This document shows, piece after piece, positions 1 through 64,000 of a DNA stretch of 64,000 nucleotides; position 1 is the first letter of the stretch, and every line of letters starts with the position of its first letter. Origin of the DNA: an uncultured Flavobacteriales bacterium (GTDB lineage: Bacteria; Bacteroidota; Bacteroidia; Flavobacteriales_D; Crocinitomicaceae). The DNA is taken from NCBI GenBank assembly GCA_905478665.1, contig CAJQJL010000029.1:240-64239 (forward strand), written 5' to 3'. The notes beneath the pieces were generated by a model. It was not told the DNA's origin, searched no databases, and was given only the letters and a program-made list of their open reading frames with translations. Position numbers and translations under genes: made by a program.

Positions 1-35
1 TCTTTGCAAAAACGATAACTAAATTATCTGACATA

Positions 36-539
36 TTAATAGACGACGTTTCCAGTGGTTACCCATTTCCCCCATTCTTTCGAGAAACCGTGAATGGTGC
101 TTGTTTTTCGTTCCAAAGCATTAACCATAGGGAGGCCAATGTTTGCCCAATGAAAAAGTCCACCATAGAGGTTGTGTACGTTGGTGTATCCCGCTTTTTT
201 GAGACGTTTCCCTATGTCCTGACTCCGCGCTCCAATACTGCAGTAGACAATAATTTCAGCATTTTTGGGAATGGACTTCACCGATTTTAATTTGAAATTG
301 TCGTAATCAACGTGATGCGCATTTTTAATGTGACTGGTATTGAATTCCTTTATGGCTCGGGTATCCAAAAAATAGACAGCATCATTGCCAATTTTTTCCT
401 TCGCCTTCATTGGTGAAATCGTGGGGAACCCGTCATAGTATTCATTCAACAGAGCTTTGTATTCTTTGGATTGCCCATAGGAGAATCCTGAAACGAACAG
501 GAGAAGAAAAAAGAGGTATTTCATGTGAGTATGACGCAT
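36..539 (-). CDS. Rhodanese-like domain protein, probably secreted
   Basis: 167-aa ORF. Signal-like MKYLFFLLLFVSGFSYGQ suggests the true start is the internal Met near coord 524. Rhodanese active-site loop CSIGAR (CxxxxR) is present in VYCSIGARS. Confidence 0.7.
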   Translation of the reverse strand: MRHTHMKYLFFLLLFVSGFSYGQSKEYKALLNEYYDGFPTISPMKAKEKIGNDAVYFLDTRAIKEFNTSHIKNAHHVDYDNFKLKSVKSIPKNAEIIVYCSIGARSQDIGKRLKKAGYTNVHNLYGGLFHWANIGLPMVNALERKTSTIHGFSKEWGKWVTTGNVVY

Positions 540-559
540 TTCAAATTCAGTTCTTACAA

Positions 560-1507
560 TTAAGGTTGACAGGCCAATGTATCAAAAGAAGGAGAGTATC
601 CAGCCCAAACACCCAAGGCTCCTCCTGTTATATTGCTGGGGATGTTTGTGGGTGTCGCAAAGGGGTTTCCTGCCGTTCCGAGTTGCATGTATTTCTTTTC
701 CATAAAATCATATACAGCTGCATCCATTTTTGAGAATTTAATCACTATTGTGTCTCCAATTGGAAATAAACCAGCGTGTTCATTTAGCACGCCTTCATCA
801 TAACCGAACGGATTGTCGTAAAAGAAATCAAAAGTCAGGCCATCGAAGAACTCATCGTCAAAAACAGGGCTAAATGTTTCTGCAAAATTGGCGTCCAGTT
901 CATTTCCAGTGCCATCATCGTTGATGCGTTTCACCTCCCATTTGTAGGCGTCAAACTGACCAGGGGGATCCGTTAGTGTTGCCCATGAGTACCCGTGCGT
1001 GGTTAAGTCGCCATCTGGCTTCCAAAATACGGCATCGAAGGCTGTTGGTTCAACGATTTGGGTTTCTGCGGTATAGGTTTTACCCTCTGCGACTACGGTC
1101 AATGAGTATGTTTTACCAACCTCACCAAAAATTAGAGGGTCCAACGATGTGTATCCGCAGATGTGTACACTCGCTAAGTCAGCCTCAGGAATTCCTAACA
1201 TCTCAGCAACGAAAGGTTCACTTCCAGGTGGCAAATTATCTGTACACATTTCAATTAGTTGAATAGTTGTCGTGCCGTTGGATACTGTTACGGTAGCACC
1301 TGAGACAAAGGCACCTAGGAAGGCTTCTAGATCTGTCGGAGCGTAAATGTCTTTCGATTTTGAAATAAGCACAATTGGTGGCATTCCAGTTTCAATTCTA
1401 CCGTCAATGACAAGTTGTTCCTCGTATCCAGGAATGTCAATCTCTACTTCTTTCGTACATGACGAGAGGAGTCCAATTGCGAGAAAAAAGAGAAGTAAAT
1501 ATTTCAT
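560..1507 (-). CDS. DUF4249-like lipoprotein (partner of the upstream TonB-dependent receptor)
   Basis: Lipoprotein signal MKYLLLFFLAIGLLSSC. The N-terminal pattern EIDIPGYEEQLVIDGRIE is typical of DUF4249. It starts 3 nt after the receptor stop, the usual TBDR-DUF4249 pairing in Bacteroidota. Confidence 0.6.
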   Translation of the reverse strand: MKYLLLFFLAIGLLSSCTKEVEIDIPGYEEQLVIDGRIETGMPPIVLISKSKDIYAPTDLEAFLGAFVSGATVTVSNGTTTIQLIEMCTDNLPPGSEPFVAEMLGIPEADLASVHICGYTSLDPLIFGEVGKTYSLTVVAEGKTYTAETQIVEPTAFDAVFWKPDGDLTTHGYSWATLTDPPGQFDAYKWEVKRINDDGTGNELDANFAETFSPVFDDEFFDGLTFDFFYDNPFGYDEGVLNEHAGLFPIGDTIVIKFSKMDAAVYDFMEKKYMQLGTAGNPFATPTNIPSNITGGALGVWAGYSPSFDTLACQP

Positions 1508-1509
1508 GT

Positions 1510-3909
1510 CTAAAATTCAAAATTCCACGTGACACTCGGAATGATAGGGAATAAGGTAACTTGTTTTACCTTTATTTCAAAATCACCTGCGAGGAAGTCA
1601 CCATCATTATCGATGTATAAAAAGTAAGGATTGGCTCTGTTGTAAACGTTGTAAACAGAAATCGCTACGTTCGTTTTTAATTTTTTCTTTACCTGAATGG
1701 TTTCGCCCGTTGCAGGGTCTTGCTTTTCTTTATACTCTTTTCCATACCACGTTGCCGAAATGTCCAATCGATGATAAGGCGCCATTCGCGTTGAGTTGCG
1801 CTGACCGTAGTTAAACAACAGCTCTTGATTTTGGACGTACCACGATGTTGGAAGGGTGAGTGTATTTCCCGTAGCGTAAATAAAAGCACCACTAAACACC
1901 CATCTTTTACCCAGTTTATAACTTCCTACAACCGATAGATCGTGCCTTCTGTCATATTTGGCTGGGAAGACTTCACCGTTGTTAATCTCTTCAAAAAGAC
2001 GTTCTGTTTTGCTCCACGTATATCCAATCCAACCTGTGAACTTTCCGTATGTTTTCTTAACGAAGAATTCAATTCCGTAACTCCAACCTTTGCCGTAAAC
2101 CAGTAAATTGTCGGTGTTGTCGTTCACGTTATCACTTGGTAGCGCACCTTCTTTGTACTCAATCAGGTTGTTCATTCCCTTATAGTACACTTCCACCGAT
2201 GTCTCGATCATGTTATTTGCGAAATTTCTGAAATAACCCAATGAAGTTTGCCATCCCTTTTGTGGTTGTGCAAGATTTGTTGTTGGATACCAAACATCCG
2301 TTGGAAGCGACACAGCACTAAGGGATGTTAAGTGAACGTATTGATAGTTGTACGAATAACCAGCTTTAATCGAGCTTCGATCTGGAAGCAACCAGCGCAA
2401 TGAGATCCGTGGTTCCAATCCATGGTAGAATTTGATAATATCTCCTTTTGCATATTCAATGGTAGAGTCTGGTTTGCTGATGTCTCCATTGATATAGCGC
2501 GTAAATGGGCCGACGTGTTGGAACATACTGTAGCGAAGTCCTGCATTGATACGCAAGTATTCATTAATATCAAATTCGTCGAGCGCATACAATGCAGATT
2601 CATGACTGTAAAGTTTTTGCGCGATTCCAGTATCGAAGACCGTATCATCATTCTCGGCACTGACACTAAACGGTGTAAACGTGTGATAAGTGTAATCAAC
2701 ACCATACTTGATTTTATGCCGCGTATTTGGGAAATAGGTGAAGTCAATTTTTCCTCCCCAATCGCGAATTCCAGAGTTCAGGGCAAATCTAAATTCGTCC
2801 TGAGAGGAAATAAAGCTGAATCGATAATCCGTCATTGTCGCAGTGACGTTCATGAATAACTTACTTGAAAAAAGGTGATTCCAACGCAGTGCGACAATTC
2901 CATTTCCCCAAGGCATATCTACCTGAAAGTTGTCGTCCAAATTTCCAAAACTGAATTCATCTTTGCCGTAATAGCTGCTCAAGAAGAGTTTATCTTTCTT
3001 CCCTATATTGTAGTTCATTTTTAGGTTCAAATCGTAGAAGTAATAGCTTGAACCAGCAAAGGGAGAGTCTTTTGGAATTGCGGCTTTCATAATGACGTCC
3101 AAATAAGTGCGTCGTGCAGAAACGATAAAAGAACCTTTGTCCTTTTTGAGCGGACCTTGAACTGTTAGTCGCGATGAAATAACGCCCAATCCACCCTTCA
3201 CGCCGAACTTCTTTTTGTTTCCCTCATCCATATTGACTTCCAATACAGAAGACATCCGACCTCCAAAATTTGCAGGCATTCCCCCTTTGATTAAGTTGAC
3301 ACTTTTAACAGCGTCAGCGTTGAAAACGGAGAAGAAACCGAACAAATGGGCTGCGTTGTAGACCGTGGCCTCGTCCAGTAACACTAAATTTTGATCGGGT
3401 CCACCACCGCGCACATAAAACCCTTGACCACCTTCAGCTGCGGAAGAAACACCAGGGAGCAATTGAATGGTCTTTATTATATCTACCTCTCCCATAAATG
3501 CAGGTAGGGTTTTTATTTCATCAATGTCCAATTGCAACTGCCCAATTTTGGTGCTTTTTATATTGTCTTCAGCATTGGCGTTGACCACAACCTCTTGGAT
3601 GTTCTGCATTTTTGTGGCCATCTCCATATCAAAGCGGACGTCTTTATTTAGGTCAATTTCCTTCGTTTCTGTATCAAGACCAGCCATCCGAAATTCGACA
3701 GTGTATACCCCTTTTGGCACTGTTAATGAGAAAAAACCGTAGTTGTTCGTGATGGCTCCTTTTCGAATGGATGGGATGTAAACCTTTGCACCAATCATCG
3801 TTTCACCATCCCTTCCATCGATCACATAACCACTAAGCGTACTTGTTTCTTGTGCAGTACCTATAAAGGCGGTGAAAAATGTTAGAAGTAGCAAAAAGTA
3901 TCTCATCAA
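1510..3909 (-). CDS. TonB-dependent receptor with N-terminal carboxypeptidase-regulatory-like domain
   Basis: 799 aa with a signal peptide. CarboxypepD_reg-like segment SGYVIDGRDGETMIGAKVYI...YTVEF, then plug-like and long beta-barrel sequence. C-terminus ends WNFEF (terminal aromatic). Confidence 0.85.
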   Translation of the reverse strand: MMRYFLLLLTFFTAFIGTAQETSTLSGYVIDGRDGETMIGAKVYIPSIRKGAITNNYGFFSLTVPKGVYTVEFRMAGLDTETKEIDLNKDVRFDMEMATKMQNIQEVVVNANAEDNIKSTKIGQLQLDIDEIKTLPAFMGEVDIIKTIQLLPGVSSAAEGGQGFYVRGGGPDQNLVLLDEATVYNAAHLFGFFSVFNADAVKSVNLIKGGMPANFGGRMSSVLEVNMDEGNKKKFGVKGGLGVISSRLTVQGPLKKDKGSFIVSARRTYLDVIMKAAIPKDSPFAGSSYYFYDLNLKMNYNIGKKDKLFLSSYYGKDEFSFGNLDDNFQVDMPWGNGIVALRWNHLFSSKLFMNVTATMTDYRFSFISSQDEFRFALNSGIRDWGGKIDFTYFPNTRHKIKYGVDYTYHTFTPFSVSAENDDTVFDTGIAQKLYSHESALYALDEFDINEYLRINAGLRYSMFQHVGPFTRYINGDISKPDSTIEYAKGDIIKFYHGLEPRISLRWLLPDRSSIKAGYSYNYQYVHLTSLSAVSLPTDVWYPTTNLAQPQKGWQTSLGYFRNFANNMIETSVEVYYKGMNNLIEYKEGALPSDNVNDNTDNLLVYGKGWSYGIEFFVKKTYGKFTGWIGYTWSKTERLFEEINNGEVFPAKYDRRHDLSVVGSYKLGKRWVFSGAFIYATGNTLTLPTSWYVQNQELLFNYGQRNSTRMAPYHRLDISATWYGKEYKEKQDPATGETIQVKKKLKTNVAISVYNVYNRANPYFLYIDNDGDFLAGDFEIKVKQVTLFPIIPSVTWNFEF

Positions 3910-4042
3910 TAGAGTTTTTTTGTAAAAGTCGTAAAAAACGACCTCGCATTCAAGGAATGGCTGTTAATTTTAAACCTTATAAATTAAAGATTTATCAATG
4001 TTTTATGGGTGATTTCGCTTAATAATTGATTCAGATTTTGGT

Positions 4043-4050
4043 ACCTTTGT
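4043..4050 (+). promoter_or_regulatory. Candidate Bacteroidota -7 promoter box (TACCTTTG = TAnnTTTG)
   Basis: Exact match to the TAnnTTTG consensus, ending 6 nt upstream of the ATG at 4057. This would imply a very short or absent 5' UTR. Confidence 0.3.
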
Positions 4051-4056
4051 CTGTTC

Positions 4057-6144
4057 ATGATAAAGGGCTTATTCGGGATACTAATTTTTTTACTCTACAC
4101 TGGCAATTCGTTCGGGCAAACAGCTGAATTGGACAGCTTGCGAAGCCTTTATGAAAAGACCGAATCCATTCGAGAGAAAACAGGGCTGGCAATTGAAATG
4201 GCCTTGAATTGCAAGAAGAAGGAAGAAGCAATTGCCTATGCTGAGGTTGCAGAAGAACTTTCATTGAACGAAGTGACGAAGAACCGTATTGAAGCCGTAA
4301 TGGGAGTCGCATCGGTATACTACAAGTTTAAAGATTTTGGCGTTGCAGTTGAAAAAGTCCAAAGTGCAGTCAAATTACTGGACGAGTTTGGTAGTCTTGG
4401 TGAGCGGGCAGAAGGGTACAGGATTTTGGGCAAATACCAACGCGGAAATTTGATGTTGGATCAAGCGCTAACTTCCTATTTGCAAGCTGAAGAAATTTAC
4501 AGGATAATTGGTGACACGAAAGGAGTGATCAACTGCTTGAATAAGCGTGGGATCATTCATAAAGATTTACAGAATTATTCACAGGCGTTGCCCATTTATT
4601 ACGAGGCTTTTGATCTCGCAAGGAAACATGGACTTCCAGAACAGTTGGCTTCTACCTGCGTAAACATTGGGGTTGTCCTAAAGAATGAAAAGAATTTTGA
4701 GGAAGCATTAAGTTATTATCAGCGGGCAGAAGAAATTTACGTTATCGACAATAATTATTATGGATTAGCGAACATCTACAACAATATTGGGAACGTATTG
4801 CGGTATCAGAAAAAGTATAAAGAGGCGCTTAGGTACTACGAATTTGCCATTGAGAATAGAAAGAAATCGAAGAAGTTAAGACGGCTTGGATACACGTATA
4901 ACAATATTGGAATTGTATACACGGAGCAGAAAAAGTATAAACTAGCACTGGAATACCTAGAAAAGGCAGAAAAGCAGAAGCTTGAATTTGAAGATTATGA
5001 AACACTTGCCCACACGTACTTAAATTTTTCAGAAGTGTATCTGGTGTTGAATAATGCTGAAAAGTATTATTACTATGCTGATTTGTCCGAAAAACTGAGT
5101 CGTAAGTATTTGCATGATGAGATTATTCGGAATTTATCAGTTAATCATGGGAAATTTGAGGCAAATAACGGAAATTATAAGAAAGCGTATGCCCACCTTT
5201 CCAGTGTTTTCCAGGAGTTAGATACCTTGGATGCCAAATCTCAAAAAATTCTAACTTCCGTTTTACAAGCACATTTTCGTGAAAAGCAAAGCAAGAGTGA
5301 GATAAGCGAGTTGTCGGAAGCAAACGACACGCTTTCAAATCAGAAGGAGGAATTGGAATACAACCAGCGTTTTTCGCGTAAGATGATTTGGGCATTATCA
5401 CTCGTTTTGGTGGTAATGGTCATTCTGGTTATTCTCTTGTTTGTTAAGCAACGTGCTTTAGCAGAAAAGAAGAAGGAACTGGAACTTACAAATGAACGCT
5501 TGAGGGAGACGACGCTTGGAAACGAAGAGAAAGAAACCCTTCTGAAAGAAATTCACCACCGGGTAAAGAACAATCTACAGATTATTAAAAGCTTGATTCG
5601 TTTACAGAATTCGGCAGTGGAAGATGAAAAAATGCACGCGATTTTACTTGAGTTTGAGCAACGGGTGTCGTCTATGGCATTGGTGCACGAATCGCTTTAT
5701 AAAAGTGATGATCTGGCAAAAGTCAATGTTGGAAGCTATTATGAAGATTTGATCAATGACTTAATTGAAGCCTACAACGTTAAGCAGGAAGTTGAAGCAG
5801 AAATCTCAATTGATATAGAAGATTTAGGGTTGGATACATTGGTTCCTTTGGGCTTATTGACAAATGAAATTATATCAAATTCATTAAAGCACGGCTTCGA
5901 CAGGAATACAAATGGAATTATTAAAGTAGTTTTGAAAAACATTGAAGATGGGCGATTTCAACTACTCATTGGAGATAATGGAAAAGGATTTGATTTTGAG
6001 AAACAACGCCTCAATGAAAGTTCACTTGGAACGGAACTTATTTTGGCATTGGTGGAACAATTGGATGGTGAATATGAGTTTAGTAATGATGGCGGATCGT
6101 ACTATCAAATAACCTTTAAACCGCAAGATAAAACAGGTATATAA
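4057..6144 (+). CDS. TPR-repeat sensor histidine kinase (HisKA_2/HWE-like)
   Basis: Signal/TM segment, then many TPR-like repeats (YNNIGNVLRYQKKYKEALRYYE etc.), a TM segment (MIWALSLVLVVMVILVILLF) and a coiled coil. H-box EIHHRVKNNLQII is followed by an HATPase-like region (LLIGDNGKGF). Confidence 0.8.
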   Translation: MIKGLFGILIFLLYTGNSFGQTAELDSLRSLYEKTESIREKTGLAIEMALNCKKKEEAIAYAEVAEELSLNEVTKNRIEAVMGVASVYYKFKDFGVAVEKVQSAVKLLDEFGSLGERAEGYRILGKYQRGNLMLDQALTSYLQAEEIYRIIGDTKGVINCLNKRGIIHKDLQNYSQALPIYYEAFDLARKHGLPEQLASTCVNIGVVLKNEKNFEEALSYYQRAEEIYVIDNNYYGLANIYNNIGNVLRYQKKYKEALRYYEFAIENRKKSKKLRRLGYTYNNIGIVYTEQKKYKLALEYLEKAEKQKLEFEDYETLAHTYLNFSEVYLVLNNAEKYYYYADLSEKLSRKYLHDEIIRNLSVNHGKFEANNGNYKKAYAHLSSVFQELDTLDAKSQKILTSVLQAHFREKQSKSEISELSEANDTLSNQKEELEYNQRFSRKMIWALSLVLVVMVILVILLFVKQRALAEKKKELELTNERLRETTLGNEEKETLLKEIHHRVKNNLQIIKSLIRLQNSAVEDEKMHAILLEFEQRVSSMALVHESLYKSDDLAKVNVGSYYEDLINDLIEAYNVKQEVEAEISIDIEDLGLDTLVPLGLLTNEIISNSLKHGFDRNTNGIIKVVLKNIEDGRFQLLIGDNGKGFDFEKQRLNESSLGTELILALVEQLDGEYEFSNDGGSYYQITFKPQDKTGI

Positions 6145-8576
6145 TGAAAATTTCATACAACTGGCTTAAGGAATACGTGAAGCTAGAAATGACTCCAGAA
6201 CGGGCATCTGAGATATTAACCGATACTGGATTGGAAGTAGAAGGACTTCACAAAATAGAAGCTGTTAAAGGTGGATTGGAAGGAGTGTTCATAGGCGAAG
6301 TATTGACGTGTGAACAACATCCTGACGCGGATCGACTTAAAGTTGTGACCGTGAGTGTTGGGGAGGAGCCCTTGCAAATTGTGTGCGGTGCTCCGAATGT
6401 ATCTGTTGGACAAAAGGTAGTTGTTGCAACAGTCGGATGCACGCTGTATCCTACTCCAGAAGAGCCATTTAAAATTAAGAAATCGAAAATAAGAGGAGTT
6501 GAGTCTTTGGGAATGCTATGCGCAGAAGATGAACTGGGTATGGGACAGGGACACGATGGAATTCTTGTTGTCGATTCAAACGCCAAGGTTGGAACCAAAG
6601 CTTCAACATTTTTTGAATTAGAGGATGATTATTCAATTGATATCGGATTGACACCTAATCGGGCAGATGCCATGGGACATATTGGTGTTGCACGCGATTT
6701 GGTTGCTTACCTTAACGTTCATGAGGATGCTGGACTGGCGTTAACTATCCCATCAGTAGATGCGTTTAAAGTAGTTTCAAACGACTTGCCGATTAGTATT
6801 AATGTCGAGGACAGTGAGTTGTGTCCTCGCTACATGGGAACAAGTATTAAAGGAGTGAAGGTTCAGCCTTCTCCAGCATGGTTGCAAAAAAGACTTCGAG
6901 CGATCGGTCTTTCTCCAATAAATAATGTTGTCGATGTCACCAATTTTGTGATGCACGAATTTGGAACGCCTCTGCATGCATTTGATGCGAGTGGATTGAA
7001 TGGAAAAATCGTTGTGAAAACAGCAAATGATGGAGATACATTCACAACATTGGATGAGGTTGAACGCAAATTAGATTCAACAAACTTGATGATCACCAAC
7101 GGTGAGGATCACTTATGTATCGCAGGCGTTTTTGGAGGAATGGACTCTGGAATTAAGGATGAAACGACCGATGTGTTTTTGGAGTCGGCGTATTTTAACC
7201 CAGTTTCTGTGCGTAAGACAGCAAAGATGCATGGATTGAACACGGATTCTTCATTTCGCTTCGAACGTGGGGTTGATCCACATTTGACGGAGCTTGCGTT
7301 GAAAAGAGCGACATTGCTAATTCAGGAAGTTGCTGGAGGATCTGTCGCTATGGATATTGTGGACACAAACAAGAAGCCGATTGAAAACAAGATCATAGAC
7401 TTTAGTTACGAACGTTGTAATCGACTGATAGGGGATAATTTGACTGTAGAGAAAGTAAATTCAATTCTCACGAACCTAGATATTAAAGTTGTTTCAGAAG
7501 GAGACAATTCAGTGAAGCTTGAAATTCCTGCCTACCGTGTGGACGTTACCCGCGAAGCTGATGTTGTGGAAGAAGTGCTTCGGATTTATGGATACAATAA
7601 CGTTCCAATTCCTGAAAAACTGAATTCTTCAATTTCTCAATTCAACAAACCAGATATTGAAAAAATACAGACTGTCATTTCTGAGATGTTGGTGGGAATG
7701 GGATGCATTGAAACATTGAACAATTCATTGACGAAATCTGAATACTCAGTAAAGCTGGGAGGTGAAGTTATCAAGCCTGAATTCAATGTAGAAATGTTGA
7801 ATCCGCTAAGTCAGGATTTAGATGTTATGCGTCAATCGTTGATTTTTAACGGTCTGGAAATGGTAGCTCACAATCAAAATCGTCAGAACCCTGACTTGAG
7901 ATTGTATGAATTTGGAAAGATTTATCATAAGTATGAGTCTGGCTATAGCGAAAACAAACGTCTATTGATTGTTCTTACTGGGAAGAAGGAACAGGAGAGC
8001 TGGAATTCATCAAAAGATGCTCACTCATTTTATACAATCAAGGGGCTCACCTCAGCAGTATTTGAGCGATTGGGATTGAGTGGAATGCTCAAGGAAAAAG
8101 CAATCAAGAATTCACTTTTGGAAGACGGAAGTCAACTCCGAATATTGAAGAATAAAGTTGGAGAGATTGGGTGGATATCCAATAAGGTGAAGAAGCATTT
8201 TGGAATTAAAAACGATGTCTTTATCGCTGACCTTGATTGGGATGCTGTTTTGGAGAGTCTTACATACTCAAAAGTGAAATTTACCGAATTACCAAAAACG
8301 TTTGCTGTTCGTCGTGACTTCTCTTTGCTCTTGGATGCAAAAGTGAATTTCTCTGAGATTGAGGAAATTGCAAAAGGTTGCGATAAGAAGCTATTGAAAG
8401 AAGTAGGTCTCTTTGATGTGTATGAAGGGAATAAACTTGAAGCAGGCAAGAAATCGTATGCGGTTTCCTTTACATTCCAGGACCCTGAACAAACTTTGAA
8501 GGATAAGCAAGTCGATGCAATAATGGCTAAAATTCGTGAACAACTCGAGTCCAAACTTGCTGCTCAGTTGAGATAG
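6144..8576 (+). CDS. pheT: Phenylalanine--tRNA ligase beta subunit
   Basis: 810 aa with the canonical N-terminus MKISYNWLKEYV and a tRNA-binding domain (QHPDADRLKV). B3/4, B5 and the C-terminal anticodon-binding-like domain are in the typical order. Confidence 0.95.
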   Translation: MKISYNWLKEYVKLEMTPERASEILTDTGLEVEGLHKIEAVKGGLEGVFIGEVLTCEQHPDADRLKVVTVSVGEEPLQIVCGAPNVSVGQKVVVATVGCTLYPTPEEPFKIKKSKIRGVESLGMLCAEDELGMGQGHDGILVVDSNAKVGTKASTFFELEDDYSIDIGLTPNRADAMGHIGVARDLVAYLNVHEDAGLALTIPSVDAFKVVSNDLPISINVEDSELCPRYMGTSIKGVKVQPSPAWLQKRLRAIGLSPINNVVDVTNFVMHEFGTPLHAFDASGLNGKIVVKTANDGDTFTTLDEVERKLDSTNLMITNGEDHLCIAGVFGGMDSGIKDETTDVFLESAYFNPVSVRKTAKMHGLNTDSSFRFERGVDPHLTELALKRATLLIQEVAGGSVAMDIVDTNKKPIENKIIDFSYERCNRLIGDNLTVEKVNSILTNLDIKVVSEGDNSVKLEIPAYRVDVTREADVVEEVLRIYGYNNVPIPEKLNSSISQFNKPDIEKIQTVISEMLVGMGCIETLNNSLTKSEYSVKLGGEVIKPEFNVEMLNPLSQDLDVMRQSLIFNGLEMVAHNQNRQNPDLRLYEFGKIYHKYESGYSENKRLLIVLTGKKEQESWNSSKDAHSFYTIKGLTSAVFERLGLSGMLKEKAIKNSLLEDGSQLRILKNKVGEIGWISNKVKKHFGIKNDVFIADLDWDAVLESLTYSKVKFTELPKTFAVRRDFSLLLDAKVNFSEIEEIAKGCDKKLLKEVGLFDVYEGNKLEAGKKSYAVSFTFQDPEQTLKDKQVDAIMAKIREQLESKLAAQLR

Positions 8577-8629
8577 TTTCATAGAATCAAATAAGGTTTT
8601 CTCATCGAGAAAGCAAAACCCTTATAAGA

Positions 8630-9256
8630 ATGGTAAGTACATCAGACCAAAAGTATGTTATCACAGGAATTGGAACGGACGTAGGGAAAACGGTTGTGAG
8701 TGCGATTATTTCCGAAGCATTGGAAGCGCACTATTGGAAACCGATTCAAGCTGGAGATTTGGACAATTCTGATTCGTTAAAGATTGCAGAATACACCGAA
8801 AAGGTAAAAGTATTAGCAGAGGGGTATCGATTGAGCCAGCCTATGTCGCCTCACGCAGCAGCAGAAATAGATGGTGTTGAGATTCAACGAAGCGATTTAA
8901 AGCTTCCAGAGGTGAGCGGAAACCTCATTGTAGAAGGTGCTGGTGGCTTGATGGTTCCAGTGAACAACGATGGTTTGACTTTCGCTGATTTGATTGAAGA
9001 TTGGAACCTGCCGACAATAGTCGTTTCTCGTCATTATTTGGGAAGTATCAATCACAGTTTGTTAACGGCAGAAGTATTAAAATCAAGAGGCATTGATGTG
9101 CGCGGGTTTGTGTTTGTCGGAGATGAAAATATGGCGACCGAAGAGATTATTTTGAAATCGACAGGACTGAAAATGATTGCACGAATTCCAATAACAAATC
9201 AGCTTGATAAAAATTTCATCAAGGAGCAAGCTGCTCTCATTAAACCCTTCTTATGA
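8630..9256 (+). CDS. bioD: Dethiobiotin synthase
   Basis: 208 aa with P-loop GIGTDVGKTVVS, ...YWKPIQAG..., EGAGGLMVP. Overlaps bioA by 4 nt (ATGA). Confidence 0.9.
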   Translation: MVSTSDQKYVITGIGTDVGKTVVSAIISEALEAHYWKPIQAGDLDNSDSLKIAEYTEKVKVLAEGYRLSQPMSPHAAAEIDGVEIQRSDLKLPEVSGNLIVEGAGGLMVPVNNDGLTFADLIEDWNLPTIVVSRHYLGSINHSLLTAEVLKSRGIDVRGFVFVGDENMATEEIILKSTGLKMIARIPITNQLDKNFIKEQAALIKPFL

Positions 9257-10530
9257 GTAGATTATCAGAGGTCGACAAAAAGCACGTTTGGCACCCGTTT
9301 ACACAACATTTAACGGCAGGCGAACCTTTGGAAATTGTCAAAGCAGAGGGTGTCTATTTGTACGATTCCAATGGCCAAAAATACATAGACGCGAACTCTT
9401 CGTGGTGGGTGAATACACATGGACATGGACATCCACATATCGGCAAAGCGATTTCGGATCAATTCAATGCGATCGATCACATTGTTTTTGCTGGAGTAAC
9501 ACATCCGAAAGCTGCAGAACTTGCAGAGCGGATAACAAAACTCCTTCCAGAAAGCTTGGAAAAAGTGTTTTTTTCGGATAATGGTTCAACTGCCGTTGAG
9601 ATCGCGCTGAAAATGACCTTCCAATATTGGCACAACAAAGGAGAGAAAAAACAGCGTTTTCTTGCCATGCATGGCTCTTATCATGGAGATACGTTTGGGG
9701 CAATGTCGGTTGGACAAAGAGGATATTTTAATGAACCTTTTGAGCCTTTCTTTTTTGACGTTGACTACATAGATTTTCCAACTGCGAGCAATGAAGAGCA
9801 GATATTGAAGCGAGTGAAGGAGCTTTTCCAGACGGGTGAATTTGCAGGAATGATTGTCGAACCACTCGTCCAAGGAGCAGCTGGAATGCAGATGTACTCA
9901 CCAGCGTTTTTAGACCGATTGACGAAGCTTGCACATGCGCAGGATGTAATCGTGATTTTTGATGAGGTGATGACAGGGTTTGGCAGGACGGGAAAGATGT
10001 TTGCAATGGATCACTGTCAGGAAAAACCGGATTTGACAGCACTCTCGAAAGGTTTGACGGCGGGTGTGATGGCACTGGGCTTAACCGTTGCTAGTGATAA
10101 GATCTACGAAGCCTTTTTAGGAGAAGAGACCACGAAGGCACTTTTACATGGACATTCATTTACGGCAAACCCACTTGCTTGTGCGGTTGCTTGTGCAAAC
10201 TTGGATTTATTTGAGCAGGAGCAGACGTGGGAAGGAGTGCGAAACCTAGAGAAATGGAATGCGTTATTTGCTGATCAGCTAGGAAGAATTAAAACAGTCA
10301 AAAATGTACGTCAACAAGGAACCATTTTGGCTTTTGATATTGACACGGGAGGAGATAGCACTTATTTCTCAGATATAAAAACACAAGCTTATGCCTTTTT
10401 TCTGGAGCAGGGAGTTTTGCTTCGCCCGCTTGGGAATACCCTATTTGTGAATGCGCCTTATTGCATTACTGAGACAGAAAATATGCAAGTTCAAAAGGCA
10501 ATTTTGGATTTTTTAGCCAAGTTGGGGTAG
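9253..10530 (+). CDS. bioA: Adenosylmethionine-8-amino-7-oxononanoate aminotransferase
   Basis: 425 aa with HVWHPFTQ near the N-terminus, a class-III aminotransferase core (FDEVMTGFGRTGKMFA) and the PLP-lysine context LSKGLT. Confidence 0.9.
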   Translation: MSRLSEVDKKHVWHPFTQHLTAGEPLEIVKAEGVYLYDSNGQKYIDANSSWWVNTHGHGHPHIGKAISDQFNAIDHIVFAGVTHPKAAELAERITKLLPESLEKVFFSDNGSTAVEIALKMTFQYWHNKGEKKQRFLAMHGSYHGDTFGAMSVGQRGYFNEPFEPFFFDVDYIDFPTASNEEQILKRVKELFQTGEFAGMIVEPLVQGAAGMQMYSPAFLDRLTKLAHAQDVIVIFDEVMTGFGRTGKMFAMDHCQEKPDLTALSKGLTAGVMALGLTVASDKIYEAFLGEETTKALLHGHSFTANPLACAVACANLDLFEQEQTWEGVRNLEKWNALFADQLGRIKTVKNVRQQGTILAFDIDTGGDSTYFSDIKTQAYAFFLEQGVLLRPLGNTLFVNAPYCITETENMQVQKAILDFLAKLG

Positions 10531-10534
10531 AGCT

Positions 10535-10555
10535 TTGACAAGCTAATAGTGTCAA
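10535..10555. terminator. Weak hairpin between convergent bioA and the aminotransferase gene
   Basis: TTGACA (10535-10540) and TGTCAA (10550-10555) form a 6-bp stem with a 9-nt loop. There is no strong U-run. Confidence 0.25.
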
Positions 10556-10564
10556 CATTCTTGC

Positions 10565-11752
10565 TCAACACGTTTCTTCAATCGCTTTACGAATAATCTC
10601 ACCAGCCTTTTTAATTTCTTCCTCGGTTATTGTCAACGGAGGAGAAAGCCTGAAACTGTCAGGGTGAGATAAAAACCAGAAACTTATCAATCCCATTTCC
10701 AGGCATTTTTTGACAACACGCTCGACGCGCTCAAAGGAAGACATGTCAAAAGCGAACATCATTCCAATTCGCCGAATAGCTATGATTTCGTCAACTGGGC
10801 GAAGCATGTCTTCGAGGATTTTACCCAAGCGTTCGACCTCAGCGTAGTCAATCTCGGTTGTCATCACTTCCAGACAGGCATATGCGGCAGCACAAATAAC
10901 AGGGTGCCCCCCAAATGTGGTGATATGTCCCAACATTGGGTTATAAGTGAATTCATGTAGGTTCTCATGGGAAGAAACAACAGCTCCGATTGGCATTCCG
11001 CCGCCAAGTGCTTTTCCAAGCGTGAGAACATCTGGAACAACATTGAAATGCTCGAAAGCGAAGAGTTTCCCCGTGCGACCAATTCCACATTGAATTTCAT
11101 CAAAAATCAATAAGGCTCCAACCTCGTCGCATCGTTTACGGAGTGCCAACATAAAATCCTGAGAAGGAATACGGACACCAGCATCTCCTTGTATTGTTTC
11201 AATAATGACACCAGCAGTTTTATTCGTGATGTTCTTTAGATCGTCAATTGAATTGAATGTGAGAAACCGTACATCAGGTAGAAGTGGTCTGAACGCCTCT
11301 TTCTTCGTTTCGTTTCCTGACACGCTCATCGATCCATGAGTACTGCCGTGATAAGAGCCTCTAAATGAAACCAGTTCTGTTCTGCCTGTAACCCGCTTAA
11401 CGAGTTTGAGTGCAGCTTCATTGGCTTCCGTTCCAGAATTGACCGTATAAACACAGTTGAGTTGCTCGGGAAGTAAAGACGCGAGTTTCTTGGAAAAATT
11501 TAATGGTGAATCTTGAATGTATTCACCGTAAACCATTACGTGCAAATGCTTATCTGCTTGTGCTTTGATGGCATCAATCACTTTTGGATGAGAATGTCCT
11601 ATGTTGTTGACTGCGACACCTGCAATCATATCTAAATACACTTTTCCAGACTTGTCGTAGATGTAAATTCCATTTGCATGGTCGACATCAATTAAATAAG
11701 GAGATGGATTCGTCTGTCCTTGATATTTTAGAAAGCTTTCTTTCGAATTCAT
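10565..11752 (-). CDS. Class-III (ornithine/acetylornithine/GABA-type) PLP aminotransferase
   Basis: 395 aa with SGTEANEAALKL, FDEIQCGIGRTGKLFAFEH and TLGKALGGGMPIGA. The exact substrate cannot be assigned by eye. Confidence 0.8.
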   Translation of the reverse strand: MNSKESFLKYQGQTNPSPYLIDVDHANGIYIYDKSGKVYLDMIAGVAVNNIGHSHPKVIDAIKAQADKHLHVMVYGEYIQDSPLNFSKKLASLLPEQLNCVYTVNSGTEANEAALKLVKRVTGRTELVSFRGSYHGSTHGSMSVSGNETKKEAFRPLLPDVRFLTFNSIDDLKNITNKTAGVIIETIQGDAGVRIPSQDFMLALRKRCDEVGALLIFDEIQCGIGRTGKLFAFEHFNVVPDVLTLGKALGGGMPIGAVVSSHENLHEFTYNPMLGHITTFGGHPVICAAAYACLEVMTTEIDYAEVERLGKILEDMLRPVDEIIAIRRIGMMFAFDMSSFERVERVVKKCLEMGLISFWFLSHPDSFRLSPPLTITEEEIKKAGEIIRKAIEETC

Positions 11753-12288
11753 TAATTTTCGGATCTCGGTCCGCCTGGTCTTCCGTTTCTTCCGCCCTGT
11801 GGCTTACCTTGGTTCATACGATTCAATAATTCACGTTTGAATCGTTGTTCCAAACTTAAAAGTTTTGTGGCTTTCTTGTATCCAATTACCCCAGCAATTT
11901 TTATATGGTAATCCTTTCTCAATTGAGATTCACGAATTCCTCCCTCCATATATTCCAAACTTTTCTTCTGGAATTCTGTCTCAGAATAGCTGTCATTGTT
12001 TTCTTTTAAATCTTTCGTTATTCGACGTTGCTTTTTCTTTTCAACCTTAATCTTGTCTTCCATTTCATTGTAGACAGGCCAAAAGCGTTGAGCCAATTCA
12101 GGAGTCAGATTCAATTCCTTCGATATAAACGCGATTTTCAATTCTGGAATCGTTTGTTTATTCGGTCTTTCATTTCCTCCTGGTTGAGCCATTGCTACAG
12201 GGACAAGGAATAAGCAAAAGAGGATAAAAAGAATGCTTGATTTTTTCATTTTAACAGGTTTAAAGTAGTTCAAATTCATCGAGATCAT
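11752..12288 (-). CDS. Periplasmic Spy/CpxP-like helical protein of the ECF sigma module
   Basis: Signal peptide MKKSSILFILFCLFLVPVAMAQ (probable start at coord 12249), a charged helical body and a Gly/Arg/Pro-rich tail. It is the third gene of a sigma / anti-sigma / periplasmic protein triad. Confidence 0.5.
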   Translation of the reverse strand: MISMNLNYFKPVKMKKSSILFILFCLFLVPVAMAQPGGNERPNKQTIPELKIAFISKELNLTPELAQRFWPVYNEMEDKIKVEKKKQRRITKDLKENNDSYSETEFQKKSLEYMEGGIRESQLRKDYHIKIAGVIGYKKATKLLSLEQRFKRELLNRMNQGKPQGGRNGRPGGPRSEN

Positions 12289-12757
12289 AGATGTCTATTT
12301 CTTCACTATTGATATAGTCCAAAATGTCTTCGGTGTCAATATTGTCGAAATTGATTTTTGTTTCTTCAGTTTTTGGAGTTGTGATTGGGTTGTTTTCAAT
12401 TGGTTCCGATAATTGGATTGCTTCAATATTTTCAGAAGGAACCATTTCGGACAACATTTCAACATCGAAATCTTCAATATGCTTATCCACGTACGCTAAA
12501 ACATCTTCAGTTGGAATATCATTTAATGCTAGAAGCGCATCGGTGCTTTCTTCGGGAGCGCTGTAATTAACAACAACAAGAATAACAATTGCCGCTGCGG
12601 CAGAACTCAACCAAACAATCGGTTTTTTATACAAAGGAATTACTTTTACCTCTTGCGAAGCAATCACATTTTTAGCAAGTTGATCAAAATAGGTCGCATC
12701 AGGCGTGTCTATTTTTCCAAGCTTAAGATGATCGAATAGGTCTTTTTGTTCTTCCAT
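12260..12757 (-). CDS. Putative single-pass anti-sigma factor
   Basis: 165 aa with one TM (IVWLSSAAAAIVILVVV) and an acidic periplasmic tail. It lies directly downstream of the ECF sigma gene. No zinc-binding HxxxCxxC motif is present. Confidence 0.45.
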   Translation of the reverse strand: MEEQKDLFDHLKLGKIDTPDATYFDQLAKNVIASQEVKVIPLYKKPIVWLSSAAAAIVILVVVNYSAPEESTDALLALNDIPTEDVLAYVDKHIEDFDVEMLSEMVPSENIEAIQLSEPIENNPITTPKTEETKINFDNIDTEDILDYINSEEIDIYDLDEFELL

Positions 12758-12782
12758 TGTACGTGTTAGATAGCTGAGATAC

Positions 12783-13364
12783 TTAATGGTTTAATTGATC
12801 CAGAATAAATACCTCAATTTTTTGCTTTGCGTGATGAAAACTTGCTTTTAAGGCTCCCTCGCTGGTGTTTAGTTTTTTTGAAATCTCACTGTATTTTAGT
12901 TCTTCAAAATATTTAAGCTGAAACACCGCTGCTTGTTTTTCTGGGAGGGTATTTACTGCTCGTGTTAGAAGGTCAGAAATCTTTTCTGATGTCATTGAAT
13001 CAAGCGAGCTATGTCCCAGCATTATTTCAAGGATAGGCTCGTCAATGTCGATTCCCGTTCTACGCTTTTCCTTATCTAGAAAATTGAGTGTTTCATTTCG
13101 TGCTATTCGATACATCCATGTGTACAGTGCGGAGTCCCCTTTGAATTTCGCTAGGTTTTGGTAGACTTTTACAAGGACATTTTGCAAAACGTCATTAGTA
13201 AATTCATGATTTTTTGTGATCGCCCGAATCTGACGATAAAGAATATCACCGTATTTAGCTACGATTTGGTTAAATGCAGTATTCGTATGATTACCACCCT
13301 TCTTGAACAAATGAACAATATCGTCGTCTTCAGGATGTTTAGTCATAGTTCTATTTACGTTCAA
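12783..13364 (-). CDS. ECF-type RNA polymerase sigma-70 family factor
   Basis: 193 aa. Region 2-like [16 protein letters not shown] and region 4-like [34 protein letters not shown]. The start may be the Met at coord 13346. Confidence 0.85.
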
Positions 13365-14313
13365 TAACCTTTAATGCAGCTTGCACAACATTACGGGTAT
13401 CGATTCCGTACTTGGTCATTAACTCCGCAGGTGTTCCACTTTCTCCGAAAGTATCATTCACACCAACATATTCTTGTGGTAATGGGTTGTTGCGAGTTAG
13501 CACTTGTGCTATTGAATCTCCCAGTCCACCATTAATCATATGTTCTTCGGCAGTTACGACACATTTTGTCTTTGCTACAGAACGTAAGACAGCTTCTGTA
13601 TCCAAAGGTTTAATCGTATGCATATTAATAACCTCAGCTGAGATTCCTTTTTCAGCTAATTCTCTTGCTGCCTCAATTGATTTCCATACCAAATGGCCAC
13701 ATGCAATGATTGTTACATCTGTCCCTTCCATAATTACATCAGCCTTTCCAATTTGAAAATCAGCATCTGGTTTCACAAAAATTGGAACAGATGGTCTTCC
13801 AAAGCGCAGGTATACTGGACCAGTAAGGTCTGCAATTGCGATCGTTGCTTGCTTTGTTTGATTGAAGTCTGCAGGAACGATAACAGTCATGTTCGGCAAC
13901 ATTTTCATCATCCCGATATCTTCAAGAATTTGATGAGTTGCACCATCTTCTCCAAGTGTTAGTCCAGCATGTGAAGCGCAGATCTTAACGTTTTTATTCG
14001 AGTAGGCAATTGACTGACGAATTTGATCATAGACTCTTCCTGTTGAGAAGTTTGCGAAAGTTCCCGTGTAAGGAATTTTCCCGCCTATTGTCATTCCAGC
14101 AGCCATACTCATCATGTTTGCCTCTGCAATTCCAACCTGAAAAAAACGTTCTGGAAATTCATTTTCAAAGGCATTCATCTTAAGTGAACCAGTAAGGTCG
14201 GCGCACAATGCAACAACGTCTTTATTTTTCTTTCCAATTTCCAAGAGCCCTTCTCCAAATCCAGAGCGAGTGTCTTTTTTTCCCAATACTTCGATCTCAG
14301 TCGTCTCAATCAT
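13351..14313 (-). CDS. Transketolase, C-terminal (pyrimidine-binding) subunit
   Basis: 320 aa with [31 protein letters not shown] and the C-terminal transketolase domain. Confidence 0.9.
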
Positions 14314-15665
14314 AACCTTAGTGATGTCGTTTTATTTGAATTAATTCTGAATTCCCTTTCCAGTGTATAAGCCGATGATTTAAGATGTTTCGGTCTATAC
14401 ACAATTTTATAAAGTCCTGGTTGAAGTTGCCATTCACCTGTTTGTGAACCATCATTTAAATTGCAAACCCAATCCCAGGTGCCATTGCTATTTTCTGTAA
14501 ATATTTGTCCGACGATTGCGTGCCCAGCTGAGTATTTAACGAAACCAGGAGCACGGATGTCTATATAAGCCGTGTTGCTTTGCTCAACATCAGCTGTAAT
14601 GTAAATACGTGGCAGTGTAAGTATTTCAATATCATATTTTCCAATGATATACTTGTCAGTCACACCAACCTTCTGCGTATTCAGTGTTTTGTGCTTCTCA
14701 GCCTGTGTAATCCGAGTCTCAATCTGATAAGGTTTAGAAGCATTTATGAAGCGAACTTTAATGTAGCCTTGTGGTGCATCAACGACAATCGTATTGTGTG
14801 TATTTTTCTGAATGGAAATGTTGTTTTTTTCCAATCTAGGAATTGTATTAACAACTAGATCGTACTTGATTTTTGGATCCAAGATTAATGTGTCAGGATT
14901 TCCAAACTTGTTGATTGTATGCGTGAAGGTGTATTTCAAGTCCGTCGTTCCTGCTTCATAAAGGAACATGGTGACATCTGTCTCGCTTGGTTTGCCATTC
15001 ACATCATTCAAATCTATTTGAACTGTGGTATTGAGTAAAGCTTTGGCTACGATGTTTTCTAGCACCTTCGTGAATGATTCAGGGGTTTCGGCATCTGCAT
15101 AGGTACCAATACAATTGAACTTCTCTAAGTACGATAAATCCATTCCTAGACCAATTACAAATGGAGTAACTTTCACTCCCTTGTCTTTTAATTTCTGGGC
15201 AATCACACAGGGATCATTATCACATGCTTCCAGTCCGTCAGTAATTAGGATGATAATGTTGCGTGAGGTATTATCAGGAAAATCCCCTGCTGCAGCTTCA
15301 AGAGATCGGGCAATAGGGGTTGTCCCTTTTGCGTAGATAGACTTAATGCGTGATTTGACAGCTGAAAAATTGTTTGGAGCAAAAGGAACTTCAAGCTTCG
15401 TATCATTACAATCTTGAAATGTCGCAGTGATTGGAGATTGGTGCCCATATACTCTTAAACCAATTTCGAGATTTGGGACGTCGCCTAGATCATCAACTGT
15501 TTTGACTAAAAGTTCTTTGGCTGTTTCAATTCTCGTTTTTCCTCCCCAGCGGGCATTCATACTATTGGAAGCATCCAGAATGAATAATATCCTTGTAAGT
15601 GGTTCTTCCTGTCCAAATGATATTGAACTGAATAAAAGGATCGCTATGGTGAGAAATTTCTTCAA
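14310..15665 (-). CDS. Secreted von Willebrand factor A (VWA) domain protein
   Basis: 451 aa starting at TTG immediately after the upstream TAA. Signal peptide [23 protein letters not shown] motif ILDASNSM (DxSxS), ...GTTPIA...ITDGLE, then a long beta-rich C-terminal region. Confidence 0.8.
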
Positions 15666-16508
15666 TTAATAATCTCCTAAAGTTTCTTCAAGTTGTGTGA
15701 GTGCATCGGCCAATTGTTCTTCATTTGGAGCACTTCCATGCCATTTATGTGTCCCCATCATGTAATCGACTCCTTGTCCCATTTCTGTCTTCATAACGAT
15801 CACTATAGGCTTTCCGTTACCACACATACTTTTTGCTTTGTCAATTGTTGCTTTAATTTCATCAATGTTGTGACCGTCCATTTCAAGTACTTCCCATCCA
15901 AAAGCTTGCCACTTTTGAGAAAGATTCCCTAATGACATCACATCGTCAAGGTCTCCGTCAATTTGTCTTCCGTTGTAATCTATTGTCGCGATTACGTTGT
16001 CAACCTTCTTCGCAGCCCCGTATATAGCGGCTTCCCAGATTTGTCCTTCTTGCAATTCTCCATCTCCGTGAAGGCTGTACACTATACTATCGTCTCCGTT
16101 CAATTTTTTTGTTTCTGCCGCACCAAGCGCATAGGATAAACCTTGGCCTAATGATCCCGAAGCCATCCGGATTCCAGGTAGGTGATGGTCCGTTGATGGA
16201 TGTCCTTGAAGTCTGGAAGATAATTTTCGAAATGTAGCCAACTCACTAACTGGAAAATAGCCAGAGCGTGCTAAAACACTGTACCAAACAGGTGAAATAT
16301 GTCCGTTTGACAGGAAAAATACATCTTCGTTCAATGCATCCATTTTAAAGTTTGCAGGATCGTGTTTTAATTTATCGAAATAGAGGACGGTCAAAAAATC
16401 CGCACAACCTAAGGATCCCCCAGGGTGTCCAGAGCTTACAGCTGATACCATACGAACAATGTCTCTTCGAACTTGTGAAGCGATTTTTTCTAATTCTTGC
16501 GTTTCCAT
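15666..16508 (-). CDS. Transketolase, N-terminal (ThDP-binding) subunit
   Basis: 280 aa with SGHPGGSLGCADFL, GHISPVWY and GDGELQEGQIWEA (ThDP/metal motif). Confidence 0.9.
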   Translation of the reverse strand: METQELEKIASQVRRDIVRMVSAVSSGHPGGSLGCADFLTVLYFDKLKHDPANFKMDALNEDVFFLSNGHISPVWYSVLARSGYFPVSELATFRKLSSRLQGHPSTDHHLPGIRMASGSLGQGLSYALGAAETKKLNGDDSIVYSLHGDGELQEGQIWEAAIYGAAKKVDNVIATIDYNGRQIDGDLDDVMSLGNLSQKWQAFGWEVLEMDGHNIDEIKATIDKAKSMCGNGKPIVIVMKTEMGQGVDYMMGTHKWHGSAPNEEQLADALTQLEETLGDY

Positions 16509-16542
16509 TTTACAGGCTTTTTTTGTCTATGATGAGTCCGCA

Positions 16543-16550
16543 CAAAACTA
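16543..16550 (-). promoter_or_regulatory. Candidate -7 box TAGTTTTG for the tkt-VWA-tkt-sigma operon
   Basis: Plus-strand CAAAACTA is minus-strand TAGTTTTG (TAnnTTTG), about 35 nt upstream of the ATG at 16508. Confidence 0.3.
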
Positions 16551-16892
16551 ATTGTTATTATTAAATTTTTTTGACGAAAAAAGGGAAGGTTATCAGCAAA
16601 ATGCAACTATTTATAAACAATTTACTCCGAGCACATTTTGTCAAAATATAAATGCAATTTCGAACCTTTTTGCTCCTGATTTTAGTAAAAAAATCCTGTT
16701 CTTGCAGATAGAATCCTATTTCTATGCGATTTTTTGATTTGATCGTTAGTATCTGACAAGCGATTTTGTTATTTTTAACACTTTTAAAAGTCAGCCGTGT
16801 TGTTTTATAAACAGGTAACGATTTTTGAAAATGAAAAAACAGGCATGGATGCAACTATTTATGGACTATTGCGGTCTTTCTATTAAATCTAA

Positions 16893-17267
16893 ATGCGAAT
16901 TATGAAACTATTAACTACGTTGAGCTTTACCATCCTCTTTTGGAGTGTTGGGATTTCACAGCAAATTGATTCAAGATTATTACAACGTTATTCAGAAACT
17001 CAGTTGGAAAATATACGACTGGAGCAACCTGAAGAATATGCTTTATTAAATTATGCTTTAGATAACGCCGTCTATTTTTCAGAGATTCCTGATGAGAAAA
17101 AAGTGGATTTACCTGAGGTTAGTTTACCGAACACTGAACCAACATTCATCGATTTGGGATTAGAAATTAAGGATGAAAATCAATATTTCGTGGTGAGCGG
17201 ACAGAATAAGATGTTGATTGTAAAATCAAGATGGGTGTTAAATCACGAAATGAATTTGAAGAAGTAA
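16893..17267 (+). CDS. Small secreted hypothetical protein
   Basis: 124 aa with signal-like MKLLTTLSFTILFWSVGISQ. It ends 4 nt before the T9SS cargo gene. I recognise no domain. Confidence 0.4.
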   Translation: MRIMKLLTTLSFTILFWSVGISQQIDSRLLQRYSETQLENIRLEQPEEYALLNYALDNAVYFSEIPDEKKVDLPEVSLPNTEPTFIDLGLEIKDENQYFVVSGQNKMLIVKSRWVLNHEMNLKK

Positions 17268-17271
17268 GGCT

Positions 17272-19725
17272 ATGAAAAAGACGATAAATAAACTAGTAGC
17301 GATCCTCGGCGTAATAGGTTTGGGATCTGCAGCCTTCGGGCAGAATGTTACAATGGGGGATGTTGGTTATTTAGAAAACAACCCAGCAGATTGTAGCACA
17401 TTTGGAGTAGCTGGAAATAACTTCTTTGACGATGGTGGAGCAGGTAATTACTCTGCAAACTTCAATGATACGACGGTGTTTTGTCCAGATTTGACGCAAG
17501 GAACAAAGATGACTTTGACTTTTGCAATCAATGCGGGATTCACATTTGATGTGGATGGTTCAGATTCCATTTATGTGTATGACGGACCAAATACCAGTTC
17601 ACCACTTTTAGGTGTGCATAATTCAGTAACTGATCCAAATGGATTTGCATATACAGCATCATGGAACAACCCAAGTGGATGTTTGACTGTAGTGTTCATT
17701 TCTGATGGTGCCAATGAAGGAACAGGTTGGGAAGCAAATGCTCAATGCGGTAATCAGGCACAGCCATTTGAGCCGCATATAGAAGCCTTTGTTAATGGCG
17801 CTGGTCCGAATGCATTGAATCCAATAGACACAGGATTTGTTGATATTTGCTTTGGTGACAGTATCTTATTTGTAGCTAAGCCACTTTTCCCATACTCATT
17901 TGAGAGTACAGGATATGGCTACTCTCAGAATGTAGGAAATGTTACTTATGATTGGTACATAACAGATGGAGGTACTTATCCAGATAATGATTCTATTTGG
18001 TTTTTCCCGCAAACGCGTAATGGATTTTTGGTTGATTTAAAAATTGAGGATCAGTTCCCACAAATTCAACGAATGCTTTGTAAGGTGCGTGTTTCTCAAT
18101 TACCTGACTTTACAGGAACGGGACCATTAGAAGATACTGTTTGCCTTGGACAAAACACAACATTGATAGGAGGTGTTACGCCGACGGATACAGTTGGTGT
18201 TGATATTCCTGCTGGTACTTTCCAGTTAGGAGGTTCATTTGCTGGATTGACGTATTTGCCAGATGGATCGGGAGCACAATATGCTGCACCAATTGATATC
18301 GGTGGTTTCCCATCAGGTAGTACAATTCAGAATTCACAAGATTTAAATCAGGTGTGTATTACAATGGAGCACTCATATTTGGGGGATCTTGAAATCGCAC
18401 TTCAATGTCCGAATGGGACACAAGTAACCTTGATAAACTCTTATTCTCCTGGATTTATCCCTGGAGGTATTAGTGGTGGTGGAACTTATATGGGAGATCC
18501 TATTGATGATAGTGGGGGAGGTGGCCCAGGTGAAGGATGGGAGTACTGCTTTAGCTCTGTCTTCAATACGTGGGGAGATTACCCAACAGAAATTGGATTA
18601 GGAAATACAGTTCCTGCGCCAAACTTTGGTAACAACGGCCCATCGTTAAATCCAAACGGAATTTACCTTCCAGAAGATGATTTTGCAACCTTTGCTGGAT
18701 GTCCAGTAAATGGACAGTGGACAATTATTGTACAGGATAATTTAGGAATTGATGACGGTTATATCTTCGAATGGGGATTGTTCTTCGATCAATCTTTCTT
18801 CCCTGGAATGAGTGGATACCAAAACACAATTGTATCAGAGGATTGGTTGCCAGATCCAACAATTGTTTCAGGACAGAATGATACCGTATTGGTTGTTCAG
18901 CCAGACACTCCTGGTGATTACTCATATACGTACCAAATTATTGATGATTTCGGTTGTGTTTACGATACATCGGTTTCACTTTATGTTCTTCCGCAACCAA
19001 CAATATTCCCAGATACATTTGCATGTGACTTCTGGCATATAGTAAACGGAACTACATCTTATGCTGGTGGAGTTTGGTCTGCTACAGATACTACAATTCA
19101 CTTCAGCCCAAGTGTGAATGTTGAGAATCCAGATATTTGGACGTATGGTGGCTCAGGAATCTATACCGTCACCTATACAGATAATGCATGTAACACAGAG
19201 GTTAGCGCCGAGATTGACTTTCTGGATTATCCAGGAACTTGGTTGTCAGATACAACCTTGTGTATGGGAGAAACGCCTACGGTCGTCGCTCCTGACAACA
19301 ATAATTATCCGACCATTTTTGAATGGAGTGATGGAACGCTGGGACCAAATTTGGTCGTCTCAGAACCAGGAGGAACGTACATCGTTACTATGACGAATGC
19401 ATGTCACACAAATTACGATACGGTTACCATAGACTTCAAGCTTTGTGATATTGAAGCTCCAAACGTGCTTTCATTGGCTCAAGGTTCGCAGAATGCTTTG
19501 TGGTATGTGAACGCTGATGGTTTGGCTTCATTTAACCTTACAATTACGAACCGTTGGGGGAATGTTGTGTACGAGTGCTTTGATTCGCAAGCAAAGTGTT
19601 ATTGGGACGGAAGAAACAAAAATGACACTTTCGTAGTTCCAGGAACATATTTCTATACAATTGATGCTACCAGCGAATCAGGAGAACCCATTGTCAAACA
19701 TGGCTTCTTGCAAGTAGTGGATTAA
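17272..19725 (+). CDS. T9SS-secreted multidomain protein (CUB-like domain, proprotein-convertase P-domain, type-B C-terminal sorting domain)
   Basis: 817 aa with a signal peptide. CUB-like segment (YSANFNDTTVFCP...SIYVYDGPNTSSPLLG), P-domain signature CITMEHSYLGDLEIALQCPNGTQVTL, and a gliding-motility-type CTD (NLTITNRWGNVVYEC...WDGRNKNDTFVVPGTYFYTIDA). Confidence 0.75.
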   Translation: MKKTINKLVAILGVIGLGSAAFGQNVTMGDVGYLENNPADCSTFGVAGNNFFDDGGAGNYSANFNDTTVFCPDLTQGTKMTLTFAINAGFTFDVDGSDSIYVYDGPNTSSPLLGVHNSVTDPNGFAYTASWNNPSGCLTVVFISDGANEGTGWEANAQCGNQAQPFEPHIEAFVNGAGPNALNPIDTGFVDICFGDSILFVAKPLFPYSFESTGYGYSQNVGNVTYDWYITDGGTYPDNDSIWFFPQTRNGFLVDLKIEDQFPQIQRMLCKVRVSQLPDFTGTGPLEDTVCLGQNTTLIGGVTPTDTVGVDIPAGTFQLGGSFAGLTYLPDGSGAQYAAPIDIGGFPSGSTIQNSQDLNQVCITMEHSYLGDLEIALQCPNGTQVTLINSYSPGFIPGGISGGGTYMGDPIDDSGGGGPGEGWEYCFSSVFNTWGDYPTEIGLGNTVPAPNFGNNGPSLNPNGIYLPEDDFATFAGCPVNGQWTIIVQDNLGIDDGYIFEWGLFFDQSFFPGMSGYQNTIVSEDWLPDPTIVSGQNDTVLVVQPDTPGDYSYTYQIIDDFGCVYDTSVSLYVLPQPTIFPDTFACDFWHIVNGTTSYAGGVWSATDTTIHFSPSVNVENPDIWTYGGSGIYTVTYTDNACNTEVSAEIDFLDYPGTWLSDTTLCMGETPTVVAPDNNNYPTIFEWSDGTLGPNLVVSEPGGTYIVTMTNACHTNYDTVTIDFKLCDIEAPNVLSLAQGSQNALWYVNADGLASFNLTITNRWGNVVYECFDSQAKCYWDGRNKNDTFVVPGTYFYTIDATSESGEPIVKHGFLQVVD

Positions 19726-19745
19726 TTAGCACATATATTATTGGA

Positions 19746-19778
19746 AAAGGGTGGTCAAATTGATCACCCTTTTTGTTT
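19746..19778 (+). terminator. Rho-independent terminator after the T9SS cargo gene
   Basis: AAAAGGGTG (19746-19754) pairs with CACCCTTTT (19765-19774), followed by a T-run (TTTTTGTTTG). Confidence 0.6.
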
Positions 19779-19803
19779 GCTATCTAGTCGAGATAGTTAA
19801 CTT

Positions 19804-19811
19804 TAGATTTG
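19804..19811 (+). promoter_or_regulatory. Candidate -7 box TAGATTTG upstream of gap
   Basis: Exact TAnnTTTG match, 17 nt upstream of the ATG at 19828. Confidence 0.35.
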
Positions 19812-19827
19812 AATCAGATTGTACAAT

Positions 19828-20817
19828 ATGAAGATAATAGGAGTTAATGGATTTGGGCGTATTGGAAGATATTTCACCCGAATGGTATTGGAAAACCCGA
19901 ATATGGAAATAGCAGTGGTCAATGACCTAGCTGATATTGAAACCTTGGGACATTTGTTAAAGTATGACAGTGTCCATCGGCGTTTGAAACATGCGTTTAA
20001 AATTGAGGGGAACGAGCTCATTTTTGAGAATGGGCAGAAGATTGTGTTCGTGTCGGAACGCGATCCTGAAAAAATTCCTTGGTCGGATTATGGAGTTGAG
20101 ATAGTGCTAGAGTCGACAGGGATATTTAGAACGCATGAATTGGCATCAAAACATTTGAGAGGAAGTGTAAAGAAAGTTGTCATGTCGGCCCCGTCAAAAG
20201 ATGATCAGGTACGAACGGTTGTACTTGGGGTAAACGATAATTTGCTTGAGGATACTGATCTGATTGTTTCCAATGCCTCATGCACAACAAATTCTGCTGC
20301 ACCAATGGTGAAAGTGATGATGGAATTATGTGAAATAGAAAGCGCGTTTATTACAACGATTCATAGTTACACCTCAGATCAACGGTTGCACGATGCACCG
20401 CATAAAGATTTAAGAAGAGCAAGAGCCGCGGCAGAGTCAATTGTCCCTACCACAACGGGAGCGGCCAAGGCATTGGCGAAAATTTTTCCAGAGTTGGAAG
20501 GTCACATTGGTGGTTGCGGAGTTCGTGTACCAGTACCCGACGGTTCAATGACGGATTTAACGCTCGTCGTGAAAAGCCCACCAACAGAAGAGGAGATCAA
20601 TTCTGCCATGAAGAAATTTGCAGAAAATCAACTAAAAGGCATTCTCGATTATACGGAAGACCCAATTGTTTCCGTTGATATAATAGGCAACCCTCATAGC
20701 TGCATCTTTGATGCACGTCTCACGAGTGTAATTGGAAACATGATAAAAATTGTCGGTTGGTACGACAACGAAGCAGGTTACTCAAATAGACTCGTTGATT
20801 TAATTGAAAAATTGTAG
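19828..20817 (+). CDS. gap: Type I glyceraldehyde-3-phosphate dehydrogenase
   Basis: MKIIGVNGFGRIGR at the ATG 19828 (the ORF-track start at 19819 is a TTG three codons upstream). The catalytic motif SNASCTTN and WYDNEAGYSNR are present. Confidence 0.92.
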   Translation: MKIIGVNGFGRIGRYFTRMVLENPNMEIAVVNDLADIETLGHLLKYDSVHRRLKHAFKIEGNELIFENGQKIVFVSERDPEKIPWSDYGVEIVLESTGIFRTHELASKHLRGSVKKVVMSAPSKDDQVRTVVLGVNDNLLEDTDLIVSNASCTTNSAAPMVKVMMELCEIESAFITTIHSYTSDQRLHDAPHKDLRRARAAAESIVPTTTGAAKALAKIFPELEGHIGGCGVRVPVPDGSMTDLTLVVKSPPTEEEINSAMKKFAENQLKGILDYTEDPIVSVDIIGNPHSCIFDARLTSVIGNMIKIVGWYDNEAGYSNRLVDLIEKL

Positions 20818-20820
20818 TTA

Positions 20821-22287
20821 GTGAATTTACTCAAAGCTCTGACCATAGTGTTTTTGTGTACATGCAACTCTGCTGTTGGTCAAAATGCTTTTGGAGCTCT
20901 CCATAGTAATTACACGCCAACCAATAGTTTGTATGTAAACCCATCAAGTATTCTTGATGCAAAAGTTTGGTTGGACATAAATATCATTGGAGCTGGAGTA
21001 TACCTGAATAACGACTTCGTACACTTAAATAATCACAGTTTAGCTTCCGTGGCAAGCGAAGGAACCAAAGGAACCTCGTCAATTGTTGAAACGGACGTTG
21101 ACTTCAATCAAAGCAGAAAGAAATACCACGCTTACAATCGAAATTTCGTGGCAGCTCCCAGTGTTGTTTGGAGTCAAGGTGACCATGCGGCAGCATTGTC
21201 TATTGGTGGAAGAAGCTATACTGGACTTAGGAATTTACCAGATTTTGCAGCTCGATTTATTGAATATGGAGTGCCCGATTATCCAACCCAACATGATATT
21301 AATTATACAGCGAGCAATGTTCGTCTTGCATCACTTAGTTTCGTGGAGATAAAGTTGACCTATGCGTATACGTTCTTAAAGAAACGACGCAATATGTTTA
21401 TGGCAGGGGCGACCTTTTCCAAGTTTTTTTCAGTAGCAGGTGGTGCAGCCAATATCTACAATTTTAATATATTGGTAGACAATGACAGCATTATTGATGT
21501 TTTCAATTTGGAAGCGGATGCCGTATATGCATGGAATAAGAACATCAATGCAAAAGGTGGTTGGGGCATGGATTTCGGTTTCACATTCCAGAAAATGTTG
21601 AGGGATGCGACTAGTTATTATCCGAATTCACCGAAGATGGGCTGTACGAATATTCCATATAAATACAAAATTGGTTTATCAATTATTGATGTTGGGAATG
21701 TGAAGTTTGATCCTATTTTGTATCAAGGATATAATTTTGATCAATACACCTGGTTGAACTATGCTGACCAAGAGATCAATGATGATAACCCAGCGGATTT
21801 GTTTGCTCCTCAGGAACCCGATATTGGAAATGGTAGAGTGAAAAATCCAAACAAAATCCGCTTACCAACATTTGTTTCTGCTCAATTTGATTACAATCTT
21901 TGGGCATCTCGGGTATACATAAACGGAACAATTATTCAGGGGTTTGGTGTTGCTAAGAACAAATTTGGGTTGCGTCATGCGAATAGTTTGAGTGTCACAC
22001 CACGGTTTGAATCGTATTGGTTTGACTTCGCACTTCCATTTAGTTTGTACGAATACAGGCATCCCCAATTGGGAGCAAGTATGCGACTAGGACCGCTAAC
22101 ATTAGGTACGGATAAGTTGATTAACTGGTTGTTCAAATCAAAGATCTATGGAGCGGATATTTACCTTTATCTAAAGGTTCCAATTCGTTATCATCCATCC
22201 TGTAAAGACAGGCAAAAAGGTCAGCGCGGAGGTAGAGGAGGACGAGGTAGAGGTCGTGACAATTCACCTACAAAATGTACGATATAG
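20821..22287 (+). CDS. Putative outer-membrane beta-barrel protein (PorP/SprF-like N-terminus?) with an Arg/Gly-rich C-terminal tail
   Basis: 488 aa from a GTG start 3 nt after the gap stop, with a signal peptide. The sequence is rich in alternating aromatic/small residues. N-terminal HSNYTPTNSLYVNPSSI is reminiscent of the PorP/SprF start. The tail is QKGQRGGRGGRGRGRDNSPTKCTI. Confidence 0.4.
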   Translation: MNLLKALTIVFLCTCNSAVGQNAFGALHSNYTPTNSLYVNPSSILDAKVWLDINIIGAGVYLNNDFVHLNNHSLASVASEGTKGTSSIVETDVDFNQSRKKYHAYNRNFVAAPSVVWSQGDHAAALSIGGRSYTGLRNLPDFAARFIEYGVPDYPTQHDINYTASNVRLASLSFVEIKLTYAYTFLKKRRNMFMAGATFSKFFSVAGGAANIYNFNILVDNDSIIDVFNLEADAVYAWNKNINAKGGWGMDFGFTFQKMLRDATSYYPNSPKMGCTNIPYKYKIGLSIIDVGNVKFDPILYQGYNFDQYTWLNYADQEINDDNPADLFAPQEPDIGNGRVKNPNKIRLPTFVSAQFDYNLWASRVYINGTIIQGFGVAKNKFGLRHANSLSVTPRFESYWFDFALPFSLYEYRHPQLGASMRLGPLTLGTDKLINWLFKSKIYGADIYLYLKVPIRYHPSCKDRQKGQRGGRGGRGRGRDNSPTKCTI

Positions 22288-22473
22288 TTGCTTTATGGAG
22301 CTGAGGATAAGCCTAGTAATAGTGCGATGTAATTGACAAGGCTTAACTTAGGAGTCGTCTCGATGAGAGTACTAAGTGGGAAGGGGAATAACTGTACTTC
22401 AATTCAAAATCAGGTATTTGTTGCAGCTTCATGAGTGATAATTTTGGGTAACTTTCCGTGAACGAAAGACCAA

Positions 22474-23460
22474 ATGACCATGAAATCAGAATCACAGAAG
22501 AATCGACCAGTACTTATTTTGCAGGATGGTGCCGTAGACGAATTAATGTCTGTTGCTCTCGTAGGGACAATGACAAATATTGACATGCTCGGTATCGGTG
22601 TTGTTAATGCAGATTGTCTAGCCGCTCCGACAGTGGAAGTCACGAACAAAGTATTGCATCTTATGGGAATCTCCAATGTGCCAGTTACAACGAGCATTGC
22701 ACGAGGAGTAAATGCCTTTCCTTGGGTGTATAGGCAGTATTCCATGATGGCAAATCTTCTCCCGATGCTGAATGGAGATGCTTATGTACCTCGTGTACTC
22801 GATAAGAGTGCTGAACAAATGATCGTTGATGCGATTGGGAAGAACATGAAGGCTGGAAATCCCAAAGTAAAGGTCTTGGTATTGTCGCCGCTGACTCCCT
22901 TAGTTACAGCCTGGGAAATGGATCCAAGTATAAAAGATGGGATCGACGAAATTTTATGGATGGGAGGAGCTTTGAAACCAGAAGGAGGAAACTGCAATAT
23001 GCCATATGGAAACGTAGATCCAGGACTTGCTCCAGGGGCTAATGCGAACGCCGAGTGGAATGCTTATTGGGATCCGTTCGCGGTGCAAAATGTTCTGTCT
23101 TCTGGAGTTCCACTGACGATGTTTCCTTTGAACGCTACTAACGAGGTTATGCTTTCTTCTGAAATTGTGTTAAAGTTCGCTCCTGAAAGCGCCAAATACC
23201 CTTTGTATGCTTTGGCGGGACAAATGTATTCGACTGTAGCGTTTGAGGCTGGTTATGCATTCTGGGATACAGTAACTACAGCATATCTTGATCGACCTGA
23301 CTTGTACACCATCGAACAAAAGAAACTTCTCAATGTGACAAGCGGTTTAGATGAGGGGAACATCATTGAAAACACAGACGGATATCTGGTAAACGTTGTA
23401 ACGAATATTGATGTGGATGGGTTTTACGCTTATATTTTTAAGCAATGGAAAAAGTTGTAA
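22474..23460 (+). CDS. Nucleoside hydrolase (IUNH)-like protein with a degenerate Asp motif
   Basis: 328 aa. The N-terminal VLILQDGAVDELMSVAL aligns to the IUNH DxDxxxDD loop but keeps only part of it. Overall length and pattern fit the IUNH fold. Confidence 0.5.
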   Translation: MTMKSESQKNRPVLILQDGAVDELMSVALVGTMTNIDMLGIGVVNADCLAAPTVEVTNKVLHLMGISNVPVTTSIARGVNAFPWVYRQYSMMANLLPMLNGDAYVPRVLDKSAEQMIVDAIGKNMKAGNPKVKVLVLSPLTPLVTAWEMDPSIKDGIDEILWMGGALKPEGGNCNMPYGNVDPGLAPGANANAEWNAYWDPFAVQNVLSSGVPLTMFPLNATNEVMLSSEIVLKFAPESAKYPLYALAGQMYSTVAFEAGYAFWDTVTTAYLDRPDLYTIEQKKLLNVTSGLDEGNIIENTDGYLVNVVTNIDVDGFYAYIFKQWKKL

Positions 23461-23473
23461 AACGAAATCAATC

Positions 23474-23998
23474 CTACCTTCTCTTTCTCTTGTTTTCGGC
23501 TAGTTTTTCAGCAACTTTATTTTGGACTGGAATGTTCAACGCCTCATGAATTTCTTTAAGTGCCTGCGTAGCTTTTTTGTACTCCAGAAAAGAATAGATT
23601 AGATGCTTTTTCTTGAAGCCATCTGTAATCTGGATGTCATAGGTTAGTGTTTTCGTATCCAAGGTTGATACTCTTCCCATCATTGGGGCAGTGCCTCTGA
23701 ATGCATTTTCAGCGTGAAGCATAAGTACCGCGCTTACTGGCTCAGTAATGGGGTGCCATTGTCCAAATATCTGATTCCCAATTTTCCCATAACGGCGGTA
23801 TTTTTCGTTTGCAATATCCAGTTGTAGTCCATTTGTGGCAGCGAAAAGAAGTATGGCAAAGATGAATAAGACAGCAGCTGGAATATACAATAGTTGAGAG
23901 GTGACAGAAGTTAGACCCGCAAGAATAAATGACGTTACGATCACAACGATTCCGTGAATTAGGTAATTGTTTGTCTTTCCTTCGTTAATGTCTATCAT
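23474..23998 (-). CDS. Hypothetical membrane protein
   Basis: 174 aa with two N-terminal TM segments (IVVIVTSFILAGL..., YIPAAVLFIFAILLFAA). I recognise no domain. Confidence 0.4.
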   Translation of the reverse strand: MIDINEGKTNNYLIHGIVVIVTSFILAGLTSVTSQLLYIPAAVLFIFAILLFAATNGLQLDIANEKYRRYGKIGNQIFGQWHPITEPVSAVLMLHAENAFRGTAPMMGRVSTLDTKTLTYDIQITDGFKKKHLIYSFLEYKKATQALKEIHEALNIPVQNKVAEKLAENKRKRR

Positions 23999-24041
23999 GG
24001 TTGTAAACCTTTAGCTTATGACCAAAATTCACTTAAAATAG

Positions 24042-25346
24042 TTACCTCCGTTCAAGTACCCAAGCTTTAGGAGCCACTGAGCTAACTTCTGATCTTCCTG
24101 CTTGTGCATCAGCGGCAGTTGCATAAGACTTGATACTTACCATATGCATTCCGCCACCTGGTAATACTTTGGCTGGGAACCCCTCTGTCTTTAATTTTTC
24201 TACAAGACGTGTGGCATTTGCCTCAGATGAGAAAGATCCAGCAATGAGGTGGAAAGGTAGATCGTTTGAACCGTAATTATTCTGTGTTTCTACAGGTGTT
24301 TCAACGGCTTGTTCTTCAACAGGATCTTCAGTTATTTCTTCGGTAATTTCTTCTTCGTCACTCACAACTTCTTCCTCTTGCACTTCCTCTTCCTCTGCGT
24401 TTGAATCTTCTTCATCGTCCAAGCCTAGCGTCTCCGCCATTTCTTCAATTGCATTGTTGTCTTTTTCTTCTTCCACATCTGCAAGGAATGGAATGTGCTG
24501 TTTCACGTCATCGTAATAAATCCCACCAACTGTTATGCTAGCAACAATAAGTACGAGCAAGATCATGAGCATCCAGAAGCCAGCACTGCGTTTCTTCTTT
24601 GGTTTTTTCTTGGCTTTTTCCTCTTTTAACTTATTTAGCTTTGCGGCAGTTGCAGCGCGCTCTTCTTTTTCTAGGATATTGAGTTCTTTTGTCTCAACGG
24701 GCTGCTTCTCACTAGGCTCTTTTATGATTGGAATAATTGGAGTCGCTTCTTTCTTAGAAGCATCTTCTTTGGGCTTATCAGCCTTTGTCTCTTTTGGACT
24801 TTCAACTTTCGGAGTAACAGGAGCTACTGGTTTTGACTCAGCTTCTTTTTCTTTAGGTGCGCTTTTCTTTTCTGAAACCTCCTTGGCGGGCGTTTCTTTA
24901 GGAGTCTCCTTTTTCTCAGTCTTCGGTTTCTCTTCTTCCTTTTCTGGTTCTTCTTTTGTGACTACTTCTTCTAGGATAGGCGTTTTCTTCGGTTTTTCCA
25001 CCTCAGTTTTTGCTTCTGGTTTTGAATCATCTCCTTCCGCCCAATTCTTGAAATCTATATCATCGCCGTCTTTAATAAAACTTCCGAACTTGAACATATC
25101 GTATGATTCTCCCTTGTCCAACGTTGCAGTTATTTCCCGAACATATTTAGCTATCAAATTTTTGGCTTCGTTTTCTTCGAGTCCGTCTTTTTGAGCGATA
25201 TGGGCAGAAAGCTTACCGTCGTCATGCTTCAGATATGACATGAACATGATTTCACCTGTACCCTTATTCGTAATGGTGAGTGCACCTAAACCAGGGATGA
25301 TAATTGTGTTGACTTCTTTTAGAATTTCCAGTAAATACTTGTCCAT
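24042..25346 (-). CDS. HU-like N-terminal domain / SPOR domain protein with a K/E/P-rich linker
   Basis: 434 aa. N-terminus LLEILKEVNTIIIPGLGALT (HU-CCDC81-like), a KPE-rich low-complexity region, one TM (FWMLMILLVLIVASITVGGIYY) and an acidic stretch. C-terminal SPOR-like FHLIAGSF...NATRLVEKLKTEGFPAKVL. Confidence 0.75.
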   Translation of the reverse strand: MDKYLLEILKEVNTIIIPGLGALTITNKGTGEIMFMSYLKHDDGKLSAHIAQKDGLEENEAKNLIAKYVREITATLDKGESYDMFKFGSFIKDGDDIDFKNWAEGDDSKPEAKTEVEKPKKTPILEEVVTKEEPEKEEEKPKTEKKETPKETPAKEVSEKKSAPKEKEAESKPVAPVTPKVESPKETKADKPKEDASKKEATPIIPIIKEPSEKQPVETKELNILEKEERAATAAKLNKLKEEKAKKKPKKKRSAGFWMLMILLVLIVASITVGGIYYDDVKQHIPFLADVEEEKDNNAIEEMAETLGLDDEEDSNAEEEEVQEEEVVSDEEEITEEITEDPVEEQAVETPVETQNNYGSNDLPFHLIAGSFSSEANATRLVEKLKTEGFPAKVLPGGGMHMVSIKSYATAADAQAGRSEVSSVAPKAWVLERR

Positions 25347-25382
25347 AGTAGCAAATTAAGAGGAGTATAAAATACAAAATAA

Positions 25383-26237
25383 TCAGAACAACTCAGAAAA
25401 TTGGAATGTATCCTTGAGACGAACCCCTTTCTCAGTGTTCTGTAGGGTACAGCATTGATTAATTGAGTCGTGCTCTAAGAAAAGAACAAAATCATTTTGT
25501 GCGGCAGTGTTTAAGAACTTCTCTTTTTCAGATAGTGTTATCAGCGGACGGGTGTCATATCCCATCACATAAGGAAGTGGAATGTGTCCCACACTAGGCA
25601 ATAAATCAGCCATGAAAACGAGTGTTTTTCCTTTATACTTAATATGTGGAATCATCATGCTTTCGGTATGTCCGTCAACAAAAAGAACGTCGAAATTGTT
25701 AAATACATTCTGTGTAAAATCGCCATCGCGGTCAATGAATTTTAACTGACCACTCTGTTCGATAGGGAATATATTTTCTTTTAAAAAGGAAGCCTTTTCT
25801 CGTGGATTTGGTTCTGTAGCCCATTTCCAGTGATTTTCAGTGCTCCAATAAATGGCATTTTTAAAAACAGGTTCGAATCCCTGCCCATCCTTAGTTCGTT
25901 TAATAGCTCCACCGCAATGATCGAAATGTAAGTGCGTAAGAAAAACATCGGTGATATCATCCAAACCAAATCCCAGTTTTTTCAAGTTGGGCTCAAGGCT
26001 ATTTTCATCAGAAAGGTAGTAATGCGAGAAGAATTTTTCAGATTGTTTATCTCCAATACCTGTATCAATAAGAATCAGTCGATCACCATCTTCAATTAGC
26101 ATACTCCGCATAGACCAATCACACATATTGTTCGCATCAGCAGGGTTTGTTCGTTGCCACAGCGTTTTTGGCACAACACCGAACATTGCACCTCCGTCAA
26201 GTTTGAAGTTTCCTGTATTAAGTGGATGAATTATCAT
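25383..26237 (-). CDS. MBL-fold metallo-hydrolase
   Basis: 284 aa with the HxHxDH motif THLHFDHCGG. Confidence 0.85.
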   Translation of the reverse strand: MIIHPLNTGNFKLDGGAMFGVVPKTLWQRTNPADANNMCDWSMRSMLIEDGDRLILIDTGIGDKQSEKFFSHYYLSDENSLEPNLKKLGFGLDDITDVFLTHLHFDHCGGAIKRTKDGQGFEPVFKNAIYWSTENHWKWATEPNPREKASFLKENIFPIEQSGQLKFIDRDGDFTQNVFNNFDVLFVDGHTESMMIPHIKYKGKTLVFMADLLPSVGHIPLPYVMGYDTRPLITLSEKEKFLNTAAQNDFVLFLEHDSINQCCTLQNTEKGVRLKDTFQFSELF

Positions 26238-26252
26238 AGGGATTACTGTTTT

Positions 26253-27122
26253 TTATCTGTTCGCAATATACAAAGTTGCAATGGCTAAAATAGCCGCAAC
26301 GAGTCCAATTTTTTTCTTAATGCTTGAATCTTCTTTGAACGCGATGAATCCAATTATCGCAGAGGCGAGCACTACGGAAACATTGGTGATCGCTAGCACA
26401 GTAGAGTCTTGCCAACCAGTTGATTTATAAGATAGGAGCAAAAGGTATATGGAAAAATAATTAGGCACTCCAAGAAGTACGCCTCCGATTACATTTTTCA
26501 ATTTTAGTTTTTCCTTGCCTTGTGCGAGTCTAACAGAAAGAATAAGAAGACCTAGGATTCCCGCCGATCCTAAACCGATGGCTGAAAACAAAGAAGAGGT
26601 AAGTACGCCAAGTTCATTCTTCTGGACATAATTTAGCGTAAAATCAAGAATTCCACTTCCGAGGAAAAGAACAAGTAACATCCATGCAGCTCCTTTGACT
26701 CCACTTTTTTTAGCAGACGGAGAAGAAACTAAAAACACACCCACAAATGCCAGAAGAATTCCAGTGATTTTTAAGATGGATAATTCTTCCGAATAGGCGT
26801 AGACCATGAACAACAGCGATACTGCCATGCTCATTTTTACAGCTACTGAAGTTGATGCAACACCATTTAGTTGTGAGCTTTTTGCCATAATGAAGAACAA
26901 TCCAATGAATAGGAAAGCAGCTAAGAACGCAAATGGAACCCATCGAACATCGTTTAATGCGTCTGCGTGCCATTCATGACCATAGAGTGTGAAGCCTAGA
27001 ATTGCAGCCGTGAAATAATTGATGACGATCGCTTGAAAAGTATCTACCTTGAATTTGGCGAACAGCTTAAAAATCACAAAAATGATCGTTGAACTTGCAA
27101 TGGAGAGGATCAATGGAATCAT
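26253..27122 (-). CDS. EamA/DMT-family transporter
   Basis: 289 aa with about 10 hydrophobic segments in two similar halves. Overlaps the ribD stop by 4 nt. Confidence 0.65.
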   Translation of the reverse strand: MIPLILSIASSTIIFVIFKLFAKFKVDTFQAIVINYFTAAILGFTLYGHEWHADALNDVRWVPFAFLAAFLFIGLFFIMAKSSQLNGVASTSVAVKMSMAVSLLFMVYAYSEELSILKITGILLAFVGVFLVSSPSAKKSGVKGAAWMLLVLFLGSGILDFTLNYVQKNELGVLTSSLFSAIGLGSAGILGLLILSVRLAQGKEKLKLKNVIGGVLLGVPNYFSIYLLLLSYKSTGWQDSTVLAITNVSVVLASAIIGFIAFKEDSSIKKKIGLVAAILAIATLYIANR

Positions 27123-28147
27123 TCGTTCAGGTATGTTTTGATAGTGTCTCCAAAGAAATTTTTCATAGAATTAGTCTCTATTAAGAGTAGGGGAGCAGGT
27201 GTTCCTGTTTCGAAATTATGTTGTCCAACAATAACTTTTGCTTCGTCCCAAAGTCCAGAATCAATGAATGATTGAAGCGTTTTTGCCCCTCCTTCTACCA
27301 GAATGGAATGGATGTCTTCGCTGTACAGTTTTTGCAAGATTTCAGCGATGTCCATTTTCTCAAGCTTTAAGAAGTGAATATTTTCATCCTCTTTTTCCAT
27401 GTGCTTGTTTATGACAATGGTCTTGGCTTGCTTATCGAAAACGGCAAATTGTCGTTGAAGACGATTTTCAGGATCAAGCACAATTCGAGTTGGGTTTCTA
27501 CCTTTCACGGCACGAACACTCAATGATGGATTATCCGATTCTACGGTGTTTCTTCCAACAAGAATAGCCTGATTTTCTGAGCGCCATGTATGGACAAGCA
27601 CTTGTGTTTCGGGAGCGGAAATCCAAGAGACTTTACCGTTCTTGACACCTTGATCGATTACTCCATTCGGTGTTTGTGCCCACTTGAGCACCACAAAAGG
27701 TCTTTGTTTTTCATGTGCAGTGAAAAAACGTTTGTTCATTTCTCGACATTCTTTTTCAAGAATACCAACTGTAACATCTATGCCTGCATTTCGCAATCGT
27801 TGAATTCCCTTCCCATCGACTTCTGAATTGGCATCTCTCGATCCGATGACCGCACGTTTGAAGTTTTTCTCCACGAGTAAATCAGCGCAGGGAGGCGTTT
27901 TTCCATGGTGCGAACAAGGTTCTAGCGAAACAAAAATTGTTGAATTTGAAAGAAGCGTTTGATCCTTTACACAGTTAATCGCATTTACTTCAGCGTGGGG
28001 GCCTCCGTACATTTCGTGAAAACCTTCACCTATGATGGAACCCTGATGCACGATTACAGCTCCAACCATTGGGTTTGGTGCTACCTTTCCCATTCCTTGT
28101 TGGGCTAGTTGAATGCAGCGCGCCATGTAGTGTTCATCCTGAAGCAT
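27119..28147 (-). CDS. ribD: Bifunctional riboflavin biosynthesis deaminase/reductase
   Basis: 342 aa with the CMP/dCMP deaminase zinc motifs HAEVNAI and LEPCSHHGKTPPC, followed by the RibD C-terminal reductase domain. Confidence 0.92.
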   Translation of the reverse strand: MLQDEHYMARCIQLAQQGMGKVAPNPMVGAVIVHQGSIIGEGFHEMYGGPHAEVNAINCVKDQTLLSNSTIFVSLEPCSHHGKTPPCADLLVEKNFKRAVIGSRDANSEVDGKGIQRLRNAGIDVTVGILEKECREMNKRFFTAHEKQRPFVVLKWAQTPNGVIDQGVKNGKVSWISAPETQVLVHTWRSENQAILVGRNTVESDNPSLSVRAVKGRNPTRIVLDPENRLQRQFAVFDKQAKTIVINKHMEKEDENIHFLKLEKMDIAEILQKLYSEDIHSILVEGGAKTLQSFIDSGLWDEAKVIVGQHNFETGTPAPLLLIETNSMKNFFGDTIKTYLNE

Positions 28148-28214
28148 GTCACGAATTTACGAATTAAGTGCATTGAAATTTATTTCTATTTTCGTACATA
28201 CGACAAAGTAGCCT

Positions 28215-29603
28215 ATGCGTTTATTTTCAAGGATCGGAAAAATATTCAAATCACTCTTGCCAGCGCCGTTCACAATAGCGGTGGTTTTGACGATCGCAAC
28301 TTTTCTATTGGCCTTGTTCTTAACGACTTCTGAAGTCACTGGTTTCAATCGTGTGATCGAGATAATGGGGTTTTGGGAAGAAGGGTTGTGGAACCCACCA
28401 CTGTTGGTCTTTGCCGTTCAAATGATGCTAATGCTTGTCTTGGGGCATGTATTGGCGCTGACAAAACCCGTTGATACTTTTATTGGATACGTCACACGAT
28501 TCTGCACGACAACCGCGAATGCAGCAGCGATTGTAACGGTTCTTACCATTTGCGTTGCGCTCTTCAATTGGGGGCTAGGCTTAGTGTTTGGCGCTATATT
28601 GGCCCGAAAAGTAGGTGAACACGCTGCGCGTAACAATCTACAATTGAATTATCCACTTATTGGGGCAGCGGGTTACAGTGGCTTGATGGTTTGGCACGGT
28701 GGGTTATCTGGGTCCGCACCGCTGAAGGTGGCAGAAGAAGGTCATATTTCTTCCTTGATGGGAGATATTTTGACCCCTCAACAATTGGCGCAAATATCAG
28801 ATCCGGTAACGCCTTCAGAAACGATATTTGGTTCCATGAATTTGGTGGCTATTCTATTGATCATTATCATACTTCCGATGTTCATGTATTTAATGGGGAA
28901 ACGATCAAAAGTGGTGAGTGTCTTACCCGAAATAAGTGATGATAAAGAAGAGGTGCCAGAAGATGTAAGGGGCTTAGAGAGACTAGACGGATCACGGATC
29001 TTTGCATTGAGTATTGGATTGATAATTACCTCCTATGCGGCCTATACGGCAGTAATTGCATACCAAACAAAAGGGTTGGGATTTATAAATCCAAACTTTA
29101 TAAACCTGTTGCTCTTTGGTTTGTGCCTCAGTATGCACAGGAGTATTTTCAATTTCTTAAAGGCAATTGATAAGGCGATTGGTGGAGCTTCAGGAATTCT
29201 CATTCAGTTCCCTTTGTATTTTGGAATTATGGGGATCATGAGTAGCTCTGGACTTGTTGAGGTCTTTTCTGATTTCTTTGTGAGTATTTCCAATGAAACA
29301 ACTTTTCCAATTTTCACATTTATGAGTGCTGGAATTGTTAATGTCTTCGTCCCCAGTGGAGGAGGGCAGTGGTTAGTTCAAGGCCCGATTATTCTTCAGG
29401 CTGCAGTTGAATTGGGGGTGAGTGCTCCGAAGGCTATCATGGCACTTGCTTATGGTGATCAGTTAACAAACATGCTTCAACCATTCTGGGCGCTACCGCT
29501 TCTTGGTATTACTGGTTTGAAAGCGAAAGCCATTTTGCCGTATACTGTAGCGTTGATGGGAGTAGGGATTCTGTTATTTGTATCTATTCTTCTTCTATTT
29601 TAA
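28215..29603 (+). CDS. Short-chain fatty acid transporter (AtoE/TIGR00366-like)
   Basis: 462 aa polytopic protein. The N-terminal region (...LPAPFTIAVVLTIATFLLALFL...GFWEEGLWNPPLLVFAVQMMLMLVLGHVLA) closely follows the AtoE pattern as I remember it. Confidence 0.75.
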   Translation: MRLFSRIGKIFKSLLPAPFTIAVVLTIATFLLALFLTTSEVTGFNRVIEIMGFWEEGLWNPPLLVFAVQMMLMLVLGHVLALTKPVDTFIGYVTRFCTTTANAAAIVTVLTICVALFNWGLGLVFGAILARKVGEHAARNNLQLNYPLIGAAGYSGLMVWHGGLSGSAPLKVAEEGHISSLMGDILTPQQLAQISDPVTPSETIFGSMNLVAILLIIIILPMFMYLMGKRSKVVSVLPEISDDKEEVPEDVRGLERLDGSRIFALSIGLIITSYAAYTAVIAYQTKGLGFINPNFINLLLFGLCLSMHRSIFNFLKAIDKAIGGASGILIQFPLYFGIMGIMSSSGLVEVFSDFFVSISNETTFPIFTFMSAGIVNVFVPSGGGQWLVQGPIILQAAVELGVSAPKAIMALAYGDQLTNMLQPFWALPLLGITGLKAKAILPYTVALMGVGILLFVSILLLF

Positions 29604-29608
29604 GCCTT

Positions 29609-30895
29609 ATGGATAAGCAGCGGATCTCCAATTTACTTAAAACGCTTGGACCAGGAATATTGTTTGCGAGCACTGCAATTGGCGTCTCTCATTTGGTTCA
29701 AAGCACTCAAGCTGGAGCTATTTATGGCTTTGCACTAATCCCTCTTATTCTGGCGACCAATTTGTTTAAATATCCGTTTTTTGAATACGGGAGTCGCTAT
29801 GCAAATGCAACGGGAGAGAGCTTGATCGATGGATATAAGCGAGTTGGGAATTGGATGCTTTGGTTGTATTTTTTGATCACGTTAGGAAGCATGTTTTTTG
29901 TTTCTGCTGCGGTTGGGGCTGTGACTTCTGGTTTTCTGCAAAATTTGTTTGGCATTTCTGGTTTGGGAATCTGGCCAACAGTTGGTCTATTTGGTATTTG
30001 CGGAGGAATTCTCATGGCAGGAAAGTATGGTCTGCTCGATTCAATGATTAAAATAATTGGAGCGGTTTTGCTCGTTTCGACGGTACTTGCCTTCGTTTTG
30101 GCTTTATTCAAAGGACCAGATCCTCAAAGTATAGATGCCGTAGTGCCTGATTTGTGGAGTAGTTCAAGCGTTATATTTATAATTGCCTTAATGGGCTGGA
30201 TGCCAACAGCTGTAGATTTGAGTGCGTGGAATAGCCTTTGGACAATTGCTAGAATTAAGCAAACGGGATATAAGCCAACGCTAAAAGAAACCCTCATCGA
30301 TTTCAATTTTGGGTACATCATTTCTGCACTGTTAGCAATTTGTTTTGTGACGCTTGGTGCTTATGCTTTGTTTGGTTCAGGAGAGAAGCTTCCTGAAAAA
30401 CCAGGTGATTTTGCACATTGGGTTGTTGGATTGTTTACTGGATTTCTTGGGAGTTGGAGTTACATCATCATTGCAGCGGCTGCCTTTTCGATCATGTTTG
30501 GAACATGTATCGCAGTTTTTGATGGATATTCACGTGCTTTGGAACGTACTGTTCAATTGCTCTTTCTTGACAATCGAAAAGAAACCTTGATTCAATCAGA
30601 AGAGAAGGGGAAAGTGACGTCAACGATTTACATTACTTCATTGTTGGTCGTAGTCATGGGATCTTTTGGAATCGTCTTCTTTTTCGGGAGTAAGCTAAAG
30701 AGCTTGGTTGAGTTGGCCATGACCATCAGTTTTCTCATCGCTCCAGTCATTGCGATTGTTAATTTTCGTCTGGTAACAGGAAAGTACATTCGGGTAGAGG
30801 CAAAACCGCCTTTATGGCTGCGAGTACTCAGCTGGGCAGGCATCATTTTTCTTACGGGATTTGCTCTTTATTACGCCTGGGTGAAATTGCGTTGA
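29609..30895 (+). CDS. NRAMP-family divalent metal cation transporter
   Basis: 428 aa polytopic protein with GPGILFASTAIGVSHLVQSTQAGA (DPGN-like region). Confidence 0.75.
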   Translation: MDKQRISNLLKTLGPGILFASTAIGVSHLVQSTQAGAIYGFALIPLILATNLFKYPFFEYGSRYANATGESLIDGYKRVGNWMLWLYFLITLGSMFFVSAAVGAVTSGFLQNLFGISGLGIWPTVGLFGICGGILMAGKYGLLDSMIKIIGAVLLVSTVLAFVLALFKGPDPQSIDAVVPDLWSSSSVIFIIALMGWMPTAVDLSAWNSLWTIARIKQTGYKPTLKETLIDFNFGYIISALLAICFVTLGAYALFGSGEKLPEKPGDFAHWVVGLFTGFLGSWSYIIIAAAAFSIMFGTCIAVFDGYSRALERTVQLLFLDNRKETLIQSEEKGKVTSTIYITSLLVVVMGSFGIVFFFGSKLKSLVELAMTISFLIAPVIAIVNFRLVTGKYIRVEAKPPLWLRVLSWAGIIFLTGFALYYAWVKLR

Positions 30896-31074
30896 TAGCA
30901 TTCTTTCGATGAATGTCAATATTGCAAAATTCAATCTCTTGTTCTTTTACACAGGTCTATCGGTAAATCCTGAAAGTTAGCTTTCATAGAATGCACATAT
31001 GTCTGTAGGGCATCAAAGCAATAATTGACTACTATTGATCGTAGTACCTTTATTAGCAACTAAAACTCTCTAGA

Positions 31075-31635
31075 ATGAAAGCACTTGCCTTCCTATTCCT
31101 TGCAGCTCTGTTTCTCTTATTTTCATGTGATAAAGTAAAATTAAAAGAAGCGAAATGGGAAATTTCTAACTGCTTTGTTGAAGGAGCAGTAGTCGACACA
31201 AATGTCTTATATCATCCCGTTTTAATGAATCATGGATTCGTTCAAATTGGCTCTTTAGCGGAATTGGATGCCTTCGCTGAATATGCATCGGAAGTCAAAG
31301 TTGGAGATGTGAAGTTAAATTCCGAACCCTCTGTACTCGCAGGAATAGATTTCAAAAGTTATTCGGTTTTTGTTTTTAAGACGGATTATGAAGGACATAA
31401 TTGTGGGAAAATGAAGTCTGATAAGATTAGTGTGGTAAAGTCATCGAAGGAAATTCTGTTTGACTTCAAAATGGCGATTAAAGTTGGTGGTGCTGGTATG
31501 TCCAAATGGTCAAATTTAATCTTCCTGATTGTCCCCAATGAATATGCGACATATGAATTATCGGGTGATTTTACGTACGATGAAAAGAACTTATTTGGTA
31601 CGGGTACCAATGATAATACGTGGTACTATGAATAA
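31075..31635 (+). CDS. Hypothetical lipoprotein
   Basis: 186 aa with lipobox LFLLFSC. I recognise no domain. Confidence 0.4.
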   Translation: MKALAFLFLAALFLLFSCDKVKLKEAKWEISNCFVEGAVVDTNVLYHPVLMNHGFVQIGSLAELDAFAEYASEVKVGDVKLNSEPSVLAGIDFKSYSVFVFKTDYEGHNCGKMKSDKISVVKSSKEILFDFKMAIKVGGAGMSKWSNLIFLIVPNEYATYELSGDFTYDEKNLFGTGTNDNTWYYE

Positions 31636-31661
31636 CCAGGCCTTTAAGTAGCGCCAACAAA

Positions 31662-31691
31662 AAAGCCGCTCCTCTTTCGAAGAGCGGCTTT
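31662..31691. terminator. Bidirectional rho-independent terminator between convergent genes
   Basis: AAAGCCGCTC (31662-31671) pairs with GAGCGGCTTT (31682-31691). It is flanked by an A-run on the left and a T-rich run on the right, so it serves both the lipoprotein gene and ahpC. Confidence 0.7.
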
Positions 31692-31705
31692 CATTTGATT
31701 ATTTT

Positions 31706-32338
31706 TTAGTGCTTTGTCAAGTAGTCAGCTACTCCATCAAAAGAGGCTGTCATACCTTCGTCACCTTTGTGCCAGTTTGCTGGACAAACCTCACCATTTT
31801 CTTCGAAAAACTGAAGAGCATCTACCATACGCAATGCCTCATCAACGTTTCTTCCCAATGGTAAGTTGTTCACCAATTGGTGCATTACAGTTCCTTCCTT
31901 GTCGATTAAGAACAATCCTCTGTATGCTATCATTGGTCCTGTTGCCATCATATTTCCATCAACATCGTAATCGTACTCACCTGCCATAACACCGTATGCC
32001 TCTGTGATTGTTTTCGTCGTGTCCGCTACGATTGGGTATTTAACTCCTTGAATACCACCTTTTTCTTTAGGTACTTGCAACCATCCCCAGTGTGACTCTT
32101 CTGTGTCTGTTGAACAAGCAACAACTTTAACTCCTCTTTCTTCAAATTCAGCAAGCTTCGATTGGAATGCGTGCAATTCTGAAGGACATACGAATGTAAA
32201 ATCCTTTGGGTAAAAGAAGAACAATACATGGTTTTTTCCAATGTACTGATCCAATGAAAAATCTTCTACTATTTCGCCACCGTTTACAACAGCTGCTGCG
32301 CTGAATGAAGGTGCTTTTCTTCCTACTAATACTGACAT
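31706..32338 (-). CDS. ahpC: Typical 2-Cys peroxiredoxin (AhpC/Prx1 family)
   Basis: 210 aa with peroxidatic Cys in FTFVCPSEL and resolving Cys in EVCPANW. Confidence 0.88.
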   Translation of the reverse strand: MSVLVGRKAPSFSAAAVVNGGEIVEDFSLDQYIGKNHVLFFFYPKDFTFVCPSELHAFQSKLAEFEERGVKVVACSTDTEESHWGWLQVPKEKGGIQGVKYPIVADTTKTITEAYGVMAGEYDYDVDGNMMATGPMIAYRGLFLIDKEGTVMHQLVNNLPLGRNVDEALRMVDALQFFEENGEVCPANWHKGDEGMTASFDGVADYLTKH

Positions 32339-32390
32339 ATTATTTTGTTTTTGTGTTGTTATTTTGAATCTGTAAAATTAATAAATATTG

Positions 32391-32834
32391 TTAGTGCTCA
32401 AGCCATGATTTGAACATCCAATTTGTTTTTTCTTTCTCGCGAATCAGATCACTCATCAATGCATTTGTTCCTTCGTCATTCTCAGTGCCTGAAACTTCCA
32501 AAAGTTGTTTTTCCTGTTGCAATAAGTCTTCTTGCGCTTTTAGGATGTACTCTACGCCTGGTGCTCCCTTGTGAATAATAGGATTTTCAGCAATTGAACT
32601 AGTGCTCAGATACTCTTTGAACTGTGATAAAGGTGTTGCTCCTATGGAAAGAATGCGCTCTGCAAGCTCGTCGATGACAACTTGTGCTCTGGTGTAGAGT
32701 TCTTCATATTTAACGTGCAGTTCGAAAAATCCCTGACCTTTAACATTCCAATGAAGGGATCGTAGGTTCTGATAATGCACTTGATAGCTTGCTAAAAGAC
32801 CATTCAGCGCATGTATATATTCTTTGTTTTCCAT
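32391..32834 (-). CDS. dps: Dps-family DNA-protection/ferritin-like protein
   Basis: 147 aa with LHWNVKG, FFELHVKYEELY and ELAERI ferroxidase-site patterns. Confidence 0.85.
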   Translation of the reverse strand: MENKEYIHALNGLLASYQVHYQNLRSLHWNVKGQGFFELHVKYEELYTRAQVVIDELAERILSIGATPLSQFKEYLSTSSIAENPIIHKGAPGVEYILKAQEDLLQQEKQLLEVSGTENDEGTNALMSDLIREKEKTNWMFKSWLEH

Positions 32835-32854
32835 ATCTAGTTGTTTTGTTAGAT

Positions 32855-32862
32855 CAAAGTTA
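32855..32862 (-). promoter_or_regulatory. Candidate -7 box TAACTTTG for dps
   Basis: Plus-strand CAAAGTTA is minus-strand TAACTTTG (TAnnTTTG), about 21 nt upstream of the dps ATG (32834). Confidence 0.35.
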
Positions 32863-32875
32863 GTCCGTATTAGCT

Positions 32876-32920
32876 ATAGGAATAATTGATTAAATTTATA
32901 TCGTAATCAAAACAATCTAT
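32876..32920. promoter_or_regulatory. 45-bp palindromic LysR/OxyR-type operator in the dps-oxyR divergent region
   Basis: The sequence reads ATAG-N6-TTGATTA-N11-TAATCAA-N6-CTAT. The inner 7-bp arms (32886-32892 and 32904-32910) are perfect complements with an 11-nt spacer (T-N11-A logic). The outer ATAG/CTAT arms match the OxyR tetranucleotide motif. Confidence 0.5.
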
Positions 32921-33838
32921 ATGATTTCAGTTCAACAAATGCATTATATCCTCGTTTTGAGCGAAGAACTTCATTTTCAAAGAGCAAGCGAGCGGTGTTT
33001 TGTGACGCAACCCACACTTTCCATGCAAATCAAGAAAGCGGAAGAAACGTTGGAAGCACAGATTTTTGATCGTTCTCGGAATCCATTGGAATTGACAGGG
33101 TTCGGTAAAGATTTACTGTTAATCATTCGAGATACGCTCAATGAGTACGGGAAAATTTCAGAGTTGTCCAATAAGACGAAAGGAACGTATAAGGAGGAAA
33201 TCAGAATGGGGATTATTCCAACAGTTGCAGGATACATGCTGCCCGATTTGTATACTTCATGGAACGAGGAGTTGAGTGATGTACAATTGACGATTGAAGA
33301 GTTAAAAACGGAGGAAATTCTTAAAGCTTTTGACCAGAATAAACTAGATATTGGAATTCTTGCCGGGCCTGTTCAAGATCCCAGATTGCGCACTGTACCA
33401 CTTTATCAGGAGGAGATTAAAGTTTTTTACCCTGAAGGAAAAGGTAAATCAATCTCTGTTGAAGAGTTAAAGAGCGTGCATCCTTGGTTGCTAACATCGG
33501 GCAATTGTTTACGGACACAAATGATGAATTTTTGTGAGTTGAGAGACAATGTTAGGGATGAATGGGATTATGAAGGAGGAAACATCGAATTGCTGCAAAG
33601 AATGGTGCAATTACATGGTGGCTACACCTTAGTTCCAGAGAATTATATTGGTGAAAAATCGGATGACTACAAGCAGGTGAAATCAGTTATTGGTGGAGCG
33701 CCTGCAAGAGAAATAATTGCACTTACATCCAATAGAACAACAAAGTGGAGTACGCTTGAACGACTCATACGAAATGTACAGTTGAAGTATTCGCAAAGCG
33801 CTGATTCGATGAATTATCAGTTGCTCAACTGGCAGTAA
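32921..33838 (+). CDS. oxyR: LysR-family peroxide-sensing regulator OxyR
   Basis: 305 aa with N-terminal HTH (FQRASERCFVTQPTLSMQIKKAEETL). It is divergent from dps-ahpC. A Cys in the TSGNCLRTQ context resembles the OxyR sensing Cys. Confidence 0.75.
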   Translation: MISVQQMHYILVLSEELHFQRASERCFVTQPTLSMQIKKAEETLEAQIFDRSRNPLELTGFGKDLLLIIRDTLNEYGKISELSNKTKGTYKEEIRMGIIPTVAGYMLPDLYTSWNEELSDVQLTIEELKTEEILKAFDQNKLDIGILAGPVQDPRLRTVPLYQEEIKVFYPEGKGKSISVEELKSVHPWLLTSGNCLRTQMMNFCELRDNVRDEWDYEGGNIELLQRMVQLHGGYTLVPENYIGEKSDDYKQVKSVIGGAPAREIIALTSNRTTKWSTLERLIRNVQLKYSQSADSMNYQLLNWQ

Positions 33839-35036
33839 GATGCTTCCAGATTTTATCAGCAGCACCCTTGTTCTTCTCTACAAAACTGGTTGTCGTTGAA
33901 GAGATTTCTGCATGTCTTTCTTGAATTTTTTGATAGGCAAAATCAAACTCTTCTGTTGTTGAAACTGAAAAACCAATTCCCAGTTCAATGAACTGTTGAG
34001 CTTCTGGAAAACGCGAATGTTTTGGACCAAATATAACGGGGAGACCGAAAACAGCGGGCTCTAATATGTTGTGCAGACTCCCAGAAAATCCACCGCCGAT
34101 ATAAGCAAGGTCGCCGTATGAATATGCATTGGAAAGTTGCCCGATTGTATCCAAAATGAGCACTTTATTTTCAGAAAGATCCCTCCCGTCTGCCTCTGTG
34201 TATCGGATAGCATCTGGAATGTTCGAAAGAATACCTTTTACATGTGTTTCATCAACATTATGTGGCGCGATGAGGACTTTTCCACCTTGCTTATTAATCC
34301 AAGGAACAAGAATTTTTTCGTCTTCTGGCCATGAACTACCAACAATGAGCAATGGTTCTGAATTTTTAAAACTAGCGATGAGAGAATTTTCCTGCACATG
34401 TGCTTTATTTTCCAGAACTCGATCGAAACGACTGTCACCAGAAATAGACACGCGATCAATATGCACGGAATTCAACAGTTTTTTTGACTGTTCATTTTGA
34501 ACAAAGAACCAATCGAATTGTTCCAATGTCTTTCTAAAGAAGCCGCCATACCATTTAAAAAAACGATGATCTTCTCTGAATAACCCACTGATGTTATAAA
34601 TTTTAGAGCCACTTTTTTTCGCAGCGAAAATTAGATTCGACCAAAATTCATATTTAACGAAAATGATTTTTGACGGTTGAAAATGGTTTATAAAGTGCTT
34701 CGCGTTTTTGGGTGTGTCGAGTGGAATATACATTACATGATCTGCCTTATGATCACGTTTGTGTTGAAAGTTCATTCCTGATGGAGAGAAGAAGGTAACG
34801 AGCAAATAAGTTGATGGAGATTCCGCTTTTATTTTCGCCATGAGCGGAAGTCCCTGGTCAAATTCGCCCAATGACGCGCAATGGAACCAGATCACTTCTT
34901 TTCCTGTTACGTCAGGTAGATTACTAAATAAATTTTTTCTGCCTACTATCCAATCTTTGGCTTTGGTATTAAACAACGAAGTAATTCGAATAGCAATGCC
35001 ATAGAAGAAGATGCCTATGTTGTACAGAAAGTGCAT
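33825..35036 (-). CDS. kdtA: 3-deoxy-D-manno-octulosonic acid (Kdo) transferase
   Basis: 403 aa with the WFHCASLGEFDQGLPL motif and a GT30 fold pattern. Its 3' end overlaps the convergent oxyR by 14 nt. Confidence 0.85.
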   Translation of the reverse strand: MHFLYNIGIFFYGIAIRITSLFNTKAKDWIVGRKNLFSNLPDVTGKEVIWFHCASLGEFDQGLPLMAKIKAESPSTYLLVTFFSPSGMNFQHKRDHKADHVMYIPLDTPKNAKHFINHFQPSKIIFVKYEFWSNLIFAAKKSGSKIYNISGLFREDHRFFKWYGGFFRKTLEQFDWFFVQNEQSKKLLNSVHIDRVSISGDSRFDRVLENKAHVQENSLIASFKNSEPLLIVGSSWPEDEKILVPWINKQGGKVLIAPHNVDETHVKGILSNIPDAIRYTEADGRDLSENKVLILDTIGQLSNAYSYGDLAYIGGGFSGSLHNILEPAVFGLPVIFGPKHSRFPEAQQFIELGIGFSVSTTEEFDFAYQKIQERHAEISSTTTSFVEKNKGAADKIWKHLTAS

Positions 35037-35833
35037 TAATTGTAGTAAAATTCCTTAGGCATACGCTTGTAGATAGGAATCAGCCACGCTACTCGGAAAC
35101 CGTATTGAAAGTCCAAACGCATATCAGTAGATACTGGTGTGTCTGGCTGATCGAAGAATACAGTTCTACGGTTGTACGTAAATCCTTGCTGCGCATAAAA
35201 CCCACCGTAAAAATTGAAAACCCCATGATTGGCCATGAAGGAGTATCCCACAAATTCCTGAATGTTGAGTCCTGAAGTCAAGCGGTCGTAGCCTTTTCTG
35301 TAATCCAATTCGATTTGTGGTACTACGTGGTCTTGTGTTTCGATTCTCAACTTATGAGCGACATAACCAGCTCCAAGACTCAAATAGATTCCTGAATTCT
35401 TGTTTGGGCTTAGCACGGGAATAATTTTTCCAACATTTCCATTGACGTGAAATCCTCTCGCTGCAACACGTACTGAGGCTATATCACCATTGATATCCGT
35501 AATATTTCCTTTTGAATCTAACAAGTGATCAAACAACCCTTCTACTTTCACATCATTCCCGAAAATGAAACTTCCATCGACACCAAAAACCCAGTTCTTA
35601 TTTGTTTTGTAGCCTGCGAACATTCCCAAATGGTTCAGTAAACCGAAACGATCTGCCAAATCCCCACCCGTCCAGTTGAGTCCATAATGAACACTAATCC
35701 ACGGAGTTCCAATTACGGAGTCGCTAACGTTTCGTTGTGCGTTACCATTGAAAGAGAGGAGTATTACAAAAAGTACTAGACCAGATAAAGAGCGTATATT
35801 CATTAGTTTTCGAGTGTTCATGCAGTTCTCCAC
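35036..35833 (-). CDS. Hypothetical outer-membrane beta-barrel protein
   Basis: 265 aa with a signal peptide (...LVLFVILLSFNGNAQ), alternating-pattern beta strands and a C-terminal aromatic-rich end (EFYYN). Confidence 0.4.
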   Translation of the reverse strand: MENCMNTRKLMNIRSLSGLVLFVILLSFNGNAQRNVSDSVIGTPWISVHYGLNWTGGDLADRFGLLNHLGMFAGYKTNKNWVFGVDGSFIFGNDVKVEGLFDHLLDSKGNITDINGDIASVRVAARGFHVNGNVGKIIPVLSPNKNSGIYLSLGAGYVAHKLRIETQDHVVPQIELDYRKGYDRLTSGLNIQEFVGYSFMANHGVFNFYGGFYAQQGFTYNRRTVFFDQPDTPVSTDMRLDFQYGFRVAWLIPIYKRMPKEFYYN

Positions 35834-35930
35834 TTAAGATTGGGGCTAATTTACGGTTTTTATGCCTTTTCAATGGGTGTAAACCCTTCAACACTCTTCT
35901 TTATTGTCTCAAATAACAATTATTATGATT

Positions 35931-37091
35931 TTACGGTGCTTTCCGCTTCAATTTCCCAAATAACCAAATAAACCTGGAGAACACATGATTGAGGAAAAAT
36001 AGGCTATCCGGAAAGGCGAATATTTGCCAGTTTTTTGGCCGAACGTTTCGGGAAAATATACTGCCAATTAGCCCTCGAATACCACTGATAGAATAATGAA
36101 CCTTGTGGTTATACAGCGTAGTTCTCCATCGACTTTTTTTGCGATCCATTGATGTGTTTGCAGCGATTTCCCGAAGTGAAATCTGGACAATTCTTTTTGA
36201 AAAACGATCCGCATCTTTCGTAATCTTTTCTGGAACATCAAAACCATAGAGTTCAGACAGTAGGAGCAGGGATGCATTCAAGCAAACACGTGCTTCTGAG
36301 ATTTCGGTAGCTGCATAGAGGGCGTCAATTTCATCGAGTGATATCTGTCCAAAAAGACGGTGTAAATCGGTCAACCACTGAAGGCGAAAAAAGCTATGCA
36401 AAGCACCGTGCATGCACAGATACTGTAGTTGATGTTCCTTCGATAATGTACGAATCGCACCACCAGCGAAGGGGATAACTGTTGATTTAGACCAAAGCTC
36501 TTCCGCGGAGATTGAGTTTCCTTTCGAGGAACTGAGCTTCCAATGGAGTTCAAGCAATACGTTCTCATCAGAATGATAGAGCTCCATATGGTGATAATGT
36601 TTGACAATCGCCTGTTTCTGCTTTGGTGTTGAAAATTTTGTCAAGAGTTCATACCCAAGTTCCTTTAAAATGGCCAGTGACGGATCAAGTTGATCTACCC
36701 GAATAAAGATGTCCAGATCGCGTGAAGTTCGCTCACTTGGATCGTTGTAAATCTCTTGACTCAATACAGGTCCCTTGAGCGCTAGATGGTCAATATTTTG
36801 GCTCGAAAACGCCTTATTGATTTTGATCAATTCGGCAGCAAACTTTAATTGGGTAAACTTGTTCGCACTGTAAATTCCATTGAGTTTCTCTTGTAAACCT
36901 CCTTCAGAAAAAGTGGACAACGGGCCTCTTACTTGCGAAATGATCCGATGCGTTTGAATTAATTCGATGAGCTTTGTTTCGCTGATACCTGCTAGTTGCG
37001 TAGAATCTGTGGGGCCCTTGTTGGAAAGACAATTTAAAAGAAGCTGGAGCTCTTTAGAAAATGAAACGCTGCTATTTGGATGTGAAGCCAT
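35931..37091 (-). CDS. NTP_transf_5-like nucleotidyltransferase (lasso-peptide tailoring candidate)
   Basis: The ORF-track version extends to 37172 and overlaps PqqD. The Met at 37091 (MASHPNSS...) lies 12 nt after the PqqD stop. LALKGPVL...SRDLDIFI and ELHWKL match the pattern of the uncharacterised nucleotidyltransferase family seen in RiPP clusters. Confidence 0.65.
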   Translation of the reverse strand: MASHPNSSVSFSKELQLLLNCLSNKGPTDSTQLAGISETKLIELIQTHRIISQVRGPLSTFSEGGLQEKLNGIYSANKFTQLKFAAELIKINKAFSSQNIDHLALKGPVLSQEIYNDPSERTSRDLDIFIRVDQLDPSLAILKELGYELLTKFSTPKQKQAIVKHYHHMELYHSDENVLLELHWKLSSSKGNSISAEELWSKSTVIPFAGGAIRTLSKEHQLQYLCMHGALHSFFRLQWLTDLHRLFGQISLDEIDALYAATEISEARVCLNASLLLLSELYGFDVPEKITKDADRFSKRIVQISLREIAANTSMDRKKSRWRTTLYNHKVHYSISGIRGLIGSIFSRNVRPKNWQIFAFPDSLFFLNHVFSRFIWLFGKLKRKAP

Positions 37092-37102
37092 AGGTGAGGT
37101 GG

Positions 37103-37402
37103 CTAAGTTACTTCGTTCACAAGTTTCATCTGAATCAACTCTTCCAAAAACAGAGTGACTTCCTGCGTGCAAGTAGCACGGTCAACGGCATATTCGTTAA
37201 GTAGTTCATCGCAAATTTCCTCTTTCGTTTTTGGTGTGTCGATGTATTCCCAAATACTCGAAGCGATTGAATTCATTGAGAAATATTTACCAAGATCGAT
37301 GTCTATCATTACCAACTCATCGTCTAATTTGCTGGCTACAGTATTCGGATTTTTGGCATATTTCTTCATTCTACTCTTCATCGTTAACCAGTAACTCATC
37401 AA
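37103..37402 (-). CDS. PqqD-family RiPP recognition element (lasso B1 protein)
   Basis: KNPNTVASKLDDELVMIDIDLGKYFSMNSIASSIWEYIDTPKTKEEICDELLNEYAVD...FLEELIQMKLV is a textbook PqqD/B1 pattern. The true start is probably Met at 37381 or 37369. Confidence 0.85.
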   Translation of the reverse strand: MMSYWLTMKSRMKKYAKNPNTVASKLDDELVMIDIDLGKYFSMNSIASSIWEYIDTPKTKEEICDELLNEYAVDRATCTQEVTLFLEELIQMKLVNEVT

Positions 37403-37901
37403 AGGACTCCTTCGATTTAAAGTACCGAACGAGTAATATACTAAGTAAATTTGTTTTCGCTCGAAGTACCTTGAACTCTTTTGAAGTGTGTTCTTTATTG
37501 GTGTTCACAAACTCAAGTACTTCTCGATAGCTTTTCGTTGTTTTACCCAATAGCTCTTCATACAACTCAAAAATTTCCTGCCGCTGACTCTTCGCTTCTT
37601 TTATGATGGAAAGGGCATTTGACTTTTCAATTTCGCCGCTGCTGAAGTTCTTGAGGAGTTTGCACTTGAAACTTGAACAAATCTTTGGCTTTTGTTTATC
37701 ATAAATGGTACATTTCTCATTAAAATGTGGGCAGGGCAGTTTGAAATAATCGCTTCCATCTATGTCGAATCTACTTTCTTCAAAATGGCCTGAAACCTTC
37801 TCGCCTGTACTTAAAGAAGCATACTCAAAAAGGGTATGATCACAGCAAAAACCACATGAGACGCAAATGGTTTGTTCATCTTGAGGAGGGTAGTTCGTCA
37901 T
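37371..37901 (-). CDS. YkgJ-family cysteine-cluster (CxxCxxCC) protein
   Basis: 176 aa with CVSCGFCC, then CPHFNEKCTIYDKQKPKICSSFKC (eight Cys in the UPF0153 arrangement), followed by a helical C-terminal half. Confidence 0.7.
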   Translation of the reverse strand: MTNYPPQDEQTICVSCGFCCDHTLFEYASLSTGEKVSGHFEESRFDIDGSDYFKLPCPHFNEKCTIYDKQKPKICSSFKCKLLKNFSSGEIEKSNALSIIKEAKSQRQEIFELYEELLGKTTKSYREVLEFVNTNKEHTSKEFKVLRAKTNLLSILLVRYFKSKESFDELLVNDEE

Positions 37902-37918
37902 GTGATTGAAATTAGCAA

Positions 37919-39727
37919 CTATTTTTTAGAGTGAAAAGAAATTGTGAATTCATGAACCATCTTCACATAGGGAATGACCAAGAGAAGCTCCCTCGACAGT
38001 TTTTCTTCACTTTCGAGCGACTGTGTTATGTCCTCTTCCAAGGAATCAAAATCAAAGAAATTCAGGTACTCATTTTCTCGAAAGACATCCAATTCTTTAG
38101 AATATTCCCAATTGGCCTCCTGAAGAATATCATTAAACACTTTTCCGAACGCTGGATCGCCCTTTGACGGGAGGTAATTGACGTCATCAACGAGCCACTC
38201 TTTTCCAATTTCACGAATGAGATTCCTGTCTAATTTATCTTTAACAAAAAAGGTCGTCGGAAGTGTCAATACAAATTCAATAATTCGTTTGTCTAGCAAC
38301 GGGTAGCGATATTCCACGCCATTTCTCTGCCCTTTGGTATACCAATCTTCGCAGCGTTGAGCCAAGTGTTTATATTCGAGAAGGCCAATATGAATTCCTC
38401 TTCTTTTGGTATACGTGGAGCGTTTAATAGGATTCAACTTATTTGAGGGCATCCCTTTTTTTATGTATTTATGTAAGAATGGAGCAGTTTTGAAAATGAG
38501 GTAAGGAATTGTTCTGCTTGGAAAAAAAACATTCCCTACAAGTGAACGCACAAAGGCTTTCTTTTTAGGTAGCGGATGAATTTGAAGATACTTTCCCCAA
38601 TTTCCTCTCCAAAAAAGGTCATATTCCAGATAAGGTTTCCCCATGCTAATAAATTCATCTCCTCCCCAACCACTGAATAGAAGGTTCACGTTCTTTTCGT
38701 TGGCAGCCTTCAGTATGTTTTGCTCAAAAGTTGATTCGCTAGGAGCTCGCCAATCTTTCAAATGTGCGTGGTAGTCATCAATGGTGAAATTTGAGTAAAC
38801 GATTTTAATGTCACTCTTTTCGGCTTGTTGTTGAATGAGCTTGCGTTCATCAAAATTCAACTGATCCGCATCTATTTTGGTATCAGGACTCCAGGTGAAA
38901 CCGAAAAACAGCGCCTGATCTTTATACGCCATTCGGGAAATGGCTGAAACTAGACAAGAATCCAAGCCCCCGCTGATATGCGTTCCTGCTGTATAACGCT
39001 TATCACTTCTGTTGTGAACACTGGAGAGAACGATTTTGCGAAGTTCTTTTATAGCCTCGTCGTAGTTCCATTTTTTTTGTTTGATGCGTTCAGGAAACCA
39101 ATATTTTTTTTGCGTATGACCGTTTACATCAATCTCGGCATAGCTACCTGGTACAATTTTGACAACGTTCTTATTCGGTGTAAAGGCGAAATTCTCTTCA
39201 AAATGATAAAATGAGGAAATGATGTACTCGTGATCGATTTTTTCGTTACCAAAAAGGGCTTTTGTCATTCCCATCGTGTCCGAACTAAAGAAGAGTGCAT
39301 CGTCTTTTGTCGTAAATGAAAGTGGCATAATCCCCACATGGTCTTTTACCAAATAGAATTTGTCACACGAAAAATCGAAAATACAAATGGAAAATGCACC
39401 ATTGAACCCTTCTATAAAAGATAACTTATCGGTTGCAAATTTTGCAGCGATGATCTCTGGTAAGTTTGTTTGATTAGCACCAATACGTTCAGGGTTGTAA
39501 ATTTGTCCTTGAACGATGACAACACGTTCATTTTGTTCGTCAATATACCATGGTTGATATTCAGGGTGCGGAATGCGTGTGTCGCGAAGAAAGAACGTTC
39601 TGAGTCCTTTATAACTAAAGCTGGTTAATTCGGCCTCATCCCAATTGACGCCTGAAAGTAGTTTGTTTAGGGAATCATCCTGATTTTTGGAAAACTCACC
39701 AGTATATGAAACTGCTCCAAGAATCAT
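37919..39727 (-). CDS. Asparagine-synthetase-like lasso peptide cyclase (C protein)
   Basis: 602 aa with PP-loop GTHISGGLDSCLVSAI. The N-terminal Ntn-like domain lacks the catalytic Cys2 (MILGAV...). Its start codon abuts the precursor stop (TAAATG). Confidence 0.85.
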   Translation of the reverse strand: MILGAVSYTGEFSKNQDDSLNKLLSGVNWDEAELTSFSYKGLRTFFLRDTRIPHPEYQPWYIDEQNERVVIVQGQIYNPERIGANQTNLPEIIAAKFATDKLSFIEGFNGAFSICIFDFSCDKFYLVKDHVGIMPLSFTTKDDALFFSSDTMGMTKALFGNEKIDHEYIISSFYHFEENFAFTPNKNVVKIVPGSYAEIDVNGHTQKKYWFPERIKQKKWNYDEAIKELRKIVLSSVHNRSDKRYTAGTHISGGLDSCLVSAISRMAYKDQALFFGFTWSPDTKIDADQLNFDERKLIQQQAEKSDIKIVYSNFTIDDYHAHLKDWRAPSESTFEQNILKAANEKNVNLLFSGWGGDEFISMGKPYLEYDLFWRGNWGKYLQIHPLPKKKAFVRSLVGNVFFPSRTIPYLIFKTAPFLHKYIKKGMPSNKLNPIKRSTYTKRRGIHIGLLEYKHLAQRCEDWYTKGQRNGVEYRYPLLDKRIIEFVLTLPTTFFVKDKLDRNLIREIGKEWLVDDVNYLPSKGDPAFGKVFNDILQEANWEYSKELDVFRENEYLNFFDFDSLEEDITQSLESEEKLSRELLLVIPYVKMVHEFTISFHSKK

Positions 39728-39868
39728 TTAGCTTCCTGGTCCCTTTCCTATTTCTTTTTTGAAAATCCATACCAACCACGAGGTATCCTCCTTTATGTTA
39801 AGGACTTTAACTTCAGGCGTTTTCCACTCTTTTTTTTCAGAGTTTGGTATATTCTTATCTGTATGCAT
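39728..39868 (-). CDS. Candidate lasso peptide precursor (46 aa), not in the ORF track
   Basis: Manual reverse-complement translation gives MHTDKNIPNSEKKEWKTPEVKVLNIKEDTSWLVWIFKKEIGKGPGS*. The leader carries a W-x-x-P-x-V...T-x pattern like the YxxPxL...Tx motif bound by B1 proteins. There is a single acidic residue (E39) in the putative core and a C-terminal Ser. It sits between B2 and C. Confidence 0.6.
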   Translation of the reverse strand: MHTDKNIPNSEKKEWKTPEVKVLNIKEDTSWLVWIFKKEIGKGPGS

Positions 39869-39956
39869 ATGTCTACATCTAATTACGCTAAGTTACGACT
39901 TTTTTTGAGAAGTTGGCGATGACGGTATTCACCTCGTTACTACGGTGTTTTGAATA

Positions 39957-40367
39957 CTAAAACTGGTGTAACTCCACGAAGTCCTGTTCTTTAGGGATGA
40001 TTTCGTGTTCTCCAGCCTTTAGCCAGGCATGCGCAATGAGCTGTTGTTTATCGTTCTTTTTTACCCCTAGAAAAGCCGTTGAACTAATTTTTCGCTTGTT
40101 AAGTATCCATCGACTGGTTAGTGTATTTACAAGGCATGTGTGCTTCCACCAAACCAGTTTGTTTGCTCTGAAAATGGCTTTCTTTATTTCCAAAACTTCT
40201 TGCTCGCTAATTTCCGCTTCATTCCCTTTGTTTTTAAAAAAAGAGGCTACTTTTTTAAAACTAAAAATGAGAAGTAAAAACTTCGAACAATACATTTTGA
40301 AGAGGGTTTCACGAAAAAGGGCGCGTTCCTTCCGCTCAAGCTGATAATATTTTCGAAGATTACCCAT
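39957..40367 (-). CDS. Transglutaminase-like lasso leader peptidase (B2 protein)
   Basis: From Met at 40367 (MGNLRKYY...; ATGGGTAA overlap with the kinase stop) the protein is 136 aa. The Cys in WKHTCLVNTLTSRWIL and His in LIAHAWLKAGEHEI fit the B2 catalytic Cys/His pattern. Confidence 0.8.
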   Translation of the reverse strand: MGNLRKYYQLERKERALFRETLFKMYCSKFLLLIFSFKKVASFFKNKGNEAEISEQEVLEIKKAIFRANKLVWWKHTCLVNTLTSRWILNKRKISSTAFLGVKKNDKQQLIAHAWLKAGEHEIIPKEQDFVELHQF

Positions 40368-41202
40368 TTGTTTGAGGTTTGACGATAAGCGATTCAATCT
40401 TGTCAAGAAAAGCTGGATAGTCCAGTCTCTCTGGCCTTGTAACGGCAAAAATCGGAGTGGATTCGCACAGTTTGACCAGAAGAGCAAAATAACGTTCTTG
40501 CGTGGAAGGCATGCCTTGAAGATATTCTTTCCGATAGATCTGATTCAACATCGTATGGAATTTTTCTGCACCTTTTAGTTCTTCCACAGTGAGTTCTTTA
40601 CTGTTGTCATAGCTCAAAAGAATGATCGAGCCTAGCGAATGTAGGCTTTTGTCGCGATCCATCTTTATGAAATATTTGTCCATTTGATTCTGAACGGGGG
40701 AGACAACAGCGTCGTCTAATTCGAGTTTTTTCACACTATCTCCCCACAACTTAATACTGTCAGAAATCGGAGAAATCAAAAGCTCATTTTCGCTTTCAAT
40801 AATTGGAGTAATGTCATCCGTTAAAAAATGGGCACCTTTCTTACAGAATGATGCGGTCAATGTCGATTTTCCCGCTCCTGAAGCACCACATACAAGAACA
40901 CCCGTGTCATTATATAGAAAACTACTCCCATGGATGGCCAGTCGCGCTTTTTGGTGGAATAGGGCGCCCAATACTGATCCGTTGAGGTAGAGTTCAATCG
41001 ACTTCGGATCAGGGTTTCCAATTGGAGCAACCAGAACCTGTTCACCCTCACGCGCATAAAAGCGCGCAACATCTTCAATTGTAAGTAAAAATTCCCGTTC
41101 GTTTAATTGGGCATATGCGTCTTGAAAAAGTACTTCGCTTATTTCTGGTACTTTTTTTACCAGATCGATCTCAATAGCATCAAGTAAGAATCGAAGGTTC
41201 AT
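40360..41202 (-). CDS. HPr-kinase-like serine kinase (lasso precursor kinase candidate)
   Basis: 280 aa with LAIHGSSF...GVLVCGASGAGKSTLT...FLTDDITPI, which is the HprK C-terminal-domain P-loop pattern. It starts 5 nt after the wzc stop. Confidence 0.75.
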   Translation of the reverse strand: MNLRFLLDAIEIDLVKKVPEISEVLFQDAYAQLNEREFLLTIEDVARFYAREGEQVLVAPIGNPDPKSIELYLNGSVLGALFHQKARLAIHGSSFLYNDTGVLVCGASGAGKSTLTASFCKKGAHFLTDDITPIIESENELLISPISDSIKLWGDSVKKLELDDAVVSPVQNQMDKYFIKMDRDKSLHSLGSIILLSYDNSKELTVEELKGAEKFHTMLNQIYRKEYLQGMPSTQERYFALLVKLCESTPIFAVTRPERLDYPAFLDKIESLIVKPQTNG

Positions 41203-41207
41203 ATCTT

Positions 41208-43589
41208 TTAGGAACGGCGCTTGAATAATTTAGAGTGCCATTTGGTCTTTTCTTGCACACCATATCCATATCCATAGCCGTAACCGTATCCATATCTGCC
41301 AGAGGAACTTGTTTCAACCGCATTAATAACAACTCCAATATTTTTGACCTTGCCCTCGTCTCTCAATTGTTCGGGTATAGCGAGCAACTTCTTCTCGATG
41401 TAATTTGCACGTGCAACATAGATAAACGCATCGGCAAGGTTACTAACAAGTAGGGTGTCTGTTACCAAGCCCACGGGCGCCGTATCCACGATAATAATGT
41501 CAAAATTTTCTTTCAGATATGCGAAGAGTTGTTGGATTTCATCGCGCATCAAAATTTCTGCAGGGTTGGGTGGTGTAACTCCAGATGATAGGAAGTATAA
41601 ACCTTCTGTTACAGGCGAGGGCACAAATAAGGAATCAATGGGTAGTGAATCATCAAGCACGTAGTCTGTGACACCTTTGCTTTTTGGAAGACCAGCATAC
41701 TCAAACAATTTTGGGGCACGTAAGTCAAGTTCAACACAGACTGTTTTTTTACCAGTTAGCGCATAAGATGTACCGAGGTTCAGAGCAACAAATGATTTAC
41801 CTTCTTTTGCAATGGTAGATGTTGTAAGAATGATCTTCCCTGCTCCAGTATCTGAACCAAGAACAAAGCTTGTATTTGTTCTAAGAATACGAAATGCCTC
41901 CGCAGCTGAAGTTGTATTCCCCTTTGAAATCACAAGTTTTTGACTGCCATCTACTTTTGGGATATTTGCCAAATGAGGGAGATTATGTTTTTCCAAATCT
42001 TCTCGGCCTTTGACCTTATTGTCTAGTAGGTCACGAAGATAAATGGAAGAGAACGGAATAAACAGCCCGAAGAATATTGCCAATGCGTAGTGTATTTTTT
42101 TGTTGGGAGATGTTGCTTTTCCATTGCTGAATGCTGATTCAATGATTTTTGAATTCCCCTCCGTTACGGCTGATGCGATTTCGTTCTCTTCACGTTTTTG
42201 CAACAAGTAAACGTAGAGCGATTCCTTTACAAGCTGCTGTCGTTCAATTGAACGTAATACACGCTTGTGCTTTGGCAGATTTGCGATGTCTTGACCAAGA
42301 CCAGTGTCCATGGCACGTAAAACATCAACCTCCATTTTTAGTGAAGATTTGAGATTTATTAAACTCGCATTTAGACTTGATTTGATGCTCTGAAGGTCAC
42401 TTTCCACTTTTATTACTGCTGGGTTCCGCCCACTGGACTGACTCAGCAAGCGCTTTTTTTCAAGAGCCAATTTATTGTATTCATGCGCCGCATCGTTAAT
42501 TGAAATATCCTCAAAACCTAAATTGGTCGGCAATAGGTTGTCATTTCCATGCTGTTCTATGAGGTATTCATGCAGAAAGTTGACTAGCTCTAGTTGGATT
42601 TGAGCATCAATTAATTTCTTTTCATTCACGAGTGTACGATCGTAAAGTGATTTCTCATTCATTAGAATATCAGAGAAATCATATTGGGTCATGTATTTTT
42701 CTCCGTCAATTTCAACGTCTGAAAGTTCATCCGCAATAGCTCCTATTCGTTCATTAATAAATGTGGTAGTATTTTTGTATACTGCTTTTTGATCTCGAAT
42801 CGTCCGTTCGGTGTGCTCGATTATTAAGGTGTCGAGAAAATCGTTGTTCTTTTCAATTACAGGTCCGCTGATGCTCAATTGGAGAATATCAACGTTCTCA
42901 TTCATCGGTTCAATTTTTAATTTCGATTGAAAAATACTAACGGTAGTTTCTATCGGAACCATGGTAACCGCAATTTGAATTGATCCATGTTTTGCCTTAT
43001 AGAAATCAGTTTTGTGGATGTAGAATTTTCCTATTGAAGCTTGCAAAGTGTCACCAAAAGAGTAGGTTTTATTTCCAAAGGTTTTGGAATCAATGAACTT
43101 GAATGATTTTGCATTGAGAACCTCGATATTGAAAGTGGTGGTTGTCTTTAATTCAAGCGAATCATTTAGACGAATAATTTCTATAGGCGAATTTTTATAA
43201 AATTCCTTACGTTCAATACCCGTCTTCGAACCGATGAGGTAATATTGGGTATTCAGGTCGAGCTTTTCAATAACGCTACGGAGTAAAGGTCTGGAGCTTA
43301 AAACTTCCCGTTCGTTATAAAGGTTGTTGTACCTGCCAATACCATCAAACATACCAAGATCTTGAAACGCTGACAGCTCTGAGTAAGCACCCGTCTTTTC
43401 AAATTGAATCAACAATTTTGTTTTTGATTCATAGATTTTGGGTGTATATCGCAAAACAAAGAATGCAACTGTCAGGGTGGTAAGCAACGAAAGTGCAAAC
43501 CATTTCCAGCGAGAGGTATATTTTAGTAGTAGCTCCCTTAAATTAAGCTCGTCATCGAACTCGTGATTTTTTTCTCGTTTACTCCCCAA
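41208..43589 (-). CDS. wzc: Polysaccharide co-polymerase / tyrosine autokinase (Wzc/PCP-2a)
   Basis: 793 aa with the two-TM Wzz-like domain and coiled coils. Cytoplasmic P-loop TSTIAKEGKSFVALNLG with IIIVDTAP, and a C-terminal Tyr cluster RYGYGYGYGYGYG. Confidence 0.88.
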   Translation of the reverse strand: MGSKREKNHEFDDELNLRELLLKYTSRWKWFALSLLTTLTVAFFVLRYTPKIYESKTKLLIQFEKTGAYSELSAFQDLGMFDGIGRYNNLYNEREVLSSRPLLRSVIEKLDLNTQYYLIGSKTGIERKEFYKNSPIEIIRLNDSLELKTTTTFNIEVLNAKSFKFIDSKTFGNKTYSFGDTLQASIGKFYIHKTDFYKAKHGSIQIAVTMVPIETTVSIFQSKLKIEPMNENVDILQLSISGPVIEKNNDFLDTLIIEHTERTIRDQKAVYKNTTTFINERIGAIADELSDVEIDGEKYMTQYDFSDILMNEKSLYDRTLVNEKKLIDAQIQLELVNFLHEYLIEQHGNDNLLPTNLGFEDISINDAAHEYNKLALEKKRLLSQSSGRNPAVIKVESDLQSIKSSLNASLINLKSSLKMEVDVLRAMDTGLGQDIANLPKHKRVLRSIERQQLVKESLYVYLLQKREENEIASAVTEGNSKIIESAFSNGKATSPNKKIHYALAIFFGLFIPFSSIYLRDLLDNKVKGREDLEKHNLPHLANIPKVDGSQKLVISKGNTTSAAEAFRILRTNTSFVLGSDTGAGKIILTTSTIAKEGKSFVALNLGTSYALTGKKTVCVELDLRAPKLFEYAGLPKSKGVTDYVLDDSLPIDSLFVPSPVTEGLYFLSSGVTPPNPAEILMRDEIQQLFAYLKENFDIIIVDTAPVGLVTDTLLVSNLADAFIYVARANYIEKKLLAIPEQLRDEGKVKNIGVVINAVETSSSGRYGYGYGYGYGYGVQEKTKWHSKLFKRRS

Positions 43590-43592
43590 AAT

Positions 43593-44387
43593 TTATTTAA
43601 CAATTAGCACCAGCGTCGATACGATCAACGAGGTCGCAGAAATGACTATTCCCCCTGCTGAACGCAGAATGGACGCATCATATCGCGCTTTTCTATTCGG
43701 TTCTACGTAAACTACGTCATTCTGTTTCAAATAGTACACGGGAGATTGGAAAATTGCCGTAGTTGTAAGGTCGATTCGATATTCTTTTCTTTCACCGTTT
43801 TCATGTCGAATGACCAGCACATTCTTGCGTTCTCCTGTTATTTTTAAATCTTTTGCAATTCCAATAGCTTCAAGAATTGAGAGTCGTTCATTGGGAACAG
43901 AAAACGTCCCAGGGTTTTTTACTTCACCAAGCACTGTGATTTTAAAGTTGAGTATTCGTAGCGAGACACTAGGGGAATCGAGATATTCTCCAACAACTCT
44001 TTCAACTTCTTTTACCGCTGCATTACGATTTAAGCCCGCAAGTTTCACCTTCCCTACAATGGGAAGTGAAACCGTACTGTCTGGAGCAACCAAATAACCA
44101 TAAGTCGCGGGAATTCCATTTTCGTACGAACCTATTTGATTTCCTTGTCTCACAAGTTCTGCTTGGTTGAAAGGAGCCGCGATTTCATGATCAGCACCCG
44201 TTATTTCAATGGAAAGAACGTCTCCAATTTCTAAATGTGGTGTAAGGTATTGATCAATGTTTTCAATGCTACCATCTCCCGCCTGAAAATAAACAAGCTT
44301 TTTACGATTAACACAAGATCCAAAGATTAGAGGCGCGATCAGTAGTAGAGTGATCATCATTCTCGTACTTGACATAGTTATCAACAT
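43593..44387 (-). CDS. wza: Polysaccharide export outer-membrane lipoprotein (Wza/OPX)
   Basis: Poly_export pattern (GDVLSIEI...) followed by an SLBB-like domain (ITVLGEVKNPG), with lipobox LIFGSC. The ORF-track start (44444) would leave 8 bp to the divergent wbaP, so an internal Met (44387/44375/44360) is more plausible. Confidence 0.82.
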   Translation of the reverse strand: MLITMSSTRMMITLLLIAPLIFGSCVNRKKLVYFQAGDGSIENIDQYLTPHLEIGDVLSIEITGADHEIAAPFNQAELVRQGNQIGSYENGIPATYGYLVAPDSTVSLPIVGKVKLAGLNRNAAVKEVERVVGEYLDSPSVSLRILNFKITVLGEVKNPGTFSVPNERLSILEAIGIAKDLKITGERKNVLVIRHENGERKEYRIDLTTTAIFQSPVYYLKQNDVVYVEPNRKARYDASILRSAGGIVISATSLIVSTLVLIVK

Positions 44388-44400
44388 TTTAATGTAAAAC

Positions 44401-44408
44401 CAAAAATA
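44401..44408 (-). promoter_or_regulatory. Candidate -7 box TATTTTTG for wza-wzc (and possibly the lasso operon)
   Basis: Plus-strand CAAAAATA is minus-strand TATTTTTG (TAnnTTTG), 14 nt upstream of the internal Met at 44387. Confidence 0.3.
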
Positions 44409-44452
44409 GTAGAATAATCCACGGTAAGGTAAATCTTCATACATTTATCACG

Positions 44453-45859
44453 ATGGTCAATCGTAAGATACGGAATTTCGTCGCACGAATGGTGCGTCAC
44501 ACCAAAATCTTGCTGCTACTGATGGACATCGTTGTTTTGAACGTGTCTTTCTTTGCGGCAATATTGATCCGTTTTGGAAAATTGGATGTGGCGTATTTCA
44601 ACGAGTACATGCGGTTATTACTTCTAGGAAATGTACTTTGGATTCTTCTGATAGGTGTTTTTGACGCCTACAAAATAATGCGTTTTGAGCCAGTAGAAGC
44701 GACATTGAAACGTACCTTCAAGATGGTACTCACGCATCTCCCGCTATTTATATTGATGACGTATATCCTTGATTTTAGAGATTCTTCAAGGTTCGTTTTC
44801 TTCATTTTCTTTTTACTCTTCATCGTGGGTATAGTTATGTATAGAATTGTTCTCTTTGAAGTGCTTAAATATTTGAGAAGGCGTGGTGTCAACCACAAGT
44901 TTGTGGCTATTGTAGGTTATAATAACAATGCAAAGGACATCTATGAGGTGCTAACATCTGATATTGCTTACGGATACCGTGTAATGGGATTTTTTACTGA
45001 TGCAGAGGTGAATCCGAATGAGATTCGGTATATCGGGAATATTGACTCTATCGAACAAGAGCTTCAGAAAGGGAGAATTGAGGAGTTGTACATTGCACTG
45101 GCAACAACTAACGCGAGGCGAGTAAAAGGAATTTTCAAATTGTGCGACCGATACGGCGTACGTGTAAAGATAATTCCTGACTTCCAGAAGTATACCTCTG
45201 CCCATCGCGTTCAGATTCGATACTACAGTCATGTGCCCGTTCTTAGAATGCGCCGTGAACCACTGGCCTATTTTTCAAATCAGGTGATTAAAAGGGCCTT
45301 CGACATTATTTTTTCACTGATTATAATCTTGGGAGTACTGACATGGCTATTTCCAATTGTAGCGATCGCTGTTAAATTGACATCAAAAGGCCCTGTACTT
45401 TTTAAGCAAAAGCGTTCAGGGGTAGATGGTGAAATCTTCACGTGCTATAAGATTCGAACAATGGTTGTTGACGGTGATTTTAATGAAAAAGGTACAATGA
45501 AAAACGATCCAAGGGTTACGCGTTTAGGGCGTTTTTTACGAAAATCAAAAATTGACGAGCTTCCTCAGTTTGTGAATGTATTGGTTGGAACAATGTCTGT
45601 TGTCGGGCCGCGTCCACACATGTTAATTCATACTGAGAAGTATTCGGAAATGATTAATGAGTTTAATGTTCGGCATTACGTGAAGCCAGGCATTACAGGT
45701 TGGGCACAGACTGTTGGTTTTATCGATTCTTCTCAGAAGCTCAAAGAGATGAAAAACAAAGTAAACAATGACATCTGGTACATTGAAAATTGGTCCTTCC
45801 TTCTTGATCTTAAGATTATTTTGAATACGACATTCGCCATTTTTAAAAAAGAAGATTAA
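44453..45859 (+). CDS. Undecaprenyl-phosphate hexose-1-phosphate transferase (WbaP-type initiating sugar transferase)
   Basis: 468 aa with N-terminal TM bundle. C-terminal bacterial sugar transferase domain: KRAFDIIFSL...GPVLFKQKRSG...DELPQFVNVLVGTMSVVGPRP. Confidence 0.88.
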   Translation: MVNRKIRNFVARMVRHTKILLLLMDIVVLNVSFFAAILIRFGKLDVAYFNEYMRLLLLGNVLWILLIGVFDAYKIMRFEPVEATLKRTFKMVLTHLPLFILMTYILDFRDSSRFVFFIFFLLFIVGIVMYRIVLFEVLKYLRRRGVNHKFVAIVGYNNNAKDIYEVLTSDIAYGYRVMGFFTDAEVNPNEIRYIGNIDSIEQELQKGRIEELYIALATTNARRVKGIFKLCDRYGVRVKIIPDFQKYTSAHRVQIRYYSHVPVLRMRREPLAYFSNQVIKRAFDIIFSLIIILGVLTWLFPIVAIAVKLTSKGPVLFKQKRSGVDGEIFTCYKIRTMVVDGDFNEKGTMKNDPRVTRLGRFLRKSKIDELPQFVNVLVGTMSVVGPRPHMLIHTEKYSEMINEFNVRHYVKPGITGWAQTVGFIDSSQKLKEMKNKVNNDIWYIENWSFLLDLKIILNTTFAIFKKED

Positions 45860-46929
45860 AGTAGATCTTCGTACTTTTCGCAGATTGCATTCCAGGTGTA
45901 TTTTTCCAGAGCTATTTTTTTCATCGCGACTGCATTGTTCACAGGGTTGTTCGTGACTAAACAGGTTAACTCTTCAACATCGGCGAAATAAGCAGCTTGT
46001 TCATCAGTTGTTGCTCTGTTGTATCCAACATCAAATGCGGCAACATTTAGTCCAAGCATCATTGCTTCTACGAGTGAAGGATTTGTACCTCCCGCGGAGT
46101 GCCCGTGAATATAAATTGAACAATTGGAGCGAATTTCGTTGAGTAAGTGCTGATCATAAATAGGTGAGAGCAAGTGTATATTTTTAGCGTCCTTGTATTG
46201 CGCGTATAGCCTTTTTCCATAGTCACTGTATAGCCAGTTGCCGACAAAGACCAAGGTCTCAGGGATTCCATGGAAGCACTCTAAAATACTGTGAATGTTG
46301 TTTTCTGGTTCTATACGACAAACACTAAAGGCGTACGACTCTCGCAAAAATGGATAAGTCTTCTTGTTGTCCTCGGATAGTTCTAATTTCTCAACATGAT
46401 CTGCTCCGTATGGAATCATAACGGACTCAATGCCGTAGGACTCGTCAATGTATTCTTTGATTACAGGATTGTCTGCAATAATGAAATCTGCACGCTTTGC
46501 TGCTAATCGTTCGGAAGTTTTTAAATACCATTTGGCTAATTTGCCCCATTTATCACGTTTCCATTCGGTGCCATCAACATGAACAATGAATTTTCGTTTG
46601 AAAAATAGCTTGAAAAATGGAATTGCAAAACAGCCAGCTACTCCAAGAATGAGTAAAGTGTCATGCTTTCGAATAGCTTTAGCAATTGACCAAAGATCAT
46701 AAGGAATACTTTGGAATCCATTTGCTTTTAAGGGGACGTATTTTAGTTTTGCGCCGTTGTGTTCTGCCAATCGCTCAGGATAAGATTTACTGCTGCAATA
46801 CACCGTAATGTTGTACTTGCCCTCAAGTGTTTGGGTGAGGTATTCAACAAGCGTTTCAAAACCACCGTATTTGGCAGGAATTCCTACTGACCCTATGATG
46901 GCAACTTTTTTCAATCCAGTTTCTGACAA
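45856..46929 (-). CDS. Glycosyltransferase family 4 with DUF1972-type N-terminus
   Basis: 357 aa with VAIIGSVGIPAKYGGFETLVEYL (DUF1972 pattern) and a GT-B C-terminal half (HGHSAGGTNPSLVEAM). Confidence 0.8.
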   Translation of the reverse strand: MSETGLKKVAIIGSVGIPAKYGGFETLVEYLTQTLEGKYNITVYCSSKSYPERLAEHNGAKLKYVPLKANGFQSIPYDLWSIAKAIRKHDTLLILGVAGCFAIPFFKLFFKRKFIVHVDGTEWKRDKWGKLAKWYLKTSERLAAKRADFIIADNPVIKEYIDESYGIESVMIPYGADHVEKLELSEDNKKTYPFLRESYAFSVCRIEPENNIHSILECFHGIPETLVFVGNWLYSDYGKRLYAQYKDAKNIHLLSPIYDQHLLNEIRSNCSIYIHGHSAGGTNPSLVEAMMLGLNVAAFDVGYNRATTDEQAAYFADVEELTCLVTNNPVNNAVAMKKIALEKYTWNAICEKYEDLL

Positions 46930-46950
46930 ATGCGTTTCTTGAATACCAAG

Positions 46951-48081
46951 TTAATTATTTTGATTCAGCAAGTGGGAGTACAGTGCTTTTGTTCGCTCAC
47001 CTATAATCTTCCAATCGAATTTATCCTTGAGGAGTTCAGAGGCTTTGCTGCTGACCTCTTTTAATTTGTTTTTATCACGTTCAATCTCCAATAGAACTCT
47101 GGATAAATCTTGCGCGGATTCAGATTGAAAGAGAAAACCATTTTTTCCATGCTCAATGATTTCAGAAAAAGGTTCTAGGTCTGATGTCAAACACGACTTT
47201 TCGTAACTCATAGACAAAAGTAAAACCCCACTTTGGTAGATCCGTTTGTAGGGGAGAACAACTAAATCACACTTAGCAAAGTAATCTGCGACATCTTCGT
47301 TCGGAATGTATTCAAACACTGTCTTTACATGTTGTTCCAGACCATGAAATTTGATCAGTTCCGTGTATTTCTCACTTTCAGTATGCCAAGGCCTGCCTGC
47401 AATTGTTAAGTGAATTGTCGGTTTTGTTTGGATGGCAATTGCGAGCGCTTCCAGAAGTACATCTAGTCCTTTCATTTCTTTGATTTGACCAAAGAATAAC
47501 AGAGACAGTTTTTCTGAATGTGATTCCGATTTGTCAATGCGTTCAATGAAAGGGAGGTAGTTTCCATGAGGGATCACGGTGATTTTTCCAGACGAGACAT
47601 CCTTTTTTGAGAGCTCTTTTCTGCTGAATTCATTGTGGACGATCACATGATCAACAAGTTTGTATGTTAATCGATGAAGTCGAGAAGATGCTTTGTTAAC
47701 CAAAGGATCAACGTCATGTAAGGTCAATACTTTTTTAAATGAATACCTTTTCGCCATGCGCAATACGATCAGGTTTAGCCAGCTAATTTGGAAGAAGTGA
47801 AAGTGAGCTACAGCTGCATTATTCTTCTTTGAATCTTGAAAAGAGCGCATATATCCACCAAGAAATGCCCTGAGTTTTGCCAACTTGTTCTTCTTCCATA
47901 CATCTCCAAAAGTCTTTGATGTAATTACGTTGGGGTATTCGCGCGTTTGCGTTTCATTGCAAGTGTAAAGTGTAACTTCCAATCCATTTGTGGCAATTCC
48001 GTTCGCAAGACCATAATCATAGAAGTCCATGCCGCCATGTCCTCCAACGGGTTCGATGATACTTATTCTTCCGACTGACAC
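46951..48081 (-). CDS. Glycosyltransferase family 4 (GT-B)
   Basis: 376 aa with the EPVGGHGGMDFYD N-terminus and an EX7E-like region in the C-terminal half (...SYEKSCLTSDLEPFSEIIEHGKNGFL). Confidence 0.8.
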   Translation of the reverse strand: MSVGRISIIEPVGGHGGMDFYDYGLANGIATNGLEVTLYTCNETQTREYPNVITSKTFGDVWKKNKLAKLRAFLGGYMRSFQDSKKNNAAVAHFHFFQISWLNLIVLRMAKRYSFKKVLTLHDVDPLVNKASSRLHRLTYKLVDHVIVHNEFSRKELSKKDVSSGKITVIPHGNYLPFIERIDKSESHSEKLSLLFFGQIKEMKGLDVLLEALAIAIQTKPTIHLTIAGRPWHTESEKYTELIKFHGLEQHVKTVFEYIPNEDVADYFAKCDLVVLPYKRIYQSGVLLLSMSYEKSCLTSDLEPFSEIIEHGKNGFLFQSESAQDLSRVLLEIERDKNKLKEVSSKASELLKDKFDWKIIGERTKALYSHLLNQNN

Positions 48082-48572
48082 GTTGCTTCGTTGAATCGTT
48101 TCATAATTTTCGCAGGCGAACCAGTCATCACTGAGCCTGGAGGAACATCTCTGGTAATAACTGAATTGGCGCCAATGATGGATCCTTTGCCGATGGTAAC
48201 TGGCTTGGCAATTACAACGTTGAAACCGATAAAGACATCTTCCTCAATCACTACCTTTCCTTGATAAAATCGGAAATAGTAATCGTCGTCCTCGGAGAGT
48301 TTATCGGTATCTAAAAAGTGCGTAAGTATTTTGACCCCTGAAGTAATAATACAGCGTTTACCAATCCGTACATTCTTTGGATAGATCCCATCGATGATGA
48401 TGTTATCGCCAAAGAAAACCGACCCAACGTCATCAAATTGAACACCACGCATTTTATGGAGGCGTGCTCTGAAATTGCCAGGAAAAATTTCTTTTCGCGC
48501 AAGAATCTGCAATAACTTGTTTATCACTCTGCGGAAACTAGTGACCTTTCGTGCTTCAACTTCCTTGCTCAT
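48063..48572 (-). CDS. Hexapeptide-repeat (LbH) O-acetyltransferase
   Basis: 169 aa with left-handed beta-helix repeats (IGKRCIITSGVKI, IGFNVVIAKPVTIGKGSIIGANSVI) and a PPGSVMTGSPAK tail. Confidence 0.8.
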   Translation of the reverse strand: MSKEVEARKVTSFRRVINKLLQILARKEIFPGNFRARLHKMRGVQFDDVGSVFFGDNIIIDGIYPKNVRIGKRCIITSGVKILTHFLDTDKLSEDDDYYFRFYQGKVVIEEDVFIGFNVVIAKPVTIGKGSIIGANSVITRDVPPGSVMTGSPAKIMKRFNEATCQSEE

Positions 48573-49440
48573 GATGGATGTTTTTTAAGTCCCATAGCTG
48601 AAATAAATCAACATTAATTAAATCGGATAGTGATTGAATGTCATTTCTAAAACAATTGTACAAAAAAATCGCCGATTCCTTGTCTATTGTTGTTTTGGGA
48701 GCTGGCTTGTATAGGACGTTTTTGAAACCGTTTATTAGTTTTTTTGGAACCACAAATTTCAAGGCGGAGACTAATTTTCTGTTCTTCTGTAAATAACGTG
48801 CTACCGAGTTTCTAGGCGCTTTATTCGCATTAACAACCGTATCCGTTGTTACTGAGGAGTCGATGCGTTCAATTCCTAAAAATTGATATAGACCATCAAG
48901 CTCAGCTTCAATTTTTTCTAAAAGAAGAATGTGTATGTTTTCACGCTTGAAGTATTTCAAATAATTGGAAATATTTTCGAAATAGAGGCTATTTTGGACG
49001 TATTGAAGGTAGTGCGGGTCGTTCTTATGTCCAGCGATGTAACTCATGAACGATTCTTCAGCATGCCCCATACGCTTGTCCATTTGGTAATGAGAGAAGG
49101 CCCGCTTGATTGGATTTCTCAGGGCAATGATAATCTTAGAATCAGGGTTGAACTGATACAGTTTTTCTGCCACGGAGGGAAAGGCAAAATAGGAAACACT
49201 TGCATCCACAATGTACTTCTGATTTTCAGCGGAAGAATATAAGCTGAGGTATTTTTTTCGTTCCTTTATTTTGTAGTCTTTGTAATAAGAGTTGACTGAG
49301 AGTTCATCAAAGGAAAAATGGTTCAATTCCTTGATTTTCGGAAAATGCAATTCAGGGTGATCCTTCAATGCTGCGAACAAAAATGTAGTCCCCGCTTTCG
49401 GAGCACCAACAATGAATAAGTTTGGTTGCCTGATCTTCAT
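48556..49440 (-). CDS. PAPS-dependent sulfotransferase 1
   Basis: 294 aa with 5'-PSB loop FIVGAPKAGTTFL and 3'-PB motif ALRNPIKRAFSHY. Confidence 0.85.
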   Translation of the reverse strand: MKIRQPNLFIVGAPKAGTTFLFAALKDHPELHFPKIKELNHFSFDELSVNSYYKDYKIKERKKYLSLYSSAENQKYIVDASVSYFAFPSVAEKLYQFNPDSKIIIALRNPIKRAFSHYQMDKRMGHAEESFMSYIAGHKNDPHYLQYVQNSLYFENISNYLKYFKRENIHILLLEKIEAELDGLYQFLGIERIDSSVTTDTVVNANKAPRNSVARYLQKNRKLVSALKFVVPKKLINGFKNVLYKPAPKTTIDKESAIFLYNCFRNDIQSLSDLINVDLFQLWDLKNIHHEQGS

Positions 49441-49441
49441 T

Positions 49442-50332
49442 TTACCAGTTCGGTTTTTTTCGATTGTATTTGTTCATCAACTGATTGAATTCAAGGTTGT
49501 AATCTTTGTAAAATTCGTTGAGTTCTTCAGAAACACCTTCAGTAGGCTGGTCGTATTTCGAGTGATTTAGTCTACCATAAATTTTCTTTAGAAAGTTCTT
49601 CAGACGCACATTTTTTCTAAAAAACCGTTCGTTTTTCAGAAAGATTTTGGATGCAAGAACACCGACTTTTTGGTTCGTTGGTTTGAAGGACTGGTTCTCG
49701 ACACTGAAATTGTAATTCTTATATGAATCAGGAATTTCCAGCCAATCGCAAATAGTGTTCATTGTTTCGTGTGGCGAAGTAATCAAGTCCTCAAAATAGA
49801 CAATTTTCAAATCGTCGCCAAACGCATTCAGCCACGGTTCGACGTACATGACATAACAACTTTCACGAAGGGATCGATTATAAAAATTATCAAGGTGAAC
49901 ACCATCTTCTTGAAACTGTTTAAAGGCTGCTTGTGACTTCTTATAGAACTCTAAAAGTGTTTCCTTTCCTGAAATCCGTCCAGCTTTTATCGCTTGTTTG
50001 TAGAAAGAAACAAAACGCTTGGACGGGTTTCGAAGAATAAGAAGAACCTTTACTTTTTTGAGTTTTTTAAGTTGATTGATTACAGCGTCTCCTCCGTACA
50101 AATACGATGGACTTACATCTAAGAGAATATCATCTGATTTTGCATCTTTGAAATTTTCGTAGTACGTCTCAATCGAATCGATCTTCTCATTATATACGAG
50201 CGGCGTAAAAAAGTGAAGTTCTTTTTTGAGAGGAGCATAACAGCGATCATGATCGCCCAAATATTTGTAGAGTGATGTTGTTCCTCCCTTATGCACGCCA
50301 GGGATAATTAGGTATGAATTCTCGCTACTCAT
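49442..50332 (-). CDS. PAPS-dependent sulfotransferase 2
   Basis: 296 aa with 5'-PSB loop IIPGVHKGGTTSL and 3'-PB motif ILRNPSKRFVSFY. Confidence 0.8.
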   Translation of the reverse strand: MSSENSYLIIPGVHKGGTTSLYKYLGDHDRCYAPLKKELHFFTPLVYNEKIDSIETYYENFKDAKSDDILLDVSPSYLYGGDAVINQLKKLKKVKVLLILRNPSKRFVSFYKQAIKAGRISGKETLLEFYKKSQAAFKQFQEDGVHLDNFYNRSLRESCYVMYVEPWLNAFGDDLKIVYFEDLITSPHETMNTICDWLEIPDSYKNYNFSVENQSFKPTNQKVGVLASKIFLKNERFFRKNVRLKNFLKKIYGRLNHSKYDQPTEGVSEELNEFYKDYNLEFNQLMNKYNRKKPNW

Positions 50333-51258
50333 GCCTCTTTATAGGATAATGATCTCATTACTTTAAATGCCGCTCGAAGAACTTTAAATCGTTGAGGCGA
50401 TCGAAGGAGTATCCGGAATAGGGTTTTGAAAAAGCTGAACCAATAATTCCTTCTAAACTTTCTGAATGCTTTGCCCTGGAGATGCTTACGAAATGTAACC
50501 CATTGATTCCGCTTCTTGTGGTAGAAGTGAAAATCTAACGCAAGGTTTTTTGAATGCATCCCTTTGTACTTGTTTTTATCACCAAAACTACCTTGTACTT
50601 TATGATAGATAATTGCGTCTGCCGTGTACCAGATTTTAATGTTTTTTTTCGCTGCCCTGATTGAGAGTTCAAGGTCTTCAGCATACATGAAAAAAATCTC
50701 ATCAAAGCCTTCCAATTCTTCGATTGCTTTCCTTGAAAAAAGGATTACACAACCAGAAACAAAAGTAACATAGCGCGATTTGTTGGCCCCTTCAGGACTA
50801 GCCTGTTGATTAAATTCGACGATTTTCGGCCAGCCTTTTTGGTAGTCTATTTCGCCTCCGCCGTACCAGACAAGTGTTGGGTCGTCAGCGAACATTGTTT
50901 TACATGTTACGATACCAGCATTTTGTTCTTTGAGACATGCTTGCATGGTTTGTAAACTTCCAGCGGTAATAAGGGTGTCGTTGTTCAACAATAACAGAGA
51001 ATCAAAATGGATATGTTCTCGCGCCCAATTAATTCCAATATTGTTTGCTTTGCCAAAGCCAAGATTCTCTCCCGTCTGGATTAGATGCATACTGTCGTCT
51101 AGGATCTCAACAAGGCTTGTGTCACTTGGTTCTGAATTGTCGACGATAATAATAAAAGAATGCTTTTCTGAGCGTAGACGGATACTTTCTACACAGGCTT
51201 TTGTGTCTTTAAAGCCGTGGTAGTTTACTAATACAATGACCAGTTTCTTATGTATCAT
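50329..51258 (-). CDS. Glycosyltransferase family 2
   Basis: 309 aa with IVLVNYHGFKDTKACVESI, DNSEP (DxD-like) and GFGKANN, typical of a rhamnosyltransferase-like GT2. Confidence 0.85.
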   Translation of the reverse strand: MIHKKLVIVLVNYHGFKDTKACVESIRLRSEKHSFIIIVDNSEPSDTSLVEILDDSMHLIQTGENLGFGKANNIGINWAREHIHFDSLLLLNNDTLITAGSLQTMQACLKEQNAGIVTCKTMFADDPTLVWYGGGEIDYQKGWPKIVEFNQQASPEGANKSRYVTFVSGCVILFSRKAIEELEGFDEIFFMYAEDLELSIRAAKKNIKIWYTADAIIYHKVQGSFGDKNKYKGMHSKNLALDFHFYHKKRNQWVTFRKHLQGKAFRKFRRNYWFSFFKTLFRILLRSPQRFKVLRAAFKVMRSLSYKEA

Positions 51259-52465
51259 CGTCCTCAGTTTGAGTTTTGAGTTCCCTTCTTCCTACCTCAA
51301 CAAAAACAAGTATACACATGAATTCAGCTGGAGAATTAAGAGATCTTCCTGTTAAGATAGTATGAATAATCAGAAAGAGTAAAAAGAGCTTGAATTCGGC
51401 ACTAAGTACTTCTCTAATTAAAGCACCCTTGGCAAGGCTTTTCCAAACGTAATGCGATTGTTTAAAGAAGATAAGTAAACCGAAAATGCCATATGAGTAT
51501 AAGATACCGATAAGTCCAATGTCGGAGACGTGAAAATAGCTTGTTTTAGAAACTTTGTCTTTCTCGCTACTTCGAATTCGTCCTACTCCAGTGAGCGGAT
51601 ATTTTTTTATGCTTTCAAGGGCAAATAATGATTGCGTTACTCGAATTGCCATTGATGAATCGGAGAAATCGTCACTGTTTTCTTCAAAAATTTCAAATGT
51701 TGCACTCATCTTTTTAGCGAATTCTTGACCAATTGGGGTGACTGACAATACCGTTACTAGAATTGGGACAACGAAAATGGTAATTGCTATTATTTTTAGC
51801 CCTACGGTTCTTTTTCGGTAATTGAAAAGCAATACTCCCAGACACATGGCGAACACGAATAACAGATAACGTTGAAAATCTGCCCAGTGATTAACCGAGA
51901 AAAGTATTAACGCAAAAGCAAGGTATTTGAAATGGTTTTTTTTGAAGAATTGAACGAGATAGATGATGGCTCCAAGGTTGACAATTCCTTTTCTCAGTGA
52001 TTGAAAACCGAAGACGGTATCGCTGGATGTGCTTGAAGGGAACTGCACTTGAAGCAAGAAGAGCAATGCAAAGAATGCAAGGAAAACCCATGCCGTCGAC
52101 AGTAGGCTTTTTCTTACAAGTTCCATGCTAATGGAATAGCGGATAAGGAGATAGTAGATGAGAAAAGAAGTTCCAACGATGAATATGGAAGAGCTGGCAA
52201 TAAATCCAGAAAAGTACGATTGATGATGAATCGATTTTGCCGATATTATCGAGATCGCAAGTAGAGCAATAAATAAAAGTCCAAATTGACGCAAAGGCTT
52301 GGGAAACTTTCTGAAATAGATTCCAAATACGCCAAACCCTACAGCACTGATGGCCATTGATGCGTATTTTGCATACTTAGCCACTGTGGTAAGAGCAAAT
52401 GCATCAAGGGTTAAGACGAGTGCCGTAATGATGATTAGGAGTGCTATGTACTTCCTTTTTATCAA
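51248..52465 (-). CDS. O-antigen/EPS polymerase (Wzy-like) membrane protein
   Basis: 405 aa with 10 or more TM segments and a larger loop late in the sequence. It lies inside the Wzx/Wzy locus. The family is poorly conserved, so the call is mainly positional. Confidence 0.55.
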   Translation of the reverse strand: MIKRKYIALLIIITALVLTLDAFALTTVAKYAKYASMAISAVGFGVFGIYFRKFPKPLRQFGLLFIALLAISIISAKSIHHQSYFSGFIASSSIFIVGTSFLIYYLLIRYSISMELVRKSLLSTAWVFLAFFALLFLLQVQFPSSTSSDTVFGFQSLRKGIVNLGAIIYLVQFFKKNHFKYLAFALILFSVNHWADFQRYLLFVFAMCLGVLLFNYRKRTVGLKIIAITIFVVPILVTVLSVTPIGQEFAKKMSATFEIFEENSDDFSDSSMAIRVTQSLFALESIKKYPLTGVGRIRSSEKDKVSKTSYFHVSDIGLIGILYSYGIFGLLIFFKQSHYVWKSLAKGALIREVLSAEFKLFLLFLIIHTILTGRSLNSPAEFMCILVFVEVGRRELKTQTEDDDT

Positions 52466-53430
52466 GTTGTTTGTTTACCTCCCTTCCAAAAGGAGAAATC
52501 TATATTCGTTAGTTCTGTTAATGTTTCAATTTCGTTCGCGTAATAGTGCTCGAAGAGTTCATCTCGTTTTACAGCGTCTAACCTAGCTTGCAGTCCAATT
52601 TCCTGACTATTGATTTGTCCTACTTTTTGCTTCATAGCCCGACGTGTTTTTTGTGGAATGAGGGGCTTGATCATGCGCTTAAGTAAATTATTTTTATTCA
52701 CTAGCTGTTGTACCTTTTTTGACTTCGTTTCCGATGCAACATTGCTCTTAATCGATGTGTTTAATTTAACGTATTTCACTCCAAGAAAAGACTGAATAAT
52801 TTTTAATGTGTCGTCCAGCCCTTGTTTAATGTTCTGTTCAAAAGAAAGAATAAGGATGTTCTCTGCTGGAAATAAATTAAGGTATCGCTTTACTTGTGAT
52901 ACGTATCTTCCCCGATCCAGATAGCTAAAATGATTTCGCTCAAAATCTCCTTGTAAAATACGTTTTGGTTCTGCTTCAATTGCTTCTTCAAAACTTAGTT
53001 CTTCAAATCCGCGTCGCTTTGACATCAGATAGTGAGAATAGGCACGGTCCACAGGATGGCGTAGTACGATGATGAGTTTAAGATCTTCAGTGAGATGTTC
53101 GGCAATGCGTGATGGGACTTCAGGATAATACAAGTATTCGGGTGTCATTGCGCCAATAATGGGCTCATCGTTATAGGTGCTAAAAAATTCGTTCATCCAC
53201 CAGTCAAGTCCTTTTTTGTATCGGTCTTCGTTATCAAAAAAATGTGCCTCCTTTCTTTCTGGCAAATAAACTTGTGGATGTTGTTTTAAAATATCGTGCA
53301 GACTTGTTGTCCCAGCCTTTTGGGCTCCTACACAAAGGAAATTTGGAGTCTTGGATTTATTCACGATAGCGAATGAGTTTAGCAGGAACCCCACCGAAGA
53401 TGGCGTTTTCGGGGACATCCTTTGTGACAA
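52462..53430 (-). CDS. PAPS-dependent sulfotransferase 3
   Basis: 5'-PSB loop LCVGAQKAGTTSL and 3'-PB motif VLRHPVDRAYSHY. The ORF-track start overlaps the upstream gene by 74 nt. A GTG at 53364 (VNKSKTPNF...) gives an 8-nt overlap and an N-terminus the same length as the two paralogs. Confidence 0.85.
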   Translation of the reverse strand: MSQRMSPKTPSSVGFLLNSFAIVNKSKTPNFLCVGAQKAGTTSLHDILKQHPQVYLPERKEAHFFDNEDRYKKGLDWWMNEFFSTYNDEPIIGAMTPEYLYYPEVPSRIAEHLTEDLKLIIVLRHPVDRAYSHYLMSKRRGFEELSFEEAIEAEPKRILQGDFERNHFSYLDRGRYVSQVKRYLNLFPAENILILSFEQNIKQGLDDTLKIIQSFLGVKYVKLNTSIKSNVASETKSKKVQQLVNKNNLLKRMIKPLIPQKTRRAMKQKVGQINSQEIGLQARLDAVKRDELFEHYYANEIETLTELTNIDFSFWKGGKQTT

Positions 53431-53914
53431 CTGCGTTTGCTCCGATGATTGCGCCTGAACCGATTGTAATCCCTTTTGTAATTACAGCGCCATGTCCTAT
53501 CCAGACGTTGTCGTTGATAATAATTGGAGCCGTTGTAATGCCTTGTTCAATCATTGGTATATTGATGTTAGAAAATCCGTGATCGGTATCTCGAATTGAC
53601 ACGCTTTGGGCAATCATTACGTTCTTACCAATGTCGATTTTCTCATTGCAGCCTATCGTTGAAAATGAACCAATAAACGAACGTTCTCCAAGGCGGATTT
53701 CACCAGATCCTTGAATCAGAACATCGCTGTAGATATTCGCGCGATTTTCAAGTGTTAATTTCAAGCGCGAATTTTGTTTCGAGAAAGGACGAATTGTCAC
53801 GCGTTTTCGAACAGTATTATTGCCCTTTAACTGAATGTATGGAGAATATCGCATTCGGAAGGCAAGAGTACTCATGCGGTCTTTTAATCGATATATGAAA
53901 GTATGGATACTCAT
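53357..53914 (-). CDS. Hexapeptide-repeat (LbH) O-acetyltransferase
   Basis: 185 aa with IGKNVMIAQSVSI, IGHGAVITKGITIGSGAIIGANAVV and ENAIFGGVPAKLI. Confidence 0.8.
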   Translation of the reverse strand: MSIHTFIYRLKDRMSTLAFRMRYSPYIQLKGNNTVRKRVTIRPFSKQNSRLKLTLENRANIYSDVLIQGSGEIRLGERSFIGSFSTIGCNEKIDIGKNVMIAQSVSIRDTDHGFSNINIPMIEQGITTAPIIINDNVWIGHGAVITKGITIGSGAIIGANAVVTKDVPENAIFGGVPAKLIRYRE

Positions 53915-53915
53915 C

Positions 53916-55241
53916 TTAGTTTACTAGGGGGAAATAATATGTTTTCAGCTTCAGTCTTTTACTTACGTATAAAATGCACATTAGGTTCCAAAGAGAGCCC
54001 GCAACGGTTGATGCGATTGCTGCGCCCAGAATACCCATAAGAGGAATGAGGATCACCGCTATGATGCATTGGAGGGCCAAAGATATGAGTGCTGTATTCC
54101 GCAAAACTTTTTGATTACCACTCATATTTAAAAAAAGGCCGACTGATCCTGTTGCCGCATTTATGAGCTGTCCAATAACCAAAACTATCAGCGTAAGTTG
54201 ACCGCTAGCAAAATCATCTCCGAAGATTCCAAGCACCCATTTTGAAGCGATAATCACTGCTATCGAAAGGAATAATGCGGCCCAAAACATCATCTTCGCA
54301 CTTTGACGAATGACCTTTTGAAGTTCTTCTGTTTTCTTCGCCCAAAACAACTCCGAGAATTTAGGAGCGGCAATGGTATTCACAACAACCAAAACAATAG
54401 CGATCAGCTGCGAAATCCGGAACGCTACTCCATAAATTCCAACTTTGTCGGTCGTTGTAAAATATTCGATCATGAACAGTGATACTGCCGCCATAAGCGT
54501 CGAAGAGATAGCCGTAACCATCATTGGTGTGGACACAGTAAGTAGTTCTATTCTGGAAAGAAGTCTTTTTTTAGGTGATTCTATTTTTAACAGATACATC
54601 CAAATAGCGCCATTTGAAAAGAAGCTGTTGATGACAACTCCCAGTACAAAGAAGTAAATGATATAAACGTTGGGAATCTTTGCTGACCAATAGATGATTA
54701 AGCAAATGGCCACGATCAATGGGCGCAATACGCTGCGAATAAACTCTGATATTTTTAATTTTTTCAGTCCACGAATAAACTCGACTCCAATACGATTCAG
54801 TGCAAAGAAGGGAAGCGCGATTCCTGTAATTTCAATAGCTTGGGTGTAATTAATATTCTTGAAAACGTAAAGGGCAATTTGTTCTGAAGAGAGAAAAACC
54901 AGAAGTCCAAGCACAATGCTGACAGGAATAACCATGGAGAGAATCCGTGCGTACAAATTGCGCATTTGAGGGGCGTCAGTTGCGTTGTTGTATTGTCCCA
55001 CGTAACGCAGAACAGACACGTTCATTCCAAGCGTGGCGATAACTCCAAGAAGAAGCAGTAATTGATTGATCAGACTGTAGTAGCCAACGCCTTCCGCACC
55101 GTTCTTTCTGGAAATCAAATAGATAACGACATAGCCAAGGGTCATCCCCGTTATTTTCAATACAAAAGTGATTGCACTGCCCGTAAGTAGCTCTTTTAGA
55201 TTGGCATCTTTAGACAGCTTTGATTTTAACCGATTGATCAT
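53916..55241 (-). CDS. wzx: Wzx-type oligosaccharide flippase (MOP superfamily)
   Basis: 441 aa with about 12 TM segments and the polysaccharide-biosynthesis-protein N-terminal pattern (LKELLTGSAITFVLKITGMTLGYV). Confidence 0.8.
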   Translation of the reverse strand: MINRLKSKLSKDANLKELLTGSAITFVLKITGMTLGYVVIYLISRKNGAEGVGYYSLINQLLLLLGVIATLGMNVSVLRYVGQYNNATDAPQMRNLYARILSMVIPVSIVLGLLVFLSSEQIALYVFKNINYTQAIEITGIALPFFALNRIGVEFIRGLKKLKISEFIRSVLRPLIVAICLIIYWSAKIPNVYIIYFFVLGVVINSFFSNGAIWMYLLKIESPKKRLLSRIELLTVSTPMMVTAISSTLMAAVSLFMIEYFTTTDKVGIYGVAFRISQLIAIVLVVVNTIAAPKFSELFWAKKTEELQKVIRQSAKMMFWAALFLSIAVIIASKWVLGIFGDDFASGQLTLIVLVIGQLINAATGSVGLFLNMSGNQKVLRNTALISLALQCIIAVILIPLMGILGAAIASTVAGSLWNLMCILYVSKRLKLKTYYFPLVN

Positions 55242-55289
55242 TGCATTCTAAAGATACGCTCTTTCAGCTATGAATTCGGCGATTGGAAG

Positions 55290-56090
55290 CTATTTTACCA
55301 AAAACCAATTGTTGAGAAGGTTCTCACGATTGTAAAGCATGGTTTTTTGTGTTTTCCAATCGATAACATCAAATCCAGCGTGCATGCAAATAGCCTGTCC
55401 AGCAGCAGTGTCCCATTCCATCGTAGGAGCAAAACGTGGATAACAGTCTGCAGCGCCTTCGGCAACCATACAAAGTTTAAGCGAACTGCCCTTTGAAATA
55501 AGATCAACGCTTCCGTGTTTTTCTTTAAGGTCGTCTATGTAGTCTTGTGTTTCTTCTGATAAATGCGAACGGCTTGCAACAATCGTATAGGTTGATCTAT
55601 TTTTATCGAGTGGGAGTTTTACTCCATGCTTAAGAACATTAATTGTCATTTGAAATTGATCAATATTTTCTGACTTATAAGCTCCATTTTCTTTCGTGGA
55701 GAAATACAATTCATCTAGGGCAGGGACGCAGATGATTCCTAGTATGGGAATTTGATTTTCAACCAGCGCGATATTTACAGTGAACTCACCATTTTTTTTG
55801 ATGAATTCTTTCGTTCCGTCAATTGGATCAACAATCCATAGTGTATTCCAGTCTTTTCTGTCCGAGTAGGGCATGTGTTTACCTTCCTCCGATAGGACGG
55901 GGATTCCAGTTTTATTTAGGTGTTCAACGATAATTTCATGTGCGGCAACATCTGCGCGAGTAAGTGGTGAATTATCAGATTTGAAATCAACGTCAAAGTC
56001 ATCGGTTTCATAGATTTCCATAATTCGCTTTCCTGCTTCAATGGCTGCCATAGCTGCTAGGTGCAGGTATGAATTAAGGTCATCTTTCAT
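55290..56090 (-). CDS. cysQ: 3'(2'),5'-bisphosphate nucleotidase (PAP phosphatase)
   Basis: 266 aa with inositol-monophosphatase-family motifs LSEE..., WIVDPIDGTKEF and WDTAAG. Confidence 0.88.
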   Translation of the reverse strand: MKDDLNSYLHLAAMAAIEAGKRIMEIYETDDFDVDFKSDNSPLTRADVAAHEIIVEHLNKTGIPVLSEEGKHMPYSDRKDWNTLWIVDPIDGTKEFIKKNGEFTVNIALVENQIPILGIICVPALDELYFSTKENGAYKSENIDQFQMTINVLKHGVKLPLDKNRSTYTIVASRSHLSEETQDYIDDLKEKHGSVDLISKGSSLKLCMVAEGAADCYPRFAPTMEWDTAAGQAICMHAGFDVIDWKTQKTMLYNRENLLNNWFLVK

Positions 56091-56096
56091 AGTGTC

Positions 56097-57359
56097 TTAT
56101 TGCGTAATAATCATGCCTGCTGCAACCGTTTCGTTGGTTGAGTCATCGATAAGAATAATACTTCCTGTAATTCGATTGTCTCTGTAGGAATCGATCATCA
56201 AAGGTTTTGTCGTCCGTATTTTTGCGCGACAGATATCATTCATGTTGAGTTCTTTGTCTGCTGTATCGCGGTCAAAAGTGTTGACGTCTACTTTGTAAAT
56301 GACTTCTTTAATAATCGCCTTTTGTTCGTTTGAAGTATGCATGATTGAATACTTTGCACGAGGTTTGGCTGGGGAATCATTGAGCCAACAAAGCATGACT
56401 TCAATGTCTTGTGAGCATTCAGGTCGGTTCTTCGCACGTACAATCATGTCTCCACGGCTAACGTCAATGTCATCCTCAAGTGTTATGGATACTGACATGG
56501 GAGCAAATGCTTCATCCAGTGAACCATCTTCTGTGTCAATAGACTTTATGCGAGATGCAAATCCAGAAGGAAGTACAAGGACCTCATCGTTTGGACGAAA
56601 AATACCACTTGCAACACGACCTGCATAACCTCTGTAGTCGATAAAGCCTTCGCGTTGTGGGCGCAGAACTGTTTGTACTGGGAAGCGAGCGTCTACTTTA
56701 TTGATGTCACTGCTGATGTGCATTGTTTCTAATGTGTGGAGAAGAGGTGCTCCTGCGTACCAATCCATGTTTTTTGAACGGTTCACTACGTTGTCGCCAT
56801 CAAGTGCGCTTATTGGGATATAATGAACATCCTTGATCAACATTTTTGAAGAGATATTTTCGTATTCTGCAACAATTTCATTGAAAACATCCTCTTTGTA
56901 TTCCACAAGGTCCATTTTATTGACACAAACAACTATGTGGGAGATTTGAAGAAGTGAGGCAATAAATGAATGACGCTTAGTTTGTTCAATTACACCGTTT
57001 CGCGCATCAATTAATATGATTGCTGCATTCGCTGTTGAGGCTCCAGTAACCATGTTTCGGGTGTACTGAATATGTCCAGGTGTATCGGCAATGATAAACT
57101 TTCTCTTTGGTGTTGTGAAATAACGATAAGCCACATCAATAGTGATCCCTTGTTCCCTTTCATCTCTCAATCCATCGGTAAAAAGTGCTAAGTCAACTCC
57201 TGCATGACCTTTACGAATGCTTGTTTTTTCTACGGCGTCTAATTGATCTTCAAAAATGGACTTTGAATCGTATAGAAGTCGGCCAATGAGCGTACTTTTT
57301 CCGTCATCGACACTTCCTGCTGTTGTAAATCTTAATAGTTGACTATTTTCTAAATTCAT
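56097..57359 (-). CDS. cysN: Sulfate adenylyltransferase subunit 1 (GTPase)
   Basis: 420 aa with G1 GSVDDGKSTLIGRLL, DTPGH and NKMD. There is no fused APS-kinase domain. Confidence 0.92.
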   Translation of the reverse strand: MNLENSQLLRFTTAGSVDDGKSTLIGRLLYDSKSIFEDQLDAVEKTSIRKGHAGVDLALFTDGLRDEREQGITIDVAYRYFTTPKRKFIIADTPGHIQYTRNMVTGASTANAAIILIDARNGVIEQTKRHSFIASLLQISHIVVCVNKMDLVEYKEDVFNEIVAEYENISSKMLIKDVHYIPISALDGDNVVNRSKNMDWYAGAPLLHTLETMHISSDINKVDARFPVQTVLRPQREGFIDYRGYAGRVASGIFRPNDEVLVLPSGFASRIKSIDTEDGSLDEAFAPMSVSITLEDDIDVSRGDMIVRAKNRPECSQDIEVMLCWLNDSPAKPRAKYSIMHTSNEQKAIIKEVIYKVDVNTFDRDTADKELNMNDICRAKIRTTKPLMIDSYRDNRITGSIILIDDSTNETVAAGMIITQ

Positions 57360-57368
57360 GTCTTTAGC

Positions 57369-58274
57369 TTAAAAGTACCCTTCACGTTTTCTGTCTTCCA
57401 TTGCGCTCTCCGATCGTTTGTCGTCTGCTCGGTTACCTCGTTCCGTTTGACGCATCGCCGCAACTTCGATTGCTATTTTTTCAATCGTATCTGCCTCAGA
57501 TTCTATTCCTCCAGTTATGGTAATGTCTCCGAGGGTTCTAAAGCGAATTTTCTTCGTCTCAATTTTGTCTTTTTCATCCAGTTTGAGGAATTCAGAATTC
57601 GGAATCCAAGATCCATTTCTCCAAACAACTTCACGTTCATGTGCGAAATAAAGTGAGGGAAGTTCAATCTTTTCACGTTGAAGGTAGTTCCAAACATCCA
57701 TTTCCGTCCAGTTGCTGATTGGGAATACTCTGAAATGTTCTCCTTCATAGTGTTTGCCATTAAACATGTTCCACAATTCGGGTCGCTGATTTTTTGGATC
57801 CCATTGACCAAATTCATCCCGATGTGAGAAAAAACGTTCTTTGGCACGTGCCTTTTCTTCATCTCTACGAGCACCTCCAATTGCACAGTCAATGCGCTCT
57901 GACTCTATGGTGTCCAGCAAGGTTGTGATCTGAAGTGCGTTTCGTGTTGCATTTTTTCCTTTTTCCTCAGCTACACGCCCAGTATCAATTGATTCTTGGA
58001 CGGACCCTACAATTAACTGAACGCCCAATTTTTCTACTAGCTGATCTCTAAATTCGATTGCTTCGGGGAAATTATGACCTGTATCCACATGCATCAAGGC
58101 AAAAGGAATTTTGGATGGGTAGAATGCCTTTTTTGCCAAATGGGTGACAAGAATTGAGTCTTTTCCTCCAGAAAATAGAATTACAGGGTTTTGGAATTTA
58201 GCAAAGACTTCACGTAAGATAAATATTGCTTCAGATTCAAGTTCATCCAAATAATTCAAGTAGTATTTACTCAT
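57369..58274 (-). CDS. cysD: Sulfate adenylyltransferase subunit 2
   Basis: 301 aa with PP-loop LFSGGKDS and the conserved C-terminal ...RFRTLGD...ERGNRADDK... Confidence 0.95.
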   Translation of the reverse strand: MSKYYLNYLDELESEAIFILREVFAKFQNPVILFSGGKDSILVTHLAKKAFYPSKIPFALMHVDTGHNFPEAIEFRDQLVEKLGVQLIVGSVQESIDTGRVAEEKGKNATRNALQITTLLDTIESERIDCAIGGARRDEEKARAKERFFSHRDEFGQWDPKNQRPELWNMFNGKHYEGEHFRVFPISNWTEMDVWNYLQREKIELPSLYFAHEREVVWRNGSWIPNSEFLKLDEKDKIETKKIRFRTLGDITITGGIESEADTIEKIAIEVAAMRQTERGNRADDKRSESAMEDRKREGYF

Positions 58275-58867
58275 GCGCGTTCCAGTTTAGTTCGAATTTT
58301 TTCTAATATCATTTCTACCGCTTCATCAACACTTGTTTTTTCTGTGTCGATTTCTAAATCTGCAGAAACAGGCGGCTCATATGGCGATGAAACACCTGTA
58401 AAGTCACTAATCTCTCCTTTTCTAGCTTTTTTATAAAGCCCTTTAACATCTCTTCGTTCACATTCTTCTATGGAAGTTGTCATATACACTTCCACGTAAT
58501 TTTCTGTACCAACAATTGTACGGATGTTTTCTCTTTCTTTTTCAAATGGAGCGATAAAGGCCGCAAGTACAACGGTGCCAGCATCGACCAGTAGATTTGA
58601 AACTTCAGCAATACGACGGATATTTTCCTTTCGCCCTTCTTGAGTGAAACTAAGGTCTTTGTTTAACCCTTGACGGATATTGTCTCCGTCTAGAAGGTAA
58701 GTGCTGACACCTTTTTTAAAGAGTGCTTGCTCTACAGCATTCGCTACAGTTGATTTTCCAGAACCAGAAAGTCCTGTAAACCAAAGAAGAAAAGAGTTGT
58801 GTTTGTGCTGCTTTCTTCTATCCTCTCGGGTGACTCCGAAGTGCTGCTTTACCGTATTGTTGGTCAT
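58271..58867 (-). CDS. cysC: Adenylyl-sulfate (APS) kinase
   Basis: 198 aa with WFTGLSGSGKST, LDGDNIRQGLNKDL and FISP-like AAFIAPF. Confidence 0.93.
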   Translation of the reverse strand: MTNNTVKQHFGVTREDRRKQHKHNSFLLWFTGLSGSGKSTVANAVEQALFKKGVSTYLLDGDNIRQGLNKDLSFTQEGRKENIRRIAEVSNLLVDAGTVVLAAFIAPFEKERENIRTIVGTENYVEVYMTTSIEECERRDVKGLYKKARKGEISDFTGVSSPYEPPVSADLEIDTEKTSVDEAVEMILEKIRTKLERA

Positions 58868-59091
58868 TTGCTTTTACGTTTGCTTTTTTCCAGACCAAAG
58901 TCTGCTTTGTACCACATGCGTTCATGAAAATAGTAAAGAATCATCTTTATAAAAAATTCCCAACCACCAATAGTTAGTCCTATGAGCGGATCACCAGAGA
59001 TGATCCAAGCAAGTATAATAGTTGTAAGCGATGCAAGAATTCGCCATGTAATAGTCTTGGCAATGTGCCTTTTTCTCGATTGATCTTTCAC
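58864..59091 (-). CDS. DUF2061-family small membrane protein
   Basis: 75 aa with RHIAKTITWRILASLTT... and two TM helices. Overlaps cysC by 4 nt. Confidence 0.65.
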   Translation of the reverse strand: MKDQSRKRHIAKTITWRILASLTTIILAWIISGDPLIGLTIGGWEFFIKMILYYFHERMWYKADFGLEKSKRKSK

Positions 59092-59108
59092 TTGAAGTGT
59101 TTGTAAGA

Positions 59109-59116
59109 CAAATATA
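59109..59116 (-). promoter_or_regulatory. Candidate -7 box TATATTTG for the DUF2061-cysCDNQ-wzx... transcription unit
   Basis: Plus-strand CAAATATA is minus-strand TATATTTG (TAnnTTTG), 18 nt upstream of the ATG at 59091. Confidence 0.35.
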
Positions 59117-59235
59117 AAGGATTGAAAAGAATGAATATAGTGAGTATAGATTGGTATTCAACAATTGACCATTGAAAGATTGATATATCGATTTAGGGAA
59201 AATTTCCTACCTTGTTGCTTAGAAACTACTTGTGC

Positions 59236-60561
59236 ATGAGATTAATTTTTGTAATTGTTGCATTTAGTTTGGTCAACCTTTGCTACGGTCAATCCTATAA
59301 AAAGTGGTCTTTAGACGCTGGTATAGGCTTAAATAATTCAATTGGTCCGTTTGCAGAAGGTTACAGTTCCAATTACCTAACCTTTTTACACGCTAACTTA
59401 GGCGGGAGATATATGCTTTCGAATAGGTTTGGTATGAAGTTGGATGTTGGATTTGACCGAATTAAAAACGATGAATGGGGAAACATTAAGGGGCCTCAGC
59501 CGAACGTTATATCTGAGGATTTTCAGACCCATTATTTTCGTTTAACCTTGCAAGCTGTTTTTGATATTGGAAGAATGGCGCGATTTGAGAGGTTGGATGA
59601 GAACTTTGGTATGTTGTTACATTTTGGCTTTGGTTTTTCAAGTTTGAAAGATCAAAAGCGATCGGTTTGGTTTAAGGATTGGCATACGCAAGGATCGGAT
59701 GAAATGATGAATTATATGTTCGGATTGACACCTCAATATAGAATAAGTGATCACTGGTCCTTATTTTTTGATGCAAGTCTAGTTGCGAATGCTTGGCAAT
59801 CTAAAACATTTGATTTTACCGAAAACAACTTTAAAAAGGGGTTGCACGGAAGAATTATCGAGTTTTCATTGGGTGCTTCATACTATCTAGGGTCAGGAAA
59901 AAAACATATGGACTGGGTGCTTGATATTGAGAGACCAGTGGAGGTGGTGAAAGTTGTAGAGAAAAATACAATGAGAGATGAAGTAGAGAATAAGCCTGAA
60001 ACGGAAGAACCTGAAGGTCTTCCAGATGCAGATAATGATGGAATTCCAGATAGTGAGGATAATTGCCCATCGGTTTATGGTAAGGGCCCTGAAGGCTGTC
60101 CTAGTTTTGATACGGATAAGGATGGTGTTCCTGATTCCAAGGATGAATGTCCAGAAACGCCTGGTGTTATAGAAAATGACGGTTGTCCAGAGCTTGATTT
60201 ATACGTGAAAAAGGTATTTAATGAAGCGATGAATTATGTCGACTTTGAAGTGAACAGCGATAAGATGCTTGAAGAATCCTATCCTATTCTTGATAAAGTA
60301 GTGAAAGTGATGAATGAGTATCCAGAATTTCAAAAGCTCGAAATTAGGGCGCATACTGACGACTCAAAAGAGTCTGAACCGAATAGAGTTTTGTCCGAAG
60401 CTAGAGCAAAAGCTGTGAAAGATTATCTCCTTTCAAAAGGTGTGGAAGAAGGACGATTGGAGTCCAATGGTTACGGTGAGAAAAAACCGATCGCTTCCAA
60501 TGATAATCCAGCAGGAAGAGCGCAAAATGAGCGGATAGATTTCATGGTACATTACAAGTAG
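59236..60561 (+). CDS. OmpA-family outer-membrane protein with thrombospondin type-3 (Ca-binding) repeats
   Basis: The ATG at 59236 gives signal peptide MRLIFVIVAFSLVNLCYGQ (the ORF-track start 59212 is a TTG). Beta-barrel N-domain, TSP3 repeats (DADNDGIPDSEDNCP, DTDKDGVPDSKDECP) and a C-terminal OmpA domain (...RAHTDD...LSEARAKAV...NRRI-like NERIDF). Confidence 0.85.
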   Translation: MRLIFVIVAFSLVNLCYGQSYKKWSLDAGIGLNNSIGPFAEGYSSNYLTFLHANLGGRYMLSNRFGMKLDVGFDRIKNDEWGNIKGPQPNVISEDFQTHYFRLTLQAVFDIGRMARFERLDENFGMLLHFGFGFSSLKDQKRSVWFKDWHTQGSDEMMNYMFGLTPQYRISDHWSLFFDASLVANAWQSKTFDFTENNFKKGLHGRIIEFSLGASYYLGSGKKHMDWVLDIERPVEVVKVVEKNTMRDEVENKPETEEPEGLPDADNDGIPDSEDNCPSVYGKGPEGCPSFDTDKDGVPDSKDECPETPGVIENDGCPELDLYVKKVFNEAMNYVDFEVNSDKMLEESYPILDKVVKVMNEYPEFQKLEIRAHTDDSKESEPNRVLSEARAKAVKDYLLSKGVEEGRLESNGYGEKKPIASNDNPAGRAQNERIDFMVHYK

Positions 60562-60712
60562 AGAACCGAAATTGTCCATGACTTAATCGGTATAGATATT
60601 CGGAATTCCCAAATTCTTTAAAATTGTACGATAAAGTTCGTTTTCCAGCAATTGAATTGGCTTCAATTTTTTATCTTTAACCCCTTGTTTAAATCGTAAA
60701 GAACATCTCTAG

Positions 60713-61846
60713 ATGAAAAAAATTCAAATGGTCGATTTGATCACGCAGTATCAGAAGATTAAACCTGCGGTAGATTCGGCAATAACAGGCGTCCTTGAGA
60801 CGGCACAGTTCATAAATGGACCAGAGGTTAAAGCCTTTCAAAGTGAGTTAGAAGAATACTTGGGAGTTAATCACGTAATTCCTTGCGCTAATGGAACGGA
60901 TGCCTTGCAGATTGCACTGATGGCACTAGGGTTAAAGCCAGGTGATGAAGTGATTACACCTTCGTTTACGTTTATTGCTACAACTGAAGTGATCGCTTTG
61001 CTTGGGTTGAAGCCAATCTTTGTAGATGTTGATAAAGACACTTTTTGTATTAATGCCGCTGAAATTGAAGCGGCAATTACTCCGAATACAAAAGCAATTG
61101 TTCCAGTTCATCTATATGGGCAGTCTGCCAATATGGAGGAGATCATGAAGATTGCTGAAAAGCATAATCTTTTCGTAATTGAGGATAATGCTCAGGCGAT
61201 TGGTGGTGACTATCATCTTCCAAGTGGAGATGTTAAAACAGGCGGAATCGGTCATGTTGGGTGTACTTCGTTCTTCCCTTCCAAGAATCTTGGGTGCTAT
61301 GGAGATGGAGGTGCCATTTTTACAAATGATGACGCTTTAGCAGAAGAAATGCGCATGGTTGTAAATCATGGGCAGAGTAAGCGATACTACCATGATAGAG
61401 TGGGAGTTAATTCGCGCTTGGATAGTATTCAAGCTGCGGTACTGAGAATCAAATTACGTGAATTAGATAATTACATCAATGCTAGAAGAAAGGTTGCCGA
61501 TCATTATGATCGCTTCTTTGCACAATTCTCAGGAATAAAAACACCAGTTCGTGGCCCAGAGTCGCGACATGTATTTCATCAATATACACTTACTTTGGAA
61601 GGAATTGATAGAGATGCGCTAAATGCATACCTAGCAGAAAAAGATATCCCTTCGATGATCTATTACCCAGTTCCAGCACACAGACAGGAAATGTTTGCTT
61701 CTTTTGGAAGTGCAGAAACGGAATTGCCTGTAACTGATTGGTTGACACAGAGAGTGTTGTCTTTGCCAATCCATACGGAGATGGAAGATGATCAGTTGGA
61801 GTATATATGCTCAAATATTGCAGAGTTTATTAACGTTCACGCTTAA
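60713..61846 (+). CDS. DegT/DnrJ/EryC1/StrS-family sugar aminotransferase
   Basis: 377 aa with ...NGTDALQIAL..., FFPSKNLGCYGDGGA (PLP Lys) and the VNSRLDSIQAA pattern. Confidence 0.88.
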   Translation: MKKIQMVDLITQYQKIKPAVDSAITGVLETAQFINGPEVKAFQSELEEYLGVNHVIPCANGTDALQIALMALGLKPGDEVITPSFTFIATTEVIALLGLKPIFVDVDKDTFCINAAEIEAAITPNTKAIVPVHLYGQSANMEEIMKIAEKHNLFVIEDNAQAIGGDYHLPSGDVKTGGIGHVGCTSFFPSKNLGCYGDGGAIFTNDDALAEEMRMVVNHGQSKRYYHDRVGVNSRLDSIQAAVLRIKLRELDNYINARRKVADHYDRFFAQFSGIKTPVRGPESRHVFHQYTLTLEGIDRDALNAYLAEKDIPSMIYYPVPAHRQEMFASFGSAETELPVTDWLTQRVLSLPIHTEMEDDQLEYICSNIAEFINVHA

Positions 61847-61855
61847 AATATTCGA

Positions 61856-63187
61856 ATGAAAAAAATAGCAGTAGTCGGAACAGGATACGTTGGATTGGTA
61901 ACTGGAACATGTTTCGCTGAGACAGGTAATCAGGTTATTTGCGTTGATATCGATGAGAAGAAAGTGGAGCGTATGCGAAACGGAGAAGTTCCGATTTACG
62001 AGCCACATTTGGATGTTGTATTCGATAGAAATATTAATGCAAATCGTATTTCATTTACAACCAATCTTAAAGAGGCGATTGACTTTGCGGAAATCATATT
62101 TTTAGCACTTCCAACACCTCCAGGTGAGGATGGCTCTGCTGATTTGAGTTATGTGCTGAGTGCAGCAAAAGACATTGGTGCACTAATGACTGAATACAAG
62201 GTGATCGTCGATAAATCAACTGTGCCCGTAGGAACAGCAGAGAAGGTGGAAGCAGCGATAAGAGAGAATACAGATCTTGATTTTGCAGTGGTTTCTAATC
62301 CTGAATTTTTACGTGAAGGATTCGCCGTTGATGATTTTTTAAATCCTGACAGAGTGGTTGTTGGAACAAGTGATGAGAGAGCAGTGAGAATCATGACTGA
62401 ATTGTACAAGCCATTTATTCGTGACGGTCATCCGCTAATTATCATGGATGAGAAGTCGGCTGAGTTGACTAAGTACGCAGCCAATTCATTCCTTGCGACG
62501 AAGATTACGTTCATGAATGAAATTGCAAATTTCTGTGAGCGCGTTGGGGCAGATGTTGATAAAGTGCGCGAAGGAATAGGTTCTGATTCACGAATTGGAC
62601 ATAAGTTCTTGTATCCAGGAATTGGTTTTGGAGGAAGTTGTTTCCCGAAGGATGTGAGTGCATTGGTGAAAAGTGGAGGCGAATTTGGGTACGATTTTGA
62701 AATTATTCAAAGCGTATTGGATGTCAATGAACGTCAGAAAGTAGTGCTAATTGATAAGGTAGTAAATTACTTTGGAGATGTTTCTGGAATGCAATTCGCT
62801 CTATGGGGATTGGCGTTTAAACCAGACACTGATGATATTCGAGAGGCATCAGCCTTGTATATGATTGAAGCACTAATTAATGCTGGGGCAACGGTTGTTG
62901 CATTCGATCCTGAAGCAATGGACAATGTGAAAGATGTTGTTGGAGATGATATTGAGTTTGTGGATGATCAGTATGATGCATTGAAAGGCAGTGATGCTTT
63001 ATTGATTGCTACAGAATGGTCAGCATTTAGAAATCCAGACTTCGAGAAGATCAAGACGCTATTAAATCAACCAGTTATTTTTGATGGTCGTAACATCTAC
63101 GATTTAGAAGAAATGAAAAACAAAGGATTCCATTATAGTTCTATCGGAAGAAGAACAGTAAGTCCTTTGGTAAAGACAGAAAATTAA
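61856..63187 (+). CDS. ugd: UDP-glucose 6-dehydrogenase
   Basis: 443 aa with Rossmann motif [12 protein letters not shown] and catalytic region [10 protein letters not shown]. Confidence 0.92.
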
Positions 63188-64000
63188 TGTCAGATAGAAA
63201 GAGAATTTTAATTACTGGAGCTGCAGGGTTTCTTGGATCTCACTTATGTGATTTTTTCATTGCTAAAGATTATCATGTAATCGCGATGGATAATTTAATC
63301 ACAGGAAGGCTGGAGAATATAGAGCACCTGTTTCCTTTGGAAAATTTTGAGTTTTGCAATCACGATGTGAGTAAATTTATTCATGTACCTGGCAAACTCG
63401 ATTACATCTTACATTTTGCCTCTCCAGCTAGCCCTATCGACTATTTGAAAATTCCTATCCAAACCTTAAAAGTTGGTTCATTGGGAATTCACAATTGTTT
63501 AGGTCTTGCATTGGCAAAAAATGCACGTGTTTTGATCGCCTCGACATCTGAAGTATATGGAGATCCGGAAGTTCATCCGCAGACCGAAGACTATTGGGGA
63601 CATGTGAATCCAGTTGGTCCCAGAGGTGTTTACGATGAAGCAAAACGGTTTCAGGAAGCAATGACAATGGCGTACCACACTTTTCACGGTGTAGAAACGC
63701 GAATCGTGCGGATATTCAATACTTATGGGCCACGAATGCGACTGAATGATGGTCGTGTTTTGCCTGCATTCATAGGCCAAGCATTGCGTGGGGAAGACCT
63801 AACGATTTTTGGTGACGGTTCACAAACGCGATCTTTTTGCTATGTGGATGATTTAGTTGAGGGGATTTATCGCTTATTGTTAAGTGATCATGCGCAACCC
63901 GTGAATATTGGGAACCCTTCAGAGATTTCTATCGGAGATTTTGCAGAAGAAATTATAAAATTGACAGGTACGAATCAGAAGGTGATTTATAAGGATTTAC
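63187..64000 (+). CDS. UDP-glucuronate decarboxylase (UDP-xylose synthase), 3'-truncated by the window end
   Basis: Not in the ORF track because there is no stop before the window end. Manual translation from the ATG at 63187 (TAATG overlap with ugd) gives [22 protein letters not shown]...[36 protein letters not shown], the UXS/SDR-extended signature. Confidence 0.85.

Follow-up and report, generated by a model that had tools for sequence, protein, structure and literature searches.

Does the DNA analysed here, a 64,000-nucleotide stretch referred to as the window, encode a surface polysaccharide together with its own PAPS supply for sulfation? The 41–63 kb region is most likely the central part of a group-1-like capsule or exopolysaccharide (EPS) locus that continues past the window. 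Judging from the sequence, we consider it probable that a marine Flavobacteriaceae bacterium, represented by a metagenome contig of an uncultured organism, uses this locus to produce an O-sulfated and acetylated acidic capsule or EPS, which would be made by Wzx/Wzy, exported by Wza/Wzc and given its sulfate in the cytoplasm, at the stage of the lipid-linked repeat.

The minus strand from 45856 to 59091 is occupied by 15 close-set genes in the ORF list of the window, encoding DUF2061, CysC, CysD, CysN, CysQ, Wzx, two hexapeptide acyltransferases, three sulfotransferases, Wzy, one GT2 and two GT4 proteins. The original prediction had described this minus-strand series correctly, except that it counted 14 genes. 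Families were assigned from Pfam/TIGR profile scores relative to curated cutoffs (in bits unless stated; score vs cutoff where both are given), and CysC, CysD, CysN, CysQ, WcaJ, Wzx, Wzy, Wza, the Wzc kinase domain and the three sulfotransferases all score above their cutoffs. In the direction of transcription, the features are:

59109..59116, minus strand, candidate Bacteroidota-type −7 box (TATATTTG), located 18 nt before the start codon of DUF2061
58864..59091, minus strand, small DUF2061 membrane protein of 75 aa, encoded by the leading gene of the operon (PF09834, 74.9 bits; 4-nt overlap with cysC)
58271..58867, minus strand, cysC, APS kinase converting APS to PAPS (PF01583, 220 bits; TIGR00455, 250 vs 138.7)
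57369..58274, minus strand, cysD, sulfate adenylyltransferase small subunit (TIGR02039, 416.7 vs 396.6; 4-nt overlap with cysC)
56097..57359, minus strand, cysN, sulfate adenylyltransferase GTPase subunit, no CysC fusion (TIGR02034, 551 vs 336)
55290..56090, minus strand, cysQ, 3'(2'),5'-bisphosphate nucleotidase for PAP removal (TIGR01331, 266.8 vs 228.8)
53916..55241, minus strand, wzx, flippase for the repeat unit, separated from cysQ by 48 nt (PF01943, 47.6 vs 28.2; MatE; at least 10 hydrophobic segments)
53357..53914, minus strand, AcT1, hexapeptide-repeat acyltransferase (PF00132, 52.1 bits; database gene call starts at 53854, 165 aa)
52462..53364, minus strand, ST1, sulfotransferase, 300-aa form, longest ORF to 53430 (PF00685, 73.3 bits)
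51248..52384, minus strand, wzy, polymerase, 378-aa form (PF04932 Wzy_C, 39.4 vs 31.7; at least 7 hydrophobic segments)
50329..51258, minus strand, GT2 glycosyltransferase (PF13641, 51 bits; PF00535, 44.1 bits)
49442..50332, minus strand, ST2, sulfotransferase (PF00685, 56.0 bits)
48556..49440, minus strand, ST3, sulfotransferase (PF00685, 44.7 bits; PF13469, 44.1 bits)
48063..48572, minus strand, AcT2, hexapeptide acyltransferase (PF00132, 53.4 bits)
46951..48081, minus strand, GT4b glycosyltransferase (PF00534, 88.3 bits)
45856..46929, minus strand, GT4a, DUF1972-type GT4, Cps2T/WchF-like, a second-sugar transferase on Glc-PP-Und (PF09314, 102.8 bits)

Intergenic distances of −19 to +77 nt bear out the minimal or negative spacers claimed earlier, with start/stop overlaps at six junctions, or at eight if AcT1 and wzy are taken as their longest ORFs; according to database gene calls, the start codons of ST1, AcT1 and wzy are probably internal to the longest ORFs. 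No convincing terminator was found within the operon. The −7 box is the only minus-strand intergenic match to TAnnTTTG between 45.8 and 59.2 kb, but because the motif is not significant by itself (43 matches in the window vs 66 expected), we regard its position simply as consistent with a promoter. From their spacing, the 15 genes, PAPS module and polysaccharide genes included, are probably co-transcribed. GC and GC3 are even throughout the locus, which therefore seems native and not recently acquired.

As originally claimed, cysH, cysI and cysJ are absent, with no such domain detected by profile scan in any window ORF of at least 120 aa; the locus has no gene for a sulfate transporter. The cys genes could nevertheless be the sole, ordinary sulfate-activation set of an assimilatory pathway, merely located beside a polysaccharide locus, with cysH/sir lying elsewhere and the sulfotransferases supplied from the common PAPS pool. 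Indeed, cysDN, cysC and cysQ are standard assimilation names, E. coli-type assimilation requires CysC, and a distant cysH is compatible with a sampling that covered 10 kb around cysD in the window and its relatives. Moreover, among the best 80 CysD matches, from a scan biased to the query's own peptides, no single genome contributes a second copy. However, in 40 Flavobacteriaceae-like species loci, sampled for genes within 10 kb of cysD, cysDN of this type is flanked by cysC and cysQ in 38 and accompanied by polysaccharide genes in 33, whereas an ECGLH-type CysH occurs in none; DUF2061 precedes cysC in 30, while 19 have a flippase nearby and 15 at least one sulfotransferase. In addition, the overlap of cysC with cysD and the 48-nt gap between cysQ and wzx place the module and the polysaccharide genes in one gene string. 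In Kordia, also of the Flavobacteriaceae, the assimilatory cluster cysND-cysH-sir lacks cysC, and K. antarctica IMCC3317 carries an extra, cysC-linked cysND elsewhere (PMC7477175); two functionally separate sets therefore occur in the family. In contrast to the present locus, the second Kordia set adjoins an NRPS cluster and not a polysaccharide locus, and was interpreted by its authors as completing assimilation (PMC7477175). We consider a purely assimilatory role unlikely. With Kordia as a precedent, a "private" PAPS supply for sulfation is plausible, and we infer sulfation to be the main use of the PAPS genes, which may feed assimilation as well.

The limits first drawn around the locus were too narrow, since the following features also belong to it:

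44453..45859, plus strand, wcaJ-type initiating phosphoglycosyl transferase (TIGR03023, 439.7 vs 410.75)
43593..44444, minus strand, wza, outer-membrane polysaccharide export protein (PF02563, 44.1 bits; SLBB)
41208..43589, minus strand, wzc, polysaccharide co-polymerase with BY-kinase domain (Wzz and GNVR domains; TIGR01007, 119.4 vs 108)
60713..61846, plus strand, sugar aminotransferase of the DegT family, at the start of the sugar-nucleotide arm (PF01041, 402 bits)
61856..63187, plus strand, UDP-glucose 6-dehydrogenase of the sugar-nucleotide arm (profile matches; locus L092)

The initiating transferase, which converges with the operon and overlaps the stop of GT4a by 4 nt, had been taken for WbaP. 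This identity is rejected by its score against the WbaP model (247.7, cutoff 403), whereas it passes the model for WcaJ, an undecaprenyl-phosphate glucose-1-phosphate transferase. GT4a matches the Cps2T model NF046071 with an E value of 3e-61, yet remains under the model cutoff. Beyond the window end, the sugar-nucleotide arm was followed in L092, where adding 51855 to a position gives the window coordinate: it goes on to encode an epimerase, an N-acetyltransferase, a GFO oxidoreductase, a TviB-like UDP-GlcNAc 6-dehydrogenase, RmlB and a CpsB-type phosphatase, and ends at approximately window-equivalent 68892. We note that a lasso-like peptide cluster lies immediately downstream of wzc, and that kdtA is located ~6 kb beyond wzc.

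The proximity of kdtA would suit a product ligated to lipid A-core, namely a sulfated LPS O-antigen and not a capsule or free EPS, as O-antigens are likewise made by Wzx/Wzy loci and PF04932 includes O-antigen polymerases and ligases alike. However, the Wza, BY-kinase Wzc and CpsB-type phosphatase encoded in the locus are typical of group-1-like capsule or EPS export and not of O-antigen assembly, and we regard an O-antigen as very unlikely and prefer a capsule or EPS.

All three sulfotransferases exceed the PF00685 cutoff of 22 bits in the PF00685/PF13469 profile check suggested beforehand, and a string search located all six motif strings quoted in the original prediction exactly, in the pairs claimed. 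ST1 (KAGTTSL, KEAHFF, RHPVDRAYS), ST2 (KGGTTSL, KELHFF, RNPSKRFVS) and ST3 (KAGTTFL, KELNHF, RNPIKRAFS) each retain the 5'-PSB and 3'-PB motifs together with the Glu-x-His catalytic region, although their pairwise identity is only 28–34%. After the bacterial sulfotransferase 3RNL, the best solved relatives are the heparan sulfate (HS) 3-O-sulfotransferases 3-OST-1/3/5 and NDST (E values of 1e-19 to 1e-5), with alignments that span K-x-G-T-T, the catalytic E-x-H-F-F region and R-x-P-x-x-R-x-x-S. Among PDB entries, ST1 matches 3RNL (1e-38) and HS 3-O-sulfotransferases (2e-19), ST2 matches HS 3-OST-5 (9e-13) and NDST (3e-11), and ST3 matches 3RNL (1e-25) and HS 3-OST (1e-9). The ST2 family is rare, with only 37 matches among 5.8 billion proteins. 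No hydrophobic segment was found in ST1–3, which should therefore be cytoplasmic, the site of PAPS synthesis. The core of the original prediction is supported, namely a Wzx/Wzy polysaccharide locus with three PAPS-type, carbohydrate-like sulfotransferases that is physically joined to CysC/CysDN/CysQ.

The acceptor specificity of bacterial PF00685 proteins is not revealed by sequence, and the three enzymes might instead act on a non-glycan and leave the polysaccharide unsulfated; candidates would be a lipid (for example a sterol or a hydroxy-fatty acid, by analogy with Bacteroides) and the lasso-type peptide encoded nearby. The best-studied Bacteroidota sulfotransferase beside a PAPS module, BT_0416 of Bacteroides thetaiotaomicron, has a sterol and not a glycan as acceptor, sulfating cholesterol (PMC9417993). 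Its BT_0411–BT_0416 cluster resembles the present locus in phylum and in the PAPS-synthesis set, used for sulfation, that adjoins a PAPS-dependent sulfotransferase, but has one sulfotransferase and lacks genes for polysaccharide assembly (PMC9417993). A putative sulfotransferase is found in some lasso-peptide clusters of the kinase type (PMC8498205), and here the lasso-like cluster directly follows wzc. In contrast, ST1–3 are interspersed among the wzx, wzy and GT genes, with stops and starts that overlap or nearly abut; their closest characterised relatives are carbohydrate sulfotransferases, and a set of three divergent paralogs is more easily matched to three acceptor hydroxyls of a repeat unit than to a single small molecule.

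Their positions are also unchanged in L007, L010 and L008, the arrangement being syntenic in at least three other lineages. L010 and L007 retain the full order DUF2061-cysCDNQ-wzx-AcT-ST-wzy-GT2-ST-ST-GT4-GT4, wcaJ and wza-wzc, with AcT2 missing from both, while L008 retains the core ST-wzy-GT2-ST-ST-GT4 together with cysD/cysN and wzx. ST2 is 60%, 48% and 46% identical to its syntenic counterparts in L010, L007 and L008, respectively. In L008, the ST-wzy-GT2-ST-ST block is present without a lasso cluster. Cultured bacteria with this architecture include Pontimicrobium sp. IMCC45349 and Aequorivita soesokkakensis RSSK-12. We therefore hold a non-glycan acceptor to be highly improbable, and return to sulfation of the polysaccharide.

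For this polysaccharide, we infer the stage of sulfation, the size of the repeat and the identities of the sugars as follows. A single promoter upstream of DUF2061 would give rise to a 15-gene transcript, from which CysDN would convert sulfate to APS and CysC APS to PAPS. The WcaJ-type transferase would load a hexose-1-phosphate, probably Glc-1-P, onto undecaprenyl phosphate at the cytoplasmic face of the membrane, and the Cps2T-like DUF1972 GT4, the second GT4 and the GT2 would extend it to a repeat of ~4 sugars, with the plus-strand arm furnishing UDP-GlcA, probably amino/acetamido uronic acids, and a dTDP-6-deoxyhexose. The lipid-linked repeat would then be modified by the three sulfotransferases, which are soluble, mutually divergent and heparan-sulfate-3-OST-like, and by one or both of the hexapeptide acyltransferases, with CysQ hydrolysing the PAP by-product. 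The modified unit would be flipped by Wzx and polymerised by Wzy, and the polymer exported through Wzc/Wza. Purely as a count of genes, one phosphoglycosyl transferase plus three GTs, with three sulfotransferases, would reasonably fit a tetrasaccharide repeat bearing up to three sulfates.

A likeness exists to rhizobial NodP/NodQ and NodH, where duplicated CysD/CysN-CysC homologues are devoted to PAPS for a carbohydrate sulfotransferase, but there the acceptor is a lipo-chitooligosaccharide signal, the nod genes are plasmid-borne and Wzx/Wzy machinery is lacking. NodH is mentioned in PMC11625862. The Wzx/Wzy plus sulfotransferase model was established for synechan of Synechocystis sp. PCC 6803, a Wzx/Wzy-dependent EPS whose xss cluster carries the sulfotransferases XssA/XssE among its GTs, whose model places decoration at the cytoplasmic lipid-linked stage, and for which the numbers of GTs and sulfotransferases agreed with the sugar:sulfate ratio (PMC8205485). 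The xss cluster differs in being cyanobacterial and plasmid-borne, with 8 GTs and 2 sulfotransferases, an OPX gene elsewhere and no PAPS-synthesis genes among the cluster genes listed, PAPS being unmentioned in that paper (PMC8205485). Closer in content is the capsule cluster of Vibrio sp. KMM 8419, for which a sulfated CPS is chemically proven and which contains extra cysN/cysD/cysC copies and several sulfotransferases (PMC11641403). This gammaproteobacterial cluster is, however, an 80-gene region with an ABC transporter (kpsMTED) and its PAPS genes in a separate sub-region, and neither cysQ nor DUF2061 is reported, whereas the present locus is a compact operon with cysQ and Wzx/Wzy in Flavobacteriaceae. 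The earlier suggestion of rarity is not supported, as the whole locus recurs in other lineages, and the pairing of PAPS genes with sulfotransferases within a polysaccharide cluster was published as a "hallmark" in Vibrio in 2024 (PMC11641403).

The PAPS module commonly accompanies polysaccharide genes across Flavobacteriaceae, whether or not sulfotransferases are present. The kind of locus described here is already known in other bacteria and so far undescribed in Flavobacteriaceae. Members of this family are usually viewed only as degraders of sulfated sugars; here, one long operon would unite PAPS synthesis with the building, sulfating, acetylating and exporting of a surface polysaccharide.

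The operon forms an unbroken series of minus-strand ORFs in the ORF map from position 59091 down to 45856 and comprises, in transcription order, DUF2061, cysC, cysD, cysN, cysQ, wzx, a hexapeptide acyltransferase (AcT1), a sulfotransferase (ST1), wzy, a GT2 gene, two further sulfotransferases (ST2 and ST3), a second acyltransferase (AcT2) and two GT4 genes (GT4b and GT4a). This is the order of the original prediction, which had counted 14 genes where 15 are found. The intergenic distances range from -19 to +77 nt, in agreement with the minimal or negative spacers described there; cysC shares 4 nt with each of its neighbours, DUF2061 and cysD, and 48 nt separate the end of cysQ from wzx. Profile searches with PF00685/PF13469 assign three of the encoded proteins as sulfotransferases, as anticipated, and Pfam and NCBIfam identify the two hexapeptide acyltransferases, the single GT2 and the two GT4 enzymes. 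The core interpretation is supported, namely that the product is probably a sulfated Wzx/Wzy polysaccharide with PAPS supply inside the operon, while the exclusive use of the PAPS set, the size of the repeat unit and the degree of sulfation are properties that we infer.

Features of the polysaccharide locus
41208-43589, minus strand, wzc with BY-kinase domain (TIGR01007, 119.4 versus 108)
43593-44444, minus strand, wza (PF02563, 44.1 versus 28)
44453-45859, plus strand, wcaJ
45856-46929, minus strand, GT4a, with DUF1972
46951-48081, minus strand, GT4b
48556-49440, minus strand, ST3
49442-50332, minus strand, ST2
51248-52465, minus strand, longest wzy ORF
52462-53364, minus strand, ST1
58864-59091, minus strand, DUF2061
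From 60713, plus strand, sugar-nucleotide arm: DegT aminotransferase, UDP-glucose 6-dehydrogenase, SDR epimerase and NeuD/PglB-type N-acetyltransferase; further genes for GFO/IDH oxidoreductase, TviB-like UDP-GlcNAc 6-dehydrogenase, RmlB (above cutoff) and CpsB-type phosphatase

The sulfotransferases ST1, ST2 and ST3 score 73.3, 56.0 and 44.7 bits, respectively, with PF00685 (gathering threshold 22), share only 28-34% identity with one another and are free of hydrophobic segments. All six motif strings reported previously are present exactly and in the same pairs, and each enzyme carries the 5'-phosphosulfate-binding loop K-x-G-T-T and the 3'-phosphate-binding motif R-x-P-x-x-R-x-x-S, which align to the same motifs in 3-OST-5, NDST and 3RNL. 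The last of these, a solved structure of a bacterial sulfotransferase, is matched with E-values of 1e-38 (ST1), 1e-10 (ST2) and 1e-25 (ST3), and additional matches (1e-19 to 1e-5) are observed to heparan-sulfate 3-O-sulfotransferases 1, 3 and 5 and to the N-sulfotransferase domain of NDST. The Glu-x-His region, which we take from 3-OST structures to provide the catalytic base, reads KEAHFF in ST1 and KELHFF in ST2, aligned to QEIHFF of 3-OST-5, with the ST3 counterpart, KELNHF, being offset by one residue. Because the alignments cover K-x-G-T-T, Glu-x-His-Phe-Phe and R-x-P-x-x-R-x-x-S, all three are predicted to be intact and PAPS-dependent, and the closest relatives that have been characterised are carbohydrate-acting enzymes. 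A carbohydrate acceptor is likewise predicted, acceptor specificity not being readable from sequence. The ST2 family is rare, with 37 matches among 5.8 billion proteins.

All four enzymes of PAPS synthesis and PAP recycling are present above equivalog or subfamily cutoffs, namely CysC (TIGR00455, 250 versus 138.7), CysD (TIGR02039, 416.7 versus 396.6), CysN (TIGR02034, 551 versus 336) and CysQ (TIGR01331, 266.8 versus 228.8). DUF2061, a small two-helix membrane protein whose gene overlaps cysC, appears to be a conserved partner of this module. The polysaccharide locus encodes no sulfate transporter. The reported absence of sulfate-reduction genes holds for the 64-kb window, where ORFs of at least 120 aa include no cysH, cysI or cysJ and no PAPS/APS-reductase or sulfite-reductase domain except that of CysD itself. 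Nor were these genes found within 10 kb of cysD in 40 related species, where ECGLH-type CysH was sought by regular expression, a screen that argues weakly for absence: it matched only two Verrucomicrobia loci (L067 and L076) and flagged no CysH or sulfite reductase in actinobacterial or other distant loci either. The best 80 CysD loci each come from a different species, without a paralog pair from one genome, in a scan keyed on the 8-mers of the query itself, a design under which such an absence carries no weight. Kordia has an assimilatory cysND-cysH-sir cluster that lacks cysC, and an additional, cysC-linked cysND copy is present elsewhere in the K. antarctica genome (PMC7477175). Given this precedent, the steady association with cysC and cysQ, the mostly polysaccharide-related surroundings and the lack of cysH/sir nearby, the cysDN set is more likely to be a second paralog that serves sulfation, a shared role being possible.

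The initiating transferase proposed at 44453-45859 is present, but is not the predicted WbaP, the model for which failed; rather, it passes the model for WcaJ, the Und-P glucose-1-phosphate transferase (TIGR03023, 439.7 bits versus a cutoff of 410.75). The plus-strand wcaJ gene is convergent with the operon, and its stop overlaps that of GT4a tail to tail by 4 nt (45856-45859), which therefore leaves no space for a terminator between them. GT4a resembles pneumococcal Cps2T/WchF (E 3e-61, below the equivalog cutoff), the transferase for the second sugar on Glc-PP-Und, a likeness that would fit a WcaJ-type initiator. The Wzx flippase (PF01943, 47.6 versus 28.2) has at least 10 hydrophobic segments. 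Wzy, when read from its 378-aa start, matches PF04932 Wzy_C (39.4 versus 31.7 bits) and has at least seven, whereas the longest ORF (405 aa, TTG start) has no Pfam match at E ≤0.01, like the orthologue in the syntenic locus L010. This Wzy is easily missed, depending on the start chosen.

The wza and wzc genes lie directly past wcaJ on the minus strand. An OPX protein (Wza), a PCP-2a tyrosine autokinase (Wzc) and a cognate phosphatase are all found; a CpsB_CapC phosphatase is encoded just beyond the window, with its NCBIfam match below cutoff. The sugar-nucleotide arm extends approximately 4.9 kb past the window end, as read via locus L092. With wza/wzc on one side and this arm on the other, the polysaccharide locus spans roughly from 41.2 kb of the window to the equivalent of 68.9 kb, and it is equipped for uronic acids and probably also for amino- or acetamido-uronic acids. 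Between the two arms, a divergent plus-strand gene (59212-60561) encodes an OmpA-family protein with thrombospondin type-3 (calcium-binding) repeats, the position of which is kept in two syntenic relatives, L007 and L010.

A candidate Bacteroidota-type -7 box (TAnnTTTG) is located on the minus strand at 59109-59116, 18 nt upstream of the DUF2061 start, and is the only minus-strand TAnnTTTG at an intergenic position in the operon region. Terminator-like hairpins are fewer than in shuffled sequences, with none between genes, a sigma-70 promoter scan performed no better than on shuffles and no Rfam element is found in the window. The gene overlaps and short spacers, the single intergenic -7 box and the lack of intergenic terminator-like hairpins make co-transcription of the operon likely. 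Neither GC nor GC3 shifts between the PAPS part, the polysaccharide part and the flanking DNA, on which grounds we reject a recent horizontal transfer of the locus. The start codons of the divergent genes wza and wcaJ (44375-44488) are separated by only 8-113 nt, according to which starts are chosen. A further minus-strand TAnnTTTG box (44401-44408) falls within the long wza ORF, approximately 26 nt upstream of a shorter start (260 aa) used by the gene calls of other assemblies, an arrangement that favours this shorter start as the genuine one.

The window also lies within a 271-kb contig of JGI metagenome 3300045300, and the locus was assembled identically from ENA SOLA22-1 and other public metagenomes or sequencing runs. 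Homologues of ST2 with 60%, 48% and 46% identity lie in loci of the same architecture (L010, L007 and L008, respectively), so that the synteny comparison proposed originally bears out a recurring arrangement. L010 and L007 keep the full order from DUF2061 to wzc, with AcT2 alone missing, and L008 keeps cysD/cysN, wzx, the ST-wzy-GT2-ST-ST-GT4 block, the DUF1972 glycosyltransferase and wcaJ. Conservation of gene order at 46-60% ST2 identity argues for one functional unit. In L008, we note a gene for a 23S-rRNA-intervening-sequence protein between cysD and cysN (612-1076), no called cysQ and a GH5 'cellulase' gene among the glycosyltransferase and sulfotransferase genes (12875-13969).

A lasso-peptide-like RiPP cluster (35036-41202, minus strand) begins 5 nt past the wzc stop and continues, after the genes listed here, with a CxxCxxCC protein and an NTP_transf_5 nucleotidyltransferase.

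Genes of the RiPP cluster
40360-41202, minus strand, HPr-kinase homologue
39957-40367, minus strand, Transglut_core3 (B2-type) protease
39728-39868, minus strand, 46-aa precursor MHTDKNIPNSEKKEWKTPEVKVLNIKEDTSWLVWIFKKEIGKGPGS
37919-39727, minus strand, Asn-synthase-like cyclase

Counterparts are found in L007 (18679-20894) and L010 (18604-20870), and the precursors of all three have a W-x-T-P-x-[VI]-K leader and end in Ser. This matches the paeninodin/pseudomycoidin type, whose kinase phosphorylates that last Ser (PMC8498205). A lasso-type peptide as the sulfotransferase substrate is judged unlikely, since L008 has the sulfotransferase block and lacks the RiPP cluster. Further along, genes for a peroxiredoxin (AhpC/1-Cys Prx), a Dps-type ferritin and a divergent LysR-family regulator (31706-33838) make up an OxyR-like oxidative-stress unit.

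The capsule cluster of Vibrio sp. KMM 8419 combines second cysNDC copies with several sulfotransferases and yields a chemically proven sulfated CPS, and its authors explicitly name the combination of PAPS genes and sulfotransferases a hallmark (PMC11641403). The same hallmark is seen in the locus here, whose product is predicted to carry ester sulfate. For Wzx/Wzy assembly with sulfotransferases encoded in the cluster, the genetic model is synechan; the synechan paper leaves PAPS unmentioned and its gene list contains no PAPS-synthesis genes (PMC8205485). In Bacteroides, the BT_0411-0416 genes pair PAPS synthesis with a sulfotransferase that acts on sterols (PMC9417993). Features of these three systems are united here in one operon, with cysQ and DUF2061 in addition. 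The rarity originally claimed was overstated and is toned down here. Few sulfated polysaccharides of bacteria are genetically defined: a 2024 review counts six genera (PMC11625862), and sulfation was still termed cyanobacteria-specific in 2021 (PMC8205485). The kind of system is already known, and some novelty lies at the level of the taxon. All Bacteroidetes MAGs of a mat metagenome study were reported to be without sulfotransferases (PMC9723792), and our literature searches found nothing specific on the biosynthesis of sulfated polysaccharides in Flavobacteriaceae or Bacteroidota. Compact and self-contained, the locus covers donor supply, removal of the by-product, sulfation by three distinct HS-3-OST-like enzymes, assembly and export, which makes it an appealing candidate for making GAG-like sulfated polymers in a heterologous host.

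A CysD scan with one genome per species places the organism in Flavobacteriaceae, nearest to Aequorivita, Pontimicrobium, Mesonia and Winogradskyella (84-87%), and the 40 loci with CysD identity of at least 80% were mapped.

Gene content around cysDN in the 40 mapped loci
cysC adjacent: 38 of 40
cysQ adjacent: 38 of 40
DUF2061 nearby, preceding cysC (L012-L050): 30 of 40
Polysaccharide genes (rmlABCD, ugd, degT, GTs, wza/wzc) adjacent: 33 of 40
Wzx-type flippase within 10 kb: 19 of 40
One or more sulfotransferases within 10 kb: at least 15 of 40, a lower bound because many loci are incomplete
ECGLH-type CysH ORF nearby: none of 40

When the ten weakest sulfotransferase HMM matches were rescanned with Pfam, all ten fell into sulfotransferase families, nine above the gathering score and one with a marginal score. 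Cultured carriers include Pontimicrobium sp. IMCC45349, Aequorivita soesokkakensis, Marinirhabdus gelatinilytica, Lutibacter flavus, Salinimicrobium catena, Winogradskyella aurantia and Arenibacter palladensis, and such relatives allow sulfation to be tested directly. The more distant Flavobacteriales MAGs L065, L069 and L075 have two or three sulfotransferases together with wzx and cysQ divergent from cysCDN. Tentatively, and with more doubt than confidence, we suggest that sulfated capsules may be widespread and overlooked in marine Flavobacteriaceae, such that the cysC/cysQ-linked cysDN, usually following DUF2061, would represent a paralog found across the family, lying inside surface-polysaccharide loci and devoted to sulfation.

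Bacteroidota usually feature only on the degrading side of sulfated-glycan turnover. If the pattern reflects real sulfated capsules, it would change who counts as a source of marine sulfated carbohydrate: bacteria considered the principal degraders of sulfated glycans from algae would also make sulfated glycans of their own, would hold a large pool of bacterial carbohydrate O-sulfotransferases and would add to the sulfated dissolved and particulate carbohydrate of the sea.
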